Shown: piece after piece, positions 1-64,000 of the stretch | Layout of the letters: each line of letters starts with the position of its first letter | How positions within the stretch are numbered: the first letter of the stretch is position 1 | Assembly (NCBI GenBank): GCA_965205265.1 | Contig: CBDBGH010000003.1 | Span: forward strand, 1,472,001 to 1,536,000 | Length of the DNA stretch: 64,000 nt | Reading direction: 5' to 3' | Source of the DNA: Alphaproteobacteria bacterium | Lineage (GTDB): Bacteria > Pseudomonadota > Alphaproteobacteria > Bin95 | Program-made: the position numbers and the translations under genes | The notes under the pieces: generated by a model | What the model was told of the DNA's origin: nothing | Database searches by the model: none | Seen by the model: the letters and a program-made list of their open reading frames with translations, nothing else

Positions 1-212
1 GCGGCGGAGATGCTGTGCCTCGGAAAATCCGCGAGAAGATCGACATCGCTGTCCGGACGCATGGCGCCGCGCGCCGCCGAACCGTACAGCCTGTAACAGC
101 CGCCATGTTGCGCGGCGGTTGCCGCCAGGCAGAGTTCGAGTTGAGCCAGTGCCGCCTTGCGGCGGGCCAGAATGCGCGCCTTGCGTTCCTTCAGCGTGAC
201 GATGGAAGGCAT
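1..212 (-). CDS. Minimal nucleotidyltransferase (MNT-type), 3'-truncated by the window edge
   Basis: Hand translation from ATG at 212: MPSIVTLKERKARILARRKAAL...RLYGSAARGAMRPDSDVDLLADFP, with the GSxARG..DSDxD pol-beta-like motif; not in the ORF track. Confidence 0.8.
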   Translation of the reverse strand, partial: MPSIVTLKERKARILARRKAALAQLELCLAATAAQHGGCYRLYGSAARGAMRPDSDVDLLADFPRHSISA

Positions 213-317
213 GAGGCAACTTGTAGCATGGGAGCGCAGAGGCCGGGAGCGCGGAGATGAAGGCTCGTCCGCCCTCGTTAGCCGGTTTCACCGGCGTCAC
301 GCGGCGGGTGCCTAATC

Positions 318-983
318 CTAAAGCCGCTCGGCAATCAGTGCATCGAGTTCCGGGAATTGACGCCGGATCGCCAAGGCGAGTGCCTCCAGTACGAAAGCAG
401 GGGTCGCGCCGGGCAGCATGATGGAGCTTTCCAACTCCGCCGGACCGTCCGGGACTTGCAGGTCCAGCATGACCGCCTCGCGGACATTGCCCGATATGTC
501 GATGCGCCACATTTCCGGCACGCCAAGGCGGCGATAGGCAAGCGGCTTGTCCCCGTCGCCGCTGCTGCGCTCGACCTCGATGACAAGGTCGGGCGGGTTC
601 TCCAGCGCGAAGGCGTCGTGCTTGTCCTCGTCCAGCGGGTCGATCTCGTCCAGGCGCTCCGCCCTGTCGCCCAGATAGTAGCAGGCGTCGGGCTCGGCCC
701 CTGTATTCGTAGGGTCTTCCGGCCTGCGCCAGCGCGTCGAGCCCAGCAGCGCAACAGGAACCCCGTTTCTGGCGATGGCGTCCATTACGCGGTCCGTGCC
801 CCTCGAAAAACGCTCATGCGTCGAGGAGGGGGTCATGAGGTCCACGAAGCCGGTCACCGGATCGATGAATACCCGGCGCGCGAGCAGGTTCCAGTCGAAT
901 TTCTCCGTAAGCAGAGGCACGGCCTCCGGGTCGAGGCGGAACCGGACATATTCCGAGCCCATGCTGCCCGTCACCCGTTCCAT
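318..983 (-). CDS. Uma2/DUF820 family PD-(D/E)XK endonuclease-like protein
   Basis: MTPSSTHE, EPDACYY, PPDLVIEV, K..Y..LGVPEMW motifs; start uncertain (983 or 962). Confidence 0.85.
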   Translation of the reverse strand: MERVTGSMGSEYVRFRLDPEAVPLLTEKFDWNLLARRVFIDPVTGFVDLMTPSSTHERFSRGTDRVMDAIARNGVPVALLGSTRWRRPEDPTNTGAEPDACYYLGDRAERLDEIDPLDEDKHDAFALENPPDLVIEVERSSGDGDKPLAYRRLGVPEMWRIDISGNVREAVMLDLQVPDGPAELESSIMLPGATPAFVLEALALAIRRQFPELDALIAERL

Positions 984-1054
984 GCCTTGCGTCCTCCGCT
1001 TGTCGGCGCCGGGGCAGTATAGCCGGACCGGGCGAAGCCGTCCCGCTCGGCGTC

Positions 1055-1816
1055 TCACGCATTCGACACGGAATGCCCGCCGTCCACGGCGAGGAGCTGG
1101 CCGGTGATGTAGGCCGAGGCGTCGGAGAGCAGGAAGAGCAGCGGCGCGGCAAGGTCTTCCGGCTGGCCGAGGCGGCCCATCGGCACGCGGCGCATCAGCG
1201 CCTGCCCCGGCGGCGAGGCGAAGAAGGCCTCGTTGAGGTCCGTCAGCACATAGCCGGGCGCCGGCGTGTTGACCCGTACATGCTCGCGCGCAAGCTCCGC
1301 GGCCAGGACGCGCGTCAGGTGATGGAGCCCGGCCTTGGACGCTGCATAGCCGACGGCGCCGCGCCCGGTGCGCAGGCCCAGCAGCGAGCCGATATTGACG
1401 ATGCTGCCGCCCTCCCCACGCGCTACCATCCGCTTCGCGGCCTCCTGCGCCACGAACCAGGCGCCGGTGAGGTTGGTGTCGATGACGCGCCGCCAGTCGT
1501 CTTCCTCCGTCTCCAACAGCCGGCGCGTCACGGCGACGCCGGAATTGTTGACGACGGCGCGGACGGGCCCAAGCGCTTCCTCGGCGGCGTCGAAGCCGGC
1601 CGCCACCCGCTTGCGGTCGGTCACGTCCATGGAAATGACGGCGGCATTGCCGATGCCGGCGGCTGTTTCGGCGAGCGCCTCCATGTCCCGTGCCGCCAGC
1701 GCCACTTGCGCGCCCGCCGCAGCCGCAACCTCGGCGAATCCGCGTCCCAGACCGCGCGATGCGCCCGTCACCAGAACGGTCTTGCCGTCCAGCCGTAGAA
1801 TTCCCGCCATCGACAC
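1055..1816 (-). CDS. SDR family oxidoreductase
   Basis: TGASRGLG, NNSG, YAASK motifs. Confidence 0.9.
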   Translation of the reverse strand: MSMAGILRLDGKTVLVTGASRGLGRGFAEVAAAAGAQVALAARDMEALAETAAGIGNAAVISMDVTDRKRVAAGFDAAEEALGPVRAVVNNSGVAVTRRLLETEEDDWRRVIDTNLTGAWFVAQEAAKRMVARGEGGSIVNIGSLLGLRTGRGAVGYAASKAGLHHLTRVLAAELAREHVRVNTPAPGYVLTDLNEAFFASPPGQALMRRVPMGRLGQPEDLAAPLLFLLSDASAYITGQLLAVDGGHSVSNA

Positions 1817-1856
1817 GCTTTCCTCCCTTCGGGGCCGCTCCTATATTGCGGGTCCC

Positions 1857-2489
1857 ATGCTGATCGAGATTTTCTCCGACGTCATCTGCCCCTGGTGCTT
1901 CATCGGGCGCCGGCGCCTCGCCCGCGCCCTGGAGTCCCGGCCCGGCCTGGACCCGGTCATCCGCTGGCGGGCATTTCAGTTAAATCCGGGCATGCCGCCG
2001 GAAGGCATGGCGCGCCAGGACTATCTCGCGCTCAAATTCGGTGCGGAGGGCGGCGGGCCCGCCTATGACCGCATCCGCGAGACCGGACGGTCGGAAGGCA
2101 TCGATTTCCGCTTCGACAGCATAGAGCGCACGCCGAGCACGCTGGCCGCGCACAGGCTCATCCGGGAGTCGGGCGAGCGGCAGACGGCGGTGGTGGATGC
2201 GCTCTTCGACGCCTATTTCCTGAACGGCGAAGACATCGGGGACCCGGGGCAACTGGCGGATATCGCCTCGCGCGCCGGCTGGGACAGATGCGAGGCGGAA
2301 GCCTTTCTGGCCTCGGACGCCGCGAGCCAGGAAGTCCGGCAGGAGGACGCACGCGCGCGCTCGATGGGCATTCAGGGCGTGCCCTGCTTCGTGGTGGACC
2401 GCCGCTACGCCATTTCCGGCGCCCAGGAACCGGAATATTTCGCGCCCCTCTTCGACCTCGTGCAAAACGGCGAAGCCGCTGCCGAGTAG
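1857..2489 (+). CDS. DsbA-family (FrnE-like) oxidoreductase
   Basis: IEIFSDVICPWCFIG, GIQGVP, ISGAQ. Confidence 0.9.
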   Translation: MLIEIFSDVICPWCFIGRRRLARALESRPGLDPVIRWRAFQLNPGMPPEGMARQDYLALKFGAEGGGPAYDRIRETGRSEGIDFRFDSIERTPSTLAAHRLIRESGERQTAVVDALFDAYFLNGEDIGDPGQLADIASRAGWDRCEAEAFLASDAASQEVRQEDARARSMGIQGVPCFVVDRRYAISGAQEPEYFAPLFDLVQNGEAAAE

Positions 2490-2541
2490 CCGCCCGGCGG
2501 GACTTTGCCCCGCGCCTGTCCTTACCCCCGAGTCTCTGTTC

Positions 2542-2645
2542 CCTCATCCCGAGTGGCGGCGTCAGCCGTGTGTCGAGGGACGGGCGGGACCGGCGTGAGC
2601 CATCCTTCGATACGCGCCCGCAGGGCGGACGCTACTTGGGATGAG
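2542..2645. repeat. REP-like palindromic element (CTCATCCCGAG...CTTGGGATGAG type)
   Basis: Outer arms CCTCATCCCGAGT / ACTTGGGATGAGG and inner TCGAGGGA / TCCTTCGA; intergenic, downstream of the DsbA gene. Confidence 0.7.
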
Positions 2646-2719
2646 GCGAGGTCCGGGACGCTGCACAGGGTAGTATTGAGACAATTTGTTCGTAAAATTA
2701 AGAATATTTCTCTATACTA

Positions 2720-2747
2720 CTTGCATTATCAGAAAGTGTGCTATGAT
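2720..2747 (+). promoter_or_regulatory. Putative sigma70 promoter with extended -10
   Basis: CTTGCA...TGTGC-TATGAT in an AT-rich patch; an equivalent motif occurs in the other two element copies. Confidence 0.55.
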
Positions 2748-3006
2748 GGGTCCGAGGGAAGCGGCGTCCATGGACCGCTTCCCGCCCGCGCCGGTCCGGT
2801 GCGGCACGACCCCGATCCAGCCGACAGGTGAAGTGTGTCCTGTGCCCGCCTCGCGCGCGGGCAATCAGGCGCGCGAACCGCGCCGCCGCGAAACGCCCGC
2901 CCGCCCGCGCACAGGCGCCCGCGCAGGATGACGCGCGAATAAGGGTCGCTCCGGTGCCGGGGCGGTGTGCCGGATGAACATGAGACGAAACCAAGGAGCC
3001 GCACCC

Positions 3007-3918
3007 ATGCCCGCGCTCGACCCGACCCTCTCCCTCTCCTCCCGCCAGGAAGCCTTCTGCCGCCACTACACAGCCTCCGGCAATGCCGCAGACGCCGCAA
3101 GGCGCGCCGGCTATGCCGAACGCTCCGCAAGGCAGACCGGCTCCGCTCTGCTGGAACGCCCCTGGATCGTCGAGCGGGTGCGGCGCATCCGCATGTCGTG
3201 GCGGCGCACCGAGCGGGACGAGGCGCAGATCGTGCTCGCCCGTCTGGAGCAGGCCTGGGATGCGGCGGTCGCCAGCGGGTCCGCCTACATGATGGTCCGG
3301 ATCGTCCGCTTCCAGGCGGAGATTGCGGGGCTGACGCAGCCCGCCAACCGGGCGGCGCTCTGGTCGATGCCGGAGGAGGACGAGTTCGGGGAGATCGAGG
3401 CCGGCGAGGCGCAGGAGGCCGGCACCGTGCCGGGACCCCTCGCCGAAGCCGTGCGCAATGGCCGTGCCCGCGCCGAGCGCGCCCTTGCCCGCCATTGCGG
3501 GAACAGGGAGGCGATGGAGGCAGGGGAAGGCTTCGACAGAGCCGCCCATGCCATGACCGCCGAACGGCTCATGGCGGCCGTCGAGGAGCGCGAGAGCCTG
3601 CCCGTCTGCTTCGACCCGCCGCCGCCTCCGGCAAACGACCTGCCCCTCGCTGACGACCCGCCCGAAGACACCTACGACCCCGAGCGGTTCCCCGGCGAGT
3701 GGGCCGACGGCGACCGCCCGGGCGAGGAGGAGAGGGCCGAGGGCGCGGAGACCGACTGGCTCTACCAGCGCCGCAACGACTATGCCGAGATCCACGACCC
3801 CTGGTCGCCGGAAAACATCGAACGCCGCCAGGCCGACAGCCTCAACCGGCTCGAGAATGGGCCGCCCTTCAACCCGCCCCGCAACCCCGGTTTCTCACCC
3901 GACCATGACATTTCATGA
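3007..3918 (+). CDS. Terminase small subunit-like protein (N-terminal HTH) with acidic, Pro-rich C-terminal tail
   Basis: LSSRQEAFCRHYTASGNAADAARRAGYAERSARQTGSALL resembles the TerS N-terminus; AAGGAG RBS at 2993-2998. Confidence 0.75.
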   Translation: MPALDPTLSLSSRQEAFCRHYTASGNAADAARRAGYAERSARQTGSALLERPWIVERVRRIRMSWRRTERDEAQIVLARLEQAWDAAVASGSAYMMVRIVRFQAEIAGLTQPANRAALWSMPEEDEFGEIEAGEAQEAGTVPGPLAEAVRNGRARAERALARHCGNREAMEAGEGFDRAAHAMTAERLMAAVEERESLPVCFDPPPPPANDLPLADDPPEDTYDPERFPGEWADGDRPGEEERAEGAETDWLYQRRNDYAEIHDPWSPENIERRQADSLNRLENGPPFNPPRNPGFSPDHDIS

Positions 3919-3983
3919 CATCCCATGACACGGCGCGAGAGGGGCGCCGTTGCCCCCATTCACCGCCCCGGCTCGCCTCCGGT

Positions 3984-4943
3984 TCAGGCGAAGGCCTCTT
4001 CCCAGCTGCCGCGGGTTGCGGCCTTGGCGTATTCGGTGGCGCGGTTCTCGAAGAAATTGGCGTGCTCGACGCCGTTCAACATTTCGTCCATCCAGGCGAG
4101 CGGGTTCTCCGCAACGCCGAACGCCGCCTCGAGGCCCAGCTGCTCCAGCCGCCGGTCTGCGATGAAGCGGATGTAGGACTTCACCTCCTCCGCCTCCAGG
4201 CCTTCGACGCCGCCCATTTCGAAAGCGAGGTCGATGAAGGCGTCCTCATGCCCGATCACCGTTCGGCAGGCGTCTGCCAGGTCCCGGCGGAGCTCATCGG
4301 TCCACACTTCGGGATATTCGCCGACAAAGGTTCGGAAGAGACGGATCGCATTCTCGGTATGCAGGGTCTCGTCGCGCGCCGACCAGGCCACGATCTGGCC
4401 CATCCCCTTCATTTTGCCGAAGCGCGGGAAGTTGAGCAGGATGGCGAAGCTCGCGAAAAGCTGGACCCCTTCGGTGAAGGCGCCGAACACGGCGAGGGTG
4501 CGCGCGATGTCTTCTTTCGAATCCGAGCCGAACTGCTTCATGTAGTCGTATTTGTCGCGCATCGCCTTGTAGCGCATGAAGGCCGAATACTCGACTTCCG
4601 GCATGCCGACCGTATCCAGCAAATGGCTGTAGGCGGCGATGTGCACCGTCTCGATATTGGAGAACGCCGCCAGCATCATCTGTATCTCGGTCGGCTCGAA
4701 GACGCGGGCGTAATGCTTCATGTAGCAGTTGTTCACCTCGACATCGGCCTGGGTGAAGAAGCGGAAGATCTGGGTGAGCAGGTTCCGTTCGGCCGGGGTG
4801 AGGATGCGCCGCCAGTCGGTCACGTCGTCGGAGAGCGGCACTTCCTCCGGCAGCCAGTGGATGCGCTGCTGTGTAAGCCAGGCATCGTAAGCCCACGGAT
4901 AGCGGAAGGGCTTGTAGGTCGGGCTCGGGTCGAGAAGCGGCAT
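3984..4943 (-). CDS. nrdB: Ribonucleotide reductase class I beta subunit
   Basis: HWLPEEV, FFTQADVEV, ETVHIAAY, FTEG, RDETLH, NFFE motifs. Confidence 0.95.
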   Translation of the reverse strand: MPLLDPSPTYKPFRYPWAYDAWLTQQRIHWLPEEVPLSDDVTDWRRILTPAERNLLTQIFRFFTQADVEVNNCYMKHYARVFEPTEIQMMLAAFSNIETVHIAAYSHLLDTVGMPEVEYSAFMRYKAMRDKYDYMKQFGSDSKEDIARTLAVFGAFTEGVQLFASFAILLNFPRFGKMKGMGQIVAWSARDETLHTENAIRLFRTFVGEYPEVWTDELRRDLADACRTVIGHEDAFIDLAFEMGGVEGLEAEEVKSYIRFIADRRLEQLGLEAAFGVAENPLAWMDEMLNGVEHANFFENRATEYAKAATRGSWEEAFA

Positions 4944-5037
4944 GGGTGCGGCACCGATGTTTCAGCCGGACAGTGTATAGCCGGGGAGGCAGCCTTGCTA
5001 TAACGGCGTCACCCGAAAGAGGCACTTGCCCGTCCCC

Positions 5038-6669
5038 ATGACCCTCCCGATCCTCCTCCTCGAAGAGGCCCTCGACGCAGCCCGGTCCTATCTGGAAGAG
5101 GCGCGCGGCAGCGTGGCGGCGCGCGTGCAGGCCGGCGGCCGGACCGACCCCGCCGCGCTTGAGCGCGACCAGTTCGCGGCCCACGGTTTCGCCTGGACCG
5201 CGACCTATGTGGCGGGCCTGCGGGAAATGCTCGGCTGGGCGCGGCGGCTGGAAGCGGCGGACAGTCTCACCGGGCTCGACCGTCTTGTACTGCAAGCTGC
5301 CTTCGGGGAATATCTGGCCCAGCTAGCGGGCGGCATCGCCGTCTCGCAGGGGGAAGCGGTCCGGCCCGCGGACCTCGGCCTCGACGACGCGGCATTGCGG
5401 GTTCCCGCCGTCGAGCGCGTCGCAGCCGAGGGCAATTCCAATGCCGTGCGCATGGAAATCGCCGCCCTTCTCGCCGAAGGCCAGAGGCCGTCCGACGGGC
5501 TGGAAGACGAATCGCTCGCTCTCGTGCGCGGCCAGTTACGCCGATTCGCGGACGAACGCATCGTGGGCCCGGCGCATGGATGGCACAGCCGCGACGAGCT
5601 CATCCCGATGCCGGTCGTCGAGGACATGGCGGCAATGGGCGTGTTCGGGCTCACCGTGCCCGAGGAATGGGGCGGGCTCGGGATGGGCAAGGTGGCCATG
5701 TGCGTGGTCACGGAGGAGCTTTCGCGCGGCTATATCGGCGTGGGCTCGCTCGGCACCCGATCGGAGATCGCGGCCGAACTCATCCGGCTCGGCGGCACAG
5801 AGGAGCAGAAGGAACGCTGGCTGCCCGGCATTGCGAGCGGCGCCGTGCTGCCGACCGCCGTGTTCACCGAACCCGATGTCGGCTCGGACCTCGGCGGCGT
5901 GAAGACGCGGGCGGTGCGGAACGGCGGGACTTACCGGGTTTCCGGCGCCAAGACCTGGATCACCCATGCGGCGCGCGCCGACCTGATGACCCTGCTCGCC
6001 CGGACCGATCCCGACAAGCCCGGCTATCGCGGCCTCTCCATGTTCCTTGCGCCGAAAACGCGCGGAAGCGATGACGACCCCTTCCCCGACCCCGGCATCG
6101 ACGGCGGTGAGATTCCCGTGCTCGGCTATCGCGGCATGAAGGAATACGAGATCGGCTTCGATGGCTTCGAGGTGGACGCGGGGGACCTTCTCGGGCGCGA
6201 GGAAGGCCAGGGCTTCAAGCAATTGATGGCGACCTTCGAAAGCGCGCGCATACAGACGGCGGCGCGCTCGGTGGGCGTGGCCGAGCGCGCGATGGAACTG
6301 GCGCTCGACTATGCCGCCGGACGCAGGCAGTTCGGTAAGGCGATCCTGGGCTTCCCGCGCGTTGCGGGCAAGATCGCCTGGATGGCGGTCGAGACCCAGA
6401 TCGCCCGCCAACTCGCCTATTTCGCCGCCCGCGAGAAGGATGGCGGCCGGCGTTGCGATATCGAGGCCGGCATGGCGAAGCTGCTGGCCGCGCGCGCCGC
6501 CTGGGCCAATGCCGACAATGCCGTCCAGGTGCATGGCGGCAATGGATACGCACAGGAATACGAGGTCGGGCGCATCCTTTGCGATGCGCGCATCCTCAAC
6601 ATCTTCGAGGGCGCGGCGGAGATACAGGCCCATGTCATCGCGCGCGGCCTGCTCGAACGCCGGAACTGA
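5038..6669 (+). CDS. Acyl-CoA dehydrogenase, probably (2S)-methylsuccinyl-CoA dehydrogenase
   Basis: N-terminal extension with QFAAHGFAW, TAVFTEP, GEIPVLGYRGMKEYE, IFEGAAEIQ. Confidence 0.8.
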   Translation: MTLPILLLEEALDAARSYLEEARGSVAARVQAGGRTDPAALERDQFAAHGFAWTATYVAGLREMLGWARRLEAADSLTGLDRLVLQAAFGEYLAQLAGGIAVSQGEAVRPADLGLDDAALRVPAVERVAAEGNSNAVRMEIAALLAEGQRPSDGLEDESLALVRGQLRRFADERIVGPAHGWHSRDELIPMPVVEDMAAMGVFGLTVPEEWGGLGMGKVAMCVVTEELSRGYIGVGSLGTRSEIAAELIRLGGTEEQKERWLPGIASGAVLPTAVFTEPDVGSDLGGVKTRAVRNGGTYRVSGAKTWITHAARADLMTLLARTDPDKPGYRGLSMFLAPKTRGSDDDPFPDPGIDGGEIPVLGYRGMKEYEIGFDGFEVDAGDLLGREEGQGFKQLMATFESARIQTAARSVGVAERAMELALDYAAGRRQFGKAILGFPRVAGKIAWMAVETQIARQLAYFAAREKDGGRRCDIEAGMAKLLAARAAWANADNAVQVHGGNGYAQEYEVGRILCDARILNIFEGAAEIQAHVIARGLLERRN

Positions 6670-6687
6670 ACGCCCGGAGCATATTGC

Positions 6688-7875
6688 ATGGCACGGATCG
6701 TCATCGTCGGCGCGGGCATAGGCGGCCTCGCCGCATCCCTCGCCCTGGCGAAGCGCGGCGTCGAGGCGCTGGTGCTGGAGCAGGCGCCGCGCATCGAGGC
6801 GGTGGGCGCCGGCATCCAGCTCAGCCCGAACGCCACGCGCATCCTGAACTGGCTCGGCCTGGAAGACGATATGGCCGGGTGGGGTGTCGAGCCGGTCGGG
6901 CTCGCGATCCGCAGCCATGAGGGCGAGATGCTGGTCGAGGCGCCGCTCGGCCGGGACGCCCGCGAGACCTTCGGCTACCCCTACTACCACGCGCATCGCG
7001 CGGACCTGCTGGACGGGCTGCTGAGCCGCCAGCCGCCGGGACGGGTGCGGCTGGGCGCGCAGGTCGTCTCGATGGAGGACGGACGGCTGACGCTTGCAGA
7101 CGGCGAAACCGTTGAAGCCGATATCGTCGTCGGCGCGGACGGCATCCACAGCCCGGTGCGCCGGCATCTCTTCGGCACAGGCAATGCGCGTCAGTCGGGC
7201 TCGGTGGCATGGCGCGCGCTGGTCCCGGCCGAGCGGCTCGCCGATCTCGGCATTCCGCGCGAGTCCGGCGTCTGGTGGGGGCCGGACGCCTGCATGGTGC
7301 GCTACTGGGTTGCTGCCGGTCGGCTGATGAACTGGATCGCCATCGCGCGCACCGACCGGGAGACGCCGGAATCCTGGTCGCGCCTCGGCCGCGTAGAGGA
7401 TGCCGCAGAGGCCATGGCACCTTTCCCGCCCACGGTCACGCGCATGGTCGAACGCACCGGGACCGTGCATGAATGGGCGCTGTTCGACCGGGAGGGCCTG
7501 CCGGCCTGGACGTGCGGGCGGGTAACGCTGCTGGGAGACGCCGCCCACGCCATGATGCCCTATCACGCGCAGGGCGCCGCCATGAGCCTGGAGGATGCCT
7601 GGGTGTTGGCCGGCTGCCTCGAAGAAGACATGGGAGAAGGCGGGCTTGCGCGTTATGAGGCGTTGCGGCGGGACCGCGCCAACCGGGTGCAGGCCTGGTC
7701 GCGCGCGGTCGAACGCCACTGCCTGCTGGCCGACCCTGCCGAAGTAGCGGTTCGCAACGCCAAGCTGGCGAAGGACCGCGCGGACTATCGCGGCGGCTTC
7801 CCGCCCGGACAGATCTGGCTCTACGGCTACGACGCCGAAGCCGCACTGTCGGAGGAATCCGCCATTGCCGGTTGA
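6688..7875 (+). CDS. FAD-dependent monooxygenase (salicylate/6-hydroxynicotinate hydroxylase-like)
   Basis: GAGIGG, GADGIHS, LLGDAAHAM.P..AQGA. Confidence 0.85.
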   Translation: MARIVIVGAGIGGLAASLALAKRGVEALVLEQAPRIEAVGAGIQLSPNATRILNWLGLEDDMAGWGVEPVGLAIRSHEGEMLVEAPLGRDARETFGYPYYHAHRADLLDGLLSRQPPGRVRLGAQVVSMEDGRLTLADGETVEADIVVGADGIHSPVRRHLFGTGNARQSGSVAWRALVPAERLADLGIPRESGVWWGPDACMVRYWVAAGRLMNWIAIARTDRETPESWSRLGRVEDAAEAMAPFPPTVTRMVERTGTVHEWALFDREGLPAWTCGRVTLLGDAAHAMMPYHAQGAAMSLEDAWVLAGCLEEDMGEGGLARYEALRRDRANRVQAWSRAVERHCLLADPAEVAVRNAKLAKDRADYRGGFPPGQIWLYGYDAEAALSEESAIAG

Positions 7876-7986
7876 TGCAAGCGGGACGAAGCCTGCCGGT
7901 TGGGTCGGCGGCGCAAATCGGGTGGAAACGCTCGAACGTCTCCGGCATTGTGCAAGATCGGCAGCGTGTCGAAAGGTCTGGGCCGC

Positions 7987-8172
7987 ATGTCCTTCCTGAT
8001 CCCGATTTTCCTCGCCGCAGTGGCGCTTGTCCTCTTCACCGGGATTTTCGGGATGATGCGGGGCGGCAGCTTCAACCGGAAATACGGCAACAAGCTGATG
8101 CAGCTTCGCGTCGGCCTGCAATTCCTCGCCATCATCCTGATCGTCGCGGCGGCGCTGCTGGCCGGCTCCTGA
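7987..8172 (+). CDS. HIG1-domain twin transmembrane small protein
   Basis: Two hydrophobic helices with the NKLMQLRV.LQ motif; directly upstream of the adenosyltransferase gene. Confidence 0.8.
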   Translation: MSFLIPIFLAAVALVLFTGIFGMMRGGSFNRKYGNKLMQLRVGLQFLAIILIVAAALLAGS

Positions 8173-8735
8173 TGGTCCGGCTCACGAAGATCTACACGAA
8201 AGGCGGCGACAGGGGGGAGACCTCGCTCGGCAACGGCGCGCGCGTCGCCAAGGACAGCATTCGCGTCGAGGCGTTCGGCGCGGTGGACGAGACCAATGCC
8301 TGCATCGGTCTCGCCCGCCTGCACGCATCGGGCGAGATGGACGACATGCTAGCGCGCATCCAGAATGACCTGTTCGACCTGGGCGCCGACCTCTGCACGC
8401 CGGAAGGCGGCGAACGGCGCACCGGGGCCTTGCGCGTCGTTCCGGAGCAGGTCCAGCGGCTGGAGGCCGAAATCGACGCGATGAACGCGGAGCTCGCGCC
8501 GCTCAACTCCTTCGTGCTGCCGGGCGGGTCGGCGGCGGCGGCGGCGCTGCATCTCGCGCGCACCACGGCCCGGCGGGCGGAGCGCGCCGTGACGGCGCTG
8601 GCCCGCGAGGAGCCCGTGGGCGAAGCCGCGCGGCACTACATGAACCGCCTCTCGGACCATCTCTTCGTCGCCGCCCGTCTGGCCAACGACAAGGGCGCCG
8701 CCGATATCCTCTGGGTGCCCGGCGCGAACCGGTGA
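8172..8735 (+). CDS. PduO-type cob(I)alamin adenosyltransferase
   Basis: KIYTKGGD.GET, QNDLFDLGADL, FVLPGG, RRAER, NRLSD. Confidence 0.92.
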   Translation: MVRLTKIYTKGGDRGETSLGNGARVAKDSIRVEAFGAVDETNACIGLARLHASGEMDDMLARIQNDLFDLGADLCTPEGGERRTGALRVVPEQVQRLEAEIDAMNAELAPLNSFVLPGGSAAAAALHLARTTARRAERAVTALAREEPVGEAARHYMNRLSDHLFVAARLANDKGAADILWVPGANR

Positions 8736-8755
8736 GGCCGTCGCCGGACGGTCGG

Positions 8756-9292
8756 TCAGTTCCCCTGCTTCCGGACCATCACGCGCCTTAGCGCCTTCCT
8801 CGCATAGTCCCAGTCGGGGCGGATGGCGAGCGAGCGCTCGTAGTCGGCGAGCGCCTCATCCAGCTGCCCCATTTCGGCCTTGAGGTCGCCGCGCACCTTG
8901 TAGGCGCGCCAGAGCTCCACCTGGCCGAGCGCGATGCTCTCGTCGAAATCGGCGAGCGCGCTTTCCAGTTCCCCCATGCGCCACTTGGCGACGCCGCGAT
9001 TGTGGAAGGCCTCGCCGTATTCCGGGCGCAATCCGATCGCCTCGTCGAAATCGGCGACCGCCTCCTTGTAGGCCCCGGTCTCGATCTGCGCCGTGCCGCG
9101 CTTGAAGAGCCCCCTTGCGCGGTCCTCCGGCGCTTCGAACAGGCCGCCTTCCAGCGCGCGCGTGCAATGCAGCACATTCGCCGAGGGCGCGCCGCCGCCC
9201 GCCATGCAGAGCATCTTGTCCCAGGAGTCCGCGGCCAGCGCCGGCCCCGCGGACAAGAGCAGCAAGAGCGCGAGTCCGGTCCTAGCGGCCAT
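8756..9292 (-). CDS. Secreted TPR-repeat protein
   Basis: Signal peptide followed by three TPR-like units (A..DFD.AI.L.P). Confidence 0.8.
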   Translation of the reverse strand: MAARTGLALLLLLSAGPALAADSWDKMLCMAGGGAPSANVLHCTRALEGGLFEAPEDRARGLFKRGTAQIETGAYKEAVADFDEAIGLRPEYGEAFHNRGVAKWRMGELESALADFDESIALGQVELWRAYKVRGDLKAEMGQLDEALADYERSLAIRPDWDYARKALRRVMVRKQGN

Positions 9293-10427
9293 GGCGCATA
9301 TGCCTTGCGATGATTGTGCGCTGGATCTGGCTGGTGCCGCCGCCGATGGTCGCCTGCATGCCTTCGCGGAAATAGCGCTCCATGTCGGCCTCCGGCGTGG
9401 TGCCGATGCCGCCCATGATCTGCACGCCCTGGCGAGAGACCTCCTGCAGGGTCTCGGATGCGAACAGCTTCGCCATCGCCGCTTCCTTCGGGCACGGACC
9501 TCCACCATTCGCCGCCGCAGCGGCGCGGTAGGTCAGAAGCCGCGCTGCATCGACCCTGGTCTGCATGTCGGCCAGCATATGCCGAATGACCTGGAAATCG
9601 AAGATCGGTTGGCCGAATTGCTCGCGCGCGCCGGCGTAGCCGCAGGCATCGTCCACGGCCTGCTGCGCGCAGCCGACATAGCCGGCCGCGATGGATATGC
9701 GCTCCAGCTCCAGATGTTCGGTCATGATATGCCAGCCTTGGCCTTCCCCGCCGAGCAGGGCATGGCCGGGCAGTCGGACATCGTCGAAGAAGATCGTGTT
9801 GGAGCCTGTGGCCCGGCGGGCGAGCGCCTCGACCTTGTGGACGGTCACACCCGGCGCATCGTTCGGGATCAGCAACACCGAGAGGCCGTCATGCCGGGCG
9901 GAGCCCGCCTCCGTGCGCACCAGCGCGCAGAGCACCGCGCCCTTCGCACCGCCGCCCGAGTTCCAGAGCTTCTGCCCGTTCACTACCCATTCGTTGCCGT
10001 CCAGCCGGGCGCGGGTGCGGGCATTGGCGGCGTCGGAACCCGCCTGCGGCTCCGAGAGGGAGATGACGAAGCGCATCTCGCCGGCCAGGAACGGCTCGAT
10101 ATAGCGCGCCACCTGCTCCGGCGTGCCGTGGTGGACGATATTCTGGGCGGTGAACATCGGCACCATCAGCGCCGTGGCGAAATCCGGGCCGTAGCGCGCC
10201 AGTGCTTCGCACATCAGCGCGTAGGAGAAGATGTCGCCGCCCTGCCCGCCCTGCTCTTCCGGCACCAGCAGGCCGATCCAGCCCTGCGAGACGATCTTCG
10301 CGTAACCCTCATAAGGATATTCGCGGTTGCGGTCCTTCTCGCGGACATAGTCGCGGCCGACCTCTTCCTCCATGAAGCGGAAGACGGTCTCGCGCCACAT
10401 TTCCTGTTCGGGGGTCAGGAAATCCAT
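9282..10427 (-). CDS. Acyl-CoA dehydrogenase
   Basis: SLSEPQAGSD, NGQKLW, REQFG, IGGGTSQIQR. Confidence 0.9.
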   Translation of the reverse strand: MDFLTPEQEMWRETVFRFMEEEVGRDYVREKDRNREYPYEGYAKIVSQGWIGLLVPEEQGGQGGDIFSYALMCEALARYGPDFATALMVPMFTAQNIVHHGTPEQVARYIEPFLAGEMRFVISLSEPQAGSDAANARTRARLDGNEWVVNGQKLWNSGGGAKGAVLCALVRTEAGSARHDGLSVLLIPNDAPGVTVHKVEALARRATGSNTIFFDDVRLPGHALLGGEGQGWHIMTEHLELERISIAAGYVGCAQQAVDDACGYAGAREQFGQPIFDFQVIRHMLADMQTRVDAARLLTYRAAAAANGGGPCPKEAAMAKLFASETLQEVSRQGVQIMGGIGTTPEADMERYFREGMQATIGGGTSQIQRTIIARHMRHGR

Positions 10428-10449
10428 CGGCGGGAGCTCCGGTCAAACC

Positions 10450-11601
10450 CTAATTGACGACGAGTTCGGTGGAAGCGTGGGTCATCGGCTCGTTGCCGGT
10501 TTCCGTCACGACGGTCGTGGTGCCGGTGGTCGCGGCGAGACCGGCCTGGCTGTCGAAAATGATGATGTGGATGAAGAACACCATGCCGGGCACAGCGAGT
10601 GTCGGATTGCCGCGATAGAACATCGGGCTGTCCATCCACACCGGCGCGAAGGTGGCGCCCAGCGAATAGCCGCAGGCGTTCATGCGGTGCCCGGCGAGGC
10701 CGTGCGCGTCCAGCACGCGGGCATGGGCGTCGAACACCTCGCCCACCGGCCGGCCGGGCTTCAGCGCCTCCCGGCAGGCGGCCAGCGCCTCGACCGCGGC
10801 ATTGTGGAGGAAACGCTGGCGCTCCGGCGGCGGGCCGATGCGGATCGTGCGCATCAGGCACGCATGGTAGTGCCGCCAGGTGCCGGCGAACTCCAGCATC
10901 AGTTGATCGTCGGCATCCAGGTGCCGCCTGCCGCTGTAGTAGCGGCACATGAGCGCGCCGGGGCCGGAGCCGATGACCGTCTCGTTCGCCGGCTCGTCGC
11001 CGCCGGCCCGCCAGACCGCGCCCTGCATCGCCGCCAGGATGTCTCCCTCGAACGCGCCCGGCCGCGCGAGCCGCACGGCTTCGTCCCAGGCGCGGTCGGC
11101 AAGCTCCCCCGCCTTGCGCACATAGCCGAGCTCCGCCGGGCTCTTGACCATGCGCAGCCGGTCCACCAGCCCGGAAGCGTCCCCCAGCTCGACAAAGCCC
11201 TCCAGCGCATCGCGGAGCCGGAAGCCGAGGGCCGCCGGAAGCCCGTAGGCGAGCCACTCCACGCCAAGCCGCCCGCCGGCGACGCCGAACTCCGCCAGCA
11301 TCGCCTTCAGGTCCGTCTCGGGCCGGGCGTCGGCCGCGTCCTCCCAGATGCGTATGTCTTCGAGCACCGAGGTGAACTCGGCCTGGCGAAGGTCCGGCGC
11401 GCGGGTCAGCAGCGCCGTCCGCCCATCGGCGCCGAGCCAGAGGCACTGGAAGAAGCAGAAGCCGAACGTGTCGTAGCCGGTCAGGTAGAACATGCTCTCC
11501 TGCTTGAAGATCAGCAGGCCGTCGAACCCGGCTGCCGCCGCCGCCTCGGCCGCGGCGCGCTGCCTGGCCGCGAATTCTTCCTCGCTGAAATGGATGTGCA
11601 T
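10450..11601 (-). CDS. M24 (Xaa-Pro peptidase/creatinase/DoeA-like) hydrolase
   Basis: MHIHFSEEEF, YLTGYDT.G, R.VKSPAE, CGYSLG, PGMVFF.H. Confidence 0.85.
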   Translation of the reverse strand: MHIHFSEEEFAARQRAAAEAAAAAGFDGLLIFKQESMFYLTGYDTFGFCFFQCLWLGADGRTALLTRAPDLRQAEFTSVLEDIRIWEDAADARPETDLKAMLAEFGVAGGRLGVEWLAYGLPAALGFRLRDALEGFVELGDASGLVDRLRMVKSPAELGYVRKAGELADRAWDEAVRLARPGAFEGDILAAMQGAVWRAGGDEPANETVIGSGPGALMCRYYSGRRHLDADDQLMLEFAGTWRHYHACLMRTIRIGPPPERQRFLHNAAVEALAACREALKPGRPVGEVFDAHARVLDAHGLAGHRMNACGYSLGATFAPVWMDSPMFYRGNPTLAVPGMVFFIHIIIFDSQAGLAATTGTTTVVTETGNEPMTHASTELVVN

Positions 11602-11694
11602 GCCGCGTCCCTCGCTTTCCTGTCCGCCCTCGCGCATCATGGCATGAAGAGCTGCCCCGATGACAAGGCGGGCCGACAGGGGAGAGCAGGGACG

Positions 11695-13413
11695 ATGGCG
11701 AGCGAACGGGCCGAAACGGTCGCAACCCGGGATATGGCCGTGGCCGGACACCAGCTTGCGGCGAGCGCGGCGTTCTCCGTGCTGGAGGCCGGCGGCAACG
11801 CCATCGACGCGGGCGTAGCCGGCGGGCTGGCGCTCGGCATTCTCGAGAGCGACCTCGTCAGTGTCGCGGGCGTTGCGCCGATCATGGTCTATAGCGCGGA
11901 AACGCAGCAGGTCGTTACCATCTCGGGTCTCGGCTGGTGGCCGAAAGCGGCGGATATCGAGCATTTCCGGCGCAAATACGGCGGCGCGATCCCGAACGGC
12001 GTGCTGAGGACGGTCGTGCCGGCTGCTCCGGACGCCTGGATCACAGCGCTGGGGCTCTGGGGCCGGATGAGCTTCGGCGAAGTGGCGAGCGCGGCGATCC
12101 GCTACGCCCGCGACGGCTTTCCTATGTATCCGCTGATGGAGCGCATCATCTCGGAGCATGAGGCCGAGTTCCGCGCCGCGCCGGACACCGCCGCGATCTT
12201 CCTGCCCGGCGGGCGGCCGCCCCGGACCGGCGAGCTTTTCTTCCAGAAGGAAGGGGCGGCCGCGCTGCAATACATGGCCGACGAGGAAGCCGCCGCGGCG
12301 CGGCGGGGCGGGCGCAAGGCCGGGCTCGCGGCCGCCCGGGACGCCTTCTACAAGGGCGACATCGCCCGGCGCATCGCCGAGTGGCAGGCTGCCGAAGGCG
12401 GCTGGATGACGCGCGAGGACCTCGCGTCCTTCCGCGTCGGCATAGAGGAGCCGGTGCGCGGCCGGTTCGGCAATGCGGATGTCTATGCCTGCGGGCCCTG
12501 GTGCCAGGGGCCCGCGCTGATCGAGGTGCTGAACATCCTCGGCGGCTACGACCTCCGCGAACTCGGCCACAACAGCGCCGATGCCGTGCATGTCTCGGTC
12601 GAGGCGGTGAAGCTCGCCATGGCGGACCGGGATGCGTGGCTCGGAGACCCGCGCTTCGTGGACGTGCCGACCGACACGCTCGCGTCGGAGGCTTACGCCG
12701 CGCTTCGCCGGGCGGAGATCGACATGGGCCGCGCCATGCCCGAAATGCCGCTTCCGGGCGATGCCGGCTCGCGCTTCAGGGTCCCCGCAGCGCCGGTGCC
12801 GACGCGGGAGCCCGAAGTCGCGCCGCTGGACACCTCCTATGTCTGCGTCGTGGACGAGGAAGGCAATGTGTTCTCGGCCACGCCCTCCGACGGTTCCTAT
12901 GGCGGCACGGTGGCGCCGGGCGTCGGCCTCGCGGTCTCTTCGCGCGGCTGCCAGTCCTGGACCGACCCGGCGCATGCCTCGGCCCTCGCTCCCGGCAAGC
13001 GCCCGCGCCTGACGCCGAACCCGGCGCTCGCCGTGCTGGACGGCGGAACGCGCTTCGTGCCTTTCGGCACGCCCGGCGGCGATGTCCAGACGCAGGCGAT
13101 GTCGCAATGCCTGATGAACCTCACGGTCCACGGCATGTCCGCCCAGGAAGCCGTCTCCGCGCCCCGCTATGCCAGCTACAGCTTCCCGTCTTCCTTCGAG
13201 CCGCACGCCTATTATCCGGGGTTGCTGAAGCTGGAAGGCGCCATCGCGGACGAGGCCGGCGACGAACTCGCGCGGCGGGGCCACGAGATCGAACGGTGGC
13301 CGGAGCGCATCTGGCTTGCGGGTTCGGTCTGCATGATCGACGCCGACAGCGAGCGCGGCGTGATGACCGGCGGCGCCGACCCCCGCCGCATGGCCTGCGC
13401 CGTCGGCGCGTGA
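11695..13413 (+). CDS. Gamma-glutamyltransferase family protein
   Basis: GGNAIDAGVA, DTSY (N-terminal nucleophile Thr), PGKRPR, GTPGGD.Q, GADPRR. Confidence 0.9.
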   Translation: MASERAETVATRDMAVAGHQLAASAAFSVLEAGGNAIDAGVAGGLALGILESDLVSVAGVAPIMVYSAETQQVVTISGLGWWPKAADIEHFRRKYGGAIPNGVLRTVVPAAPDAWITALGLWGRMSFGEVASAAIRYARDGFPMYPLMERIISEHEAEFRAAPDTAAIFLPGGRPPRTGELFFQKEGAAALQYMADEEAAAARRGGRKAGLAAARDAFYKGDIARRIAEWQAAEGGWMTREDLASFRVGIEEPVRGRFGNADVYACGPWCQGPALIEVLNILGGYDLRELGHNSADAVHVSVEAVKLAMADRDAWLGDPRFVDVPTDTLASEAYAALRRAEIDMGRAMPEMPLPGDAGSRFRVPAAPVPTREPEVAPLDTSYVCVVDEEGNVFSATPSDGSYGGTVAPGVGLAVSSRGCQSWTDPAHASALAPGKRPRLTPNPALAVLDGGTRFVPFGTPGGDVQTQAMSQCLMNLTVHGMSAQEAVSAPRYASYSFPSSFEPHAYYPGLLKLEGAIADEAGDELARRGHEIERWPERIWLAGSVCMIDADSERGVMTGGADPRRMACAVGA

Positions 13414-13465
13414 CCGGCGCGAACGGACACCGGGCCCCACCAATCCTGAACCGGCGAGCGACATC

Positions 13466-14521
13466 ATGGCCTTAGCAACGCGGCAAGGCGCCAACGCGCC
13501 GCGCATCAATCTCTACAGCGACACACAGACCCTGCCGACGCCGGAAATGCGCCAGGCGATGGCCGAAGCGCCGGTGGGCGACGAACAATCCTTCGCCGAC
13601 CCGAGCGTCAATGCCCTTTGCGAACGGGTGGCGGCGCTGCTCGACAAGGAAGCGGCCGTGTTCCTTCCTTCGGGCACGATGTGCAACGAAATTTCCGTCC
13701 GGGTCCATTGCCGGCCCGGCGACGAGGTGATCGCCGAAGCGTCCTGCCACATACTGAACTTCGAGGGCGGCGGGCCGGCGGCGCTTTCCGGCGTGCAGAT
13801 CGCACCGATAGCGGGAGAGCGCGGCATCTACACGGCGGCGCAGGCCGAAGCCGCAATCCGTCCGGAGCACCGCTATGCGCCCCGGTCCGCGCTGCTGGAG
13901 GTCGAGAACACGGCCAATATGGGCGGCGGCTCCGTCTGGCCGCTCGAGGCCGTGCAGGCAGTGACGGATGTCGCCCGCGCGCACGGCCTTGCGACCCATC
14001 TGGACGGGGCGCGGCTGCCGAATGCGGTCGTGGCCTCCGGCACCGCCGCCGCCGACTACGCCGCCTGCTTCGACAGCGCATGGATCGACCTCAGCAAGGG
14101 GCTCGGCTGCCCCGTGGGTGCGGTGCTTGCCGGCTCGACCGCCTTCATCGACGAGGTCTGGCGCTGGAAGCAGCGCATGGGCGGCGCCATGCGGCAGGCC
14201 GGAATCGTCGCTGCCGCCGGCCTTCATGCGCTCGACCGGCATTGGGACCGGCTGGCCGAGGACCACGCCAATGCCGCCCTGCTGGCCGATGCGCTCGCGC
14301 GGATAGACGGGATCTCGGTCGAGCCCTGCGAGACCAACATCCTGTTCTTCGACGTGGGCGGCACCGGGCGGACCGCCGCCGACATTGCCGAGCGTGCAGG
14401 CGCGGCGGGCCTGCGCATCGGCGCGATGGGTCCGACACGGATGCGCGCCGTGACTCATCTGGATGTCAGCCGCACGGATTGCGAGGAAGCCGCCCGCATC
14501 CTCGCCGAGGCGGCGGCATGA
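13466..14521 (+). CDS. ltaE: Low-specificity L-threonine aldolase family protein
   Basis: SDT.T.PT, PSGTM.N, HLDGAR, SKGLG.PVG, GGAMRQAG. Confidence 0.85.
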   Translation: MALATRQGANAPRINLYSDTQTLPTPEMRQAMAEAPVGDEQSFADPSVNALCERVAALLDKEAAVFLPSGTMCNEISVRVHCRPGDEVIAEASCHILNFEGGGPAALSGVQIAPIAGERGIYTAAQAEAAIRPEHRYAPRSALLEVENTANMGGGSVWPLEAVQAVTDVARAHGLATHLDGARLPNAVVASGTAAADYAACFDSAWIDLSKGLGCPVGAVLAGSTAFIDEVWRWKQRMGGAMRQAGIVAAAGLHALDRHWDRLAEDHANAALLADALARIDGISVEPCETNILFFDVGGTGRTAADIAERAGAAGLRIGAMGPTRMRAVTHLDVSRTDCEEAARILAEAAA

Positions 14522-15342
14522 GCTTCGATCCGGACGCCTTCAAGGCGTTCGAGCGCGCGGGCTGGAACCGGCAGGCCGCCGGCTATCGGGCCGTTTCCTG
14601 GGACTCGACGCGCCTCGGCCTCGGGCCTGTGCTCGACGCCGCCGGCGTCAGGGCCGGCATGGATGTATTGGACGTGGCGACGGGCCCCGGATACGGCGCG
14701 GCGCTGGCCGCCGGGCGCGGCGCGCGGGCGACCGGCGTGGATTTTGCCGCGGCCATGGTGGAAGAGGCGCAGCGCAACTTCCCCGAGGCCGGGTTCCGCG
14801 AGGGCGACGCCGAGGCCCTGCCCTTCGGGGACGGGAGCTTCGACGCCGTCACCTGCTCCTTCGGCATGCTGCATTTCGCCAGGCCGGAGCGCGCGGTCGC
14901 GGAGGCGTTCCGGGTATTGCGGCCGGGCGGGCGCTACGCGTTCTCCGCTTGGTGTACGGCGGACAGGGTGGCGCATTTCGGCATGTTCCGCCGCGCCGTC
15001 TCGGCCCACGGGGATCCTCATGCCGGCGGCATCCCCGAGGGGCCGGAGATGTTCCGCTTCGCGGATCCGGGGGAATGCGCCCGCGTCCTGGAAACGGCAG
15101 GCTTCCGGAAGACGAAGGTGGAGGAAATCGTCATTCGCCGCCGTGTTTCTCCGGAGGCGCTGGTCGAGGGGCTGCGGCACGCTACGGTGCGCTCCCGTGC
15201 GCTGCTCGACGCACAGACGCCCGAGGCCCGCGCCGCCATAGAAGCCTCCGTGCTGGCGGAAGCCCGCGCCATGGCCGGCCCCGACGGCATACTCGACCTC
15301 TCCCTTCCCGCCGTTCTCGCCTCGGGAACGAGGGCGGGCTAG
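14518..15342 (+). CDS. Class I SAM-dependent methyltransferase
   Basis: VLDVATGPG, GDAEALPF, RVLRPGG. Confidence 0.88.
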   Translation: MSFDPDAFKAFERAGWNRQAAGYRAVSWDSTRLGLGPVLDAAGVRAGMDVLDVATGPGYGAALAAGRGARATGVDFAAAMVEEAQRNFPEAGFREGDAEALPFGDGSFDAVTCSFGMLHFARPERAVAEAFRVLRPGGRYAFSAWCTADRVAHFGMFRRAVSAHGDPHAGGIPEGPEMFRFADPGECARVLETAGFRKTKVEEIVIRRRVSPEALVEGLRHATVRSRALLDAQTPEARAAIEASVLAEARAMAGPDGILDLSLPAVLASGTRAG

Positions 15343-15359
15343 GATGACGAGCCTGTAGA

Positions 15360-15551
15360 GTGCGCAAGGTACGGGAGGCAATACGCCTGATCGAACGAGA
15401 CGGTTGGCGGTTGGTTCGGACCCGAGGCAGCCACCGCCAGTACCGGCACCCTGTCAAGCCGGGTACCGTCACGATTGCCGGAAAGCCCAGCGACGACCTG
15501 CCGCCGGGTACATGGGCCAGTATCTTGAAGCAATCGGGCACGAAGGAGTGA
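15360..15551 (+). CDS. hicA: HicA family toxin
   Basis: DGW..VR.RGSHRQY.HP.KPG.VT motif. Confidence 0.9.
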   Translation: MRKVREAIRLIERDGWRLVRTRGSHRQYRHPVKPGTVTIAGKPSDDLPPGTWASILKQSGTKE

Positions 15552-15559
15552 GAACCGGG

Positions 15560-15778
15560 ATGCGGTACACCATCGTCATCGAGAAGGCGCCGGCCAACTA
15601 TGCCGCCTTTGTCCCCGATTTGCCGGGCTGCGTTGCGACCGCACCCACGAGGCAAGAAGCGATAGTGGAAATACGCCAGGCGATTGCGTTCCATATACAG
15701 AGCCTGCGGGAACATGGGGAGCCGGTGCCCGAACCCCGCTGTACCGCGACAGTCGTTGATGTCGCGGCTGTCGCCTGA
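15560..15778 (+). CDS. hicB: HicB family antitoxin (short form)
   Basis: Y.IVIE...YAAFVPDLPGC.A...T..EA...I..AI..H; 72 aa; directly after hicA. Confidence 0.88.
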   Translation: MRYTIVIEKAPANYAAFVPDLPGCVATAPTRQEAIVEIRQAIAFHIQSLREHGEPVPEPRCTATVVDVAAVA

Positions 15779-15820
15779 CCGCTCCAGACCCGCCCAGAGG
15801 ACATACATCCCGAGGAAGCC

Positions 15821-16249
15821 GTGGCCGGTTCGATACCCTATATCCGCACCGTCTCCGCCGTCGTCGTCATGCTGCTTCTGCCCGCTACGGCATTGCAGGC
15901 GGAAACGAAGTCCTGCCCGCCCGGTTTCGAGCGCTACGCAGAGTACCGGATGTTTTTCGGGCGCAGCAAGCCGGGGGTCGGGACGGTGTCCGACGGCGAA
16001 TGGAGGGACTTCCTCGCCGTCGAGGTCACGCCGCGCTTCCCGGACGGCCTGACCGTCGTCGATGCCGGCGGGCAGTGGCGCGACAGCAAGGGCGCCATCG
16101 GCCGCGAGGGAGCCAAACTGCTGATCGTGCTCGCTGAGCCTGGCCCCGACGCTGTGCGGCGCACGGAGGAGATTGCCGAAGCCTACAAGCGTGCCTTCGA
16201 CCAGCAATCCGTGCTGCGCACCGTCGAGACGGTTTGCGCCGCGTTTTAG
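15821..16249 (+). CDS. DUF3574 family protein
   Basis: FFG, W..FL..EVTPRFPDGLTV.DA.GQW, YK..F.Q.SV. Confidence 0.85.
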   Translation: MAGSIPYIRTVSAVVVMLLLPATALQAETKSCPPGFERYAEYRMFFGRSKPGVGTVSDGEWRDFLAVEVTPRFPDGLTVVDAGGQWRDSKGAIGREGAKLLIVLAEPGPDAVRRTEEIAEAYKRAFDQQSVLRTVETVCAAF

Positions 16250-16334
16250 AGGGCGGTTCGCTTCGGTCGGGCTGACGGTCGTCCGGGGAACGCCGTCCGT
16301 GTAGGGCTCCCGGCGGGGGCAGTGCAACCGAAGC

Positions 16335-16856
16335 CCTCGCGCCGCCGTGTCATGGAATGTCATGTTTGTCATGCGGGGCCGGCAGGACCTCGTGCGATGT
16401 GTCATGAGATGTCATGATTTGCATGTGCGCGGCGCATATGCTGTGACCTGTTCGGGCATGGGGGTCGGATATTCTCTCCGGTTCCGGTAACTTCTTATCT
16501 TCGACATGGGGCCCTTCTCCCGACCGGTCTTCGTTCGGTTCTTCCCGCCGCCCGGCTGTCCGGAGCGGCGGGACCCTGATTCGCGCGTAATGTGCGCGGA
16601 CGCCTGTGCGCGCGGGGGCGTACGTTTCGCGGCGGCGCGAATCGCGCGCCTGATTGCCCGCGCCTGCCCGCGCGTGCGAGCCAGCGGCGGGACGCACTTC
16701 GCCCGTTGGCTGAATCAGGTTTTTTTCGCGCCGGCGCGAACGGCAAAACGAAGCGGACCCGCGGATGCCGCTTCCTTCCTCCTATCTCATACTAGCACAA
16801 GAATTGAATTTGTCAACGAATATGAACGAAATATTTCTGTATATTCATGAACAAAA
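16335..16856 (-). repeat. Dispersed element copy 2 (no recognisable gene)
   Basis: Core at 16572-16659 (reverse); TGTCATG at 16348, 16358, 16367, 16400, 16410; promoter TTGACA-N16-TAGTAT on the minus strand at 16816-16789. Confidence 0.8.
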
Positions 16857-16906
16857 ATTCTTTCGATCCTGAGACAGCCTTCCAGAGCGCATTTCGGGGC
16901 AAACCC

Positions 16907-16942
16907 CAAAAAACGTCGCCCCGGACCGCAATCCGGGGCGAT
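16907..16942 (-). terminator. Probable intrinsic terminator / REP-like hairpin
   Basis: Minus strand TCGCCCCGGA-TTGCGG-TCCGGGGCGA followed by CGTTTTTT, downstream of the 17003 gene. Confidence 0.55.
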
Positions 16943-17002
16943 AATGTTTTCCTTTGGCTTCTCCCGATCCGCGAGACCGGGATTCCACTGCAGGGCGAGC
17001 GC

Positions 17003-18274
17003 CTAGAAGAAGACGTAGGAGCGGACGACGACGTTCTTGCGGCAGCGCGCATCGGCCGGCGCCGTCGGGTCGATGCAGGCCGAGTGGAACGACCAGCGCG
17101 ACACCGAGCCGTCCGTGACCGAGTCGTAGCATTTCAGCATCGACACTTCCGTCGAAGTCTGCCGCGGGAACCAGTACCACTCATGGTCCGGGCGGTAGGT
17201 GAAGCGCGTCGTCTCCCCGACCCGGTCGTCATAGATGCGGTAGTTGTTGATGTAGGGCTGGTCGGCGAAAGACGGCCAGGCGCAGAGCACGAACGGGAAC
17301 TGCTCCACCGTCTCCATCGGCTTGGCGAGATTGATCGACATGAACCGCCGCGACATCTTCGCGTCGGCCTCCGCCTCGGTGTAGTGCTGCGTGCGCCCGA
17401 AATTGCGCAGGTTCTTCGTCAGCAGCTCGCGGCAGCGCACCCGCCCGCTATTGTCGTTCAGGTCGTTGTGGACGAGATTGACATAGCGCGCGTTCACGCC
17501 GGGGTTCTTGGCGTCCTGGTCTTCCGTACGGTCGCCCTGGTAGTCCTTGTCGAACACATCGTGGTTATAGACCAGCGCGTCGGTGGCATCCGGGAAGAAC
17601 TCGAGCAGCAGCTTCTCGATTTCCGGGTAGAACACCCGCTCCACTTCCGCGGAGTCGTAGAAGTTCTCGCACTTGGACTCGAGGTGCGCCAGCGAGACGC
17701 CGAGCCTGTCCATGCATTCGGGGCTGCCGGGAGAGAGGCCGGGATAGTACTCCCCGATCCGGCGCGCGTCGCGCAGCACCTGCGGGAAATAAAGGCTGCG
17801 GTCCCTGAGCTCGTCTTCGGCCTTGCGCAGCAAATCCGCCTCGGCCTTGCGCGCCGGGTCGCGCCAGAGCGCATTGGACGGCACGATGGAGTAAGAGGGA
17901 TGCTCATAGACCGTGTAGCGCAAAGGAAGCGCCACGCCGCCCTCGGGGACTTCGAAATCGTTGGCGCGGATATAGTCCAGGCATTCCTCATATTCGCGGA
18001 AGCCCGGGCCCCACTTGGTCTCGATGGGTCCCGGAGGCGCACTGTTGAGCCGGTCCATCAACGCTTGGCTGTGCCCTTCGGCGATCTGCCGGAGCGCCGC
18101 CTCGATCGCCGCGGCGGTCCCGGCATCGCCATCCTTGTCGAACGACATGTAGGAGAGGCCGCCGTTTGCCGCGACGGGCGGCGGTTGTCCCTCCGTCAAC
18201 TGGAGCGGCGGCACATAGGCCGGCGACTCCGCACCCGCCTCAACCCGGTTCCCGATGGCTTGCTGCCCGTCCAT
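17003..18274 (-). CDS. CmcJ/NvfI-like oxidoreductase with N-terminal extension
   Basis: VHND, RFMSINL.KP, HEWYWFP.Q...EV..LKCYDS, FHSA..DP, R..VVVR. Confidence 0.7.
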   Translation of the reverse strand: MDGQQAIGNRVEAGAESPAYVPPLQLTEGQPPPVAANGGLSYMSFDKDGDAGTAAAIEAALRQIAEGHSQALMDRLNSAPPGPIETKWGPGFREYEECLDYIRANDFEVPEGGVALPLRYTVYEHPSYSIVPSNALWRDPARKAEADLLRKAEDELRDRSLYFPQVLRDARRIGEYYPGLSPGSPECMDRLGVSLAHLESKCENFYDSAEVERVFYPEIEKLLLEFFPDATDALVYNHDVFDKDYQGDRTEDQDAKNPGVNARYVNLVHNDLNDNSGRVRCRELLTKNLRNFGRTQHYTEAEADAKMSRRFMSINLAKPMETVEQFPFVLCAWPSFADQPYINNYRIYDDRVGETTRFTYRPDHEWYWFPRQTSTEVSMLKCYDSVTDGSVSRWSFHSACIDPTAPADARCRKNVVVRSYVFF

Positions 18275-18423
18275 TACTCGTCCTCCTACTGGATAATTCC
18301 TATTATGAAGGAAGGGACTCCCGTTTTCCAAGGCTCCCGCCCTCGCACAGCATTTGTGTCACCGATGCACAAATGCCTGCGTTGCCCGGACGACTTCATA
18401 TCGCAGCACACAGGAAACATCGC

Positions 18424-19122
18424 ATGACTCATCCGGTTGTCTCGCGCGAAGCATGGCTCGATGCCCGCAAGGCGCTTCTCGAACGGGAAAAGGCACTGAC
18501 CCGCGAACGCGATGCGCTGGCGGCTGCCAGAAGAGCGTTGCCCTGGGTGGAAGTGACGGAGGACTACCGCTTCGACAGCGAAACCGGCGAGACCGGCCTC
18601 GCCGACCTGTTCGGCGAAAGGGGCCAGCTCGTCGTCTCGCATTTCATGTTCGGGCCGGGCTGGGAGGCGGGCTGCCCGAGCTGTTCCTTCTGGGCCGACG
18701 GCTACGATCCGATGGTCGTTCATCTGGCGGCCCGGGACGTTGCCTTCGTCGCCGTGTCGCGCGCGCCGCTCGCCTCGCTCCTTGCCTATCGAGGCCGCAT
18801 GGGCTGGCGCTTCCCGTGGGTTTCCTCGCTGCACAGCGCATTCAACCGGGATTTCGGCGTTTCCTTCGACGAGGAGGCCCTCGCGGCGGGGCCGGTCATG
18901 TACAACTACCGCGAAACCGCCATGCGCGGCAGCGAAGCGCCCGGACTCAGCGTGTTCTGCAAGGATGCGGCCGGGCGCATCTTTCACACCTACTTCTGCT
19001 ATTCGCGCGGGCTGGACCCGATGAATGCCGCCTACCAGCTTCTCGACATCGTGCCGAAGGGCCGCGACGAGCAGGACCTGCCGTTCCCGATGACTTGGGT
19101 GCGCCGCCGCGACGAATATTGA
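18424..19122 (+). CDS. DUF899 thioredoxin-like protein
   Basis: W..AR.ALL.REK..TR, HFMFGP.W..GCPSCSF, LD..PKGRDE. Confidence 0.9.
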   Translation: MTHPVVSREAWLDARKALLEREKALTRERDALAAARRALPWVEVTEDYRFDSETGETGLADLFGERGQLVVSHFMFGPGWEAGCPSCSFWADGYDPMVVHLAARDVAFVAVSRAPLASLLAYRGRMGWRFPWVSSLHSAFNRDFGVSFDEEALAAGPVMYNYRETAMRGSEAPGLSVFCKDAAGRIFHTYFCYSRGLDPMNAAYQLLDIVPKGRDEQDLPFPMTWVRRRDEY

Positions 19123-19141
19123 ACCGTTGCCGGCGGCACCC

Positions 19142-20110
19142 TCACGCCATAGCGGCGAGGCGGTATTTCATCCGCTCGGTCGCGGCGACGAGGGCCGCGC
19201 GGATGCCGAACTCCATCGCGGAATGGCCGGCTTCCGGCACCGGCACATATTCGGCAGCCGGCCAGGCGCGCGCCAGCTCGTCCGCGGTCGCAATCGGGCA
19301 GACGACATCGTAGCGGCCCTGGACGATGGCCGCCGGCAAGCCTTCGATGCGGTGGAGGTCGTTGAGGAGCTGGCCGTCCCGGAGGAACAGGCCGTTCATG
19401 AAGTAATGCGCTTCCAGACGCGCAAGGCCGAGGGCGGCGCGGTCCCCGGCTACCGCGACCGTGTCGGCAGGGCCGGGCCGGAGCGCCGAACAGGCGCTCT
19501 CATAGCGAGACCAGGCGCGCGCGGCCGGCAGGTGGACGCGGGGGTCCGGGTCCGTCAGCCGGCGGTGATAGGCGGCCAGCAGGCCGGCGCCGCGCTCCTC
19601 CCTCGGAATCGGCGCGACAAACGCCCGGTGCGCCTCCGGGAAGAAAGTGCCCATGCCGTGCAGGAACCAGTCGATTTCCGCCCGCCGTCCGAGAAACACG
19701 CCGCGCAGCACGAAGCCGAGGCAGTTTTCGGGGTGCGCCTGCCCGTAGGCGAGCGCGAGCGTGCTGCCCCAGGAGCCGCCGAAGACCAGCCACCGATCCA
19801 CCGACAGATGCCGGCGCAGCGTTTCGATGTCGCGGATGAGGTGCTGTGTCGTGTTGGCGTGGGTCTCGGTGCCCGGCGTGGAACGGCCGGCGCCGCGCTG
19901 GTCGAACAGGAGAATCCGGTAGGCCGCAGGATCGAAGAAGCGCCGATAGGCCGGCGTGCAGCCGGCTCCGGGGCCTCCATGCAGGAACAGCACCGGCAGG
20001 CCGTCGGGGCTGCCGGCCTCCTCCCAATACATGACATGGCCGCCGTCCAGGGGCAGCATGCCGCTCTCAGCCGCTTCTATCGCCGGGAATAGATCTGTCC
20101 GCCCGCCCAT
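19142..20110 (-). CDS. pip: Proline iminopeptidase
   Basis: LHGGPG, FDQRGAGRS, GGSWGSTL, QGRYD..CP, AGHS. Confidence 0.93.
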   Translation of the reverse strand: MGGRTDLFPAIEAAESGMLPLDGGHVMYWEEAGSPDGLPVLFLHGGPGAGCTPAYRRFFDPAAYRILLFDQRGAGRSTPGTETHANTTQHLIRDIETLRRHLSVDRWLVFGGSWGSTLALAYGQAHPENCLGFVLRGVFLGRRAEIDWFLHGMGTFFPEAHRAFVAPIPREERGAGLLAAYHRRLTDPDPRVHLPAARAWSRYESACSALRPGPADTVAVAGDRAALGLARLEAHYFMNGLFLRDGQLLNDLHRIEGLPAAIVQGRYDVVCPIATADELARAWPAAEYVPVPEAGHSAMEFGIRAALVAATERMKYRLAAMA

Positions 20111-20153
20111 CCCCAGAACCTTAGCGACCGCCTTGCAAGGCTTCCAGACGCCC

Positions 20154-20798
20154 ATGCTGCGCCATTTGCCCGCCCTGCTGCTCATATTGCTTGCCGGCCC
20201 CGCCTTTGGGGATGCAGGCAAGCTGAAACCTGCCGATGTGCGGCTGCTGGAAGGCGGCGAAGCGTTCGTTGCCGCCTTTCTGGCCCGGCCCGACCTCCGC
20301 TACGAGCCGGAGCCGGCCCGCCTCGACCGGCACGGCCGGCGCCTCGCGCATGTGTTCTCGGGATCGCTCTGGCTGCAGCGGGAGCTGGTCGCGCGCGGCC
20401 TCGCCGCGGTGGCACCGCCGCTCGTCTCGCGCGACCGTGCGCTTGCCCTGCTTCGGCTGGAACGCCGGGCGCGCCTTTCCGAACCCGGCCTCTGGGCGGT
20501 GCGGCCGGAAGCGAAGCCCGTTCCTGCCGAGCGCGCGCGAACCGTTCTCGACCGCTTCGCCATAGTGGAGGGGCGCGTTCTGTCGGTTGCGCGCGGCTTC
20601 CGCAGCAATTTCGTCAATTTCGGCGACGACTGGCGCGAAGATTTCACCATTTACCTGAAGCGCGGGCGCATCTCGCGCGCCTTCCCGCCGGCATTGCTGG
20701 ACGGGCAGCGCGTCCGCGTTCGCGGCTGGGTGTTCTACAGCAACGGCCCCGCCATAGACCTCGCCGACCCGCTCTATCTGGAAGTGCTGGGCCGTTAG
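20154..20798 (+). CDS. Thermonuclease (SNase)-like secreted protein with C-terminal OB-like domain
   Basis: DRHGRRLAHV, LQ.ELV..GLA, E..AR....GLW, NFG.DWREDFT; N-terminal part looks degenerate. Confidence 0.7.
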   Translation: MLRHLPALLLILLAGPAFGDAGKLKPADVRLLEGGEAFVAAFLARPDLRYEPEPARLDRHGRRLAHVFSGSLWLQRELVARGLAAVAPPLVSRDRALALLRLERRARLSEPGLWAVRPEAKPVPAERARTVLDRFAIVEGRVLSVARGFRSNFVNFGDDWREDFTIYLKRGRISRAFPPALLDGQRVRVRGWVFYSNGPAIDLADPLYLEVLGR

Positions 20799-20806
20799 AG
20801 CGGCGG

Positions 20807-22321
20807 TCAACCCGCCAGCCCCTGGCGGTAGCTCAGCGCCTCCGCGATATGCAGCCGGCCTACCCGGGCGCTCGCGTCCATGTCCGCCAGCGTCCGCGCC
20901 ACGCGGAGCACGCGGTGGTAGCCGCGCGCCGAGAGCCTGAGCCGCTCCGTCGCGCTTTGCAGGAGGGACGCGCCCGCCTCGTCCGGGGCCGCCGCCTCGG
21001 CGAGCCGCGCGCCGTCGATGTCCCCATTGAGCGCAGGCTCCCCATAGCGCGCCGTCTGCCTTTTGCGCGCCTCTTCGACGCGGGCCGCGACATGGCGGCT
21101 GCTCTCTGCCGGCGGCGGCAGCGCCAGGTCCGCAGCCGCGACGCGCGGCACGTCCACGAAGAGGTCGAAACGGTCCAGCAGCGGGCCGGAAAGACGGCGG
21201 CGATAGTCCGCCGCGCAGCGCGGCGCGCGGTTGCAGGCGCGGTCCGGCTCGTCGATATGGCCGCAGCGGCAGGGGTTCATCGCCGCCACAAGCTGGAAGC
21301 GGGCCGGATATACGACATGCCGGTTGGCGCGCGCGATCGACACCCTGCCGACCTCCAGCGGCTGCCTGAGCGCCTCCAGCGCGGGCCGGACGAATTCGGG
21401 CAGTTCGTCCAGGAACAGCACGCCGCGATGCGCCAGCGAAATCTCGCCCGGCGCGGCGCGTTGCCCGCCGCCGACCAGCGCGGTCATCGACGAGGAATGG
21501 TGCGGATCGCGGAAGGGTCGCCGGCGTGGTATCCGCCCGGCTTCCAGAGCGCCGGCGGCGCTGTGAATCCGCGATACCTCCAGCGCCTCGGCCGGTTGGA
21601 GCGGAGGCAGCACGCCCGGCAGGCGGGCCGCCAGCATCGACTTGCCGGCGCCCGGCGGCCCCGAAAAGAGCAGGTTGTGGCCGCCGGCCGCCGCGATCTC
21701 CAGCGCCCGCTTGGCGGTCTCCTGCCCCTTGATGTCGTGGAGGTCGAGCGTGTCCGCCTCCGGGGCGATTTCGCCGGGCTCGGGCGGCGCCAGCACCTGC
21801 CGGCCGCGGAAATGATTGAGCAATGCGAGCAGCGTCTTCGGCGCCAGGACCTCGAGATCGCCCGCCCAGGCGGCTTCCGGACCGTTGCCGGCGGGGCAGA
21901 TCAGGCCGCGGCGCGACCCCACCGCCGACATGGCGGCCGACAGAACGCCCGCAACTTCCGTCAGCGCGCCGTCGAGGCCGAGTTCGCCGAGCGCAATGCG
22001 GCCCGCGATATCCTCGACCTGCACGGCTCCCATCGCCGCCAACAGTCCGAGCGCGATGGGCAGGTCGAAATGGCTGCCTTCCTTCTGGAGGTCGGCCGGG
22101 GCGAGATTGACGGTGATGCGCTCCGCCGGCAGCCCGAGGCCGATGGCGGCGAGCGCCGCCCGCACCCGCTCGCGGCTTTCCGCGACCGCCTTGTCCGGCA
22201 GGCCGACGACGTTGAACGCGGCGAGCCCGCTGCCGAGATGCACCTGGACATCGACCTCGCGCACCTCGATGCCGTCGAAGGCGACCGTCGCGACATGCGC
22301 GACCGCCGGGCGGCCGCTCAC
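20807..22321 (-). CDS. comM: YifB/ComM Mg-chelatase-like AAA ATPase
   Basis: [45 protein letters not shown]. Confidence 0.93.
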
Positions 22322-23286
22322 CGCGCCGGCCCCGCGCCGCCCTGCCCCGCAAGGCGCCCCTCGATCGCGTCCCAGATGAGCGCGGCAATCCGCACGCCGT
22401 CGAAGCGCTCGATTTCCTGGATGCCGGTCGGCGAGGTGACATTGATCTCGGTGAGCCAGCCGCCGATGACATCGATGCCAACGAAGGTGAGCCCTCGTTC
22501 CCGCAGGGCCGGGCCGATGATCTCGCAGATCTCGGTCTCGCGCGGCGTCAGGGCGCTCTGCACCGGCCTGCCGCCGACATGCATGTTGGCGCGGGACTCG
22601 CCCGCTGCCGGAATGCGGTTGATGGCGCCGACGGCCTCGCCCTCGACAAGGATGATGCGCTTGTCGCCTTCGCGCACTTCCGGCAGGTAGCGCTGCGCGA
22701 TGACGGGGTCCCGCGAAGACGTCAGGAACATCTCCAGCAGCGCATTCAGGTTCTCGTCGTCCTCGCGCAGGTGGAACACGCCGGCGCCGCCGTTTCCGAA
22801 CAGCGGCTTCAGGATGATGTCGCGGTGTTCCTCGCGGAAGGCCGCGATCTCGGCCTCGTCACGGCTAATCATGGTCGGCGGCATCACACCTTCGAAATGG
22901 GTGACGAACAGCTTCTCGGGCGCGTTGCGCACGGAAGCCGGGTCGTTCACCACCAGCGTCCCGGGGTGGATGTGCTCCAGCAGATGGGTCGCGGTGATAT
23001 AGGACATGTCGAAGGGCGGGTCCTGGCGCATCATCACGACATCGACGCCTGCCAGGTCCACCGTCTCCGGCGCGCCCAGCGTGGCGTGGCGGCCCTTCTC
23101 GCGCCGGAGCGTCATCGGCCGGCCGCGCGCCGTCAGGCGCCCGTCCCGGAAGACGAGCGCATCCGGCAGGTAGTGGAACAGCGAGTAGCCGCGCGCCTGG
23201 GCCTCCAGGCAGAGCGCAAAGGTGCTGTCGGCGTCGATATCGACACTCTCGATAGGGTCCATCTGGACGGCGATGGCGAGGCTCAT
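22318..23286 (-). CDS. gshB: Glutathione synthetase
   Basis: [32 protein letters not shown]. Confidence 0.95.
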
Positions 23287-23373
23287 GGGGCAGGAATCCG
23301 GTCGGGATATGCGGAACGCCCGCGCATCATATCGCGCCCCATTCCGCCGCGCACGGGGTTGCGCGCCGCCCCT

Positions 23374-24153
23374 TCAATTGAGGCGGGCGCGGAAGCGCTG
23401 GATCAGGGTTGCGGCTTCGAGGCGGGCCCCGTCGGCGGGCTCCATCGCGATGTAGCGCTCCAGGCTTTCGACCGCGCCCTTGAAGCGGCCGAGCGCGGCT
23501 TCCAGCATTGCCCGCTCGCGCACCAGCTCCGCGAGGTCGGGCGCAATCCAGGTCATGCGCTCGAGCACGGCGAGCGCAGCCTCGAATTGCCGGCGGCGCG
23601 CGAGGCGCAGGCGGATATTGTTCTGCAGCCTCAGCAGCACGCTGCGGTCCGCGGCCGTGCGGAAATGCGCCGTTTCGAGCTCCGCCGAGGCGCCGTAGGC
23701 CGCCTTTAGCAGCTGCCGCAAGGCGGGCGGGTCTCGCACGGCGCCGCGTTCGAACGGGTCGACGATCTCCGTCCTGTCCACCCGGATGAGGAAATGGCCG
23801 GGAAAGTCGAGGCCCTCGACATGCGCACCGAGACGCCGCCCGACCGCCATATAGAGGATGCCGAGCGCGACCGGCAGGCCCCTGCGACGGTCGATCACCC
23901 GCAGGAGATTGGCGTTCTGCAGGTCGTCATAGGTCGCCCGGTCGCCCGTATAGCCGAAGGCACAGCCGAGCGTGTCGGCAAGACGGTCCGGGCTTCCGGC
24001 CGCCTCCGCCAGTTCGTCGAAATGCGCGCGGTAGCGGTCCAGCGGCACGCCCGGCCGGTCGAACGAGCCGAGCAGCAGGGCCGCTTCGCCGATGTCGAAC
24101 GGCTCTTCGCCGCATTCGCCGATCCGGCGGAGTTCGGCTTCCGCCGGGGTCAT
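23374..24153 (-). CDS. SirB1/transglutaminase-like protein with C-terminal TPR
   Basis: Y.GD..TYDD..NANL..VIDRRRGLPV.L, FPGHFL. Confidence 0.85.
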   Translation of the reverse strand: MTPAEAELRRIGECGEEPFDIGEAALLLGSFDRPGVPLDRYRAHFDELAEAAGSPDRLADTLGCAFGYTGDRATYDDLQNANLLRVIDRRRGLPVALGILYMAVGRRLGAHVEGLDFPGHFLIRVDRTEIVDPFERGAVRDPPALRQLLKAAYGASAELETAHFRTAADRSVLLRLQNNIRLRLARRRQFEAALAVLERMTWIAPDLAELVRERAMLEAALGRFKGAVESLERYIAMEPADGARLEAATLIQRFRARLN

Positions 24154-24527
24154 GCGACCCGCCTTGCGCGGCTGTCCCCGTCCCGCCAGGCGTCGGGGAT
24201 CACGATGGGCAACCGCCCCGGCACCACGGCAATGACATCGAAGCGCACGGGCCAGTCGCGATAGCGGGGATTGGCCGCAAGAAAATGCCGCGCCGCCATT
24301 GCGATGCGGTCACGCTGGCGCTGGGGCACTGCCTGCCGCGCCAGCGCCTCGGTCGGGCGCGCCTTGACCTCGACCATGACCAACCGCCGGCCGCGCCGCG
24401 CGACCAGGTCGACCTCGCCGACCGGAGTCCGGTAGCGGCGCGCCAGAACGCGGTAGCCCGCGAGGCGCAGCCGCCAGGCGGCAACGCGCTCGGCCCGGCG
24501 GCCGCGGCTGTCACCCGTCGCGGGCAA
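24150..24527 (-). CDS. yraN: YraN family endonuclease-like protein
   Basis: GRRAE..AA..L...GY, GEVDLVA, VEVKAR, RFDV; start uncertain. Confidence 0.85.
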   Translation of the reverse strand: MPATGDSRGRRAERVAAWRLRLAGYRVLARRYRTPVGEVDLVARRGRRLVMVEVKARPTEALARQAVPQRQRDRIAMAARHFLAANPRYRDWPVRFDVIAVVPGRLPIVIPDAWRDGDSRARRVA

Positions 24528-25437
24528 GCAATTCGAGTCCGCGCCGGTAGAGGTCGCGCCGGGGCCGCCCCGAAACCGCCGCCAGCTCGCCCGCCGCGCG
24601 CGAAAGGCCAAGCGCGGCGATCCGTTCCGCAAGCAGTGCATCGGGAATCTCGGCCGGCGCCGCGTCCGGGGGCGGCCCGACGACGATGACGATTTCGCCT
24701 TTCGGCGGCCCGGCCTCCGCATAGCGCATCGCAAGCTCGTCGAGCGGACCGCGAACGACCTCTTCATGGCGTTTCGTGAGTTCGCGCGCGACTGCCGCTT
24801 CGCGCGCGAACTCACGAAACGCCATATCCGCGAGGCAGGCAACGAGCCGCGTTCCCGCTTCGTAGGCGAGCAGCGTTGCCGGCGTTTCGGCCCAAGGCGC
24901 GAGCGCGCGCCGGCGGGCCGGCCGTTTCGCCGGCAGGAAGCCCAGGAAGCCGAAGCGGTCCGGCGCCAGGCCCGAAAGCTGGAGGGCCGTCAACGCCGCA
25001 TTCGCCCCCGGCGCCGACGTCACCGCGAAGCCCTCCGCCCGAATCGCGCGCACGAGGCCGAAACCGGGGTCCGAGACGAGCGGCATCCCCGCGTCGCTCG
25101 CCAGCGCCACGGCTTTTCCCGCCCGGATGGCGGCAACGAGTTTCGGCCGCACCCGCTCCGCATTGTGGTCGTGATAAGCGGTGAGGCGCGCCTTCAGCCC
25201 GTGAATCCGAAGGAGGCGGCGGGTTACGCGCGTGTCCTCGCAGGCAACGAGATCGGCGGCGGCCAGAATGTCGAGGGTGCGAAGCGTGATGTCGCGTGCA
25301 TTGCCGATCGGCGTCGCCACAAGATACAGGCCCGCCGGCAGGCGCCCCTTCAGGTCGTCCGGTGCTTTACGCGCCGGGCCGGGAAGGTTAGCTTCGCGCC
25401 CGGCTGCACCGTCGGAGACGGGTCGTGAACACGGCAT
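24511..25437 (-). CDS. rsmI: 16S rRNA (cytidine1402-2'-O)-methyltransferase
   Basis: LYLVATPIGN, CEDTR, SDAGMP.VSDPG, ARELTK..EE, KGEIV. Confidence 0.93.
   Translation of the reverse strand: MPCSRPVSDGAAGREANLPGPARKAPDDLKGRLPAGLYLVATPIGNARDITLRTLDILAAADLVACEDTRVTRRLLRIHGLKARLTAYHDHNAERVRPKLVAAIRAGKAVALASDAGMPLVSDPGFGLVRAIRAEGFAVTSAPGANAALTALQLSGLAPDRFGFLGFLPAKRPARRRALAPWAETPATLLAYEAGTRLVACLADMAFREFAREAAVARELTKRHEEVVRGPLDELAMRYAEAGPPKGEIVIVVGPPPDAAPAEIPDALLAERIAALGLSRAAGELAAVSGRPRRDLYRRGLELLARDG
24766..24825. repeat. Perfect 26-bp inverted repeat inside rsmI
   Basis: ATGGCGTTTCGTGAGTTCGCGCGCGA - 8-nt loop - TCGCGCGCGAACTCACGAAACGCCAT. Confidence 0.95.
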
Positions 25438-26678
25438 ACTGGCGCTACGCCTCTTTCGCGCTGCTCGGCATGGCGGTTGCCGCCTGCCAGCAATCGGGAA
25501 CGGACAAGCCTAGCCCGCCGAAGCCCCCTGCGAAAGCGCCGGCGGCGGCCGCCCCGCCCGCTCCGCAGCCGCAAGCGCCGGCATCGGCACCCTCTTCGCC
25601 GCCGGTATTCCGCGCGGCGCTGCTGGCGCCGTTCTCGGGCCGCCATGCGGAGTTCGGCGCGGCCATGCTGAATGCGGCCCAATTGGCGCTCTACGACGCC
25701 GCGGGAGAGGACTTTGTGCTGATGCCGCTGGACACCCGGGGGAACCCGGCCGGCGCAGCCGAGGCTGCCCGGCAGTCCGTGCAGCGCGGCGCCGGCGCAA
25801 TGGTCGGCCCGATTTTCGGCTCGAATGTCTCGGCGGCGGCCGAGGCGGTGCGGGTGCGGTCCCTTCCCGTCTTCGCGTTCTCGAACGACCGCGCGGCGCT
25901 CAGGCCGGGTGTGTGGCTCTTCGGCCCTTTGCCGGAAGACGAGGTGGAGCGGCTGGTGGGCCATGCCGCCGCCGAAGGCCGGAAGCGGCTGGGCCTGTTG
26001 GGCTACGACACGGAGTTCGGGCGCTACGCGATGCAGGCCGCCGAGCGCGCCGCCCGCAGGCACGGCGTTACCGTGGTCCGCAGCGGCATCATCTCTCCCG
26101 GCCTCGACGCGAAGGCGCTGTCCGAGCGGGTGCGCGTGTTCGCCGGCGCTCCGGCCAGGCGCACGCCGGAGACGGAGGAACGGCCCCCGCCTTTCGATGC
26201 CGTGCTGATCGCCGCGGAGGGCGAGGCGTTGCGTTCGACGGCGGCGCTGCTCGCCTTTCACGGAATCGACCCGAAACTGGCGCGCTATCTGGCGACGGGC
26301 GTCAGGCCCGACCGGCTTCCGCTCGATGAACCGAGCCTCGCGGGCGCGTGGTATGCGGGACCGCCGCCGGAAGCGTTCGACCTCTTCTCCCGCCGCTACG
26401 AAGCCGTTTATGGGGCGCCGCCGCCCCGCCTGGCCGGGCTCGCCTACGATGCGACAGCCATAGCCGCCATGCTGGCGGAGGACCGGCGCGGCGGCGCGCT
26501 GGATGCCGCGGCGCTTACCGCTCCGGACGGCTTCTTCGGCGCGGGCGGCTTCTTCCGGTTCCGGCCGGACGGCGCGATCCAGCGGGCGCTCGCCATATTC
26601 GAGATCGCGCCCGGCGGCCCCCGCATCGTCGATCCCGCCCCGGAGCGCTTCGACGCCGGGGGCAGGCCGGTCGGCTAG
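25425..26678 (+). CDS. LppC-like penicillin-binding protein activator lipoprotein
   Basis: Lipobox VAAC, ALL.P.SG, LAYDA, GFFRF..DG...R.L; divergent from rsmI as is typical. Confidence 0.85.
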   Translation: MNTAYWRYASFALLGMAVAACQQSGTDKPSPPKPPAKAPAAAAPPAPQPQAPASAPSSPPVFRAALLAPFSGRHAEFGAAMLNAAQLALYDAAGEDFVLMPLDTRGNPAGAAEAARQSVQRGAGAMVGPIFGSNVSAAAEAVRVRSLPVFAFSNDRAALRPGVWLFGPLPEDEVERLVGHAAAEGRKRLGLLGYDTEFGRYAMQAAERAARRHGVTVVRSGIISPGLDAKALSERVRVFAGAPARRTPETEERPPPFDAVLIAAEGEALRSTAALLAFHGIDPKLARYLATGVRPDRLPLDEPSLAGAWYAGPPPEAFDLFSRRYEAVYGAPPPRLAGLAYDATAIAAMLAEDRRGGALDAAALTAPDGFFGAGGFFRFRPDGAIQRALAIFEIAPGGPRIVDPAPERFDAGGRPVG

Positions 26679-26732
26679 ACCCCGCGCCGCGCAAAGCCGG
26701 CTCGCCCGGACGCTACTCGTCAGGATTGAGGA

Positions 26733-27584
26733 ATGCCGGAGCTTGGCGACATTGGCGAAGCGGCGATCCGGCTGGGGTTCTTCCTCGGCATTCTTGTCCT
26801 TGTGGCCTTGTGGGAGCTCGCTCGCCCGCGCAGGCGGCTGACCCATCCGCGCTGGCTGCGCTGGTATGCCAATCTGGGCCTGGCGGTGTTGAACACAGCG
26901 CTGGTGTGGCTTCTCGTCCCGCTGGTGCCGGTCGCATTGGCCGTCATTGCCGAAAGCCGGGGCTGGGGAATTCTCAATCTCGTCGAATTGCCGGTCTGGC
27001 TCGAAGTCCTGCTCGCGGTCGTCATTCTCGATTTCGCGATCTATCTCCAGCATGTGGTGTTCCATGCCGTGCCCGCGCTCTGGCGGCTGCACCGCATGCA
27101 CCACGCCGATCTCGACTTCGATGTGACCACCGGGGCGCGGTTCCACCCGGTCGAGATCCTCGTCTCCGTGGCAATCAAGCTCGCCGTTGTCGCCCTTATC
27201 GGCGCGCCGGCGGCGGCGGTGCTGGTTTTCGAAATCCTGTTGAACGCGACCTCGATGTTCAATCACGGCAATCTGCGGATGCCGGCATGGCTGGACCGCA
27301 TGTTGCGGTGGATCGTCGTAACGCCGGACATGCACCGGGTGCATCATTCCGATATTCCCGCCGAGACGGACAGCAATTTCGGCTTCAACCTGCCTTGGTG
27401 GGACCGCCTGTTCGGCACCTACCGGGCGCAGCCGCGCCTGGGCCATGAAAAGATGACAATCGGCCTTGCGGTATTTCGGCAGCGCGAAGACCTGCATCTG
27501 CACAGGATGTTGATCCAGCCGTTCCGGCAGGGCCAGGAAGGCGCATCGACCGACCGGCGCCCGGACCGCGACGGACCCGCCTGA
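26733..27584 (+). CDS. Sterol desaturase / fatty acid hydroxylase family protein
   Basis: His boxes QHVVFH, HRMHH, HRVHHS. Confidence 0.88.
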   Translation: MPELGDIGEAAIRLGFFLGILVLVALWELARPRRRLTHPRWLRWYANLGLAVLNTALVWLLVPLVPVALAVIAESRGWGILNLVELPVWLEVLLAVVILDFAIYLQHVVFHAVPALWRLHRMHHADLDFDVTTGARFHPVEILVSVAIKLAVVALIGAPAAAVLVFEILLNATSMFNHGNLRMPAWLDRMLRWIVVTPDMHRVHHSDIPAETDSNFGFNLPWWDRLFGTYRAQPRLGHEKMTIGLAVFRQREDLHLHRMLIQPFRQGQEGASTDRRPDRDGPA

Positions 27585-27599
27585 CCCGCCTGACCCGCT

Positions 27600-27782
27600 T
27601 CAGGAATCGCCGCCCGCCGCGCGCGCCTCCTCTATCAGCGCGAGCACCCGTTCGCCGTCGCCGACCTCGTTGGCGAGCAGCAGGATGAGGCGCGCATCGA
27701 GCCTCCGGCTTTCCGCTTCGTCCAGCCCCCGGTGGGCGTCCACCAGGGCCGCGTAAATGTCGTCAGCGCGTTTCATTGCCAA
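27600..27782 (-). CDS. DUF2783 family protein
   Basis: DD.Y..L..AH.GL...ES..L.ARLILLLAN..GD. Confidence 0.85.
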   Translation of the reverse strand: MAMKRADDIYAALVDAHRGLDEAESRRLDARLILLLANEVGDGERVLALIEEARAAGGDS

Positions 27783-29368
27783 CCCCGCGCCCGTTCCACC
27801 GCCGCGTCGATACGCGCGGGATCGAAGCGACGCCAGCGCGCGGCGACATGCTGGTCGGGGCGAAACAGCCAGGTCGTGCCGGGCCGCCCGTCATAGCGCG
27901 ACGCCAGAAGACCCTCCGGCCGCGCGCAGTGGACAGGCAACCCCCGGTTCGCCGCCGCTGCTGCCCCGCCCGGCTCCGCGAAGTGCAGCAGGGAGAAACC
28001 GCCGTCCAGACGGTCCAGCCACCAGCCGTTCCCGAGGGGCGCATCGACGGCCGCCGCGCCGGGCTGCATCGTTCCCTCGAAACCGGCCCGTTCCGGCTCA
28101 TCGGGCGTCGAGAGCGGAGACGCCGCCAGTATCGCCGGCGTCGAAAGCCGCCCGCTATTGACGAAGGCCCGCGCGAACTCGTGCCGGCGCGCGAGGGTCA
28201 GCGCCGCATCCCGGAACGCCTCGGCCGCCCCGCCGACCGGCGTCATGAAGTCGGTCGAGCGCGAGGAATTCAGGATGTTCTCGTCGGCGGCAGGGATGCG
28301 CTCCGCCTCGTAGCTGTCGAGCAGCGCCGGCCCGGCGCCGCCCCGGATCGTCTCGGCCAGCTTCCAGGCGAGGTTGTCGGCGTCCTGGATGCCGCCATTG
28401 CCGCCGCGCGCGCCGAAGGGCGAGACCTGGTGCGCGGCATCGCCGAGAAAGAAGACGCGCCCGTGGCGGAAGCGCTCCAGCCGCCGGCAGCGGAAGGTAT
28501 AGACGGAGACCCATTCGAGATCGAAGGGCGTGTCGGGGCCGATCATGGCGCGGATACGCGGGAGCACCTTCTCCGGCCTCGCCTCTTCCTCCGGGTCGGC
28601 GTCGGGGCCGAGCTGGAGGTCGATCCGCCAGACATCGTCGGGCTGCTTGTGGAGCAGCGCCGAGCGGCCTGCGTGAAAGGGCGGGTCGAACCAGAAGCGC
28701 CGTTCCGCCGGGAACTCGGATTTCATCCGGACATCGGCGATCAGGAACCGGTCCGGAAAGGACTGCCCGCGAAAGGGAAGTCCCAGGCTGCCGCGCACGG
28801 CGGAGCGCACGCCGTCGCAGGCCAGCAGCCAGTCGCAGGTGAAGGCGTAGCCACCGGCCGGCGTCGAGACCCGGACGCGGACGCCGCCGCCCTGCTCTTC
28901 CGTCCCGGTGACCCGCGTCTTCCAGCGCAGATCGAGGCCGAGCGACCGGGCACGCTCCACCAGATATTCCTCGACATAATATTGCTGGATATTGATGAAG
29001 GCCGGCCAGCGGTGCCCTTCTTCGGGCAACAGGTCGAAGGCGTAGATGAGTTCGTCGCCGTGGAAGACCTTGCCGCGGTTCCAGACCACGCCCTTCGCGG
29101 CCAGTTCGGGGCCGATGCCGAGGCGCGCGAGTATCTCCAGCGTCCGCTTGGCGAGGCAAATGAGCCGCGAACCGGCGCTTACCGTATCGTCCTCGTCCAC
29201 CAGCACGACATCGACGCCCCGCAGCTTCAGGTCGATGGCCGCGGCCAGCCCGACCGGCCCCGCCCCGACAACGCAGACGGGGTAATGCCGTTCGCGCCCG
29301 TCGAGGTCGGCGGGTTTGCGAAAGGGATAGACCGGGTTCGTCCGGCCCGGATTCAGGGCTGCCTGCAT
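27773..29368 (-). CDS. FAD-dependent aromatic monooxygenase (MhpA-like)
   Basis: VVGAGPVG, ACDG.RS, GDAAH..SPFGARG.N, RPDQHVAARW. Confidence 0.88.
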   Translation of the reverse strand: MQAALNPGRTNPVYPFRKPADLDGRERHYPVCVVGAGPVGLAAAIDLKLRGVDVVLVDEDDTVSAGSRLICLAKRTLEILARLGIGPELAAKGVVWNRGKVFHGDELIYAFDLLPEEGHRWPAFINIQQYYVEEYLVERARSLGLDLRWKTRVTGTEEQGGGVRVRVSTPAGGYAFTCDWLLACDGVRSAVRGSLGLPFRGQSFPDRFLIADVRMKSEFPAERRFWFDPPFHAGRSALLHKQPDDVWRIDLQLGPDADPEEEARPEKVLPRIRAMIGPDTPFDLEWVSVYTFRCRRLERFRHGRVFFLGDAAHQVSPFGARGGNGGIQDADNLAWKLAETIRGGAGPALLDSYEAERIPAADENILNSSRSTDFMTPVGGAAEAFRDAALTLARRHEFARAFVNSGRLSTPAILAASPLSTPDEPERAGFEGTMQPGAAAVDAPLGNGWWLDRLDGGFSLLHFAEPGGAAAAANRGLPVHCARPEGLLASRYDGRPGTTWLFRPDQHVAARWRRFDPARIDAAVERARGWQ

Positions 29369-29475
29369 GGCCTCATTATCGCCGCCCTGCCGCAGCGGGG
29401 CCAGACATACGCGCTGTCCACCCGAGGCGCACTATACTCGCAGGAATGTCCGTATCATTGGGGGGCCGATCCGAA

Positions 29476-31035
29476 ATGGCGCGCGTCCGCAATATCCTGT
29501 TCATCATGACGGACCAGCTCCGCTGGGATTATCTCTCCTGCTACGGGCATCCGGCGCTGGAGACGCCGCATCTGGACGGGCTGGCGGAGAAGGGAACGCG
29601 CTTCACCCGCGCCTATTGCCAGTCGCCGATCTGCGGGCCGTCGCGCATGTCCTTCTATACCGGCCGCTACATGTTCAGCCACGGCGCCACATGGAACAAC
29701 GTCCCGCTGGCGGTGGGCGAACTCACGCTCGGCGACTGGCTGCGCCCGCTCGGGCTGCGCACGGCGCTGGTCGGCAAGACGCATATGGCCCCCGACCGGG
29801 AGGGCATGCAGCGACTCGGCATCGACCCGGTGAGCAATACCGGCGTGCTGCTTTCGGAATGCGGTTTCGAGCCCTGGGAGCGGGACGACGGGCTGCATCC
29901 CGACATCGGCGTCGATCCGGACCTCGCCTACAACCGCTGGCTGAGGGAGCGCGGCTATGACAGCCCGAACCCCTGGCACGATTTCGCCAACTCGGCCGAG
30001 GGGCCCGACGGCGAACAGCTCTCCGGCTGGTATCTGCGTTACGCCCCGTTGCCGGCGCGCGTGAAGGCCGAGCACTCCGAGACGGCCTACATGACCGGGC
30101 GGGCGATGGAGTTCATCCGCGAGCAGGGCGAGGAGCCCTGGTGCCTCCATCTTTCCTACATCAAGCCGCACTGGCCCTATATCGCGCCTGCGCCCTATCA
30201 CGGCCTCTACGGGGCCAACTCCGTCATCGCCGCCAACCGGCACGAGGACGAACGCCGGGACCCGCATCCGGTCCACGCCGCCTTCATGGCCCATGAGGAC
30301 AGCCGGAGCTTCGCCCGCGACGAAGTCCGGCGCGCGGTCATCCCCGCCTATATGGGGCTCGTCAAGGAGATCGACGACCATATGGGCCGCCTGTTTGCCT
30401 TTCTGGAGGAGCGGGGCCGGATGGAAGACACGATGATCGTCTTCACCAGCGACCACGGCGACTATCTGGGCGACCATTGGCTCGGCGAGAAGGAGTTGTT
30501 CCACGAAGAAAGCGTGCGCATTCCGCTGATCCTCTACGACCCGGCCGGGCGCCCCGGCGCGGTCGTGAACGACCTTGTGGAGTCGATAGACCTGGTGCCG
30601 ACCTTCGTGGAGGCGGCGGGCGGCGAGGTCCAGCCGCACCGGGTGGAAGGGCGCTCCCTGCTGCCGCTGCTCCGGGACGGAAAGGCGGAGCGGCGAGAGG
30701 CGGTGTTCTCCGAAACCGATTACGCGCACCGCGCCGCCCGTCTCACGCTCGGGCGCGGCGTGGAGGAGTCCCGCGGCTACATGGTCCGCATGGAGCGCTG
30801 GAAATATGTGTTCTGGGAAGGGTACCGCCCGCAATTGTTCGATATGGCCGCAGACCCGCTGGAACTCGCCGACCTCGGGTGCGACCCTGCCCATGCCGGC
30901 ATCCGCACGGACCTCCACGAGCGGCTGTTCGCCTGGCTCAGGGCGCGGCGCACCCGCACCACGCTTTCCGACGAAGAGGTGGCGCAGCGCACCGACGGGA
31001 GCCGCAAGCGCGGATTCATCATCGGCGTGTGGTAG
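29476..31035 (+). CDS. Sulfatase / phosphonate monoester hydrolase family protein
   Basis: NILFIMTDQ, CGPSR formylglycine motif, GKTH, SDHG. Confidence 0.9.
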   Translation: MARVRNILFIMTDQLRWDYLSCYGHPALETPHLDGLAEKGTRFTRAYCQSPICGPSRMSFYTGRYMFSHGATWNNVPLAVGELTLGDWLRPLGLRTALVGKTHMAPDREGMQRLGIDPVSNTGVLLSECGFEPWERDDGLHPDIGVDPDLAYNRWLRERGYDSPNPWHDFANSAEGPDGEQLSGWYLRYAPLPARVKAEHSETAYMTGRAMEFIREQGEEPWCLHLSYIKPHWPYIAPAPYHGLYGANSVIAANRHEDERRDPHPVHAAFMAHEDSRSFARDEVRRAVIPAYMGLVKEIDDHMGRLFAFLEERGRMEDTMIVFTSDHGDYLGDHWLGEKELFHEESVRIPLILYDPAGRPGAVVNDLVESIDLVPTFVEAAGGEVQPHRVEGRSLLPLLRDGKAERREAVFSETDYAHRAARLTLGRGVEESRGYMVRMERWKYVFWEGYRPQLFDMAADPLELADLGCDPAHAGIRTDLHERLFAWLRARRTRTTLSDEEVAQRTDGSRKRGFIIGVW

Positions 31036-31073
31036 CGCCCGGTTTTCGTTGCCTTTATGCTGCCCCCAGGCTC

Positions 31074-31811
31074 ATGTCGGAAATGCAAACCCTCATCCTC
31101 ACCGGCGCCAGCCGCGGTATCGGCCATGCCACGGCCATCAAATTCAAGGACGCCGGCTGGCGCGTCATCACCTGCTCGCGGCAGTCCTTTCCGGGCGGCA
31201 TATGTCCGTGGGGCGCGGGGCCGGAGGACCATATCGAGGTGGACCTGTCGGACCCGGAAGGGCTCGCGGTCACGATAGAGGAAATGCGCAAGCGATTGAC
31301 GGACGGGCGCGTCCACGCGCTGGTCAACAATGCCGCGGTTTCGCCCAAGGACGATGACGGCGGCAGGCTCGGCGTGCGCAACACGCGCCTCAGCGCCTGG
31401 CACCATGTCATGCAGGTCAATTTCTACGCCCCGCTGATGCTCGCGCGCGGCCTTGCGAGGGAGCTGGCCGCCGGCAACGGGTCGGTGGTGAATGTCACCT
31501 CGATTGCGGGGGGGCGGGTGCATCGCTTCGCCGGGCCCGCCTATGCCACGTCGAAAGCAGCGCTGGCGGCGCTCACCCGCGAGATGGCGGCGGAATTCGG
31601 GCCCGACGGCATTCGCGTCAACGCCATCGCGCCCGGCGAGATCGACACCCCGATGCTCTCCCCCGGCACGGACGAAATCGTCCGCGCCATCCCGGTCGGC
31701 CGCATGGGCGAGCCGGGGGAAGTCGCCGACACGATCTATTTCCTCTGCACGGACGCCTCGCGCTACATCAACGGTGCCGAAATCCACGTGAATGGCGGCC
31801 AGCACGTATAG
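31074..31811 (+). CDS. SDR family oxidoreductase (FixR-like)
   Basis: [34 protein letters not shown]. Confidence 0.85.
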
Positions 31812-31891
31812 GCGCGACGGGCCGCCGGGCGGTTGACCCGCGACGAGCGCCGAACCAGTTTCCGGCTACCTCTCCACAGACAGGGTTTCCC

Positions 31892-32995
31892 TTGCTCGAT
31901 CTTCCCACACCCTCCCGCGTGGTCGTCGCCATGTCCGGCGGCGTGGACAGCTCGGTCACGGCGGCGCTGCTTGCGGAGGCGGGCCATGAGGTCGTCGGCG
32001 TCACCCTGCAGCTTTACGACCACGGCACGGCCACGCAGCGCAAGGGCGCCTGCTGCGCCGGCCAGGACATCCACGACGCCCGCGCGGTCGCGGACCGGAT
32101 CGGCATCCCGCATTACGTGCTCGACTATGAGAGCCGCTTCCGGGCCGCTGTCATGGAAGACTTCGCCGACAGCTATCTCGCCGGCGAGACGCCGCTGCCC
32201 TGCGTGCAGTGCAACCGGACGGTGAAGTTCCGCGACCTGCTGGCGACGGCGCGGGACCTCGACGCGGCCGCGCTCGCCACCGGCCATTATGTGCAGCGCC
32301 TGCCGGGGCCGGAACTGCGCCGGGCCGCCGACAGCGGCAAGGACCAGAGCTATTTCCTGTTCGCGACCACCCGCGACCAGCTCGATTTCCTGCGTTTTCC
32401 GCTGGGCGGCATGCGCAAGGACCGCGTGCGGCGGGAAGCGGCGCGGCTCGCCCTGCCGGTGGCGGCGAAGCCGGACAGCCAGGACATCTGCTTCGTGCCG
32501 GACGGCCGCTACGCCGACATCGTCGCGCGGCTGCGCCCCGGCGCGCTGGAGCCGGGCGAGATCGTGGACCGGGACGGCCATGTGCTCGGCCGCCATGAGG
32601 GCATCGTCAACTTCACCGTCGGCCAGCGGCGCGGGCTGGACCTGGGCAACGCCGCCGACGGCGAGCGGCTTTACGTGCTGGCGCTCGACCCGGAGCGCCG
32701 CAGGGTCGTCGTCGGACCCCGCGAGGCGCTCGGACGCCGGCGCTTCCGGGTCCGCAAGGTGAATTGGCTCGGCGACGGCGATGCGCCGGCAGAGGGGCAG
32801 AAGGCCGAGGTGCGTATCCGGTCGAGCGCCCCGCCCCGGCCGGCAGTCCTCCATCCGCAGAACGACGGCGTGGAAATCCTTCTGGACGAGCCGGAATTCG
32901 GCATCGCCGCCGGGCAGGCCGCGGTTTTCTACGATGGCGACCGGGTTCTCGGCGGCGGCTGGATCGTCCGGGAGCAGGGGAATCCGACCGGCTAG
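31892..32995 (+). CDS. mnmA: tRNA 2-thiouridylase
   Basis: [37 protein letters not shown]. Confidence 0.95.
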
Positions 32996-34046
32996 AGCGG
33001 AATCCGATCATGTTGCGGAGTATCCTGCGGCGTTGAAGTAGTTTTTGCATTCTTGCGGTGAGAAGGTCTGGGAGATTTGTCCGATGGTGTTCCAGAGGCC
33101 GTCGACAGTTCTCTCGGCAGCTTTTCGTAGCCTTGCCTTGAGCTTTGCGAAGGCGAGTTCGATGGGATTGAAGTCAGGGCTGTAGGGCGGCAGGAAGAGG
33201 AGTTGCGCGCCGGCGTCCTCGATCATCTTGCAAACCCTGGGTCCCTTGTGGCTTGAGAGGTTGTCCATGACGACGATATCGCCGGGCCTCAGTTCGGGGA
33301 CGAGGACCACTTTGACGTAGGCCTCGAAGGCATCGCGGTCGATGGCGCCGGAGAGCACGAAGGGGGCAATCATGCCGCGCGGCGTGAGCCCGGCGACGAA
33401 GGTGGTTGTGTTCCAGTGTCCGTGAGGGACGGCCATGCGCAGACGTTTGCCGCGCGGGGCCCAGCCGTGGGTGCGGGCCATGTTGGTCTTGGCCCCTGTC
33501 TCATCGATGAACACCAGCCGGTCGGGGTCGAGGCCGGGCTGGCTGTCGCGCCAGGTGCGCCGTCGGCTCAGCACGTCCGGGCGATCCTGCTCCGCCGCCT
33601 GGCCGGTCTTTTTTTGCGCGTGATGGCGTGGCGCACGAGGAAGCGCTGTATCGCCCCGTAGCTGAAGGCGAGGCCCCGGTCCCCGAGAGCCGCGCGCAAC
33701 TCCTCGATGGTCATGTCCCGCTTCTCCTCAAGAAGACCCAGGATCACATCGCGCTGCGCTTCGATCCGCCCCGAGCGACGGTCCCCGCCAAGCGCCTTCG
33801 GGCGCGCGTCTCCCTGTTCGCGCGCCAGCGCACGCCAGCGGCTCACGCTCGCCGCACTCACCCCAAAACGCGCACCGGCCGCTCTATGGCTCATGCCCGC
33901 ACATACCGCCGACAGAACCCGATTACGAAGATCAAGGGAAAGCGCTTTCGGCATCTCAGCCGGCCTCCTCATCCCGGCCGACAGCTTGAATCACAAATCA
34001 ATCGCCCCGTGAATCCCCCTCGATTCAATCAGGTCAGATCATGCTC
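32995..34046 (-). mobile_element. IS630-family insertion sequence (~1052 bp), TA target duplication
   Basis: Imperfect TIRs GAGCGGAATCCGATCATGTTG / GAGCATGATCTGACCTGATTG; TA at 32993-32994 and 34047-34048. Confidence 0.92.
33008..33954 (-). CDS. IS630 transposase in two ORFs joined by a probable programmed -1 frameshift
   Basis: ORF A HTH (MPKALSLDLR); ORF B DDE (FIDETG, MDNL..HK, PPYSPDFNPIE); slippery AAAAAAAG on the minus strand at 33615-33608. Confidence 0.9.
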
Positions 34047-34822
34047 TAGCCCTTGCGCTTCGCCAGGCGCTCCAGCGTTTCGGCGATCATCCGTTTCGGT
34101 TCGTCGGTCTCCATGGCGCGCACGAGGCTGCGGATGCCGGCCTGGATCGCGTCGCCTACCGGCATCGCTTCCCATTCGCGAATCAGCTCTTTCTGCAGCC
34201 GGATGGCGCGCGGGCCGCCTTCCAGAATCCGTTCGACCCAATGCTCGACCGCATCGTCGAGTTCCCCGGCGGGCACGACTTTCTCCACCAGCCCCCAGGA
34301 GAGCGCTTCCGCCGCGTCGATATTCTCGCCCGTGTAGCAGAGCAGCTTCGCCCTGCCCCAGCCGATCAGTTGCGGAAAGAGCGCCGCCTCCACGACCGAC
34401 GGCAGACCGACCCTGACCTCCGGCATGCCGAGCACGGCATTGTCCGACGCCACCCGCATATCGCAGGCCGCCGCCACCTCCAGCCCGGCGCCGAGGCAAT
34501 AGCCGTTGATCCGCCCGATCACCGGCACGGGGCAGTCCCGCAGCGCCTTCGACATGAGGTGGATGCGGGTAATGAAGGCGCGGCCGGACACGGGGTCGAG
34601 GGTGCCGAGTTCGCGCAGGTCCGCCCCGCCCATGAACGCCTTGGGGCCGTTGCCGGTCACCACGACCGCTCGGAGGTCGCTCCGTTCCGAAAATGCATTG
34701 ACCGCATCGGCGAATGCCTGCGCCGTCGCGCCGCTCAGGCAATTCAAGCGGCGCTCATTGTCGATGGCGACGCGGGCCACGCCGCGTTCGTCAATGCTGG
34801 CTTCGATCAATCCTTCAGGCAT
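34046..34822 (-). CDS. Enoyl-CoA hydratase family protein
   Basis: AFMGGADL, GYCLGAGLE, GMPEV. Confidence 0.9.
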   Translation of the reverse strand: MPEGLIEASIDERGVARVAIDNERRLNCLSGATAQAFADAVNAFSERSDLRAVVVTGNGPKAFMGGADLRELGTLDPVSGRAFITRIHLMSKALRDCPVPVIGRINGYCLGAGLEVAAACDMRVASDNAVLGMPEVRVGLPSVVEAALFPQLIGWGRAKLLCYTGENIDAAEALSWGLVEKVVPAGELDDAVEHWVERILEGGPRAIRLQKELIREWEAMPVGDAIQAGIRSLVRAMETDEPKRMIAETLERLAKRKG

Positions 34823-34886
34823 CCGCCGCAAGCCCCTCCAATGTCCTGGTTACAAAGGTCGTATGACTTCGGTTCAGCGACACCGC

Positions 34887-34973
34887 CGTCATGGCCGGAC
34901 TTGTTCCGGCCATCCACTCCTCATACTGCATCCGCCCCCGAGAGAGATGCCCGGAACAAGTCCGGGCATGACG
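34887..34973. repeat. REP-like palindrome (GTCATGxCCGGACTTGTTCCGG family)
   Basis: CGTCATGGCCGGACTTGTTCCGGCCATC...GATGCCCGGAACAAGTCCGGGCATGACG. Confidence 0.88.
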
Positions 34974-35018
34974 AGAGAGGACGCAGCACGAAGGCACCCG
35001 AACTTCTCCGTCACGGCA

Positions 35019-35801
35019 CTAAAACAGCGAATAGGCGCCGTCGATGACGAAGGTGTCGCCGGAGTGGTAGCGGCTGGCGTCGGAGACGAGATAGACCGCG
35101 ATGCCGCCGAAATCCTCCTTCTCCCCCCAGCGGCCCGCCGGCACCCGCGGCAGCACGGCGTCGCGGAAGCGGTCCCAGTTAAAGGCGGGCTCCGTCATCG
35201 GGGTCTCGATCCAGCCCGGCAGCACGCTGTTGGCGCGGATGCCGTTGCGCCCGTATTCGACCGCGAGCGCGCGCATCATGGCGATCAGTGCGCCCTTGCC
35301 GGCGCCGTAATGCTCGCCCCGCGCCTGGCCCATGATGGCGGCGAGGCTCGATGTCGCGGCCAGCGAACCGGCGATCCCCTGCTCAACCATGTGGCCCGCT
35401 GCCGCGCGGAGCGTGAAGAACACGCCGTCCAGATTGACGTCCAGCACCCGGCGCCATTCCGCCGTCGTCATGGTCGAGAAACCGCCCTTGAGCGCGCGGC
35501 GGTCCGAGGAGACGCCGGCATTGGCGAAGCAGGCGGTGACCTTGCCGAGTGCGGCCACCGTCTCCGCGAAGCGTTCGGCGACCTCTTCCTCGTCGGACAC
35601 ATCGCAGCGCAAGGCCAGCGATTTCACATCGTACTGCCGCAGCACTTCGAGCGCGGCGGCGTTCTTTTCCTCGTTCGTGCCCCAGATGCAGACATCGCCG
35701 CCCGCCTGCGCGATGGCTTCCGCGAAGCCGAGGCCGATGCCGCTGTTGCCGCCGGTAATCAGCGCCGCCTTGCCGGCGAGGTTGAAAGGCTCATAGGCCA
35801 T
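35019..35801 (-). CDS. SDR family oxidoreductase
   Basis: TGGNSGIG, NAG, Y.A.K, PGWIET. Confidence 0.9.
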   Translation of the reverse strand: MAYEPFNLAGKAALITGGNSGIGLGFAEAIAQAGGDVCIWGTNEEKNAAALEVLRQYDVKSLALRCDVSDEEEVAERFAETVAALGKVTACFANAGVSSDRRALKGGFSTMTTAEWRRVLDVNLDGVFFTLRAAAGHMVEQGIAGSLAATSSLAAIMGQARGEHYGAGKGALIAMMRALAVEYGRNGIRANSVLPGWIETPMTEPAFNWDRFRDAVLPRVPAGRWGEKEDFGGIAVYLVSDASRYHSGDTFVIDGAYSLF

Positions 35802-35831
35802 GGATTGCGCTTCCTTTCACGGGCGCCGGGT

Positions 35832-37205
35832 TTACATGCCCGGAGGAGTCCCCAGGCGGCGGGAGGCAGGGCCGATAACGGATTCGACCGCGAGGCCGAT
35901 GGAAATCAACCGCTCATCCATGCCGCGCCCGGCGAGGAGTTGCAGGCCGACCGGCATGCCGTTGCCGTCGAGGCCAGCCGGGATCGTAAGCCCGCAAAGC
36001 TCAAGCAGGTTGCCCGGCATGGTGTTGCGGAGCGCGGCCATGTTGTGCGTCCGGTAGCCTTCGCCCTCGGCTGCGTGCTGCAGCAGCGGGGCGGTAATCG
36101 GCGTCGTCGGCCCGACGATTGCGTCGATGCCGGCAAGCCGGGCGTTCGCTGCCGCGGCCGCGCGCGCGATCCGCATCTTCCGCCCCATATACTCCGTCGA
36201 GGTCAATGTCCCGAAGGCCTCGAAGCGGCTGCGGACATTCGGGTCGAGCGTCGCCTTGAATTCGGGCAGTTCGTTTTCGATGAAAGCAACGAACTCGGGC
36301 ACTGCCAGCCCGCCTTCCGCGAAGATCGCCCTGGCGTCGGCCATTTCCGGCAAGTCGAAGGATTCCACGGTCACGCCGCGACTTTCCAGCTCGCCAAGGG
36401 CAGCGCGCACGATCTCCGCCACGCCCGGACCGCAGTCCTCGAACAGGCTCTTGATCACGCCGAGCCTGAGGTGGGCCGGGTCCGCGGGCTCCGGCGGCGT
36501 CCGGCAGATCGGGTCTATCGCCGCGAAGGCAAGAGCTGCGTCCGCGACCGAGCGGGTCAAGACACCGGCGGTATCGAGAGACGGGCTGAGCGGCACGATG
36601 CCCTGGAGCGACCAGCGTCCGTAGCTCGTCTTGAGGCCGACCGTGCCGGTGAAGCTCGCCGGAACGCGCACCGAACCCGCCGTGTCGGAGCCGAGCGCCG
36701 CGACTGCCGTGCCCTCCAGCAGCGAGACGCCGGCCCCGGCGCTGGAGCCGCCCGGCACGCGGTGCGACTCGCCGCCCCAGGGGTTGCGCGGCGTGCCCCA
36801 GTGCAGGTTCGACCCGATGCCGCCGAAAGCGAACTCGACCGTGTGCGTCTTGCCGGTAATGACGGCGAGGCCGTTTCGCACGGCCGCGACGACCGGCCCT
36901 TCTGCCTCCCAGGAGGCGGGCAGCGGCTTCGGGGCGCCGGCATGGGTTGGCGTTCCGGCAAGCCCGAACAGGTCCTTGACCGACACCGGCAGGCCCTGCA
37001 ACGGCCCGAAATCGAGACCCTCGGCGAAGGCGGCATCGGCCAGATCGGCCGCGCGGGCAGCGTGGCCCGGCATCCACAGCTTGTAGGCGCCGAGCGCCTC
37101 GTTGCGGTTTTGAAGCGCCTGCTCCAGCAGGCCGCGCGCCGTCGCCCGGCCGGCCCGCAGCGCCTGGCCGAGTTCGGCAATGGTGGCAGAGTAAATGTCG
37201 GTCAT
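35832..37205 (-). CDS. Amidase signature family protein
   Basis: KD, GKT, PGGSSAG, GSDTAGSVR.PA. Confidence 0.9.
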   Translation of the reverse strand: MTDIYSATIAELGQALRAGRATARGLLEQALQNRNEALGAYKLWMPGHAARAADLADAAFAEGLDFGPLQGLPVSVKDLFGLAGTPTHAGAPKPLPASWEAEGPVVAAVRNGLAVITGKTHTVEFAFGGIGSNLHWGTPRNPWGGESHRVPGGSSAGAGVSLLEGTAVAALGSDTAGSVRVPASFTGTVGLKTSYGRWSLQGIVPLSPSLDTAGVLTRSVADAALAFAAIDPICRTPPEPADPAHLRLGVIKSLFEDCGPGVAEIVRAALGELESRGVTVESFDLPEMADARAIFAEGGLAVPEFVAFIENELPEFKATLDPNVRSRFEAFGTLTSTEYMGRKMRIARAAAAANARLAGIDAIVGPTTPITAPLLQHAAEGEGYRTHNMAALRNTMPGNLLELCGLTIPAGLDGNGMPVGLQLLAGRGMDERLISIGLAVESVIGPASRRLGTPPGM

Positions 37206-37303
37206 CGCGCTCCGACTGTAGGACGCGGCCCGGCAAAATCCTAGCTGCGGCCGCCCCGGTTCGTGCTTAAATGCCCGCAGCCGCAGACGACGAGGAATGC
37301 CCG

Positions 37304-38272
37304 ATGCCGAGCTTCACCGTGGAACTCGAAGCCCCCGATATATCGCCATACAAATCCGGCAATACCGGCATCGATTATGTCCACCGTTTCGACAGCGGCG
37401 CGCCGGGCCCGCATGTGCTCGTCAATGCCATCACCCACGGCAACGAGATTTGCGGAGCCATCGCGCTCGATTTCCTGTTCCGCGAGCGCATCCGGCCGCG
37501 GCGGGGCGTGCTGACGCTTTCCTTCGCCAATATTGCGGCCTATGAGCGTTTCAGCCCAAGGGATCCCGGCGCGTCGCGGTTCGTCGATGAGGACTTCAAC
37601 CGGGTGTGGACGCTCGAAACCCTGGAGGGGCCGCGGCAGAGTGTCGAGCTTGCGCGCGCCCGCGAACTCCGCCCCACGTTCGAGCAGGCCGACTTCCTGC
37701 TGGATGTCCATTCCATGAGCACGGCGTCGGTCCCGCTCATGCTCTGCCACGGCCTGGAGAAAGAGCGCACCTTCGCCCTCAAGGTGGGCTATCCGGGAAC
37801 GATCGTCTGCGGGCCGGGCCATGTGGAAGGTCTCAGGATGATCGAGCACAGGCCCTTCAACGACCCGGCGAACCCGCAGGTGGCGCTGCTCGTGGAGGCG
37901 GGCGAGCACTGGGCGTCTTCAACGGCCGTGCATGCGCTCGATACCGTGCTGCGCTTTCTCGCTGCCTCGGGAAGCCTCGACTTCGCCGATGTCCAAGCCC
38001 ATATCGCCGACAGGGCGCCGCCCCGGCCGCGCCTGCTGGAGGTGACCGATGGCATCGTCGCTCGGACCGACCGGTTCCGCTTTATGGCGCCCTATGTCGG
38101 CTGCGAGGTGTTCGAGCGGGCCGGCACGGTCATCGCCCGCGACGGCGACCGGGACATCGCGACGCCCTATGACGGAGCGATCCTGATCATGCCGAACCAC
38201 TCCGGCCCCGGGCCGGGACGCAAGGGGCGCATTTGCCGCCCGATCGGCGAAGGAAGCGCCGATGGCGCATAA
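37304..38272 (+). CDS. Succinylglutamate desuccinylase/aspartoacylase (M14-like) protein
   Basis: HGNE, DFNR, LLDVHS, VEAG.H. Confidence 0.85.
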   Translation: MPSFTVELEAPDISPYKSGNTGIDYVHRFDSGAPGPHVLVNAITHGNEICGAIALDFLFRERIRPRRGVLTLSFANIAAYERFSPRDPGASRFVDEDFNRVWTLETLEGPRQSVELARARELRPTFEQADFLLDVHSMSTASVPLMLCHGLEKERTFALKVGYPGTIVCGPGHVEGLRMIEHRPFNDPANPQVALLVEAGEHWASSTAVHALDTVLRFLAASGSLDFADVQAHIADRAPPRPRLLEVTDGIVARTDRFRFMAPYVGCEVFERAGTVIARDGDRDIATPYDGAILIMPNHSGPGPGRKGRICRPIGEGSADGA

Positions 38273-38987
38273 GGCCCGGCGGAGCACCGCGCGGCGAACG
38301 CGCGTCCGGGCGGCCCGGTTCGGCCGCAGCCTGCCGCTTCGGTTCCGCAACTATGTGATTGCCGGCGTCCTCGTCACCGCTCCCATCGGCATTACCGCGT
38401 GGCTCGCGTGGCAGATCGTCCAGTTCTTCGATTCGAGAATCCGGGGAATCATCCCCGAAGGCTACAACCCGGAACAGTATCTGCCCTTCTCGATACCGGG
38501 CATCGGCTTGATTATCTTCGTAATTGCGCTTTCGTTGGTCGGCTACCTGGCTGCCGGCCTGATGGGCCGGACAATGATCCGGGCCGGCGAGCGCCTGTTG
38601 AACCGCATGCCGGTCGTGCGCACCGTCTATGGCGCGCTCAAGCAGATTTTCGAAACCGTGCTGGCGCACAAGTCCTCGGCCTTCCGGCAGGTGGTGCTTG
38701 TGGAATATCCGCGGCGCGGCCTCTGGTGCCTCGCCTTCGTTTCGGGCGTGACCGAGGGCGAAGTACAGAACCTGACGGAAGACGAGCTGGTGAACATCTT
38801 CCTGCCGACGACGCCCAACCCCACTTCCGGCTTCCTCCTGTTCGTGCCGAGGAGGGACCTGACGCCGCTTTCCATGACCGTCGAGGAGGGCATCAAGATG
38901 GTGGTCTCCGGCGGCATTGTGACGCCGCCCGACCGGCGTCCCGAGGAAGAGCGCAGCATCCCGAAAATTCCGGCCGAATCGACGTGA
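38262..38987 (+). CDS. DUF502 membrane protein
   Basis: VEYPR.G, PTTPNPTSGF. Confidence 0.9.
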   Translation: MAHKARRSTARRTRVRAARFGRSLPLRFRNYVIAGVLVTAPIGITAWLAWQIVQFFDSRIRGIIPEGYNPEQYLPFSIPGIGLIIFVIALSLVGYLAAGLMGRTMIRAGERLLNRMPVVRTVYGALKQIFETVLAHKSSAFRQVVLVEYPRRGLWCLAFVSGVTEGEVQNLTEDELVNIFLPTTPNPTSGFLLFVPRRDLTPLSMTVEEGIKMVVSGGIVTPPDRRPEEERSIPKIPAEST

Positions 38988-39799
38988 AGGTGGACCTCGA
39001 AAGGGTTGCGTCGGTCATCCGTGAGACCGCCGCAGCCGAGATGGTGCGGCAATTCACCGATCTCGACCCCGGCGATATCGGCGAAAAGTCCCCCAACGAT
39101 TTCGTCACCGCCGTCGATCTGGCGATGGAGGCGCGCTTCGCAAAGCGGCTGCCGGACCTGCTGCCGGGCTCGGTGCTGGTCGGCGAGGAGGCCGCCGCGG
39201 CCGACCCGGGCGTGCTCGACCGCCTGGGCGAAGACCGGCCCGTCTGGGTCGTCGATCCGCTGGACGGAACGGCGAATTTCGCGTCCGGCTATCCGCTCTT
39301 CTGCACCATCGTGGCGCTTGTGTCCGGCGGCGAGACGGTAGCGGGCTGGATCTACGACCCGTTCTCCGAGCGCATGGCGGCGGCGGAGCGCGGCGGCGGC
39401 GCCTTCATGGGCGAACGCAGGCTCAACGTGATCCGGCCCGCCAGCCTGCGCGACATGAACGGCGCGATCTACGGGTACAAGTTCCGGTCGAGCGACGCCT
39501 ATCGCGAGATCTGGGGGCGCGGGCGGGGGCAGCTCGGCCACTGTTTCAATACGCGCTGCGTCGGGCAGGAATATCTCGCGCGCCTCATCGGGCGGGCGCA
39601 TTTCGGCCTTTATACCCGGCTCAATCCCTGGGACCATGCCGCCGGCTGCCTGCTGCACGAGGAAGCGGGCGGCGCGGCCGCCATGCATGACGGCGCGCCC
39701 TACCGGCCGCTGGGGCCGCGCCAGGGCCTGCTGGTGGCGCCGGACTGGGACATCTGGCGCCAGATCGAGACTGACCTGATCCGCCGCGTCCCGCTATGA
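38984..39799 (+). CDS. Inositol monophosphatase family protein
   Basis: DFVT.VD, GEE, WVVDPLDGTANF, PWDHAAG. Confidence 0.9.
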   Translation: MKVDLERVASVIRETAAAEMVRQFTDLDPGDIGEKSPNDFVTAVDLAMEARFAKRLPDLLPGSVLVGEEAAAADPGVLDRLGEDRPVWVVDPLDGTANFASGYPLFCTIVALVSGGETVAGWIYDPFSERMAAAERGGGAFMGERRLNVIRPASLRDMNGAIYGYKFRSSDAYREIWGRGRGQLGHCFNTRCVGQEYLARLIGRAHFGLYTRLNPWDHAAGCLLHEEAGGAAAMHDGAPYRPLGPRQGLLVAPDWDIWRQIETDLIRRVPL

Positions 39800-39833
39800 T
39801 GAGGGCGGTTCCCGGAATGCGGATTTCACCACC

Positions 39834-40709
39834 ATGAACACAGCTTCGCTTGCATTCGTCGGCCTGGGCGTCATGGGCTTCCCGATGGCGGGGCACCTTG
39901 CCGCGGCCGGCCACAAGGTCACCGTCTATAACCGCACCCGCGAGAAGGCCGAGGCCTGGACCGCTGCCCACTCCGGCGATAGCGCCGCAACGCCCCGCGA
40001 GGCGGCGGCGGGCGCAGACATCGTGTTCTCCTGCGTGGGCAACGACGGCGACGTGCGCAGCGTCGTCTATGGCGAGGACGGCATCTTCGCCGGCATCCGG
40101 CCGGGCTCGGTGTTCGTGGACCACACCACCGCCTCGGCGGACCTGGCGCGCGAACTCTATGCGGAAGGCAAGGAACGCGGCATCGCCTGCATCGACGCGC
40201 CGGTGTCGGGCGGCCAGGCGGGCGCAGAGAACGGCGTGCTCACCGTCATGTGCGGCGGCGACAGCGAGCCCTTCGAGCGCGCCCGGCCGGCCATGACCTG
40301 CTACGGGCGGGCGGTGACGCTGCTGGGGGCGCCCGGCAACGGGCAACTCACCAAGATGGTGAACCAGATCGCGATAGCCGGCCTGCTGCAGGGGCTGTCC
40401 GAGGCGCTCAATATGGGCCTCAAGGCCGGACTCGACATGCCGCTCGTGCTGGAGGTCATTTCCAAGGGTGCCGCAGGCTCCTGGCAGATGGACAATCGCG
40501 GCCAGACCATGATCGACGACAAGTTCGACTTCGGCTTCGCCGTGGACTGGATGCGCAAGGACCTCGCGATCTGCCTGGCGGAAGCCGAGCGCAACGGCGC
40601 GCGCCTGCCGATGACCGCCGCCATCGACCAGTTCTACAAGCATGTCCAGCAGGAAGGCGGCGGGCGCTGGGACACCTCCGCCCTCATCCACCTGCTGCGC
40701 AATACCTGA
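39834..40709 (+). CDS. 3-hydroxyisobutyrate dehydrogenase / tartronate semialdehyde reductase family protein
   Basis: GLGVMG.PMA, DAPVSGG, K..NQ. Confidence 0.9.
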   Translation: MNTASLAFVGLGVMGFPMAGHLAAAGHKVTVYNRTREKAEAWTAAHSGDSAATPREAAAGADIVFSCVGNDGDVRSVVYGEDGIFAGIRPGSVFVDHTTASADLARELYAEGKERGIACIDAPVSGGQAGAENGVLTVMCGGDSEPFERARPAMTCYGRAVTLLGAPGNGQLTKMVNQIAIAGLLQGLSEALNMGLKAGLDMPLVLEVISKGAAGSWQMDNRGQTMIDDKFDFGFAVDWMRKDLAICLAEAERNGARLPMTAAIDQFYKHVQQEGGGRWDTSALIHLLRNT

Positions 40710-40752
40710 GGCACGGTCAGGCGTTCGGAGGAAATCCACCGGCCGTCACCCG

Positions 40753-40861
40753 GTTCGTCGCTCCGGTCCCCGAGCCGGAGCCTATCCCCGACTGTTGCGT
40801 CCTGACCGAGGGGCGGGAGATGGACCCCGGCTCTCCGCTACGCTCCGGCCGGGGTGACGAT
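40753..40861. repeat. REP-like palindromic element between convergent genes
   Basis: CGTCACCC...GGGTGACG outer arms with an internal GGACCCCGGC...CCGGGG hairpin. Confidence 0.55.
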
Positions 40862-40893
40862 CTTTGGATAGGCCCCACAGGCCTCCGCTTGAG

Positions 40894-41547
40894 TCAGGCG
40901 TTCGGCGACAGGCCCATCTGCCAGAAATCGATCTCGAGGCGCGTCGCGTCGCCGAAAATGCGTTCGAGTCCCGGGAGCCGCGCCGGTCCCCCGCGCCGGG
41001 CGAACAGGTCGTCGAGCTGGGCAATCGCTGCCGCCGCCGTCTCCTGGTACTCCCGGCCGGCATACATCTCGATCCATGCCCCGTAAGGGTTGCCCCTCGC
41101 GGAACTTGCGAGCGCGCGGCCGATTTCCGCATAGCCCACGATGCAGGGCGCGAGCGCGACATGCAGGTCGAGCAGGTCGCCGGCGAGCCCGCGCTCCAGC
41201 ACATAGCGGGTATAGGCCATGGTCGCCGGCGCTTCTGGCAGGGCGGCCATGTCCGCCTCTTCCAGCCCCCAGCCCTTGCAGAAGGCGACGTGGAGGCGCA
41301 TTTCCGTGTCGGCGATGGCAAGCGCGGTTTCCGCCCCGTGGCGGATGTCCGCAAGCGACTCGCCCTTGAACGCCGCCAGCGCATAGGCACGCGCGAAATG
41401 GACCAGGAAAAGGTAGTCCTGCTCCAGATAGCGGCGGAAACAGGCCTCCGGCAGGCTGCCGTCGCCGACGGCGCGCACGAAGGGGTGGTCGATATAGGCC
41501 TGCCAGTCCGCGGATGCGGCCGCTTTCAGCCGGTCGAACAGGGCCAT
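40894..41547 (-). CDS. tenA: Thiaminase II / TenA family protein
   Basis: HPFV, YL.QDY.FL, E..LH, PC.VGY, WI..Y, E..FW. Confidence 0.9.
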   Translation of the reverse strand: MALFDRLKAAASADWQAYIDHPFVRAVGDGSLPEACFRRYLEQDYLFLVHFARAYALAAFKGESLADIRHGAETALAIADTEMRLHVAFCKGWGLEEADMAALPEAPATMAYTRYVLERGLAGDLLDLHVALAPCIVGYAEIGRALASSARGNPYGAWIEMYAGREYQETAAAAIAQLDDLFARRGGPARLPGLERIFGDATRLEIDFWQMGLSPNA

Positions 41548-41873
41548 CAGAGCAGCGACCGGGTTTCTTCGGGAAGCGAAACGCGAATTCCGTCGAGTTC
41601 GTCCGTCACTGCAATCTGGCACCCGAGCCGCGAGGTCGGCGTCAGGCCGAAGGCAAGGTCGAGCATGTCCTCCTCGTCCTCATCCGGCTCCGCCAGCCTC
41701 TCGTACCAGTCCTCATCGACGATCACATGGCAGGTCGAGCAGGCGAGCGAGCCTTCGCAGGCGCCTTCGATGTCGATGTCGTATTTGCGCGAGATTTCCA
41801 GAATCGTCATGCCCGCCGGCGGCTCGACTGTCTGCTCGCTTCCATCCGGGCTGACAAAGGTAATCTTCGGCAT
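41547..41873 (-). CDS. 2Fe-2S ferredoxin (adrenodoxin type)
   Basis: [20 protein letters not shown]. Confidence 0.93.
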
Positions 41874-41900
41874 AACACCCATCCTGTAAGGCGCGCCTTC

Positions 41901-42935
41901 CTACCCCCTTCGCAACCTTGCCGCAAGGCGGTTCCAGGCCTCTGCAAAGGCGTCGATATCCGCTTCCGAGAGGCCCGGTCCGAGGCTGACCCGGATGGCC
42001 TCGCCCGCCGCCGGTTCACCCGTGCCCATCGCCAGCAGCACATGCGAGGCATCCACCTTTCCCGAGGAGCAGGCAGCGCCGGCGCTTACCGCGAATCCCT
42101 CAAGATCGAAGGCCATCACCTGGGTCTCCCCGGAGACGCCGGGCATACCGATACAGCTTGTGTTCCCGAGCCGGGGTCCGTCGCTTCCGTAGATGACAGC
42201 GCCTTCGAGCCGGGCCTCCAGCCGGTCGCGGAGCGCCGTCATGTCGGGGAGCGGATGCGCGACCGCGCCGAAGCCGGCAATGCCGACGACATTTTCCGTG
42301 CCGCCCCGCCGCCGGCGTTCCTGCGCGCCGCGGATCGCGCCGTCGAGCGCGCGCTCCGTGCGCAGCACCAGCGCGCCGACGCCCATCGGCCCGCCGAGCT
42401 TGTGCGCCGAGAGCGCCAGCGAATCCGCCTCGATGGCGGCAAGGTCGAGCCGCCCGGCCGCCTGCACCGCGTCGCAATGCCAGAGCCCGCCGGTCTCCCG
42501 CACCCGCCGTCCGGTTTCCTCAAGAGGATGGATGGCCCCGGTTTCGTTGTTGGCGGCCATCAGCGCGACGGCCGCGCCCGGCGGGATCGATTCGGGGCGA
42601 ATGCGTCCGCCGCCGTCCACGGCGAGGCGCGGACCGGCGATATGGTCGAGCACGGATGCATGCTCGCTCGCCCCCGCCAGCCATTCGCGCCCGGCGAGCG
42701 CGAGCGCGTTCGCCTCGGTGCCGCCGGAGGTGAACACGACCTGCTCCGGCGCCGCGCAGGCAAAGGCCGCGACCCGCGCCCGCGCCTCCTCGACGAGGCG
42801 TCGTGCGGCGCGCCCCTCGCCATGCACGGAGGAAGGGTTGCCGAGCACGGCCATCGCGGCCGCCATGGCCTCCTGCGCAGCCGGAGCCAGCGGCGCGGTG
42901 GCGTTCCAGTCCATGTAAATGCGGCGTTTTGCCAT
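41901..42935 (-). CDS. Cysteine desulfurase (NifS/IscS-like)
   Basis: Y.D.NAT, GNPSS.H, SAHK.GGP, GTEN, SAGAACSSG. Confidence 0.92.
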   Translation of the reverse strand: MAKRRIYMDWNATAPLAPAAQEAMAAAMAVLGNPSSVHGEGRAARRLVEEARARVAAFACAAPEQVVFTSGGTEANALALAGREWLAGASEHASVLDHIAGPRLAVDGGGRIRPESIPPGAAVALMAANNETGAIHPLEETGRRVRETGGLWHCDAVQAAGRLDLAAIEADSLALSAHKLGGPMGVGALVLRTERALDGAIRGAQERRRRGGTENVVGIAGFGAVAHPLPDMTALRDRLEARLEGAVIYGSDGPRLGNTSCIGMPGVSGETQVMAFDLEGFAVSAGAACSSGKVDASHVLLAMGTGEPAAGEAIRVSLGPGLSEADIDAFAEAWNRLAARLRRG

Positions 42936-43053
42936 GATGCGGCCTCTTGACGGCCCGAACCGACCGACCCAGTTAGATCGCGCTCATCCGATAAGGAAAG
43001 CCCCTCCGGCGGCAGGCCTGCCGCCCGGACCGAAGGAACGGGATTCCACGCCC

Positions 43054-43704
43054 ATGCCCGACGTTATCGTGAACGGCCCCGAGGGCCGGCTCGAAGCGCG
43101 CTACCATCATGTCGACGACCAGGCGGCCCCGATTGCGCTGATGCTCCACCCGCATCCGCAGCATGGCGGCACGATGCACAACAAGGTGGTTTACAACCTG
43201 TTCCATTGCTTCGTCCGGCGCGGGTTCTCGGTCATGCGCTTCAACTTCCGCGGCGTCGGGCGCTCGCAGGGCGAATACGGGCGCGGAGAAGGCGAACTCG
43301 CCGACGCGGCGGCCATCCTCGACCACATGCAAAGCCTCAGGAAGGACCCCGTCAAGGTCTGGATCGCGGGCTTTTCCTTCGGCGCCTGGATCGGCATGCA
43401 GCTGCTGATGCGCCGGCCGGAGATTTCCGGCTTCATCTCCGTCGCCCCGCCGGCGAACATGTACGACTTCTCCTTCCTGGCGCCCTGCCCGTCCTCGGGC
43501 CTGATCGTCAACGGCACGAAGGACGAGATCGTGACGACCGATTCGGTCGAGAAGCTGGTCGAGAAGCTGCGCACCCAGCGCGGCATCGTCATCGACCACA
43601 AGGTCATCCCCGGCGCCAACCACCTCTTCACCCGGCATCTCGAACAGCTGAACGGCGCGGTCGAGAGCTATCTGGACAAGCGCCTAGCAGCAGACAGCGG
43701 CTGA
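43054..43704 (+). CDS. Alpha/beta hydrolase
   Basis: HPHPQHGG.M, FNFRGVG.S.G, GFSFG. Confidence 0.9.
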   Translation: MPDVIVNGPEGRLEARYHHVDDQAAPIALMLHPHPQHGGTMHNKVVYNLFHCFVRRGFSVMRFNFRGVGRSQGEYGRGEGELADAAAILDHMQSLRKDPVKVWIAGFSFGAWIGMQLLMRRPEISGFISVAPPANMYDFSFLAPCPSSGLIVNGTKDEIVTTDSVEKLVEKLRTQRGIVIDHKVIPGANHLFTRHLEQLNGAVESYLDKRLAADSG

Positions 43705-43855
43705 CCCGGGTTATCCTCCGGCGTCATGAGCCCGGCGGCGCAGGCCGTGACATCGGCGAGACTTCCGCGCTAGGCTCCCTCCCGACGGGAGGCGCGCGGC
43801 CCCGACGGAACGGAGGGCCGCAAGTCCGCAAGCCTCCGTATAAAGGGAGAGAAAA

Positions 43856-44878
43856 ATGAAGAACGGAATCCGGTCGCTATGCAAGGCGGCCCTGCTGGCC
43901 GTTTCCGCCGCCGCGGTCGGCGCGGCGGCCCAGGCCGAAGAGATCAAGCTGCGCTGGGGCCACTACCTGCCGGACAGCGGTTTCGTGCAGGTGGAGAAGA
44001 ACTTCGCCAAGAAGATCGAGGAGCGCACGAACGGCCGTGTGAAGATCGAGATCACCTTCGCCGGCGGCCTCGGCAAGGGGCCGGAAGTGGCCACGCTCGC
44101 AGGCCGCGGCGCCATCGACATGGCGTCGGTTGCGCCGGGCTACTACCCGGACCAGCTGCTGTTCTGGAAAGCCTGCCAGATCCCCTTCGTCTTCGACGAG
44201 CCAAAGGAAGCGATCGAGATCCTCTACAGGTCCTACCAGGAGTTCCCGATCTTCAAGGAGGAGCTCGACAGGATGAACGTCATGTACCTGTTCCAGCAGC
44301 CGCTGGGCTCCTACTACATGACGGGCCCGGATCCGAACTGCGACACCGTCGAGGGGCTGAAGGGCAAGAAGATCCGCAGTTTCGGCGCGGACCTGCCGAA
44401 GATGCACGCCGCCATCGGCGCGGTCCCGGTCACGGTCGCGCCTGTCGAGGTCTATGAAGCACTGCAGCGCGGGACCATCGACTACTCGTTCCTGAATGCC
44501 GGCAATGTCGAGAGCCTGCGCCTCTACGAGCCCGGCAAATACAGCTGCGGCACCGCCATGACGATTGCGGGCCACCTGATCGTCATCGGCAAGGGGAGCT
44601 GGGACAAGCTGCCGGCGGACGTGCAGGAAATTTTCGCCGACCAGGCGAGGAAGAGCCAGCAGGAATATCTCGACTGGCTGGAGACCGGCACGGCCTCGTC
44701 CATCGCCAACATCGAGAAGGCGGGCGGCGTCTTCAAGGAGTTCCCGGCCTCGGAGCTGGCCAAGTGGGTGGCCGCCACACCCGACCTGCTGAAGGGCTGG
44801 GAGGAGAGCATGGCCGAGCGCGGCCTGGGCGACCAGGCGAAGGAAGTCCGCGCGGCCTGGCGCGAGTGGGCGAAGTAG
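43856..44878 (+). CDS. dctP: TRAP transporter substrate-binding protein
   Basis: Signal peptide, KG.KIR, EVYEALQRG.ID; first gene of a P-Q-M cluster. Confidence 0.9.
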   Translation: MKNGIRSLCKAALLAVSAAAVGAAAQAEEIKLRWGHYLPDSGFVQVEKNFAKKIEERTNGRVKIEITFAGGLGKGPEVATLAGRGAIDMASVAPGYYPDQLLFWKACQIPFVFDEPKEAIEILYRSYQEFPIFKEELDRMNVMYLFQQPLGSYYMTGPDPNCDTVEGLKGKKIRSFGADLPKMHAAIGAVPVTVAPVEVYEALQRGTIDYSFLNAGNVESLRLYEPGKYSCGTAMTIAGHLIVIGKGSWDKLPADVQEIFADQARKSQQEYLDWLETGTASSIANIEKAGGVFKEFPASELAKWVAATPDLLKGWEESMAERGLGDQAKEVRAAWREWAK

Positions 44879-44978
44879 GGCCCGCAACCGTCCTTCCGCC
44901 TCTTCCGGGGGCAAACGACACCGCGGCTCCGGCGCATGCCGGGGCCGCGGTTGCGCTGCCTGAGGACATCGACCCGAT

Positions 44979-45584
44979 ATGACGATGAACAGGCTCACCC
45001 GCCTGCTGGAACCCGTCGCGCTGGGCATCCTCCTGGTCGGCGGGCTGGGCCTGATCGTCTCGACATTCCTCGGCACCGCCGATGTGGTCGGCACGCAGAT
45101 GTTCGGCGTGCCGGTGCCGGGCGCTACAGAAATCACCGAGAGCACGATGGTGCTCATCGTCTTCGGCGCGCTGACCTACACCCAGATCCGCCGCAGCCAC
45201 ATCCGGGTCGAGCTGCTCTACATGCGGGCCGGGGCCCGCGGACAGGCGGCGATGGACGTGTTCGCGAGCCTGATGGCGCTTCTGTTCTTCTCGCTGCTGC
45301 TCTGGCAGGCGACCAACGAGGCGCTGTTCAGCATCCAGATCGACGAGGCGACATTCGGCCTCGTGCGGATGCCGCTCTGGCCGGCGCGCATCGTGCTCGC
45401 GGCCGGGACGGCGCTGCTCATCCTCCAGCTCCTGCTCGACCTGGCTGCGGACCTCGACCGCCTCATCAGGGGCGGCGAAGCGCTCTCGGTGGACGAGATC
45501 ATCGAACGGGACATCGGCGGTCTCGGCAATATCCCGGCGGCGCCGGACGCGACCGGCTATTTCGACGACGGGGAGGACCGCTAG
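44979..45584 (+). CDS. dctQ: TRAP transporter small permease
   Basis: Four TM segments, HIRVE motif. Confidence 0.88.
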   Translation: MTMNRLTRLLEPVALGILLVGGLGLIVSTFLGTADVVGTQMFGVPVPGATEITESTMVLIVFGALTYTQIRRSHIRVELLYMRAGARGQAAMDVFASLMALLFFSLLLWQATNEALFSIQIDEATFGLVRMPLWPARIVLAAGTALLILQLLLDLAADLDRLIRGGEALSVDEIIERDIGGLGNIPAAPDATGYFDDGEDR

Positions 45585-45587
45585 GCC

Positions 45588-46898
45588 GTGCTGGACCCCG
45601 CGACCGTCGGCGTCCTCGTCGCCATTGCGCTCGCCGCGATGCTTGGCGCGGGCGTGCATATCGGCGTGGCGCTCGGGCTTGCCGGCGTCTGGGGCACCTT
45701 CCTCGCCATCGGGCCGGACGCCGCCTGGGCGCAGCTTGCGACCATTCCCTTCAGCACCACGAACTCCTTCACGCTCGCGGTCATTCCGCTGTTCATCCTG
45801 ATGGGCTCGCTGGCGACCCAGGCGGGGCTGACGACGGATCTCTACCGCGCGGCCTACAACTGGCTGGGACGCCTGCCCGGCGGGCTCGCCATGGCAACGA
45901 CGCTCGCCTCGGCCGCCTTCGGCGCGGCGAGCGGCTCCACCGTGGTCAACGCCGCCGTGTTCACCAAGATGGCGCTGCCGCAGATGACCTCCTTCGGCTA
46001 CGACCGGCGCCTCAGCGCCGGCTGCATCGCCGCCTCGGGCACGCTCGCCTCGCTCATTCCGCCGAGCATCCTGATGGTCATCTACGCCATCCTGACCGAG
46101 CAGTCGGTGGCGCTGCTGCTTGTGGCCGGGCTGGTGCCGGGCCTGTTGTCCGCGGCCCTCTATATGGGCGGCATCTACGCCATCGCGAAACGCTTCCCGA
46201 AGCTTGCGCCGCCCTCGGAGATCCGGGTTTCTTGGGCCCGGCGCTGGCGCTCTCTTTACGGCGTGTGGGGCATCGCCTTCCTGTTCCTGCTGGTGATCGG
46301 CGGCATCTATACCGGGTTCTTCGTGCCGACCTATGCCGGCGCCATCGGCGCTTTCGGGGCGTTCCTGATCGTGCTCTTCAAGCGCCGGCTGAACGCCCGC
46401 ACCGCCGTCGATACCTTCAAGGACGCCGGCATCACCACCTCGTCGATCTTCATCATCGTGATCGGCGGCATCGTCTTCGCGCGCTACCTGACCTACACCG
46501 GCATCGTCAACGACATCACCGGCGCATTGCTGGCGCTGGAGCTCGGCAAATACACCTACCTGTTCGCCTTTGCCGCCATCTATCTCGTGCTCGGCATGCT
46601 GATCGACCCCATTGCGATCATGGTCATCACCCTGCCGGTCATGTATCCGATCCTCACCAAGGCCGGCTTCGACCCGATCTGGCTCGGAGTCATCGCGATC
46701 AAGCTCGCGGAGGTCTCGCTAATCACACCGCCCGTGGGCCTCAATGTCTATGTCGTGCGCAGCGCCTCGCCGATTCCGCTGAAGCTGGAGGAAGTCTTTG
46801 CGGGCGTGATGCCCTTCCTCGCCATCGACGTGCTGACGCTGCTGCTGCTGATCGCGATTCCCGAGATCAGCCTCTTCCTGCCGTCGCTGATGCGATGA
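45588..46898 (+). CDS. dctM: TRAP transporter large permease
   Basis: IPLFILMG, LIPPS, ITPPVGLN. Confidence 0.92.
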   Translation: MLDPATVGVLVAIALAAMLGAGVHIGVALGLAGVWGTFLAIGPDAAWAQLATIPFSTTNSFTLAVIPLFILMGSLATQAGLTTDLYRAAYNWLGRLPGGLAMATTLASAAFGAASGSTVVNAAVFTKMALPQMTSFGYDRRLSAGCIAASGTLASLIPPSILMVIYAILTEQSVALLLVAGLVPGLLSAALYMGGIYAIAKRFPKLAPPSEIRVSWARRWRSLYGVWGIAFLFLLVIGGIYTGFFVPTYAGAIGAFGAFLIVLFKRRLNARTAVDTFKDAGITTSSIFIIVIGGIVFARYLTYTGIVNDITGALLALELGKYTYLFAFAAIYLVLGMLIDPIAIMVITLPVMYPILTKAGFDPIWLGVIAIKLAEVSLITPPVGLNVYVVRSASPIPLKLEEVFAGVMPFLAIDVLTLLLLIAIPEISLFLPSLMR

Positions 46899-46915
46899 CG
46901 GCCGCCGCCTTCCGG

Positions 46916-47926
46916 TCAATAGGCGCGCTCGACGCAGAAATCGGCGATATCGGCCAGCACCGCACGCACCGGCCCGTCCGGAAAAGGCTCCAGCGCGCGC
47001 TTGGCGTCCTCGGCGCTGGACCGGGCCCGCTCCAGCGTCTCCGACAGGGAATCGTGGCGCCGCATGAGGGCGACGGCCCTGCCGAAATCCTCGACCTGCC
47101 GCCCTTCCCCGCAGAGGACCCGGCGCCAGAAGGCCCGCTCCTCCTCATTGCCCCGGCCGTAGGCGAGAATGACCGGCAGTGTCACCTTGCCCTCGGCGAA
47201 ATCGTCGCCCACGGTCTTGCCCAGCTCGGCCTGCCGGGCGGAATAGTCGAGCACGTCATCGACAAGCTGGAAGGCAATGCCGAGGTTCAGGCCAAAGGCT
47301 TCCAGCGCCTCGGCCTCGGCGCGCGGCCGGTCCGCGATGACGGCGCCGATGCGGCACGCCGCAGCGAAAAGCGCGGCGGTCTTGCCTTCGACAACCTTCA
47401 GGTAGTCGGCAATCCCCGTCTCCGGCCGGCTGACGGTGGCGAGCTGGCGCACCTCGCCCTCGGCGATCGTCGCGGAGGCGTTGGCGAGAATCCCCAGCAC
47501 CTCCAGCGAGCCGGCATCGACCATGAGCTGGAAGGACCGGCTGAACAGGAAGTCCCCGACAAGCACGCTCGCCTGGTTCCCCCAGACGGCATTGGCGGTC
47601 TCCGCGCCGCGCCGCAACATGCTTTCGTCCACGACATCGTCGTGCAGCAGCGTGGCCGTATGGATGAATTCGACACAGGCTGCGAGTTCGACATGGTGCC
47701 GTCCCTCGTAGCCGCAGAGGCGCGCCGACGCCAATGTGAGCATCGGGCGCAGGCGCTTGCCGCCGGATGCGACGATATGGCCGGCCAGTTGCGGGATCAG
47801 CGCGACCTCGTTCTGCATCCGCTCGAGGATCAGCGCGTTGACGCGCGCCATGTCCGCCCCGACGAGCGCGTGCAGCGCGGCCAGCGGCTCTGTCGGTGGC
47901 GGGGATGTCGCCGCTGCTAGTGTCAC
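46916..47926 (-). CDS. ispB: Polyprenyl diphosphate synthase
   Basis: GGKRLRP, LLHDDVVD...RRG, FQLVDD.LD; start uncertain. Confidence 0.9.
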   Translation of the reverse strand: MTLAAATSPPPTEPLAALHALVGADMARVNALILERMQNEVALIPQLAGHIVASGGKRLRPMLTLASARLCGYEGRHHVELAACVEFIHTATLLHDDVVDESMLRRGAETANAVWGNQASVLVGDFLFSRSFQLMVDAGSLEVLGILANASATIAEGEVRQLATVSRPETGIADYLKVVEGKTAALFAAACRIGAVIADRPRAEAEALEAFGLNLGIAFQLVDDVLDYSARQAELGKTVGDDFAEGKVTLPVILAYGRGNEEERAFWRRVLCGEGRQVEDFGRAVALMRRHDSLSETLERARSSAEDAKRALEPFPDGPVRAVLADIADFCVERAY

Positions 47927-48006
47927 GGGGATACGATTGACCTTCAGGCGCGGGAGGGGCGAGCATAGGGCGGGCGGGAGGCCGGTCAAGCTTTGGGAAC
48001 TGCGGA

Positions 48007-48225
48007 TTGAAAGCTGTATTGAAAACTACCGATCCGGTTGCGATTTCCTGGCTGGTCGCCGAGCTCTCGGCGCGCGGCGTGGAAGCCGTTGTGCTCGACA
48101 GCCATGCCAGCATCGTCGAGGGCAGCATCGGCATCCTTCCCCGGCGGGTGATGGTGGCCGACAAGGACTATCTCGAAGCGCGCCGCCTGCTCGAATCCGC
48201 GCAACAGGACCTGGGCGGACTGTGA
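48007..48225 (+). CDS. DUF2007 family protein
   Basis: T.DPV, SI.EGSIGILPRRVMV. Confidence 0.85.
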   Translation: MKAVLKTTDPVAISWLVAELSARGVEAVVLDSHASIVEGSIGILPRRVMVADKDYLEARRLLESAQQDLGGL

Positions 48226-48983
48226 ACGAAGCCGTCAGCGAAGACACCCTGCTGGGCGGCAGGGTCCGGCTGCGGCAGTCCGCAAAGGGCTACCGGGTCG
48301 CAATAGACCCCGTGCTGCTGGCTGCGGCGGTGCCCGCCCGGCCGGGAGAGCAGGTGCTGGAAATCGGCGCGGGCACCGGCGCTGCGGCCCTGTGTCTGGC
48401 AAGCCGCGTGGAAGGATGCATCGTCACCGGGCTCGAGCGCGACCGGGAGCTTGCCGGGCTCTGCCGGGAGAATGTCGAGGCGAACGGCTTCGAGCGCACC
48501 GTCGATGTCATGGTCGGCGACCTGCGCGCCCCGCCGGCCCGCCTCGGGCCCGCGAGCTTCGACCATGCGATGGCGAACCCGCCCTGGCTCTCGAAGACGG
48601 CCGGCCCTTCGCCCCGGAACCGGCAGCGCGCGCGGGCGCATGTCGAGCAGGGCGCGGACCTCATGCACTGGGTGCGCTTCGCGGCCACCATGCTGCGGCG
48701 GGGCGGCACGTTGACCACGATCCTGACCGCCGAGCGTCTGGACGAGCACCTTGCCGCCTACACCGCCTCCGGAATCGGGGAGACTGCGGTCGTCCCCCTC
48801 TGGTCGAAGAACGACGGCCGCCCGGCCCACCGCGTCATACTGCGTGGACGCAAGGACATCCGGGCGCCGGTTTCGCTGCTTCCCGGATTCGTCCTGCATG
48901 TCGGAAATGGCAGCTACTCACCTGAAATAGAACAAATATTGCGTAATGGCGGAGCGCTGGACTTTACATGGCGGCGCCGATAG
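48222..48983 (+). CDS. tRNA1(Val) A37 N6-methyltransferase-like protein
   Basis: GYR..IDPVLLAA, EIGAGTG, ANPP. Confidence 0.85.
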   Translation: MNEAVSEDTLLGGRVRLRQSAKGYRVAIDPVLLAAAVPARPGEQVLEIGAGTGAAALCLASRVEGCIVTGLERDRELAGLCRENVEANGFERTVDVMVGDLRAPPARLGPASFDHAMANPPWLSKTAGPSPRNRQRARAHVEQGADLMHWVRFAATMLRRGGTLTTILTAERLDEHLAAYTASGIGETAVVPLWSKNDGRPAHRVILRGRKDIRAPVSLLPGFVLHVGNGSYSPEIEQILRNGGALDFTWRRR

Positions 48984-49041
48984 TCGAAAGCTCTGCCGCC
49001 CCCTTTCCCAACTCGCAATCCAACACAGGAGAAAGACCCCC

Positions 49042-49401
49042 ATGAGCATCGAACGATTCGACCGCACGAGCCCGCCCGGGCCCATGATGAGCCGCTGCGT
49101 CGTCCGGGGCGACACGGTGTATCTGGCCGGCCTCGTGGCGCGTGACACGAGCGGCGATGTCGAGGCGCAGACCGCGGATATCCTCGAGCAGATCGACGGC
49201 TATCTGGAGCGCGCCGGCACCTCGAAATCCAGCCTGCTGACGGCCAATCTCTGGATCACCGACATGGCCAATTTCGCGGCCATGAACAAGGTCTGGAACG
49301 GTTGGGTCGATCCCGAGAACCCGCCGGCCCGCGCCTGCGTGAAGGCGGATCTGGCGCGGCCCGAGATCCTCGTCGAGATCATGGTGACGGCAGCGCGCTG
49401 A
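49042..49401 (+). CDS. RidA family protein
   Basis: VYLAG, MN.VW..W, PARACV, VEIMV.AA. Confidence 0.9.
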   Translation: MSIERFDRTSPPGPMMSRCVVRGDTVYLAGLVARDTSGDVEAQTADILEQIDGYLERAGTSKSSLLTANLWITDMANFAAMNKVWNGWVDPENPPARACVKADLARPEILVEIMVTAAR

Positions 49402-49428
49402 CGCTGGCGACGAAACGGGAGGCGGCCA

Positions 49429-50397
49429 GTGGCGGAAGCTGCTTCGACCGCCCCCGTCTGGGCCTTGACGACCGGCGAAGCCGGCGCGGCCGGGCAGGCC
49501 GAGGGGCTGGCGGCGGCGGTCGGGCGGCCTTTCGAGGTCAGGACCGTCCGCCTGCGCCGCCCCTGGTCGTGGCTGCCGGCGCACCGGCAGGCGCCGGGCC
49601 TGCTTCAAACCGGACTGGTGGAAAGCCTCGGGCCCCCCTGGCCGGAACTGCTGATTACCTGCGGCCGGCGAAGCGCCTCGGTCTCCATCGCTGTCCGCCG
49701 CGCTTCCGCCGGGCGGTGCTTCACCGTCCATATCCAGAATCCGCGCGTGCCGCTGCGCCATTTCGACTTGGTGGTGCCGCCCCGCCATGACGGCATCGGC
49801 GGCTCCAATGTGCTGGAGACGCGGGTTGCGCTCCACCGCCTGACGCCGGACGCGCTCGCTTCTGCCGGCGAGGCATGGCGGGAGAGGCTCGGCGATCTGA
49901 ATGTCGCCGTGCTGCTCGGCGGCAGAAGCCGCTCCCACCGCTTCACGCCCGAAACCGTGAAGGCGCTGGCGGACGGGCTCGCAGGACTGGAGGGGCCGGT
50001 TGCCGTCACCGCCTCCCGGCGAACGGAGCCGGATGTCGTCGCCGCCCTCAAGGCGCGTTTGCCGGACGCCTGGTTCTGGGACGGGAGCGGCTGCAACCCC
50101 TATCCCGGCATGCTGGCGCTGGCCCGGCATATCGTAGTCACGGAAGACTCGGTCTCCATGACCAGCGAGGCCGTATCGACCGGCAGGCCCGTCTATGCGG
50201 CACGCATGGCGGGCGGCAACCGGCGGCTTGCGCGCTTTCAGGCGGCGCTGAGGGCGGAAGGCGTCGTCCGCCCGTTCCAAGGCCGTCTGGAGGAATGGCG
50301 GTACGAGCCGATCGACGAAACCCCGCGCGTCGCCGCCGAATTGCTCCGGCGCATGGACGCAAGGAATTTGCAGGCGGGGCGATTGCGGGGAGAATAG
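49429..50397 (+). CDS. ELM1-like family protein
   Basis: HIQNP, FDLVV.P.HD, SRRT, NPY, VTEDSVSM.SEA. Confidence 0.88.
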   Translation: MAEAASTAPVWALTTGEAGAAGQAEGLAAAVGRPFEVRTVRLRRPWSWLPAHRQAPGLLQTGLVESLGPPWPELLITCGRRSASVSIAVRRASAGRCFTVHIQNPRVPLRHFDLVVPPRHDGIGGSNVLETRVALHRLTPDALASAGEAWRERLGDLNVAVLLGGRSRSHRFTPETVKALADGLAGLEGPVAVTASRRTEPDVVAALKARLPDAWFWDGSGCNPYPGMLALARHIVVTEDSVSMTSEAVSTGRPVYAARMAGGNRRLARFQAALRAEGVVRPFQGRLEEWRYEPIDETPRVAAELLRRMDARNLQAGRLRGE

Positions 50398-50423
50398 CAG
50401 CAGATTGTCTCGGGAGGCTTGCG

Positions 50424-51284
50424 ATGACGGCAGACAACCCCGGTTTGGACATTCGTCCGAGCAGCGCGCCGGTCGGGGCCGAAGTGTTCGGCGTGGACCT
50501 GTCGGCGCCGTTGCCCGATGAGGTCTTCGAGGCGTGCGAGGCGGCGTTCGACCGCTACAGCGTGCTGTGCTTCCGGGGCCAGTCGCTGACGCCCGGGGCG
50601 CTGCTCGCCTTCTCCCGCCGGCTCGGGGAGATCAAGGTCAACGCCTTCCACCAGCATGCGCTGGAGGGCTTCCCGGAGGTGCTCAAGGTCTCGAACCTCC
50701 GGGACGGAGAGGGCCGTGCGCTCGGCTATGCCGACGCCGGCAGCCACTGGCACACCGACATGTCCTACACGGCCGAACCGCCGCGCCGGACCCTGCTCTA
50801 CGCGCTGGAAGTCCCGCAGGACGACGCGGGCGAGCCGCTCGGCCCCACGTTCTTCGCCAGCGCCGCGGCGGCCTATGACGCGCTTGACGGGGAAACCCGC
50901 AACCGGATCGAGGGCCTCCAGGCAGTCCACCGCTTCGCCGCCAAGGAACGCGGCGTGAGGAAGCCCGTAGCCGTGACCCGGGCGCAGATCGAGGAGAACC
51001 CGGACGCCCGCCACCCGGTCGCCCGCCCGCACCCGAAAACGGGCCGCAAGGCGCTCTATGTGCGCAAGGGCGAGTGCATCGGCATAGACGGCATGGAGGA
51101 AGGCGAGGCGCTGGCGCTGATCGACCGGCTCTCCGACCTTATCGTCGAGGAGCGCTTCATCTACCGCCACCGCTGGGCTGTCGGCGACCTGCTGATGTGG
51201 GACAACCCGGCCGTCCAGCACATCGCCATCCGCGACTACGAATGGCCCCAGCGCCGCGCCATGTGGCGCACGACCGTGAGATAG
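50424..51284 (+). CDS. TauD/TfdA family 2-oxoglutarate dioxygenase
   Basis: WHTD.SY, HPV...HP.TGRK, WDN..VQH. Confidence 0.92.
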   Translation: MTADNPGLDIRPSSAPVGAEVFGVDLSAPLPDEVFEACEAAFDRYSVLCFRGQSLTPGALLAFSRRLGEIKVNAFHQHALEGFPEVLKVSNLRDGEGRALGYADAGSHWHTDMSYTAEPPRRTLLYALEVPQDDAGEPLGPTFFASAAAAYDALDGETRNRIEGLQAVHRFAAKERGVRKPVAVTRAQIEENPDARHPVARPHPKTGRKALYVRKGECIGIDGMEEGEALALIDRLSDLIVEERFIYRHRWAVGDLLMWDNPAVQHIAIRDYEWPQRRAMWRTTVR

Positions 51285-51302
51285 CGCTCTTACCGACTCC
51301 CC

Positions 51303-52070
51303 TCAGAGCAGACCGGCCGCGCGCACTTGCGGAAGGTAGGTGCGGCTGACAGGGACCTTGTGGCCGCCGGTGAGGCGAAGTGTGGGGCGGCCCCCTGCGC
51401 GCTCCGCTCCCGTCACATGGGCCCGCGCCACCCAGTAGGAGCGGTGGACGCGCATGCCGTCGGCGCCCTCCAGTTCCGCTATGGCGTCGGCGAAGCGCAT
51501 CAGCACGAGGTCCGAGCCCTCTGTGGTGAACGCCTCGACATAGTGGTCGGCCATCCGGAGATAGACGAGGTCGCGGCCGATCCCGTGCGGCAGGCGGTCG
51601 AGGAAACGGGGCGGCGCTGCGGCGGGCGCTTCCTGCACCTGCGGGGCGGGCCTGCTGCGGATAGCCAGGACCGCCGCACTGATGACCAGCCCTATGACCG
51701 CGACCCCCAGATAGATCTCCGGCAGCCGGTCCAGACCGACATAGCCCGGCCGGAACAGCGTTTCGGCAGCGAAGACGATTGCGGTTCCCGGCACGGCGGC
51801 CAATACCGCTGCCGCCGCCACCGCCAGGCCCCGGCGCGGGAGCGGCCAGTCATGCGCCAGGTGCAGCACCAGCAGCATCGAGCCGGCCCAGATGCTCCAA
51901 TTGCCGCTCATCGCCAGCAGCCAGTAGCCGGCGCGCCCCAACGGACTCATCGAATCGTATGTCCCGAAGGGGCCGATGAAGGCGAACAGCGCGACGACCC
52001 CGGCAAGCGCCGCCGCATGGCCGGCGACCTGCCTCTGCAATCCGCGAAGCGTGAACTGCATTTGCTGCAA
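51303..52070 (-). CDS. Membrane-anchored LytTR DNA-binding protein
   Basis: Four TM segments (GPFGT) plus C-terminal ADHYV...RVHRSYWV...VPVSR. Confidence 0.88.
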   Translation of the reverse strand: MQQMQFTLRGLQRQVAGHAAALAGVVALFAFIGPFGTYDSMSPLGRAGYWLLAMSGNWSIWAGSMLLVLHLAHDWPLPRRGLAVAAAAVLAAVPGTAIVFAAETLFRPGYVGLDRLPEIYLGVAVIGLVISAAVLAIRSRPAPQVQEAPAAAPPRFLDRLPHGIGRDLVYLRMADHYVEAFTTEGSDLVLMRFADAIAELEGADGMRVHRSYWVARAHVTGAERAGGRPTLRLTGGHKVPVSRTYLPQVRAAGLL

Positions 52071-52185
52071 TGCGCGAAATATCCGCTGCCTTTCCCGTAT
52101 CGAAGCATGACTCCGGCGGCCCCGCCGTCAACATCCCCGGCGCGGCGCACCCGCCGCATGCAAACCGCTGCCGGAGAACGGAACG

Positions 52186-52647
52186 ATGAATGCACCCCCC
52201 GCAAACAGGCTCGCAACGCTCGGAGCCGCCGCCCTCGCGCTGCTGGTCCCCGCCTTCGCCTCCGCCGCCGATCTGGTCGTGCGCGTCGAGGGCGTGCGCT
52301 CGGCCGAGGGCGACATCCGCGTCGCCCTCCACCGCCGCGCCGAGGGCGTGGACTTCCCCGACTCGGCCGGAGTCGTGAAGGCGGCCATGCGCCCGGCCGC
52401 GAAGGCCGGCGACCTGGTGTTCGCCGGCCTAGCGCCCGGCGAATACGCCATCGCCGCCTTTCACGACGAGGACCGGAACGGCGACCTCAACACCGGCCTG
52501 CTGGGCATCCCGACCGAGGGCTACGGCTTCTCCAACGAGGCGCGCGGCATGTTCGGGCCACCCGGCTTCGACGCGGCGGCCTTCACCATTGAGGCCGGCG
52601 AGGACCGCGCTGCCGTCACGGTCAGGCTCGGCTACCCGGAGTCCTGA
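52186..52647 (+). CDS. DUF2141 family protein
   Basis: Signal peptide, PG.YAIA.FHDE..NG.L, GIP.EGYGFSN. Confidence 0.88.
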   Translation: MNAPPANRLATLGAAALALLVPAFASAADLVVRVEGVRSAEGDIRVALHRRAEGVDFPDSAGVVKAAMRPAAKAGDLVFAGLAPGEYAIAAFHDEDRNGDLNTGLLGIPTEGYGFSNEARGMFGPPGFDAAAFTIEAGEDRAAVTVRLGYPES

Positions 52648-52650
52648 GCC

Positions 52651-54135
52651 ATGAAACCGCAGATTTCCCGCAGGGACGCGCTGCGCGCCGCCGGAAGCCT
52701 GCCGCTGCTGCTGGCCGCCGGGGCGGCGGGCGCATCCGGCGCTTCCGGCGGAGACGAGGCGCTCGCCTTCGCCACCGCAGAGGCGGAACGGCTCTCCGCG
52801 CCCTTGCAAACGCTGCGCGGCCGGCTCCCGCCGGACCTCGCCGGCACGCTCTGGCGCAACGGCCCGGCCGAGCATGACCGCTTCGGCCATCGCTACAGCC
52901 ACTGGTTCGACGGCGACGGCATGGTGCAGGCCTTCCGCTTCGACGGCGCGGCCGTCACCCACCGGGCGCGCATCCTGGACACGCCCAAGCGCCGCCGGGA
53001 GACCGAAGCCGGGCGGCGCCTGCTGCCGGCCTTCGGCTCCATGCCGCCCGATCCGGCGGACACGCGGGGCCCCGACGACATGAACGCCGCCAACACCTCC
53101 GTGGTCGTCCATGCCGGGCGGCACATGGCGCTCTGGGAGGGCGGGTCGGCGCTGGCCTTCGACCCCGAAACGCTGGATGCCGGCGGTTTCGTGGCGTGGC
53201 GCAAGGACATTGCCGGCGCGCCCTTCTCCGCCCATCCCAAGGTCGAGGCCGACGGCACGATGTGGAACATCGGCTACCTGCCCGTTCCGCGCCCGATGCT
53301 GGTCTTCTACCGCATCGGTCCGCAAGGCCGGCTCGCAAAGGTGACTGTGCTGCCGATGGCGCCGCTCGGCCTCACCCACGATTTCGTGATGACGGAACGG
53401 CGGCTGGTGGTGCTGCTCGCGCCCTTCGTGCTGGACCCGGACAGGTTCGCTTCCGGCCATATGCCCATCCTCGACGCCCATGCCTGGCGGCCGGAGCTTG
53501 GCGTGCGCGTGCTGGTCGTGGACAAGGACAGCCTGGAAGTCGAGCGCCGCCACGAGCTTCCGCCGGGCTTCCATTTCCATCACGGCAACGGTTGGGAGGA
53601 GATGGACGGCACGATCCGTCTCGATCTCTGCCAGGCGCCGGACCCGTCCTTCGTCACCCGCGACTTCCGCGATGTCATGCGGGGCGACACCCGCTTCCGG
53701 TCGGCGCATCCGGTCTATCGCCGGGCCGTGCTTCGCCCGGACGGGCGCGCGGAATACGAGGAGGGCGGGACGGTCGCTGCGGACTTCCCGCGCATAGACC
53801 CGCGCCGCCTCGGCCGGCGGAACGACGTGACCTTCGCGCTGGCGGGCGCGGACGAGCCCGCGGGCTGGCCGCTCCGGCGCGTGGTCCGGTTTGCGCCGGG
53901 GGAGGCGGACGGCTGGCGCTGGCCCCGCCACCGGATACCGGAGGAGCATGTGTTCGTTCCCCGCGGCGCGGGAGAAGGCGAAGGCTGGCTGCTCGGCCCC
54001 TTCCTGGACCTGAGGCGGCGCGCCTCGGGCCTGGCGGTCTTCGAGGCGCAGCGCCTCGCCGACGGCCCGGTCTGGGAAGGCATCCTCCCCTACCCCTTGC
54101 CGCTCGGCCTGCACGGAACCTTCGCGCCGGCGTGA
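52651..54135 (+). CDS. Carotenoid oxygenase family protein with Tat-like signal
   Basis: SRRDAL N-terminus; RNGP, HWFDGDG, AHPK, THDF, FHHGN, LGLHG. Confidence 0.9.
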   Translation: MKPQISRRDALRAAGSLPLLLAAGAAGASGASGGDEALAFATAEAERLSAPLQTLRGRLPPDLAGTLWRNGPAEHDRFGHRYSHWFDGDGMVQAFRFDGAAVTHRARILDTPKRRRETEAGRRLLPAFGSMPPDPADTRGPDDMNAANTSVVVHAGRHMALWEGGSALAFDPETLDAGGFVAWRKDIAGAPFSAHPKVEADGTMWNIGYLPVPRPMLVFYRIGPQGRLAKVTVLPMAPLGLTHDFVMTERRLVVLLAPFVLDPDRFASGHMPILDAHAWRPELGVRVLVVDKDSLEVERRHELPPGFHFHHGNGWEEMDGTIRLDLCQAPDPSFVTRDFRDVMRGDTRFRSAHPVYRRAVLRPDGRAEYEEGGTVAADFPRIDPRRLGRRNDVTFALAGADEPAGWPLRRVVRFAPGEADGWRWPRHRIPEEHVFVPRGAGEGEGWLLGPFLDLRRRASGLAVFEAQRLADGPVWEGILPYPLPLGLHGTFAPA

Positions 54136-54185
54136 GGGCGGCCGCCCGGACGAAGGGAGACGGTGGAACGGAGGACCCCGGTGGA

Positions 54186-54993
54186 TGTCATGGGATGTCA
54201 TGTTCCGGGCTCCTTCGCCGCCTCGTTTCCACGTCGCCCCGGCGCCGCCGGGCCGATACCTCTCTCCGGCGTTCCTCCGGTTGCAGGAGGTCCCCGCTTT
54301 CGCGGGGACGACGAAGGGAAGTACGGGGACGACGAAGGGAATTACGGGGACGACGAAGGGAATTACGGGGACGACGAAAGGGAGCGTGGACGCGACGAAC
54401 GGGGCGCGGGAAGGCCGGCCTCTCGACCGGGCGGCGGCCTCCGGCAAAGTGTCATGTTCTGTCATGCGCGCCCGGCGGGACGCCCTCCGATGTGTCATGC
54501 AATGTCATGATTCGCATGCACAGGGTGCATATGCTGTGGCCCGTTCGGGCATATGACCCCGCCCCTTTCTTCCTCCCCCGGCTTTCCCGCAAGCGGGGGA
54601 GGAGTTTTCCGGCGGCATGTCGTTCCTTCATCGCGTTTCGTTCCTCCCCGTTCCGTTCTCCCCGCCGCCGCGCCGAACGCGGCGAACGTTACCGATGCCG
54701 CCGCCGTCCGGCTCCCCGGAGCGACGGGACCCTGATTCGCGCGTATCCTGCGCGCCTGCGCCCGCGCCCGCCGGCGCGCGTTTCGCGGCGGCGCGAATCG
54801 CGCGCCTGATTGCCCGGATGCGCCCGCGCGCGCGAGGCCGACGCCGGGCGCACCCCTCCCGTCCGCCCGCGCCGGAGGTTTCGCCCCCAGCCACCGCTTC
54901 CCCGCCCGGAAACGCAAAAAGGCGGCCCCGGAAGCCGCCTTTCTATGCGCATTGTAACACAGTTTTTCTCAGGTCAAGCCCCTGGCGAACAAA
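54186..54993 (-). repeat. Dispersed element copy 3 (no recognisable gene; contains REP and tandem repeat)
   Basis: Core at 54728-54815; TGTCATG at 54186, 54196, 54450, 54460, 54493, 54503; promoter CTTGAC...TGTGT-TACAAT on the minus strand at 54978-54951. Confidence 0.8.
54289..54383 (+). repeat. REP half-site followed by a 21-bp tandem repeat (~3.7 units)
   Basis: GTCCCCGCTTTCGCGGGGAC, then units CGGGGACGACGAAGGGAA(G/T)TA at 54303, 54324, 54345, 54366. Confidence 0.9.
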
Positions 54994-55133
54994 ATCGAAG
55001 ATTAAATTCCAACAACGGACAGACGCATACCATCTCGGCCCGCCGGAACCCGCGTCGCTTCGGTGGCGCGGTTCCGACGGCCGGGCCCGGCGCGCGTTGA
55101 CTTCCCACCCCGCTCGCCGCCATGCTCGTTTCC

Positions 55134-55301
55134 ATGGCGCAGGCATTCGACAGGCTGGCGGCGGCCGTGCGCGAGGGACAGGGCGACCCTGTCACGAAGG
55201 CCGACCTTCGGGCGGAGCTTGCAGGGTTGGAGCGCCGGATGATCCTGTTTGCGCTCGCCCTTGTCGGCGTGTTGTTCGCGGCTATCAAACTCGTTCCGTA
55301 A
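55134..55301 (+). CDS. Small DUF1640/CCDC90-like membrane protein (55 aa), possibly internally deleted
   Basis: Hand translation MAQAFDRLAAAVREGQGDPVTKADLRAELAGLERRMILFALALVGVLFAAIKLVP; TKADL coiled coil plus C-terminal TM. Confidence 0.6.
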   Translation: MAQAFDRLAAAVREGQGDPVTKADLRAELAGLERRMILFALALVGVLFAAIKLVP

Positions 55302-55505
55302 CACCTTCCGCCCGGAAACCTTCCCCGGCCCGCAGAGGCGAGGCTTGGCCCGGCGCTCGTTGACGCCCGGACGGGGTTGCCGTCATGCTCGCTTCCAGGG
55401 CGCAGGCATTCGACATATCGGCAGCCGGACGGCCGCGCCCGATTCGGCAGCCGCAGAAGTTGGGCTTCGGCAGGTCCGGTTGATTTCGGAGCCAGGAAAA
55501 TTTCA

Positions 55506-56003
55506 ATGATCCGGAGATCGATAAAATGGATCGCAGCGCTCGGTCTTGTCGCCATCATTGCGTTGACCCTCCTTGGCAAGAAGACATTTCATGTGGAAGC
55601 GACCATTCCCGCTCCGCCTGCCGCCGTGTGGGAAGTATTGATGGACACGACCGGATATCCGGAATGGAATCCTGTCTTTGTGAGCGTCAACGGCCCCTAT
55701 GAACAAGGCGGCAGAATTCTGAACGAGGTGCGCGATCCGAAGGGTGAAATCCTGGAGATGACGGCAACGGTCGCTGAGCTCATCCCCGAACGGAAGCTGC
55801 GTCAGAAGGGCGGCGTGACCGGATTCATCACGTTCGATCATCAATGGCTTCTCGAACCCGTTGACGGTGGAACCAGGGTCACTCAGCACGAGGTGGATCG
55901 CGGTCTTTACCTGTGGTTCTGGGATTCGAGTTGGATCGAGCCCGCCTATGGCAGAACGAACGAAGCGCTCAAGGCCCGTGTCATGTCGCTCGGCGGCCGA
56001 TAA
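55506..56003 (+). CDS. SRPBCC family protein
   Basis: I.APP..VW.VL.D...YPEWNP, N.ALK.R. Confidence 0.8.
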   Translation: MIRRSIKWIAALGLVAIIALTLLGKKTFHVEATIPAPPAAVWEVLMDTTGYPEWNPVFVSVNGPYEQGGRILNEVRDPKGEILEMTATVAELIPERKLRQKGGVTGFITFDHQWLLEPVDGGTRVTQHEVDRGLYLWFWDSSWIEPAYGRTNEALKARVMSLGGR

Positions 56004-56107
56004 ATCGCCATGCAGCGCTGCGGGGAGTTTGGCAAGGCGACGGCGTGCAGCGGGCACCGGCCGTCTGCTATGGTGCCGGCAAAACTGCCCGGGGAGTTCG
56101 CCAGCCC

Positions 56108-57445
56108 ATGCCGACCGCCGCTTCGCTCGCGCACGCAGACACCAACAATCTCGAACCGTTCTTCATGCCGTTCACGGCGAACCGGAGCTTCAAGGCGGAC
56201 CCGCGCCTGATCGTCGGCGCCGAGGGCGTGCACTACATCGCCCGCGACGGCAGGCGGGTGTTCGACGCCTCCGCCGGGCTCTGGTGCGTGAATGCCGGCC
56301 ATTGCCGCAAGCCCATCGTCGAGGCGGTGCAGCGGCAGGTGGAGACGATGGATTTCGCCCCTACCTTCCAGATGGGGCACCCGGCGGCCTTCGAGCTGGC
56401 GTCGCGCATCATGCAGATCGCGCCGCCGGACATGGACTCGGTGTTCTTCGCCAATTCCGGCTCCGAGGCGGTGGACACCGCCCTCAAAATCGCCATCGCC
56501 TGGCACCGGGCGCGCGGCGAGGGGCAGCGCACCCGCCTCATCGGGCGCGAGCGCGGCTATCACGGCGTCGGCTTCGGCGGCACCTCGGTCGGCGGCATCA
56601 AGAACAACCGCAAGGCGTTCGGCATGCTGCTGCCGGGCGTGGACCACCTGCCGCATACGCTGGACCTCGACGGCAACGCCTTCAGCCGGGGCGAACCGGA
56701 GCACGGCATCCACCTGGCGGACCGGCTCGAGCGGATCGTCGATCTGCACGACGCCTCCACCATCGCGGCCGTCATCGTCGAGCCGGTCGCCGGCTCCATC
56801 GGCGTCTATCCGCCGCCGAAGGGCTATCTGAAGCGGCTGCGCGAAATCTGCGACCGGCACGGCATCCTGCTGATCTTCGACGAGGTGATTACCGGCTTCG
56901 GGCGCGTGGGCGCGGCCTTCGCCTCGGAGCGCTTCGGCGTTACGCCCGACATGATGACGCTCGCCAAGGGCCTCACCAACGGCACGGTGCCGGCCTCGGC
57001 CGTCGTCATGAAGAAGGACATCTACGACACCTTCATGACCGGCCCGGACTGGATGGTGGAGCTGACCCACGGCTATACCTATTCCGCCCACCCGCTCGCG
57101 GTGGCAGCCGGCCTCGCGACCCTCGACCTCTACCGGGACGAGGGGCTGTTCGAGCGTTCGGCCGCGCTGTCGCCGGTCTTCGAGGATGCCGTCCATAGCC
57201 TGAAGGGGCTGCCCCATGTCATCGACGTGCGCAATATCGGCATGATGAGCGCGGTCGAATTCGCCCCGCGCGACGGCGAGCTTGGCCGGCGCGGCTACGA
57301 TGTCTTCCTGGAATGCTGGCAATCGGGCGTCTATTGCCGCCAGGCGGGCGACACGCTCGCCTTCTCGCCGCCCTTCATCGTCGAGGAAGGCGAGATCGGG
57401 CAGATATTCGAAATCGTGGCCGACGCCATCCGCCGGACGGCCTAG
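56108..57445 (+). CDS. Class III aminotransferase (beta-alanine--pyruvate type)
   Basis: MPFTANR, GLWC.N.GH, NSGSE, YHG, DEVITGFGR, AKG. Confidence 0.92.
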   Translation: MPTAASLAHADTNNLEPFFMPFTANRSFKADPRLIVGAEGVHYIARDGRRVFDASAGLWCVNAGHCRKPIVEAVQRQVETMDFAPTFQMGHPAAFELASRIMQIAPPDMDSVFFANSGSEAVDTALKIAIAWHRARGEGQRTRLIGRERGYHGVGFGGTSVGGIKNNRKAFGMLLPGVDHLPHTLDLDGNAFSRGEPEHGIHLADRLERIVDLHDASTIAAVIVEPVAGSIGVYPPPKGYLKRLREICDRHGILLIFDEVITGFGRVGAAFASERFGVTPDMMTLAKGLTNGTVPASAVVMKKDIYDTFMTGPDWMVELTHGYTYSAHPLAVAAGLATLDLYRDEGLFERSAALSPVFEDAVHSLKGLPHVIDVRNIGMMSAVEFAPRDGELGRRGYDVFLECWQSGVYCRQAGDTLAFSPPFIVEEGEIGQIFEIVADAIRRTA

Positions 57446-57495
57446 TCGGGAGTCGTCGCCCCGGCCCCCGCGGGGCGATCCGGGGCGACGAGTGA

Positions 57496-57987
57496 GTGTC
57501 CGTTTGAGAACTGGCATCCGGGCGTATCGAGACAGGGCCGAAGGCGTTACCCCGACCCTTTTCCCGTCATGCCCGGACTTGTTCCACGGCTGTCCGGTTT
57601 GGATTTTGTGGACAGAGCGCACGGCCTGGATTCAACCGGGTTTCGAGGGGTTCAGCGGGATCGGGACCCGGATCGACGCCCGCCGGCCTGACCCTGTTCC
57701 CGTCATACCCGGACTTGTTCCGGGTATCCATACGGCCGCCCGGCAGAGCCGCTTGAGAGAGATACCCGGAACAAGTCCGGGTATGACGACAGGGGGCGTT
57801 CGGGCATGACGGGCAGGAGGCCGACCGGGGACGCCGCGCGCCTCCGAAAACCCGACCGAAGCCCGCCGGGCTTCGCCCGACGGCTGAACCGGACAGCAGT
57901 GGACTTGTTCCGGGCGTGACGGAGGGGACCTTCGGATATGGCGGAACCGGGCCGGTCCTTGCATGGACGCTATTCTCAAACGGTCTC
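57496..57987. mobile_element. MITE-like element (IS5/IS1031-type ends) containing REP palindromes
   Basis: TIR GTGTCCGTTTGAGAA / TTCTCAAACGGTCTC flanked by TGA at 57493-57495 and 57988-57990; internal CCGGACTTGTTCCGG repeats; homologous to 63652-63912. Confidence 0.75.
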
Positions 57988-58026
57988 TGAGAAGAGTTTA
58001 ACCGCCCCGGGTCGGTAGTGGAGGCG

Positions 58027-59874
58027 TCAACCGCGGGACACGGCGGAGACGCGCTGCCCGATGCCGGCCCCGGCGGCGATCGGGGCCGGCGCCATACCAT
58101 TGCCTCCGGCCGTGAACTGCAGCTCCGCAAGGCGGGCGTAGAGGCCGCCGGCCGCCAGCAACTGGTCGTGCGTTCCGGTCGCGACGGCGCGGCCCCGGTC
58201 CAGCACGACGATGCGGTCCGCATTCATCACCGTTGCGAGGCGGTGCGCGATGACGATGGTGGTCCGGCCGCGCGACAGGCGGTCGAGGGCGTCCTGGATC
58301 AGCCGCTCGTTCTCCGAGTCGAGCGCGCTCGTCGCTTCGTCCAGCAGCAGCACCGCCGGGTCGCGGAGGATGGCGCGGGCAATGGCGAGGCGCTGGCGCT
58401 GGCCGGCGGAGAGGCGTACGCCGCGTTCGCCGAGATAGCTGTCATAGCCCTCCGGAAGCGCGCGGAGGAACTCGTCCGCCGCCGCCGCTTTCGCCGCTTC
58501 GACGATCTCCGCATGGCTGGCGTCGGGCCGCCCGTAAGCGATGTTCTCGCGCGCCGTGGTCGAAAACACGACCGGTTCCTGCGGCACCAGGCCGAACTTG
58601 GCCCGCACCGCCGCCGGCGCAGCGCGGCAGATATCGACGCCGTCCAGCGTTATCCGCCCGCCCACCGGGTCGTAGAAGCGCAGCAGCAGGTTGAAGAGCG
58701 TCGATTTGCCGGCTCCCGACGGCCCGACCACGGCCACGGTCTCGCCCGGCGCGATGTCGAGGTCGAAGTCGCCGAGGACCGGCCTGTCGGGCGCGGAGGG
58801 ATAGGCGAAGACCGTCCTCTCGAAGGCCACGGCACCGTGCGAGGGCTCGGGCAGCACGGCCGGATCGGCGGGCGCGGCGATCTCGGGCTGCGCGGCCAGC
58901 AGGTCCATCAGCCGCTCCGTCGCCCCGGCCGCGCGCTGGAGGTCGCCCACGACCTCGCTGAGCGCGCCCAGCGCCGCAGCCGCCACCACGGCGTAGAAGA
59001 CGAAGGCCGAGAGGTCGCCCGCCGACATCGCGCCCGACATCACATCCCGGCCGCCGAGCCAGAGGATGGTGCAGACCGCCCCCAGCACCAGCACGATCAC
59101 GATGACGGCGAGCGCCGAGCGCACGCGGGTGCGATGAATGGCGGTGCGGAACGCCTCCTCGACCCGCATGGAGAAATCGACGATATCCATGCCCTCATGG
59201 CCGAAGGCCTGCACGGTGCGCACGGCCGAGATCGACTCCTCGACATGCGCGCCGACATCCGCCACCCGGTCCTGCGAGGCGCGGGAGAGGCGGCGCAGCC
59301 GCCGGCCCAGCACCAGGATCGGCAGCAGCACCAGCGGGATCACCAGCACCACCAGCCCGGTGAGCCGCGGACTGGTGACGAGCAGCATGGCCGCGGCGCC
59401 GATGAACAGCAGCACGTTCCTGAGCGCCATCGAGACGGTCGAGCCGACGACGGTCTGGATCAGCGTGGTGTCCGTGGTCAGCCGCGAGAGGATCTCGCCC
59501 GTCTTGGTGACCTCGAAGAAGCTCGGGCTGAGCTTCAGGATATGGGCGAACACGTCGCGGCGCAGGTCCGCCACCACCCGCTCGCCCACCCAGGCGACCA
59601 GGTAGGAGCGGAAGAAGGTCGCTGCCGCCAGCACCACGATGACGCCGAGCAGGATGACCAGGGCCGCGTCCAGCACGGCGGGATCGTTGCCGGCAATGCC
59701 GTTATCGACGAGATGGCGCAGCCCGAGGCCGATGGCGAGCACCGTGCTCGCCGCCACGATGAGCGCGGCGGCCGCGCCGGCGGCCTGGCGCCAGTGGGGC
59801 GCGAGATAGCCCGCCAGCGCGCGGAGCGGGCGCAGGTTGCGCGAGGCCTCTCGGGCCGGGTTCGGTCGTCTCAT
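58027..59874 (-). CDS. ABC transporter fused permease/ATPase (MsbA-related)
   Basis: TM domain with GERVVADLR, GPSGAGKS, LSAGQRQR, LLLDEATSALD. Confidence 0.92.
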   Translation of the reverse strand: MRRPNPAREASRNLRPLRALAGYLAPHWRQAAGAAAALIVAASTVLAIGLGLRHLVDNGIAGNDPAVLDAALVILLGVIVVLAAATFFRSYLVAWVGERVVADLRRDVFAHILKLSPSFFEVTKTGEILSRLTTDTTLIQTVVGSTVSMALRNVLLFIGAAAMLLVTSPRLTGLVVLVIPLVLLPILVLGRRLRRLSRASQDRVADVGAHVEESISAVRTVQAFGHEGMDIVDFSMRVEEAFRTAIHRTRVRSALAVIVIVLVLGAVCTILWLGGRDVMSGAMSAGDLSAFVFYAVVAAAALGALSEVVGDLQRAAGATERLMDLLAAQPEIAAPADPAVLPEPSHGAVAFERTVFAYPSAPDRPVLGDFDLDIAPGETVAVVGPSGAGKSTLFNLLLRFYDPVGGRITLDGVDICRAAPAAVRAKFGLVPQEPVVFSTTARENIAYGRPDASHAEIVEAAKAAAADEFLRALPEGYDSYLGERGVRLSAGQRQRLAIARAILRDPAVLLLDEATSALDSENERLIQDALDRLSRGRTTIVIAHRLATVMNADRIVVLDRGRAVATGTHDQLLAAGGLYARLAELQFTAGGNGMAPAPIAAGAGIGQRVSAVSRG

Positions 59875-60006
59875 GGTCTTTCTTCGATTGCCGCGCCGGA
59901 GGGGTAATAGCCGCCGCGCCGCCCCGCGTCTAATGCGACCGTGCTTGAGCGCCGCAGCGCGCTTCGCTATACAGGCCCGCCTTGCCTGTCCCGGAGCGCC
60001 CTGCCG

Positions 60007-60228
60007 ATGAAGCCCGACATCCATCCCGAGTATCACGAAATCAACGTCGTGATGACCGACGGGACCGAGTTCAAGACGCGCTCGACCTGGGGCAGCGAGG
60101 GCGACACCTTGCGGCTCGACATCGACCCGCTCTCCCATCCCGCCTGGATCGGGGGCAACCAGCGGCTTGTCGATACGGGCGGGCAGGTGGCGCGCTTCAA
60201 CAAGCGCTTCAAGAATTTCGGCGTCTAG
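60007..60228 (+). CDS. rpmE: 50S ribosomal protein L31
   Basis: [22 protein letters not shown]. Confidence 0.96.
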
Positions 60229-60243
60229 CCGCCCTTCCGGCCG

Positions 60244-61149
60244 ATGGACGGCGAGACGCTCTCGCCTGCCGCGCCCCTATCGGCTTCGGCTTGCGACTAC
60301 GCGGCGCATGAGGTCCATCGCCCGGACCGGCAATTGCTGCCGGTTGTCGTGGCGAGCCCCCATAGCGGCTCGGTCTATCCCCGCGCCCTGCTGGAGGCAT
60401 CTCCCCTCGATCTCGACCTGCTGCGCCGGTCCGAGGACTGCCATGTGGACCGGCTCGGGGCCGGTGCGGTGGAGGCAGGCGCGCCGCTGCTCCGCGCCCA
60501 TGTCCCGCGCGTTTTCCTGGACGTGAACCGCGAGCCCTGGGAACTCGACCCGGCGATGTTCGCCGAGCCGCTGCCGCGCTATGTGAAGACCCGGACGCCG
60601 CGCATCGCATCCGGGCTCGGCACCATCCCGCGCCTCGTCGGCAACGGGCTCGAAATCTACCGCGCCAAGCTTACGTTCCGCGAGGCGCGGCAGCGGGTGG
60701 AGCGTTTCCACGCGCCCTATCACGCGGCGCTGGCGGCGCTGATCGAGGAGACCCGCCGGCGGTTCGGGCACGCGCTGCTGATCGACCTGCACTCGATGCC
60801 GTCCGCGAGCTGGGGCGGGCGCTGGCCCGAAGGCGCGAAAGGCGCCGACATCGTGCTGGGCGACTGCTACGGCAAGGCGTGCGCGCGCGCCGTTACCGCA
60901 GCCGCCCACGACCATCTCTCGGACCGGGGCTACACGGTGGTGCGCAACGACCCCTATTCCGGCGGCTACACGACGAGGCGCTACGGCCGCCCCCGCCAGG
61001 GCCGCCATGCGCTCCAGGTGGAGATCAACCGGTCGCTCTACATGGACGAGGCGACGCTTGCGCCCAGGGCCGGGTTCGCGCAGGTGGCCCGCGACCTGAC
61101 GAGCCTGTTCGAGCGCCTGGCGGGCGCCCTGCAACACCGGCCGGCATGA
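60244..61149 (+). CDS. N-formylglutamate amidohydrolase family protein
   Basis: SPHSG, D.NR, DLHSMPS, N.PY.GG, HALQVEINR. Confidence 0.9.
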   Translation: MDGETLSPAAPLSASACDYAAHEVHRPDRQLLPVVVASPHSGSVYPRALLEASPLDLDLLRRSEDCHVDRLGAGAVEAGAPLLRAHVPRVFLDVNREPWELDPAMFAEPLPRYVKTRTPRIASGLGTIPRLVGNGLEIYRAKLTFREARQRVERFHAPYHAALAALIEETRRRFGHALLIDLHSMPSASWGGRWPEGAKGADIVLGDCYGKACARAVTAAAHDHLSDRGYTVVRNDPYSGGYTTRRYGRPRQGRHALQVEINRSLYMDEATLAPRAGFAQVARDLTSLFERLAGALQHRPA

Positions 61150-61871
61150 ACCCGCCCCGCATCTCTGCGGGCGACGCCCTCTTCTTGGACCTCGACGGCA
61201 CGCTGGTGGGGATTGCGCCGACGCCGGACGCCGTGCGGCCCGCAAGCCATCTGGGAGCGCTTCTCGAAAGCGCATCCCGGCATGTCGGGTCGGCGCTGGC
61301 CATCGTCAGCGGGCGTTCCATCCGCCAGATAGACAGCCTGCTGGTGCCGCTCGCGCTGCCTGCCGCCGGTTTGCACGGCCTCGAACGGCGTTCCGCCGGC
61401 GGCGCATACAGCCCGCCGCCCGCCCTGCCCCGCTGCGACGAGCTGCGGGCGGCGCTCGGGCGCTTCGCGGCGGACCGTCCGGGCCTCCTGCTCGAAGACA
61501 AGGAGGCCGCGCTGGCCTTGCACTACCGCGCCCGGCCTGAATTGGAGGCGGAGGCCGTTGCCGCCGTCGAAGAAGCCCTTGGCGGTCTGCGCAGCGGCAT
61601 CGCGGTCCAGCACGGCAAGGCGGTCATCGAGCTTCGCCCCGAGGGCGCGGACAAGGGCGCGGCGGTGGCGGCCTTCATGTCCGAGCCGCCCTTCGCCGGC
61701 CGGCGTCCGGTATTTACAGGCGACGACATAACGGACGAAGCTGCGTTCCGCGCCGTGCGTCGGCGAGGCGGCGTCGCGGTGCGTGTCGGCGATGAGGCCG
61801 CCACCGCCGCGGAATGGCGCCTTGCGGATGTGGCGGCCGTCCATGCCTGGCTGGCCGATTTGGAGGGATGA
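61146..61871 (+). CDS. otsB: Trehalose-6-phosphate phosphatase
   Basis: FLDLDGTL, SGR, E.K..ALALHYR, GDD.TDE. Confidence 0.92.
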   Translation: MNPPRISAGDALFLDLDGTLVGIAPTPDAVRPASHLGALLESASRHVGSALAIVSGRSIRQIDSLLVPLALPAAGLHGLERRSAGGAYSPPPALPRCDELRAALGRFAADRPGLLLEDKEAALALHYRARPELEAEAVAAVEEALGGLRSGIAVQHGKAVIELRPEGADKGAAVAAFMSEPPFAGRRPVFTGDDITDEAAFRAVRRRGGVAVRVGDEAATAAEWRLADVAAVHAWLADLEG

Positions 61872-61872
61872 G

Positions 61873-63651
61873 ATGCGCTCGCTCGAACTAAGCATGATCG
61901 GCAACAGCAGCTACGCCGCGCTGCTCGACCCGCGCGGGCGCATCGTCTGGGCCTGCATGCCGCGCTTCGACGGCAACCCGGTATTCTGCGACCTGCTGGA
62001 GCCCGAGACGGATATCGGCTTTTACGAGGTCGAGATCGAAGGCTTCCTGCGCAGCGAACAGACCTACCGGCCCAACTCCGCCATCGTGGAGACCTGCCTG
62101 TTCGCGGAGAACGGGGCGGCCATCGAGATCCTGGACTTCGCGCCCCGCTTCAAGCAGTTCGGGCGGCTGTTCCGGCCGTTGAGCCTTGTGCGCCGCATCC
62201 GCCGCCTGGGCGGCGCGCCGCGCATCCGCATAAGGCTGCGCCCCGCCGGAAATTACGGCGCCGAGCCCGCGGAAGTCACGCGCGGCAGCAACCATGTCCG
62301 CTACATATTGCCGGACCACGTGCTGCGCCTGACGACGGAGGCGCCGGTTTCCTACGTGCTCGACGAGACATCGTTCCTCCTGGACAAGCCTGTCGATCTC
62401 ATCCTGGCGCAGGACGAGGCGCTGACGCGGCCGGTGCATGAGGTCGCGCGCGAATTCGAGGAACGGACGGATGAATACTGGCGCGAATGGGCGCGCTACC
62501 TTGCCGTGCCCTTCGAATGGCAGGACGCCGTCATACGCGCGGCGATCACGCTCAAGCTCTGCTCGGTCGAGGACAGCGGCGCCATCGTCGCGGCCGTCAC
62601 CACCTCGGTGCCCGAAGCGGCGGGCACGGAGCGCAATTGGGACTACCGCTTCTGCTGGCTGCGCGACGCCTATTTCACCATACGCGCGCTCAACCGCCTC
62701 GGCGCCACGCGGACCATGGAGGAGTTCCTCCGCTATATCCTGAATATCGTCGCCGCGAGCCCCGACGGCCGCCTGCAGCCGGTGTTCGGCGTGCAGATGG
62801 AGACGACGCTCTCCGAGTCCGCCATCGAAAGCCTGGGCGGCTATCGGGGGCACCGGCCCGTGCGCGTCGGCAACCTCGCCTATGTGCAGACCCAGCACGA
62901 TGTGTACGGCGCCGTGGTGCTCGCCTGCGCCCAGGCGTTTTTCGACCGGCGCATCGACCTGCATGGCGACGACCGGCTGTTCGAGACCCTGGAGCGCATC
63001 GGCGAGGTGGCGGCGCGCATGTACGACCAGCCCGATGCCGGCCTCTGGGAGCTGCGCGGGCGCCAGCGCCCCCACACTTTCTCCGCCCTGATGTGCTGGG
63101 CCGCCTGCGACCGCCTGGCCCGGATCGCCATGCAGCTCGACCATCCGGACCGCGCGTCCGTGTGGAACGGGCACGCCCGGACGATCCGGGCCCGGATAGA
63201 GCAGGACGGCTGGAACGAGGAGAAGCAGGCCTATGTCAGCGCATTCGGCGGCACGGAGGTGGATGCGGCGCTGCTGCTGATGCACGAGCTCTCCTTCTGC
63301 GAGGCCGACGATCCGCGCTTTCTCGGCACCGTCGCCGCCGTCGAGCGGGAGCTCCTCCGGGGCGACCATGTGTTCCGCTATGTCGAGGCCGACGACTTCG
63401 GGACGCCTCACAACGCGTTCAATGTCTGCACTTTCTGGTATATCGATGCCCTGGCGGCGATCGGCCGCCGGGACGAGGCGCGCCGGCTGTTCGAGAACAT
63501 GCTGGCCTGCCGGAACCGGGCGGGTCTCCTCTCCGAGGACCTGAACACCGAGACGAACGAGCTATGGGGCAACATTCCGCAGACCTACAGCATGGTCGGC
63601 CTGATCGTGTCGGCATTGCGCCTCTCGAAGTCCTGGGAGGAAGCGTTCTGA
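61873..63651 (+). CDS. Glycoside hydrolase family 15 (trehalase-like)
   Basis: TTS.PE, RNWDYR.CWLRD, GLWE.R, GLLSED, WGN.PQ.YS. Confidence 0.92.
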   Translation: MRSLELSMIGNSSYAALLDPRGRIVWACMPRFDGNPVFCDLLEPETDIGFYEVEIEGFLRSEQTYRPNSAIVETCLFAENGAAIEILDFAPRFKQFGRLFRPLSLVRRIRRLGGAPRIRIRLRPAGNYGAEPAEVTRGSNHVRYILPDHVLRLTTEAPVSYVLDETSFLLDKPVDLILAQDEALTRPVHEVAREFEERTDEYWREWARYLAVPFEWQDAVIRAAITLKLCSVEDSGAIVAAVTTSVPEAAGTERNWDYRFCWLRDAYFTIRALNRLGATRTMEEFLRYILNIVAASPDGRLQPVFGVQMETTLSESAIESLGGYRGHRPVRVGNLAYVQTQHDVYGAVVLACAQAFFDRRIDLHGDDRLFETLERIGEVAARMYDQPDAGLWELRGRQRPHTFSALMCWAACDRLARIAMQLDHPDRASVWNGHARTIRARIEQDGWNEEKQAYVSAFGGTEVDAALLLMHELSFCEADDPRFLGTVAAVERELLRGDHVFRYVEADDFGTPHNAFNVCTFWYIDALAAIGRRDEARRLFENMLACRNRAGLLSEDLNTETNELWGNIPQTYSMVGLIVSALRLSKSWEEAF

Positions 63652-63912
63652 GGGACCGTTCCGGAATGGCGTCCATGCAAGGGTCCGGTCCGCTTCCGCT
63701 ACGTCCGAACGCCACCCTCCGACAGGCTCATGGCAGGCTTCTTCGTCATGCCCGGACTTGTTCCGGGCATCCATACGGCCGTCCGGTGGAAGCGGTGGAG
63801 AGAGATACCCGGAACAAGTCCGGGTATGACGGGAAAGGGCGCGGGAAGAGGATCTGGGCAACGCCTTCGGTCCTGTCTCGACACGCCCCGACGCTAATTC
63901 GCAAGCGGTCTC
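63652..63912. mobile_element. MITE-like element, second copy (inverted relative to 57496-57987)
   Basis: GGGACCGTTCCGGAATGGCGTCCATGCAAGG start and ACGCCTTCGGTCCTGTCTCGA...GCGGTCTC end match the reverse complement of the first copy; internal REP palindrome 63744-63831. Confidence 0.72.
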
Positions 63913-63928
63913 CGAGGAGGCCCGCGCC

Positions 63929-64000
63929 GTGAGCCGGCTCATTGTCGTCTCCAACCGCGTGGCTCCTGTCGATGAGACCAAGCCGACGTCCGGGGGGCTC
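63929..64000 (+). CDS. otsA: Trehalose-6-phosphate synthase, 5' fragment at the window edge
   Basis: GTG start after a GAGGAGG RBS; SRLIVVSNRV...SGGL; follows otsB-GH15. Confidence 0.85.
   Translation, partial: MSRLIVVSNRVAPVDETKPTSGGL

Follow-up and report, generated by a model that had tools for sequence, protein, structure and literature searches.

Small modular intergenic elements with a terminase-small-subunit-like gene and phased CATGACA repeats in an alphaproteobacterial genus

Three loci in the window

The window, a stretch of 64,000 nucleotides from contig CBDBGH010000003.1 of an Alphaproteobacteria bacterium, holds three loci in which the same modules follow one another in the same order, at the places where the original prediction had put them (Table 1); their alignment has a mean column identity of 67%, the core being invariant. 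The modules are, from 5' to 3': an AT-rich promoter; a stem-loop; a GC-rich leader of ~330 nt with a near-invariant core; an SD-ATG; a variable middle; and, as the element end, two to five CATGACA repeats phased at 10 bp, one helical turn. The 5' limits of copies 2 and 3 were placed at ~16880 and ~55012 by comparison with the genomes G007 and G012, respectively. The window contains 20 CATGACA motifs, whereas shuffled sequences contain 3.73 +/- 1.79 (0 of 100 shuffles reach 20); 14 of the 20 lie inside the three loci, every one on the strand of the element. The promoter layout predicted for each copy can be read in all three, but the promoter scan tool calls only that of copy 2 (TTGACA-16-TAGTAT with TG), those of copies 1 and 3 being missed because their spacer is 15 nt. 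The convergent gene said to face the CATGACA end is present at the three window copies but is no rule genome-wide: crude GC3-based gene calls put a convergent gene downstream of 40 of 81 units and a co-oriented one downstream of the other 41.

Table 1. Features of the three element copies in the window.
Feature	Positions	Strand	Details
Copy 1, AT-rich 5' end with TTTGTTC motif	2680..2747	+	-35-like TTGCAT (2721-2726), 15-nt spacer, TGc + TATGAT (2739-2747), read from sequence
Copy 1, stem-loop GGGAAGCGGC-GTCCATGGA-CCGCTTCCC directly 3' of the -10	2756..2783	+	MFE -23.8 kcal/mol
Copy 1, GC-rich core, 89 bp	2860..2948	+	Query with 71 blastn matches in the genome, 80-100% identity
Copy 1, TerS-like ORF, 303 aa, SD upstream	3007..3918	+	Terminates at the TGA within the second CATGACA
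Copy 1, three CATGACA repeats, 10-bp spacing, element 3' end	3904..3930	+	Motif count
Copy 2, AT-rich 5' end	16789..16880	-	TTGACA (16816-16811), 16-nt spacer with TG, TAGTAT (16794-16789)
Copy 2, stem-loop, then GTTTTG	16750..16775	-	Sequence and folding
Copy 2, GC-rich core	16572..16658	-	blastn match C3:1488658-1488572
Copy 2, SD and 31-codon mini-ORF (MSKIRSYRNRREYPTPMPEQVTAYAPRTCKS)	16412..16507	-	Ends at the TGA of the first CATGACA
Copy 2, 3' module (CATGCCCGAA..CATATG..GCATGC) and two CATGACA clusters (2 + 3 repeats)	16348..16462	-	
Copy 3, AT-rich 5' end	54951..55012	-	TTGACC (54977-54972), 15-nt spacer, TGt + TACAAT (54956-54951)
Copy 3, stem-loop, then T-run (terminator-like)	54916..54943	-	Sequence and folding
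Copy 3, GC-rich core	54728..54814	-	blastn match C3:1526814-1526728
Copy 3, first two CATGACA pairs	54450..54509	-	Motif count
Copy 3, terminal CATGACA pair	54186..54202	-	From 3-4 nt past the pair the sequence is again homologous to the empty G012 site

The ORF of copy 1, described in the original prediction as resembling a terminase small subunit (TerS), does match Pfam Terminase_2 (3.7e-13, residues 11-87) and phrog_51 (1e-13). Its score of 50.7 bits against a cut-off of 26.1 for PF03592 identifies the Terminase_2/G1P N-terminal HTH, the match spanning only positions 2-75 of the 141 in the profile. The AF2 model (mean pLDDT 60) consists of an HTH (12-49), a long helix (52-90), and then isolated helices and disorder, with no oligomerisation barrel; the best fold matches are SF6/SPP1-like G1P (2cmp/4zc3; 39-40% identity over 50 aa, TM 0.82 (TMt)). 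The C-terminal half is lineage-specific, with 29 matching cluster representatives among 1.84 billion proteins. Because the second CATGACA supplies the TGA that closes the reading frame, the array overlaps the end of the gene. The C-terminus of every one of the 35 aligned homologues is ...HD.., with CATGAC coding for HD, and residues are conserved along the whole length; moreover, phased CATGAC arrays accompany 6 of 12 distant-homologue loci that have a different leader and no core. The proposed link between gene and array is upheld by both results, the two being inherited together.

Copy number, cargo and distribution

The description as a three-copy element holds for the window only: in the genome, blastn with the 89-bp core finds 71 copies, all chromosomal, and nhmmer finds 110 matches that merge into 82 units. 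The family comprises about 75 to 80 small intergenic elements per genome, each 0.4-1.3 kb in size and with at most one ORF. CATGACA follows downstream on the same strand in 67 of the 71 cores, and any on the opposite strand in only 6; conversely, of 83 CATGAC-pair arrays, 63 have a same-strand core at a distance of less than 2 kb upstream, in support of the fixed module order. Both the 5' and 3' modules are present in 57 of the 82 units, and many units are truncated, nested, or interrupted by IS or MITE insertions. The genome has seven full-length, intact TerS-like genes (92-100% identical) together with internal-deletion remnants, and nine copies of a second cargo, a 198-aa protein that is unrelated to TerS and for which no family or fold match was found. 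PADLOC defence models returned 0 families for both cargo proteins. Some 65 derivatives are without a gene; the middle of most copies holds short remnants only, resembling non-autonomous derivatives, and the short copies have diverged to 66-91% identity to copy 2. In no form of the element is a catalytic protein encoded. The predicted family of cargo-bearing and empty copies with one module order is thus borne out, the modules not being independent of each other and the family not coinciding with a known, unrelated repeat family.

In 52 copies, drawn from G000 and 13 congeners, conservation is block-wise, the blocks being the promoter, the hairpin, the core, the SD and the arrays, and near-consensus promoters are kept across the genus. 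Promoter-like matches in 47 distinct upstream regions most often have a spacer of 15 nt (24 regions) or 16 nt (13 regions), and a TG stands before the -10 in 28 of them. For the stem-loop that follows, folding energies range from -12 to -33 kcal/mol in almost every distinct copy, and its TCCGG loop is conserved. Its inner 5-bp stem is invariant in 27 cross-genus copies; a two-sided change is seen in only 1 of 7 predicted hairpin pairs, and the core pairs never vary. According to RNAalifold the leader has hardly any consensus structure, and the suggested search of Rfam gave 0 matches at gathering scores for the window and 0 at E<=1 for copy 2. The SD-ATG mini-ORF is conserved; of 52 elements examined, a start was recognised in 35, and 26 of these have the stop in a CATGAC. 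The DNA of the 3' module is read in two frames in different copies and therefore is not protein-constrained.

A 24-nt core motif, near-invariant across species, is present in 13 of 16 congeneric genomes with 5-117 occurrences. It has 0 occurrences in 20 genomes of two sister genera, the reversed control gives 0, and in another search 0 of 24 genomes outside the genus give a match. Array pairs number 103-319 in TerS-positive genomes and 0-1 in genomes without the element. The TerS-like copies cluster strictly by genome and not by locus, and the syntenic orthologue in G005 groups with the G005 paralogues. The core is shortened in the copies of G011. In a more distant lineage the TerS-like gene and the 3' CATGAC array are kept, and a LexA-box leader replaces the GC core: GAAC-N7-GAAC, described as an alphaproteobacterial LexA box motif (PMC8565304), stands upstream of the distant homologues in 13 of 18 loci.

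Filled and empty sites and the search for partners

Comparison of orthologous sites, proposed with the original prediction, revealed seven at which some species have the element and others do not, an insertion polymorphism between species as expected of MITE-type elements. At one of them, empty in five species, just 3-16 nt separate the convergent stop codons, and at four sites the 3' end of the element lies 0-6 nt past the last CATGAC[AG]. Some copies share one site across several species. The contig overlay gives multi-copy depth only, with no direct sign of recent movement within the population.

In agreement with the original prediction, the analysis found no transposase, no clear terminal inverted repeats (TIR) and no proven target-site duplication (TSD). 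A repeat search of copy 2 returned no terminal inverted pair. By eye, there is a weak, gapped resemblance of 9-10 nt between the 5' TTGTTCATGAA motif and the reverse complement of TTCATGACA. One clean site has the flanks GCTAGG / GCTGGG against the ancestral GCTGAGGG; in a TSD shuffle test, in which only 12 of 71 elements passed the filter, the values were 4.42 vs 3.92, the observed one being reached in 14 of 300 shuffles. The Y1 HUH transposase (PF01797) has 0 matches in the genome, the same search being positive in 6 of 14 reference genomes as a control, and the Y2 HUH transposase (IS91/ISCR) is represented by just one 40-position fragment with an internal stop. No autonomous transposase partner is found among the long forms, which encode the TerS-like or the 198-aa protein only.

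Searches for a phage partner were likewise negative. The large terminase (TerL) families PF03354, PF03237 and PF04466 and the HK97 capsid (PF05065) have no match in the genome, and the portal (PF04860) is represented only by a fragment below cut-off. No large terminase of these families stands beside the TerS-like gene or elsewhere in the genome, as would be expected of a small terminase in a phage or GTA head module. The TerS-like protein has no tblastn match in 50,697 phage records and no close relative in IMG/VR, where only HTH-level matches of 28-36% at four loci were obtained.

Relation to known systems and interpretation

No known mobile-element or RNA family matches these elements. Their protein resembles the TerS of SPP1/SF6-type pac phages (Terminase_2, G1P) in its N-terminal HTH domain and in having phased, repeated sites in or at its gene, an arrangement known from pac recognition. 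It differs in its length of 303 aa with a lineage-specific C-terminal half, in having no match to the large-terminase and capsid families searched, and no more than a portal fragment below cut-off, beside it or in the genome, and in being encoded by seven dispersed copies, each with its own promoter, next to ~65 gene-less derivatives. Pairs of MITEs and autonomous elements are similarly high-copy and intergenic: internally deleted derivatives retain both termini, a site filled in one species may be empty in another, and insertions are nested; here, however, the long forms are without a transposase, no TIR was detected and no TSD demonstrated, and the ends are asymmetric, with a promoter at one and a direct-repeat array at the other. 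The REPIN-RAYT and IS200/IS605-PATE systems share the intragenomic populations of short, hairpin-bearing, non-coding repeats, which here too would be served in trans, REPINs being described as dependent on a protein encoded elsewhere (PMC8049555). But our genome has no Y1 HUH transposase, and the elements are 400-1300 bp long and equipped with a promoter and SD, and their forward/reverse counts reveal no comparable strand bias. SaPI/PICI-type phage satellites carry their own TerS or pac specificity; our elements too are chromosomal and combine a TerS-like protein with a putative cognate site and no large terminase, and helper dependence would therefore be implied. Unlike the satellites, which exceed 10 kb, they measure 0.4-1.3 kb, occur in tens of copies, and have no integrase, repressor, replication or capsid-remodelling genes and no identified helper. 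Finally, the ends of Mu, Tn7 and Tn402-type transposons are asymmetric and multi-site. Direct repeats, putative protein sites, at one end and a terminus ...CA-3' recall them, but a DDE transposase and matching inverted sites at the other end are missing.

The example put forward in the original prediction, dispersed packaging sites, did not hold up well. Such pac-type origins would have the TerS-like protein recruit the TerL of an infecting or induced phage, so that capsids are filled unidirectionally with the element and the neighbouring chromosome, and spread would follow by transduction and homologous recombination. The G1P-type DNA-binding domain, the overlap of the phased repeats with the 3' end of the gene itself, common to all 35 homologues, the co-orientation of all arrays with the gene, and the LexA box of the distant homologues, which would time expression with prophage induction, speak for it. 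Yet the genome offers no match to the TerL and capsid families searched, the phage databases hold no close relative, the second cargo is unrelated to TerS, and the Pfam match is partial with no modelled barrel; moreover, transduction and homologous recombination do not explain insertion at ~80 new loci, nor why gene-less copies keep promoter and leader. We consider this explanation unlikely. It is also doubtful that the elements form a domesticated regulon or 'mobile promoter' network, supplying strong promoters to intergenic regions while a TerS-derived factor or roadblock on the arrays controls read-through into the neighbours. Promoter reuse in prokaryotes is described in PMC3575422, and the near-consensus promoters, the block-wise conservation, the co-oriented genes downstream of 41 units and the copies that stay at one site in several species are consistent with such a role. 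But a convergent gene faces half of the units, sites often are empty in sister species, the arrays lie at the far end from the promoter, and clustering by genome with copy numbers of 0-117 suits turnover better than a fixed regulon.

Were the leader and core themselves the functional product of a multicopy non-coding RNA or leader-peptide gene family, with the proteins as passengers, the near-invariant 24-mer, the stable stem-loop with its TCCGG loop and the conserved mini-ORF would be accounted for. This is very unlikely in view of the near-absent consensus structure, the single two-sided change among seven pairs, the lack of an Rfam match, the shortened core in G011, the two reading frames of the 3' module, and the distant lineage that keeps gene and array without the core. 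Most improbable of all would be inert relics of one old duplication burst of a prophage fragment, devoid of present function or mobility: the divergence of the short copies and the many truncated, nested or interrupted units might suggest as much, but the TerS-like ORFs are intact, 92-100% identical within the genome and conserved over their full length, the blocks are conserved across the genus, copies cluster by genome, and site occupancy differs between species.

Our best reading is that these genus-wide, modular intergenic elements behave as a population of mobile elements would, some copies with a gene and others without one, and that they may still be mobile. More specifically, and with a probability of roughly 0.4, they are a family of transposase-less mobile cassettes whose TerS-derived protein putatively binds the terminal repeats. 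Each element would be a transcription unit made up of a strong sigma70-type promoter, 5' stem-loop, leader, SD-ATG, variable middle, and repeats. The HTH protein from the seven intact genes would oligomerise and bind the phased 3'-terminal repeats of each copy, much as the small terminases of pac phages recognise repeats located within or next to the gene that encodes them, and the bound end would be marked for a DNA-processing enzyme from outside the element, be it a helper-phage terminase or an enzyme of the host or another element. The short forms would be internal-deletion derivatives retaining the cis parts only and served in trans. This mechanism leaves the retention of promoter and leader in gene-less forms unexplained. 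The genome G008, with 45 cores, 23 array pairs and no TerS-like gene at E<=1e-10, counts against a TerS-based mechanism.

A rather improbable extension of the cassette reading is a 'pac cassette', a new class of transposase-less selfish element in which the TerS-derived protein and the phased array would be the sole element-specific parts, and in which this protein, on DNA damage or phage infection, would load a helper terminase at ~80 chromosomal sites. If this were true, the pac cassette would drive its own transduction and that of neighbouring genes, amounting to built-in lateral-transduction origins throughout the chromosome, and the gene-less copies would be its trans-served passengers.

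Architecture and copy number

The three loci that the original prediction described in the window are present, and their 5' parts align across a core of about 90 bp that does not vary. CATGACA itself occurs 20 times in the window, where 3.73 ± 1.79 occurrences would be expected; 14 of the 20 fall within these loci, on the strand of the element. The count of three copies holds for the window and not for the genome: blastn found 71 core copies in the source genome (G000), all on its 5.46-Mb chromosome (contig C3); the two smaller replicons (193 kb and 43 kb) have none. The modules, taken by the prediction to form one ordered unit, are linked and do not occur independently: a same-strand core is found within 2 kb upstream of 63 of the 83 CATGAC-pair arrays genome-wide, CATGACA follows the core on the same strand in 67 of 71 copies, and on the opposite strand it accompanies just 6 of 71. 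Thirteen of the 20 remaining arrays were inspected; six are pairs that arose by chance in coding regions, and the rest are 3' modules standing alone or remnants severed by other insertions. With nhmmer, a profile built from 19 short copies gave 110 hits that merge into 82 units: 57 with both end modules; 19 with the 5' module only (a group defined by the short-copy profile, into which the TerS-bearing units fall); four with the 3' module only; and two internal pieces. Rfam returned no match for the element, at gathering scores or at E<=1.

The order of the element's parts is given in the table. In the 12 copies measured, GC content falls from the genome's 68% to 38% in the AT-rich stretch at the 5' end. 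The promoter attributed to all three loci was recovered by the promoter scan in copy 2 (TTGACA-16-TAGTAT with TG upstream); copies 1 and 3 have the extended -10 and were missed because their spacers are 15 nt long and the scan window covers 16-18, a spacer of 15 being the most frequent in the family (24/47). Copy 2 also carries a 15-nt inverted repeat, TTTGTTCATGAATAT / ATATTCGTTGACAAA (window 16809-16855), that brackets the region 5' of the -35 and overlaps it in an operator-like manner; the operator reading was rejected, as copies 1 and 3 do not show the repeat consistently.

Parts of the element, orthologous sites compared, distant loci with a LexA-like box, and neighbouring or nested repeats
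Feature	Coordinates	Content or filled state	Empty state
Copy-1 TerS-like ORF	window 3007-3918	Pfam Terminase_2 at residues 11-87, profile positions 2-75 of 141	
Element part 1 (5')		AT-rich stretch with TTGTTC motif, and promoter	
Element part 2		stem-loop, loop containing TCCGG	
Element part 3		CGCGCCGGCGCG, then A-run	
Element part 4		near-invariant core GGGCAATCAGGCGCGCGA..CGCGCCGCCGCGAAACG ... ACGCGCGAATCAGGGTCCCGCCGC	
Element part 5		SD and ATG	
Element part 6		variable middle	
Element part 7 (most forms)		3' module CATGCCCGAA..CATATG..GCATGC	
Element part 8 (3')		2-5 CATGACA repeats, 10-bp spacing	
Site of copy 1		G005, same place and orientation	G014
Site of copy 2			G005, G012 (10 nt separating convergent stop codons)
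Site of copy 3			G014, G012
Chromosomal site	C3:665171-665772	G000; G014 contig ends within element	G004, G009, G011, G016, G006 (3-16 nt between stop codons); by coordinates G003, G013
Chromosomal site	C3:1576441	G007, G006; core and arrays in the ~1-kb gap of G016	G015, G003, G013
Chromosomal site	C3:4266811	G007, G005	G011, G003
Chromosomal site	C3:1408162	partly or fully in at least G005, G007, G010, G012	G006
Distant loci with LexA-box motif		L050, L052, L053, L055, L056, L058, L059, L061, L062, L065, L071, L072, L078	
~105-bp unit just 5' of copy 1	window 2541-2647	inverted ends CCTCATCCCGAGT ... ACTTGGGATGAGG; resembles a different MITE	
Tandem units in copy 3, minus strand	window ~54305-54395	3-4 21-nt units CCCTTCGTCGTCCCCGTAATT between CATGACA clusters 2 and 3	
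Second repeat family	C3 near 979377, 840606, 2146006; also 5' of units C3:195 and 4632762	ends GGGGCTTATATGGATAGGTTGACAACAGGTTTG	
Third, small palindromic repeat, examples	C3 1296714, 1039551, 3954367 (C2-type elements); L137 1945-1980	..CGTCATGCCCGGACTTGTTCCGGGCATGACG..	

Along the chromosome, the 0.78 Mb from C3 4.63 to 5.41 Mb are element-free against about 11 elements expected at mean density. Two pairs of units share identical nhmmer scores and flanks (C3 195-647 with 4632762-4633214, and 42553-43194 with 5413545-5414186), which suggests either large segmental duplications or an artefact of the assembly; the reported contamination of G000 is 7.28%. The replication-strand count was 34 of 76, which carries no information on strand bias, since the cumulative GC skew is not V-shaped and just 50% of genes lie on the 'leading' strand. 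Many elements hold other repeats. The second repeat family sits exactly at AACATGA of CATGACA arrays, which suggests that it targets them; the small palindromic repeat is nested in many elements; and the same IS (transposase ORF start MTHKKTDTIEVAAAKAGFG..) lies within the units at C3 695181 and 3851200.

Cargo forms and the TerS-like protein

The T form comprises seven copies with the gene for the 303-aa TerS-like protein (92-100% identity), besides internal-deletion remnants. The terminase-like nature predicted for the copy-1 ORF is borne out by a Pfam Terminase_2 match (3.7e-13) and a phrog_51 match, and its stop codon is the TGA inside the second CATGACA. Among 8000 candidates scored there were 364 homologues at E<=1e-5; of the homologues listed, 119 of 120 carry PF03592 and the sole named one is a 'terminase small subunit' from an uncultured alphaproteobacterium. 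Conservation across 35 aligned homologues is full-length, and every C-terminus reads ..HD.., encoded by CATGAC. In the AF2 model (pLDDT 60), residues 12-49 form an HTH and 52-90 a long helix, beyond which there are isolated helices and disordered stretches; the PDB structures that match the model best are small terminase G1P (SPP1-like and SF6) and the DNA-binding domain of G1P. The C-terminal 164 residues matched 29 cluster representatives among 1.84 billion proteins, and no enzyme fusion is seen, since none of these exceeds 452 aa.

The C2 form (nine copies) encodes an unrelated protein of 195-206 aa for which Pfam gave no family, and neither cargo protein has a model in PADLOC or NCBIfam. 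For this second protein PHROG gave just one weak match (7.5e-05), to an entry of unknown function, and there are 147 lineage-restricted homologues; its model consists of two long helices and two beta-hairpin/helix repeats, for which Foldseek found no match in the PDB at E<=0.001. The top score in the ESM Atlas was 0.85, to unnamed clusters. Most elements are of the S form (360-800 bp), which retains the SD-ATG and a 31- or 41-codon frame beginning MPKTxSRxNRxEYPEP. Of 52 elements examined, 35 had a recognised start, and in 26 of these the frame ends at the TGA of CATGAC. As the 10-bp period is not divisible by 3, a set of three phased repeats offers TGA and ATG in all three frames. The two frame isoforms translate identical 3'-module DNA in different frames, and the module is therefore conserved as DNA and not as protein.

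Distribution, insertion sites and possible turnover

With copy 2 as query, matches were found in 13 of 16 congeneric genomes (G001-G016) and in none of 24 genomes outside the genus. A 24-nt core motif (<=2 mismatches) occurs 71 times in G000 and 5-117 times in each of 13 congeners, about equally on both strands, and is absent from G001, G003 and G013, from 20 sister-genus genomes (two genera) and from the reversed control. The TerS-like gene is present in 12 of 16 congeners, in G009 and G014 as fragments only. Exact CATGACA-N3-CATGACA pairs number 103 in G000, 112-319 in TerS-positive congeners, 23 in G008 and 0-1 elsewhere. The complete genome G008 has 45 cores and no TerS-like match at E<=1e-10; in the six loci examined there is no CATGAC pair 3' of the core, and the one copy followed to its end closes with a degenerate CATGATATTTCATGAGG. 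The correlation between gene absence and array loss in G008 is soft because 23 exact pairs remain. G011 has merely 5 strict cores, despite TerS-like genes and 217 array pairs, because its core is shortened.

More distant homologues (53-60% identity, about 400 aa, several copies per record) come from other records of uncultured Alphaproteobacteria/Rhodospirillaceae. In 13 of 18 such loci a perfect or near-perfect GAAC-N7-GAA[CT] lies directly 3' of the AT-rich promoter, before the start codon; four of the other five have less than 200 nt of upstream sequence. On the opposite strand this box reads as the alphaproteobacterial LexA motif GTTC-N7-GTTC given in PMC8565304. In the G000 elements a LexA box occurs at chance level (2/71). 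The profile found no GC-rich leader or core in the distant loci, and 6 of 12 have 10-bp-phased CATGAC repeats at the 3' end of the gene. Gene and array being retained there without the core, the pair is therefore the old conserved unit; the long leader was added in this genus.

Seven sites were compared with their orthologues in other species, and both filled and empty states were found (see the table). At C3:665171-665772 the G000 element starts 0-3 nt past the upstream gene's stop codon. At the sites compared, the last CATGAC[AG] stands 0-6 nt before the 3' end, and the 5' end, which is less sharp, lies about 45-65 nt 5' of the -35. The cleanest site has element flanks GCTAGG / GCTGGG, and its empty counterparts read GCTGAGGG; the flanks could be a decayed 8-bp duplication and are not proof of one. 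The genome-wide test for target-site duplications gave a borderline value, its filter capturing 12 of 71 elements, and the repeat search, run on copy 2, detected no terminal inverted repeats. CTGTC, seen by eye in four copies, was rejected as a shared 5' terminus, being missing from others including the cleanest junction. In contigs from four runs, the depth over the core is that of a multi-copy sequence, and no joint spans an empty site. In a nucleotide tree, the TerS-like copies of G000 (7), G005 (10) and G012 (8) form three genome-specific clades, and the G005 copy syntenic with window copy 1 groups among its G005 paralogues; this grouping implies gene conversion between copies or repeated replacement. 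At a 3-nt intergenic spot filled by an element in G000, locus L148 (G007:C136:19050-20250) has an unrelated insertion of about 900 bp that by eye appears to encode a GIY-YIG-like protein and has a clear CTGAGGGC duplication on its flanks; this position may be a hot spot for insertion.

Possible nature of the element and its significance

We tentatively regard the elements as a modular mobile-type family that has no transposase (probability roughly 0.4): the TerS-derived protein would bind the terminal phased repeats, and the DNA chemistry would be performed by an enzyme acting in trans. That the arrays are instead packaging-initiation (pac) sites is unlikely. The protein's ancestry, the position and phasing of the sites and the link to LexA speak for packaging; however, searches of G000 for three large-terminase families and the HK97 capsid family found no packaging partner, a portal fragment stayed below threshold, tblastn against phage records found no phage relative, IMG/VR gave just four distant HTH matches, and new insertions would be left unexplained. 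We consider it equally doubtful that the family is a domesticated regulon of promoters or roadblocks.

A family centred on its RNA is more improbable still, the structure evidence being weak and RNAalifold of the whole leader giving almost no consensus pairs. Nine reverse-transcriptase matches occur in G000, and the promoter-bearing 5' end would speak against RNA-mediated copying. For single-strand transposition of the HUH type, G000 has no resident enzyme. The closest known kinds each fail at a defining feature, and in full-text literature we found neither a description of such an element nor the combination of a mobile element with a small-terminase domain as its basis.

Many matches sit at contig ends, so the family explains many of the contig breaks in assemblies of the genus; annotation pipelines label the elements, if at all, as 'terminase small subunit'. 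The family is predicted to supply about 40-120 strong outward-facing promoters per genome. If protein and array work together as proposed for the transposase-less family, the family would be a kind of element, mobile or promoting transduction, that is centred on a small-terminase DNA-binding domain and not on a transposase or integrase. If true, it would offer a testable route to how chromosomal DNA gets selected for phage-mediated transfer, and to the spread of enzyme-less high-copy repeats.

Follow-up and report, generated by a model that had tools for sequence, protein, structure and literature searches.

The gene for a small-terminase-like (TerS-like) protein at positions 3007..3918 of the window (the whole 64-kb stretch of DNA that was analysed) appears to belong to a hitherto undescribed repeat family and not to be a relic of a phage. 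It lies within a 1.25-kb composite repeat that is laid out like an insertion sequence (IS), with a promoter in the left end and the stop codon in the right end. In total, 76 elements of this family were found in the genome: seven with the full gene, five with deleted versions of it, ten with an unrelated gene for 198 amino acids (aa) and 54 with neither. A reading of the letters made beforehand (the sequence-only reading) had described the gene as an orphan, and the seven full copies within a 76-copy repeat contradict this. We favour, tentatively and at a little short of an even chance, the reading that the product derives from a terminase, forms multimers and binds DNA, recognising the phased TGACA arrays of the repeat family to which its gene belongs. 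If this is true, a bacterial interspersed repeat family has taken over the DNA-binding module of a phage small terminase as its resident protein, a pairing that full-text literature searches with limited terms did not find, and an annotation as "terminase small subunit" does not mark a prophage in these genomes.

Layout of the composite repeat

The features of the three elements in the window, and the genes that flank the first, are as follows.

2677..3930, + strand: whole composite repeat (the first of three in the window), with left end, promoter, leader, gene and CATGACA array
2677..2720, + strand: AT-rich left-end segment, a possible operator region, with conserved TTGTTC and ATATTTCT motifs (from HMM information content)
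2721..2747, + strand: predicted sigma-70-like promoter, TTGCAT at 2721-2726 and TGcTATGAT (TG-extended) at 2739-2747
2748..3006, + strand: conserved non-coding leader of about 260 nt
2756..2783, + strand: leader hairpin GGGAAGCGG / CCGCTTCCC, the sole helix with compensatory changes in RNAalifold
2857..2895, + strand: leader core 1, nearly invariant, containing AATCAGG (column entropy near 0; highest information content in the model)
2931..2947, + strand: leader core 2, CGCG-AA-n-CAGG-like, about 75 nt after core 1
2993..2998, + strand: ribosome-binding site AAGGAG, read from the sequence, 8 nt 5' of the ATG of the gene
3007..3918, + strand: TerS-like gene, an intact ORF of 303 aa plus stop
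3031..3366, + strand: small-terminase-homologous part, a helix-turn-helix (HTH) DNA-binding domain (residues 9-63) and a helical stalk (to about residue 120)
3367..3903, + strand: lineage-specific half, with a helical hairpin (residues 144-196), acidic/Pro-rich linkers and helices at 240-284 (AF2 model)
3904..3930, + strand: array of three CATGACA, the right end of the element (starts at 3904, 3914 and 3924, spaced exactly 10 bp)
16342..16885, - strand: second element, ORF-less, with promoter, leader, 3' module and 2+3 CATGACA
54186..55036, - strand: third element, ORF-less, interrupted by another tandem repeat
54186-54202, 54450-54466 and 54493-54509, - strand: arrays of the third element
1368-2489 and 3984-4943: flanking genes, a DSBA-domain gene and nrdB

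The seven full copies, compared by blastn and MAFFT, share 93-98% nucleotide identity across window positions ~2677-3936 and encode proteins of 95-100% aa identity; their two ends are dissimilar and the centre is more homogenised than the ends. Units of the family range from 0.5 to 1.25 kb. The ribosome-binding site, the stop codon within the array and the DsbA and nrdB neighbours had all been named in the sequence-only reading and were found at the positions given above. The promoter of its own that had been claimed for the gene likewise stands as a prediction. TTGACA and TATGAT are among the most conserved columns of the family model, with a spacer of 16 nt in the consensus and 15 nt at the window copy; a simple promoter scan missed it, leaving 2721..2747 unscored and choosing TTGAGA/AAGAAT at 2676-2705. 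The left-end motifs were also judged from an alignment of 75 left ends.

The leader has 62 blastn matches in the chromosome, and the family leader model (nhmmer), which also matches copy 1 of the window, has 85, every one of them on the chromosome, the two small contigs having no match. Column entropy was computed over 93 leaders from several genomes. A hidden ORF was rejected as an explanation of this conservation, since the leader has no 3-base periodicity and no frame is open in more than 71 of the 93 copies. A structured RNA appears doubtful, the consensus fold being weak (-12 kcal/mol over 225 columns and 93 sequences, with one covarying hairpin, in which RNAalifold pair counts gave AU/GC and GC/CG/AU exchanges at two pairs). 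An Rfam scan of 2400-4100 gave no match at E-values up to 1.

The heptamer CATGACA occurs 20 times in the window against 3.73 expected, a count reached in none of 100 shuffles. Across the genome, an exact 10-bp spacing accounts for 103 of 129 intervals within clusters, and 72 of 81 clusters are preceded, at a distance of 2.5 kb or less, by a leader of the same orientation, which together indicate that array and leader are the two ends of one unit. The TGA stop of the gene (3916-3918) falls inside the second heptamer; this position is partly forced, because three ATGA-containing heptamers set 10 nt apart offer TGA in all three frames. Homologues too end in ATGACA-type repeats, a point that the sequence-only reading had raised: at protein identities of at least 62%, 27 of 30 loci end in a phased CATGACA pair, and loci of a clade at 52-60% end in CATGACA/CCTGACA arrays of identical spacing. 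Gene and array stay linked in relatives with as little as about 52% protein identity, including those that have no leader. At all loci with arrays the recognition helix reads SARQTG, and two loci with ARQQG lack arrays; because the helix is invariant and CA and CC variants are mixed within single arrays, covariation of motif and helix is uninformative beyond these two array-less loci.

The arrays might instead be read by a host factor (OmpR/PhoB-type) or by the mobilising enzyme of the element, the TerS-like gene being just one of two cargo genes that can replace each other. The opposite strand of the array, TGTCAT, resembles a Pho-box half-site; ten elements carry the 198-aa gene in place of the TerS-like gene and 54 have no cargo; and the arrays reach 5' into a CATG-rich module that TerS copies lack. 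However, Pho boxes have a spacing of 11 bp, not exactly 10, the gene stays linked to the array with or without the leader, and array-free genomes lack the gene, so that we regard such a reader as improbable. The 198-aa protein belongs to no Pfam family, its sole family match being PHROG_31793 (function unannotated, 7.5e-5); it has 147 unnamed relatives and showed no similarity to the TerS-like protein.

The TerS-like protein and its phage relatives

The N-terminal HTH of TerS type proposed in the sequence-only reading was recovered by profile and structure comparisons. Pfam Terminase_2 (PF03592) matched with an E-value of 3.7e-13 (50.7 bits, cut-off 26.1), aligning residues 11-87 with profile positions 2-75 of 141, and PHROG_51 ("terminase small subunit") matched at 1e-13. 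A profile built from 60 homologues found the SF6/SPP1-like G1P structures 4zc3, 2cmp and 3zqp in the PDB (E = 2e-13), the match to 3zqp spanning residues 15-90. The AF2 model (pLDDT 78) is all-helical, without beta-strands, and superposes on the SF6 DNA-binding domain (2cmp) with an rmsd of 1.0 Å over 55 residues (36% identity, Z 7.9). In a fold search with the model this domain was the sole specific match, and the C-terminal half gave generic helical hairpins; the ESM Atlas held no usable match for that half. Helices 52-90 and 93-106 can be aligned with ordinary TerS (core of an 8-11-mer ring: helical hairpin and beta-barrel) to about residue 120, and distant library matches, 130-260 aa long, cover residues ~10-120. 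Judging from these matches, the first ~120 residues (HTH domain and helical stalk) descend from a small terminase of the SPP1/SF6 type. Because the PF03592 match ends at position 75 of 141 and strands are missing from the model, the ring-building part of the terminase may be lacking. The C-terminal region had been described as a long acidic and Pro-rich tail: its linkers are indeed acidic and Pro-rich, but it is not solely disordered, since helices at 144-196 and 240-284 are modelled with confidence. Among six genomic copies of the gene, dN/dS is 0.05-0.23 (14 informative pairs; rows with copy c4474 were dropped for an unaligned one-codon indel), and by this measure the protein is subject to purifying selection.

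No phage context had been seen in the window, and none was found. Among its 43 other long ORFs there are no matches to phage head, terminase or integrase families, and the sole match to mobile DNA is an IS630-type DDE_3 fragment (33011-33574). In the whole genome, which is 98.98% complete, six TerL families (PF03354, PF03237, PF20441, PF04466, PF17289 and PF05876) and the HK97 capsid family gave no match, and the portal gave a sub-threshold fragment only. Across the genus, PF03237 exceeds the cut-off in two of 17 genomes and PF03354 in none. The protein had no match in phage or plasmid records, and in IMG/VR its HTH domain alone was matched; full-length relatives were seen solely in chromosomal repeat copies, not in the intact prophage head operons that the sequence-only reading had named as an alternative setting. 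The Terminase_2 match is what a simple prophage remnant, a terS gene decaying after loss of its prophage, would also give. However, seven intact copies with such dN/dS values, an architecture that recurs unchanged in many genomes, the want of flanking phage genes here and of full-length relatives in phage collections make this explanation almost certainly wrong.

Redirection of the packaging of a resident phage or gene-transfer agent, as had been suggested, is unlikely, since neither TerL nor capsid was found here and TerL matches exceed the cut-off in just two of the 17 genomes; the protein may still act with phages that infect the cell, or regulate by binding DNA. In the former case the arrays would be pac-like landing sites at which the TerS-like protein recruits the TerL of an infecting or induced pac-type phage, so that host DNA is cut and packaged from ~80-300 dispersed sites, the outcome being either a decoy defence at the cost of the phage yield or a built-in generalised transduction by which the element and its flanks spread. 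Besides the TerS homology, the position of the arrays at the end of the gene is in keeping with this, since pac lies in or beside terS (the pac site of SPP1 has direct-repeat boxes; PMC4737164). Of 16 loci of the 52-60% clade, 11 carry a perfect direct repeat, GAAC-N7-GAAC, that separates the promoter from the start codon. Read on the other strand, this is the SOS box known from Caulobacter, GTTCN7GTTC (Table 1 of PMC9578287), and ancestral copies may therefore have been induced by DNA damage, the condition under which prophages fire. Nevertheless, the strict GTTC-N7-GTTC box is found in none of the 75 left ends of this genome, the C-terminal half of Terminase_2, which forms the ring and the TerL contact in known TerS, is unmatched, and both the resident motor and full-length relatives in phage, plasmid or IMG/VR records are wanting as described above; we consider packaging capture unlikely. 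Still less likely is its strongest form, in which hundreds of phased TGACA arrays and the TerS-derived protein act as artificial packaging-start sites that capture phage TerL chromosome-wide. If that were true, host rather than phage DNA would fill the heads, the system having no capsid or motor genes of its own, as a decoy defence or a host-encoded transduction, and the spread of element and flanks between cells would be explained.

Distribution, copying and the proposed reading of the arrays

Within one genus, 13 of 17 genomes carry the repeat family, and the 20 genomes of two sister genera are without it: phased pairs number 103-319 per genome in the former and 0-1 in the latter. The four array-poor genomes of the genus (23, 1, 0 and 0 pairs) lack the TerS-like gene, whose matches number a variable 4-16 per genome. 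Its range is limited to a single genus-level lineage and more distant relatives. Some of the related records bear sponge-bin titles, and these names are the source of the marine-symbiont framing of a question that the preferred reading, if true, would raise, namely whether transduction, phage resistance or genome rearrangement in uncultured marine symbionts is influenced by terminase sites scattered over the chromosome.

The sites are polymorphic. That of the second element of the window is empty in four congeneric genomes and that of the third in G014 and G012; in three comparisons of occupied and empty sites, intergenic DNA was replaced or layered, with no target duplication and no clean ends. 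Five loci carry a deletion derivative with one common junction, so that the derivative must have been copied after its deletion. In the gene tree the copies group by genome (7/7 for this genome, G000, with support 100/100), although locus L013 sits at the orthologous dsbA-nrdB site; the first tree input was 29 of 79 loci, picked as likely full-length with fragments excluded, which yielded 28 usable ORFs (L044 had none). The grouping indicates that copies are homogenised within each genome (concerted evolution).

Some of these data would suit a domesticated chromosomal regulator or organiser, that is, a transcription or nucleoid factor with ~80 operator arrays that is kept for the use of the host. 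The protein is under purifying selection, the orthologous site is occupied in two species, all 85 leader matches are chromosomal, and each unit has a strong, conserved predicted promoter and invariant leader cores. On the other hand, the gene is multicopy and variable in number, sites are gained and lost between close species, three complete genomes of the genus have no arrays, and deletion derivatives are typical of selfish elements. Orientation shows no bias either: 39 elements point the same way as the downstream gene and 36 the opposite way (by rough ORF calls), a result on which a mobile promoter for downstream genes was rejected, and a replication-strand bias was rejected on counts of 34 and 42, the GC-skew call of the origin being itself doubtful. 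Host domestication thus appears distinctly unlikely.

Our preferred reading, in which the TerS-derived protein reads the arrays, is supported by the TerS homology, the copy numbers, the union of array and leader in one unit, the gene-array link, the constant recognition helix, the co-occurrence of gene and array, purifying selection, the copied deletion derivative, site polymorphism, concerted evolution and the failure to find TerL. Solved TerS rings place neighbouring HTH motifs about one B-DNA turn apart (PMC4737164). A TerS-like multimer with HTH motifs so spaced would contact one heptamer after another along a single face of the helix, both where the gene that encodes it ends and, in trans, at those sister elements that have no ORF. 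The nucleoprotein complex so formed may act for the repeat family and not for a resident packaging motor, through autoregulation and by tagging copies or bringing them together so that they recombine, undergo gene conversion and are copied, and the ORF-less and internally deleted copies would be non-autonomous derivatives. Several points tell against this reading: the leader cores and the second cargo protein play no part in it, the ring-building part may be lacking, the in-array stop is partly forced, the arrays could be readable by another protein, and neither a transposase nor terminal inverted repeats nor target duplications came to light. Heptamer-specific reading by this fold is also not assured, because the isolated SF6 HTH domain binds DNA without sequence specificity (PMC4737164). 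If the reading is true, the 100-300 defined phased arrays per genome form a natural set for the study of how ring-shaped HTH proteins read DNA.

Comparison with known systems

The protein shares with G1P of SPP1/SF6 a homologous HTH domain (36-40% identity, rmsd 0.8-1.0 Å) and the helical stalk, and also short direct repeats within its gene or adjoining it, at intervals that would suit HTHs one turn apart (PMC4737164). It differs from G1P in that the second half of the Terminase_2 profile is unmatched and no beta-barrel is predicted; it carries an extra lineage-specific half of ~180 aa, and its gene is multicopy in a dispersed repeat, with no adjacent or resident TerL found.

In the solo terS of phage satellites (SaPI/PICI) there is likewise a terS-like gene apart from head genes that could redirect helper packaging, and distant relatives of the present gene have a possible SOS-type operator. 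Phage satellites are islands of ~10-15 kb that encode an integrase, replication functions and regulators, whereas the unit described here is far below that size, dispersed in many mostly ORF-less copies and without any integrase found: the 43 other ORFs scanned in the window include no PICI/SaPI integrase, replication module or helper-responsive repressor, and the flanks are the DSBA-domain gene and nrdB.

In IS elements, too, a promoter lies at one end and a stop codon in the other. The dispersed copies, their presence or absence at the level of species and the internally deleted, non-autonomous copies that are themselves copied also resemble IS elements and MITEs. However, no transposase fold was seen, the ends of the element are dissimilar, and no inverted repeats or target duplications were seen at the three compared sites; some enzyme may act on it in trans. 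Enzymes of the IS110 family appear unlikely for this role, since their genes occur in 14 of 17 genomes, including the array-free G003, and are inserted into or beside elements without matching their ends.

REPIN-RAYT systems are similar in being long-lived, lineage-restricted populations of short repeats tied to one protein family, and the present family, if the preferred reading is true, would join the small group of repeat families whose reader is known, as a system of protein plus site. The gene for RAYT, a Y1 transposase, is present once and lies outside the repeats, whereas the TerS-like gene is multicopy and located within the repeat. Y1_Tnp (PF01797) has no match in this genome and occurs in one of the 17 genomes of the genus, and a Y1 transposase was rejected as the mobilising enzyme because of its absence here.

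Finally, the TAACTGA heptamers of Beggiatoaceae and Cyanobacteria, as described in PMC4679880, form hundreds of sets of 2-6 direct repeats per genome, are intergenic and mostly just 5' of start codons, and have been suggested to act post-transcriptionally. The two families are alike in their sets of direct heptamers and their patchy distribution among lineages, and TAACTGA, too, has no known reader protein. In contrast to TAACTGA as portrayed in that paper, CATGACA heptamers lie 3 nt apart (a period of 10), terminate a promoter-bearing element and accompany a candidate binding protein.

Small-terminase-like gene and heptamer array

The window harbors the following gene (the TerS-like gene) and array.

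3007-3918, +: TerS-like gene, an open frame of 303 codons with the stop codon TGA
3904, 3914 and 3924: CATGACA triplet at the gene end, with the stop codon within the second heptamer

A good ribosome-binding site, AAGGAG, lies 8 nt 5' of the ATG. Residues 11-87 of the protein match Pfam Terminase_2 (E = 3.7e-13, 50.7 bits; cut-off 26.1), covering only positions 2-75 of the 141 in the profile, and the ring-forming half is unmatched. PHROG_51, "terminase small subunit", was matched at 1e-13, and NCBIfam gave no match. A profile built from 60 homologues matched the SF6/SPP1-like small terminase structures 4zc3, 2cmp and 3zqp at E = 2e-13 over residues 15-90. The AlphaFold2 model is all-helical (mean pLDDT 78, pTM 0.69), with a predicted helix-turn-helix (HTH; 12-50), a long helix (52-90), a helix at 93-106 and more helices at 144-196 and 240-284. 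Its residues 9-63 fit the SF6 DNA-binding domain with an rmsd of 1.0 A (55 residues, 36% identity, Z 7.9); the Foldseek local TM is 0.82, and the best 10 BFVD matches are small terminases by name or nameless. Outside residues 9-63, the fold comparison yielded generic helical hairpins only. In short, the gene is a partial member of Terminase_2, with the DNA-binding domain and stalk and without a partner or a matched ring core.

The neighbors are a DSBA-domain gene and nrdB, and no phage head, terminase or integrase family was found in the 43 other long ORFs of the window that were scanned. The window also contains an IS630-type DDE_3 transposase fragment (33011-33574, -) and a gene for a Uma2-family putative restriction endonuclease (318-1058, -). 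The results on ORF, family, structure, array and neighbors therefore bear out what the sequence-only reading had observed, namely a TerS-like N-terminal HTH, a good ribosome-binding site, a stop codon in a CATGACA array and the lack of phage context.

CATGACA occurs 20 times in the window against 3.73 expected, a number reached in 0 of 100 shuffles, and 737 times in the genome against about 290 expected by base composition. The genome contains 81 clusters of at least two heptamers, in which the spacing is exactly 10 bp in 103 of 129 cases. Because three heptamers 10 nt apart place TGA in all three frames, a stop codon within the array is partly forced.

The composite repeat family

The genome assembly (98.98% complete, contamination estimate 7.28%) consists of three contigs, and the window is C3:1472001-1536000 of its chromosome contig, C3. 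The sequence-only reading had called the gene an orphan, but seven full-length copies (95-100% protein identity) and fragments exist in this genome, within a family of 76 repeat elements. The repeated DNA unit spans about 2677-3936 of the window, with copies 93-98% identical. The 330 nt 5' of the ATG gave 62 blastn matches and, after three rounds, 85 nhmmer matches; every one is chromosomal, and the two small contigs have none. Of the 85, 76 include the 5' part of the model and were counted as elements. Since 72 of the 81 CATGACA clusters lie 3' of a same-strand leader, at most 2.5 kb away, leader and array mark opposite ends of a single unit.

Classes of the 76 elements
Full TerS-like gene: 7
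Deleted TerS-like gene: 5 (single common junction, codon 22)
Unrelated 198-aa gene: 10
Match to neither gene: 54

The junction common to the five deleted versions indicates copying after deletion. Among six of the full copies, dN/dS is 0.05-0.23 in 14 informative pairs, with one pair identical and the seventh copy left out for an unaligned indel; the protein is therefore under purifying selection. That the gene is a plain prophage remnant, as its terminase domain might suggest, is hardly credible beside such a constrained, multicopy family.

The element consensus begins with an AT-rich left end containing TTGTTC and ATATTTCT, followed by a predicted promoter (TTGACA, 16-nt spacer, TG-extended TATGAT). 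Next come a GC-rich leader, which has one hairpin and two cores of near-invariant sequence at 2857-2895 and 2931-2947 of the window, and a purine-rich segment carrying GGAGG, similar to an RBS. ORF-less copies continue with a 3' module rich in CATG that leads into the CATGACA arrays. Two such copies accompany the TerS-like gene in the window.

about 16885-16342, -: second element, ORF-less
about 55036-54186, -: third element, ORF-less

The third is split at 54290-54400 (-), between its two array blocks, by four tandem copies of a unit of about 21 nt. Just 5' of the first element, at 2539-2591, lies another dispersed repeat of about 50 bp (about 14 blastn copies on the chromosome, 87-91% identity). 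The 198-aa cargo, for example at C3:2615087-2615680 (L092:388-981, - in that locus record), encodes a protein in which two YDGSED...W..QERR repeats accompany a helical N-terminal region; no Pfam family matches it, and its 147 relatives, all without names, belong to the same lineage. Two element pairs have identical scores and flanks (C3:193-617 and 4632760-4633184; 42564-43195 and 5413556-5414187), a sign either of large duplications or of an artefact in the assembly. A TGGAGTGGGCCCC motif, perhaps a target sequence or a further small repeat, often lies 3' of the last heptamer (e.g., C3:647575, 1576883 and 1588531). At C3:1588531/1589143 and 840590/841347, arrays are broken at CATGA|G by an insert with inverted ends, with a half-array on each side.

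No Rfam family matches the leader. For 93 non-redundant leaders taken from several genomes, the consensus fold reaches just -12 kcal/mol over 225 columns. Compensatory changes are confined to the first hairpin. Column entropy, near zero in the cores, shows no period of three bases; the leader is therefore non-coding. Its conservation looks like a primary-sequence constraint, presumably a protein-binding DNA site or an RNA motif beyond these tools.

Relatives, copies and insertion sites

Among the candidates scored, 365 relatives of the TerS-like protein were found at E <= 1e-3; the best 120 are 62-97% identical, mostly full length, and a number of them have the same longest-contig size, suggesting several in one genome. 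Among the matches listed, just one bears the source name "terminase small subunit". A 50%-clustered library gave 1357 proteins at E <= 1e-3 and just 38 at <= 1e-30, the weaker matches being ordinary small terminases of 130-260 aa aligned to query residues of about 10-120. Public phage and plasmid records gave no match, and the match to IMG/VR contigs is limited to residues of about 7-80 (35-54% identity). Among species-representative genomes, the gene occurs in uncultured alphaproteobacterial MAGs, several of them titled as sponge bins, and typically many times per assembly.

The stop codon lies inside the locus for 53 of 55 relatives examined. Most loci of at least 62% identity have the common leader, and their gene ends in two or three CATGACA heptamers. 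Homologues do end in ATGACA repeats, a point raised by the sequence-only reading: a phased pair ends 27 of the 30 loci examined at this level of identity, and the three exceptions are truncated or frameshifted copies. Below 62% identity, the strict pair ends 6 of 23 loci, and several more end in CCTGACA/CATGACA arrays with the 10-bp spacing kept. Counts of CATGACA-N3-CATGACA pairs are 103 here and 112-319 in 12 congeners; another congener has 23, and three more have 1, 0 and 0. The 20 genomes of two sister genera have 0-1 each, and the reversed pattern, used as a control, gave 0 in every genome. The gene is present in 12 of the 16 congeners (two fragmented assemblies yield just pieces) and lacking in exactly the four array-poor ones.

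A tree was built from 35 copies (seven of this genome and 28 of named records, fragments excluded), and in it copies group by genome: 7/7 here with support of 100/100, and 4/4 and 3/3 in two other assemblies; the two largest sets require two and three changes. The copy at locus L013 occupies the orthologous dsbA-nrdB site, with flanks 90-92% identical to the window, but its protein is just 72% identical to the window copy and clusters in the tree with other copies of its own genome. Within the window's genome, the two most similar copies are identical in the unit center and differ at both ends. Genome-wise clustering, the L013 site and the homogenized center thus point to probable gene conversion among resident copies, with or without copying bursts.

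The dsbA-nrdB site of congener G014 has 87 bp of unrelated DNA instead of the element; the second element's site has 6-25 bp between convergent genes in four congeners versus 753 bp here, and the third's is empty in G014 and G012. Occupied/empty comparisons at the three sites, where intergenic DNA is layered with other small repeats, showed neither target duplication nor inverted ends. An IS110-family transposase gene (C3:4157822-4158754) is inserted just 5' of a 3' module and array, and others lie in or beside elements near 1085789, 1330472 and 1718027 of G012:C5; three of seven G012 copies of one IS110 type are about 965-975 bp from TerS-like gene 3' ends, convergent. The elements may be a preferred IS110 target.

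Packaging partners, array recognition and known systems

The sequence-only reading had suggested that the protein could redirect phage or gene-transfer-agent packaging to chromosomal sites, or be a domesticated regulator. No match to six large-terminase families (PF03354, PF03237, PF20441, PF04466, PF17289 and PF05876) or the HK97 capsid family was found in this genome, in searches positive in control genomes; a portal family gave one sub-threshold fragment on the 43-kb contig. In the genus (17 genomes), PF03237 rises above cut-off in two genomes and PF03354 in none. A resident phage or gene-transfer agent is therefore an unlikely partner.

A phage terminase captured at pac-like arrays is an improbable explanation that keeps some weight, since the SPP1 pac site contains direct-repeat boxes, according to PMC4737164. 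In the clade at 52-60% identity, the long leader is absent, and 11 of 16 loci (L052, L054, L055, L058, L060, L061, L063, L064, L067, L073 and L074) carry instead, between the RBS and a promoter-like TATAT box, GAAC-N7-GAAC as a perfect direct repeat. Read on the reverse strand, it is the Caulobacter SOS box, GTTCN7GTTC (PMC9578287, Table 1); a strict box of this type occurs in 0 of 75 elements here. The module may thus have been inducible by DNA damage in its ancestral form, and a phage-related role stays in play for that reason.

In solved small-terminase rings, neighboring HTH motifs are about one B-DNA turn apart and DNA is thought to wrap the ring; the SF6 domain in isolation, however, binds DNA without sequence specificity (PMC4737164). 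We tentatively favor, at somewhat less than even confidence, a TerS-like protein that would multimerize and read successive heptamers along one DNA face, both where its own gene ends and in ORF-less copies, the complex serving the repeat family in autoregulation, copy pairing or recombination. Behind this reading stand the terminase HTH and stalk kept by the protein, the 10-bp-phased TGACA-core array at the gene end, the co-occurrence of gene and arrays across genomes, and the SARQTG recognition helix, which is constant wherever arrays occur and altered in two loci that have none. This reading gives the leader cores and the 198-aa cargo no role and names no copy-moving enzyme. A domesticated regulator or organizer, which purifying selection would suit, is still less probable than capture. 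That some other factor reads the arrays is a slim prospect.

A literature search (full text, limited terms) found no description of such a repeat with a terminase-like protein. The family would be a kind of interspersed repeat with a cognate protein, by the mechanism proposed. It behaves most like an IS/MITE population or like REPIN-type repeats served by a dedicated protein; it differs from the former in having no transposase fold or inverted ends, and from the latter in that the genome has no Y1 transposase. Of the systems found, the TAACTGA heptamer repeats of Beggiatoaceae (PMC4679880) come closest by analogy.
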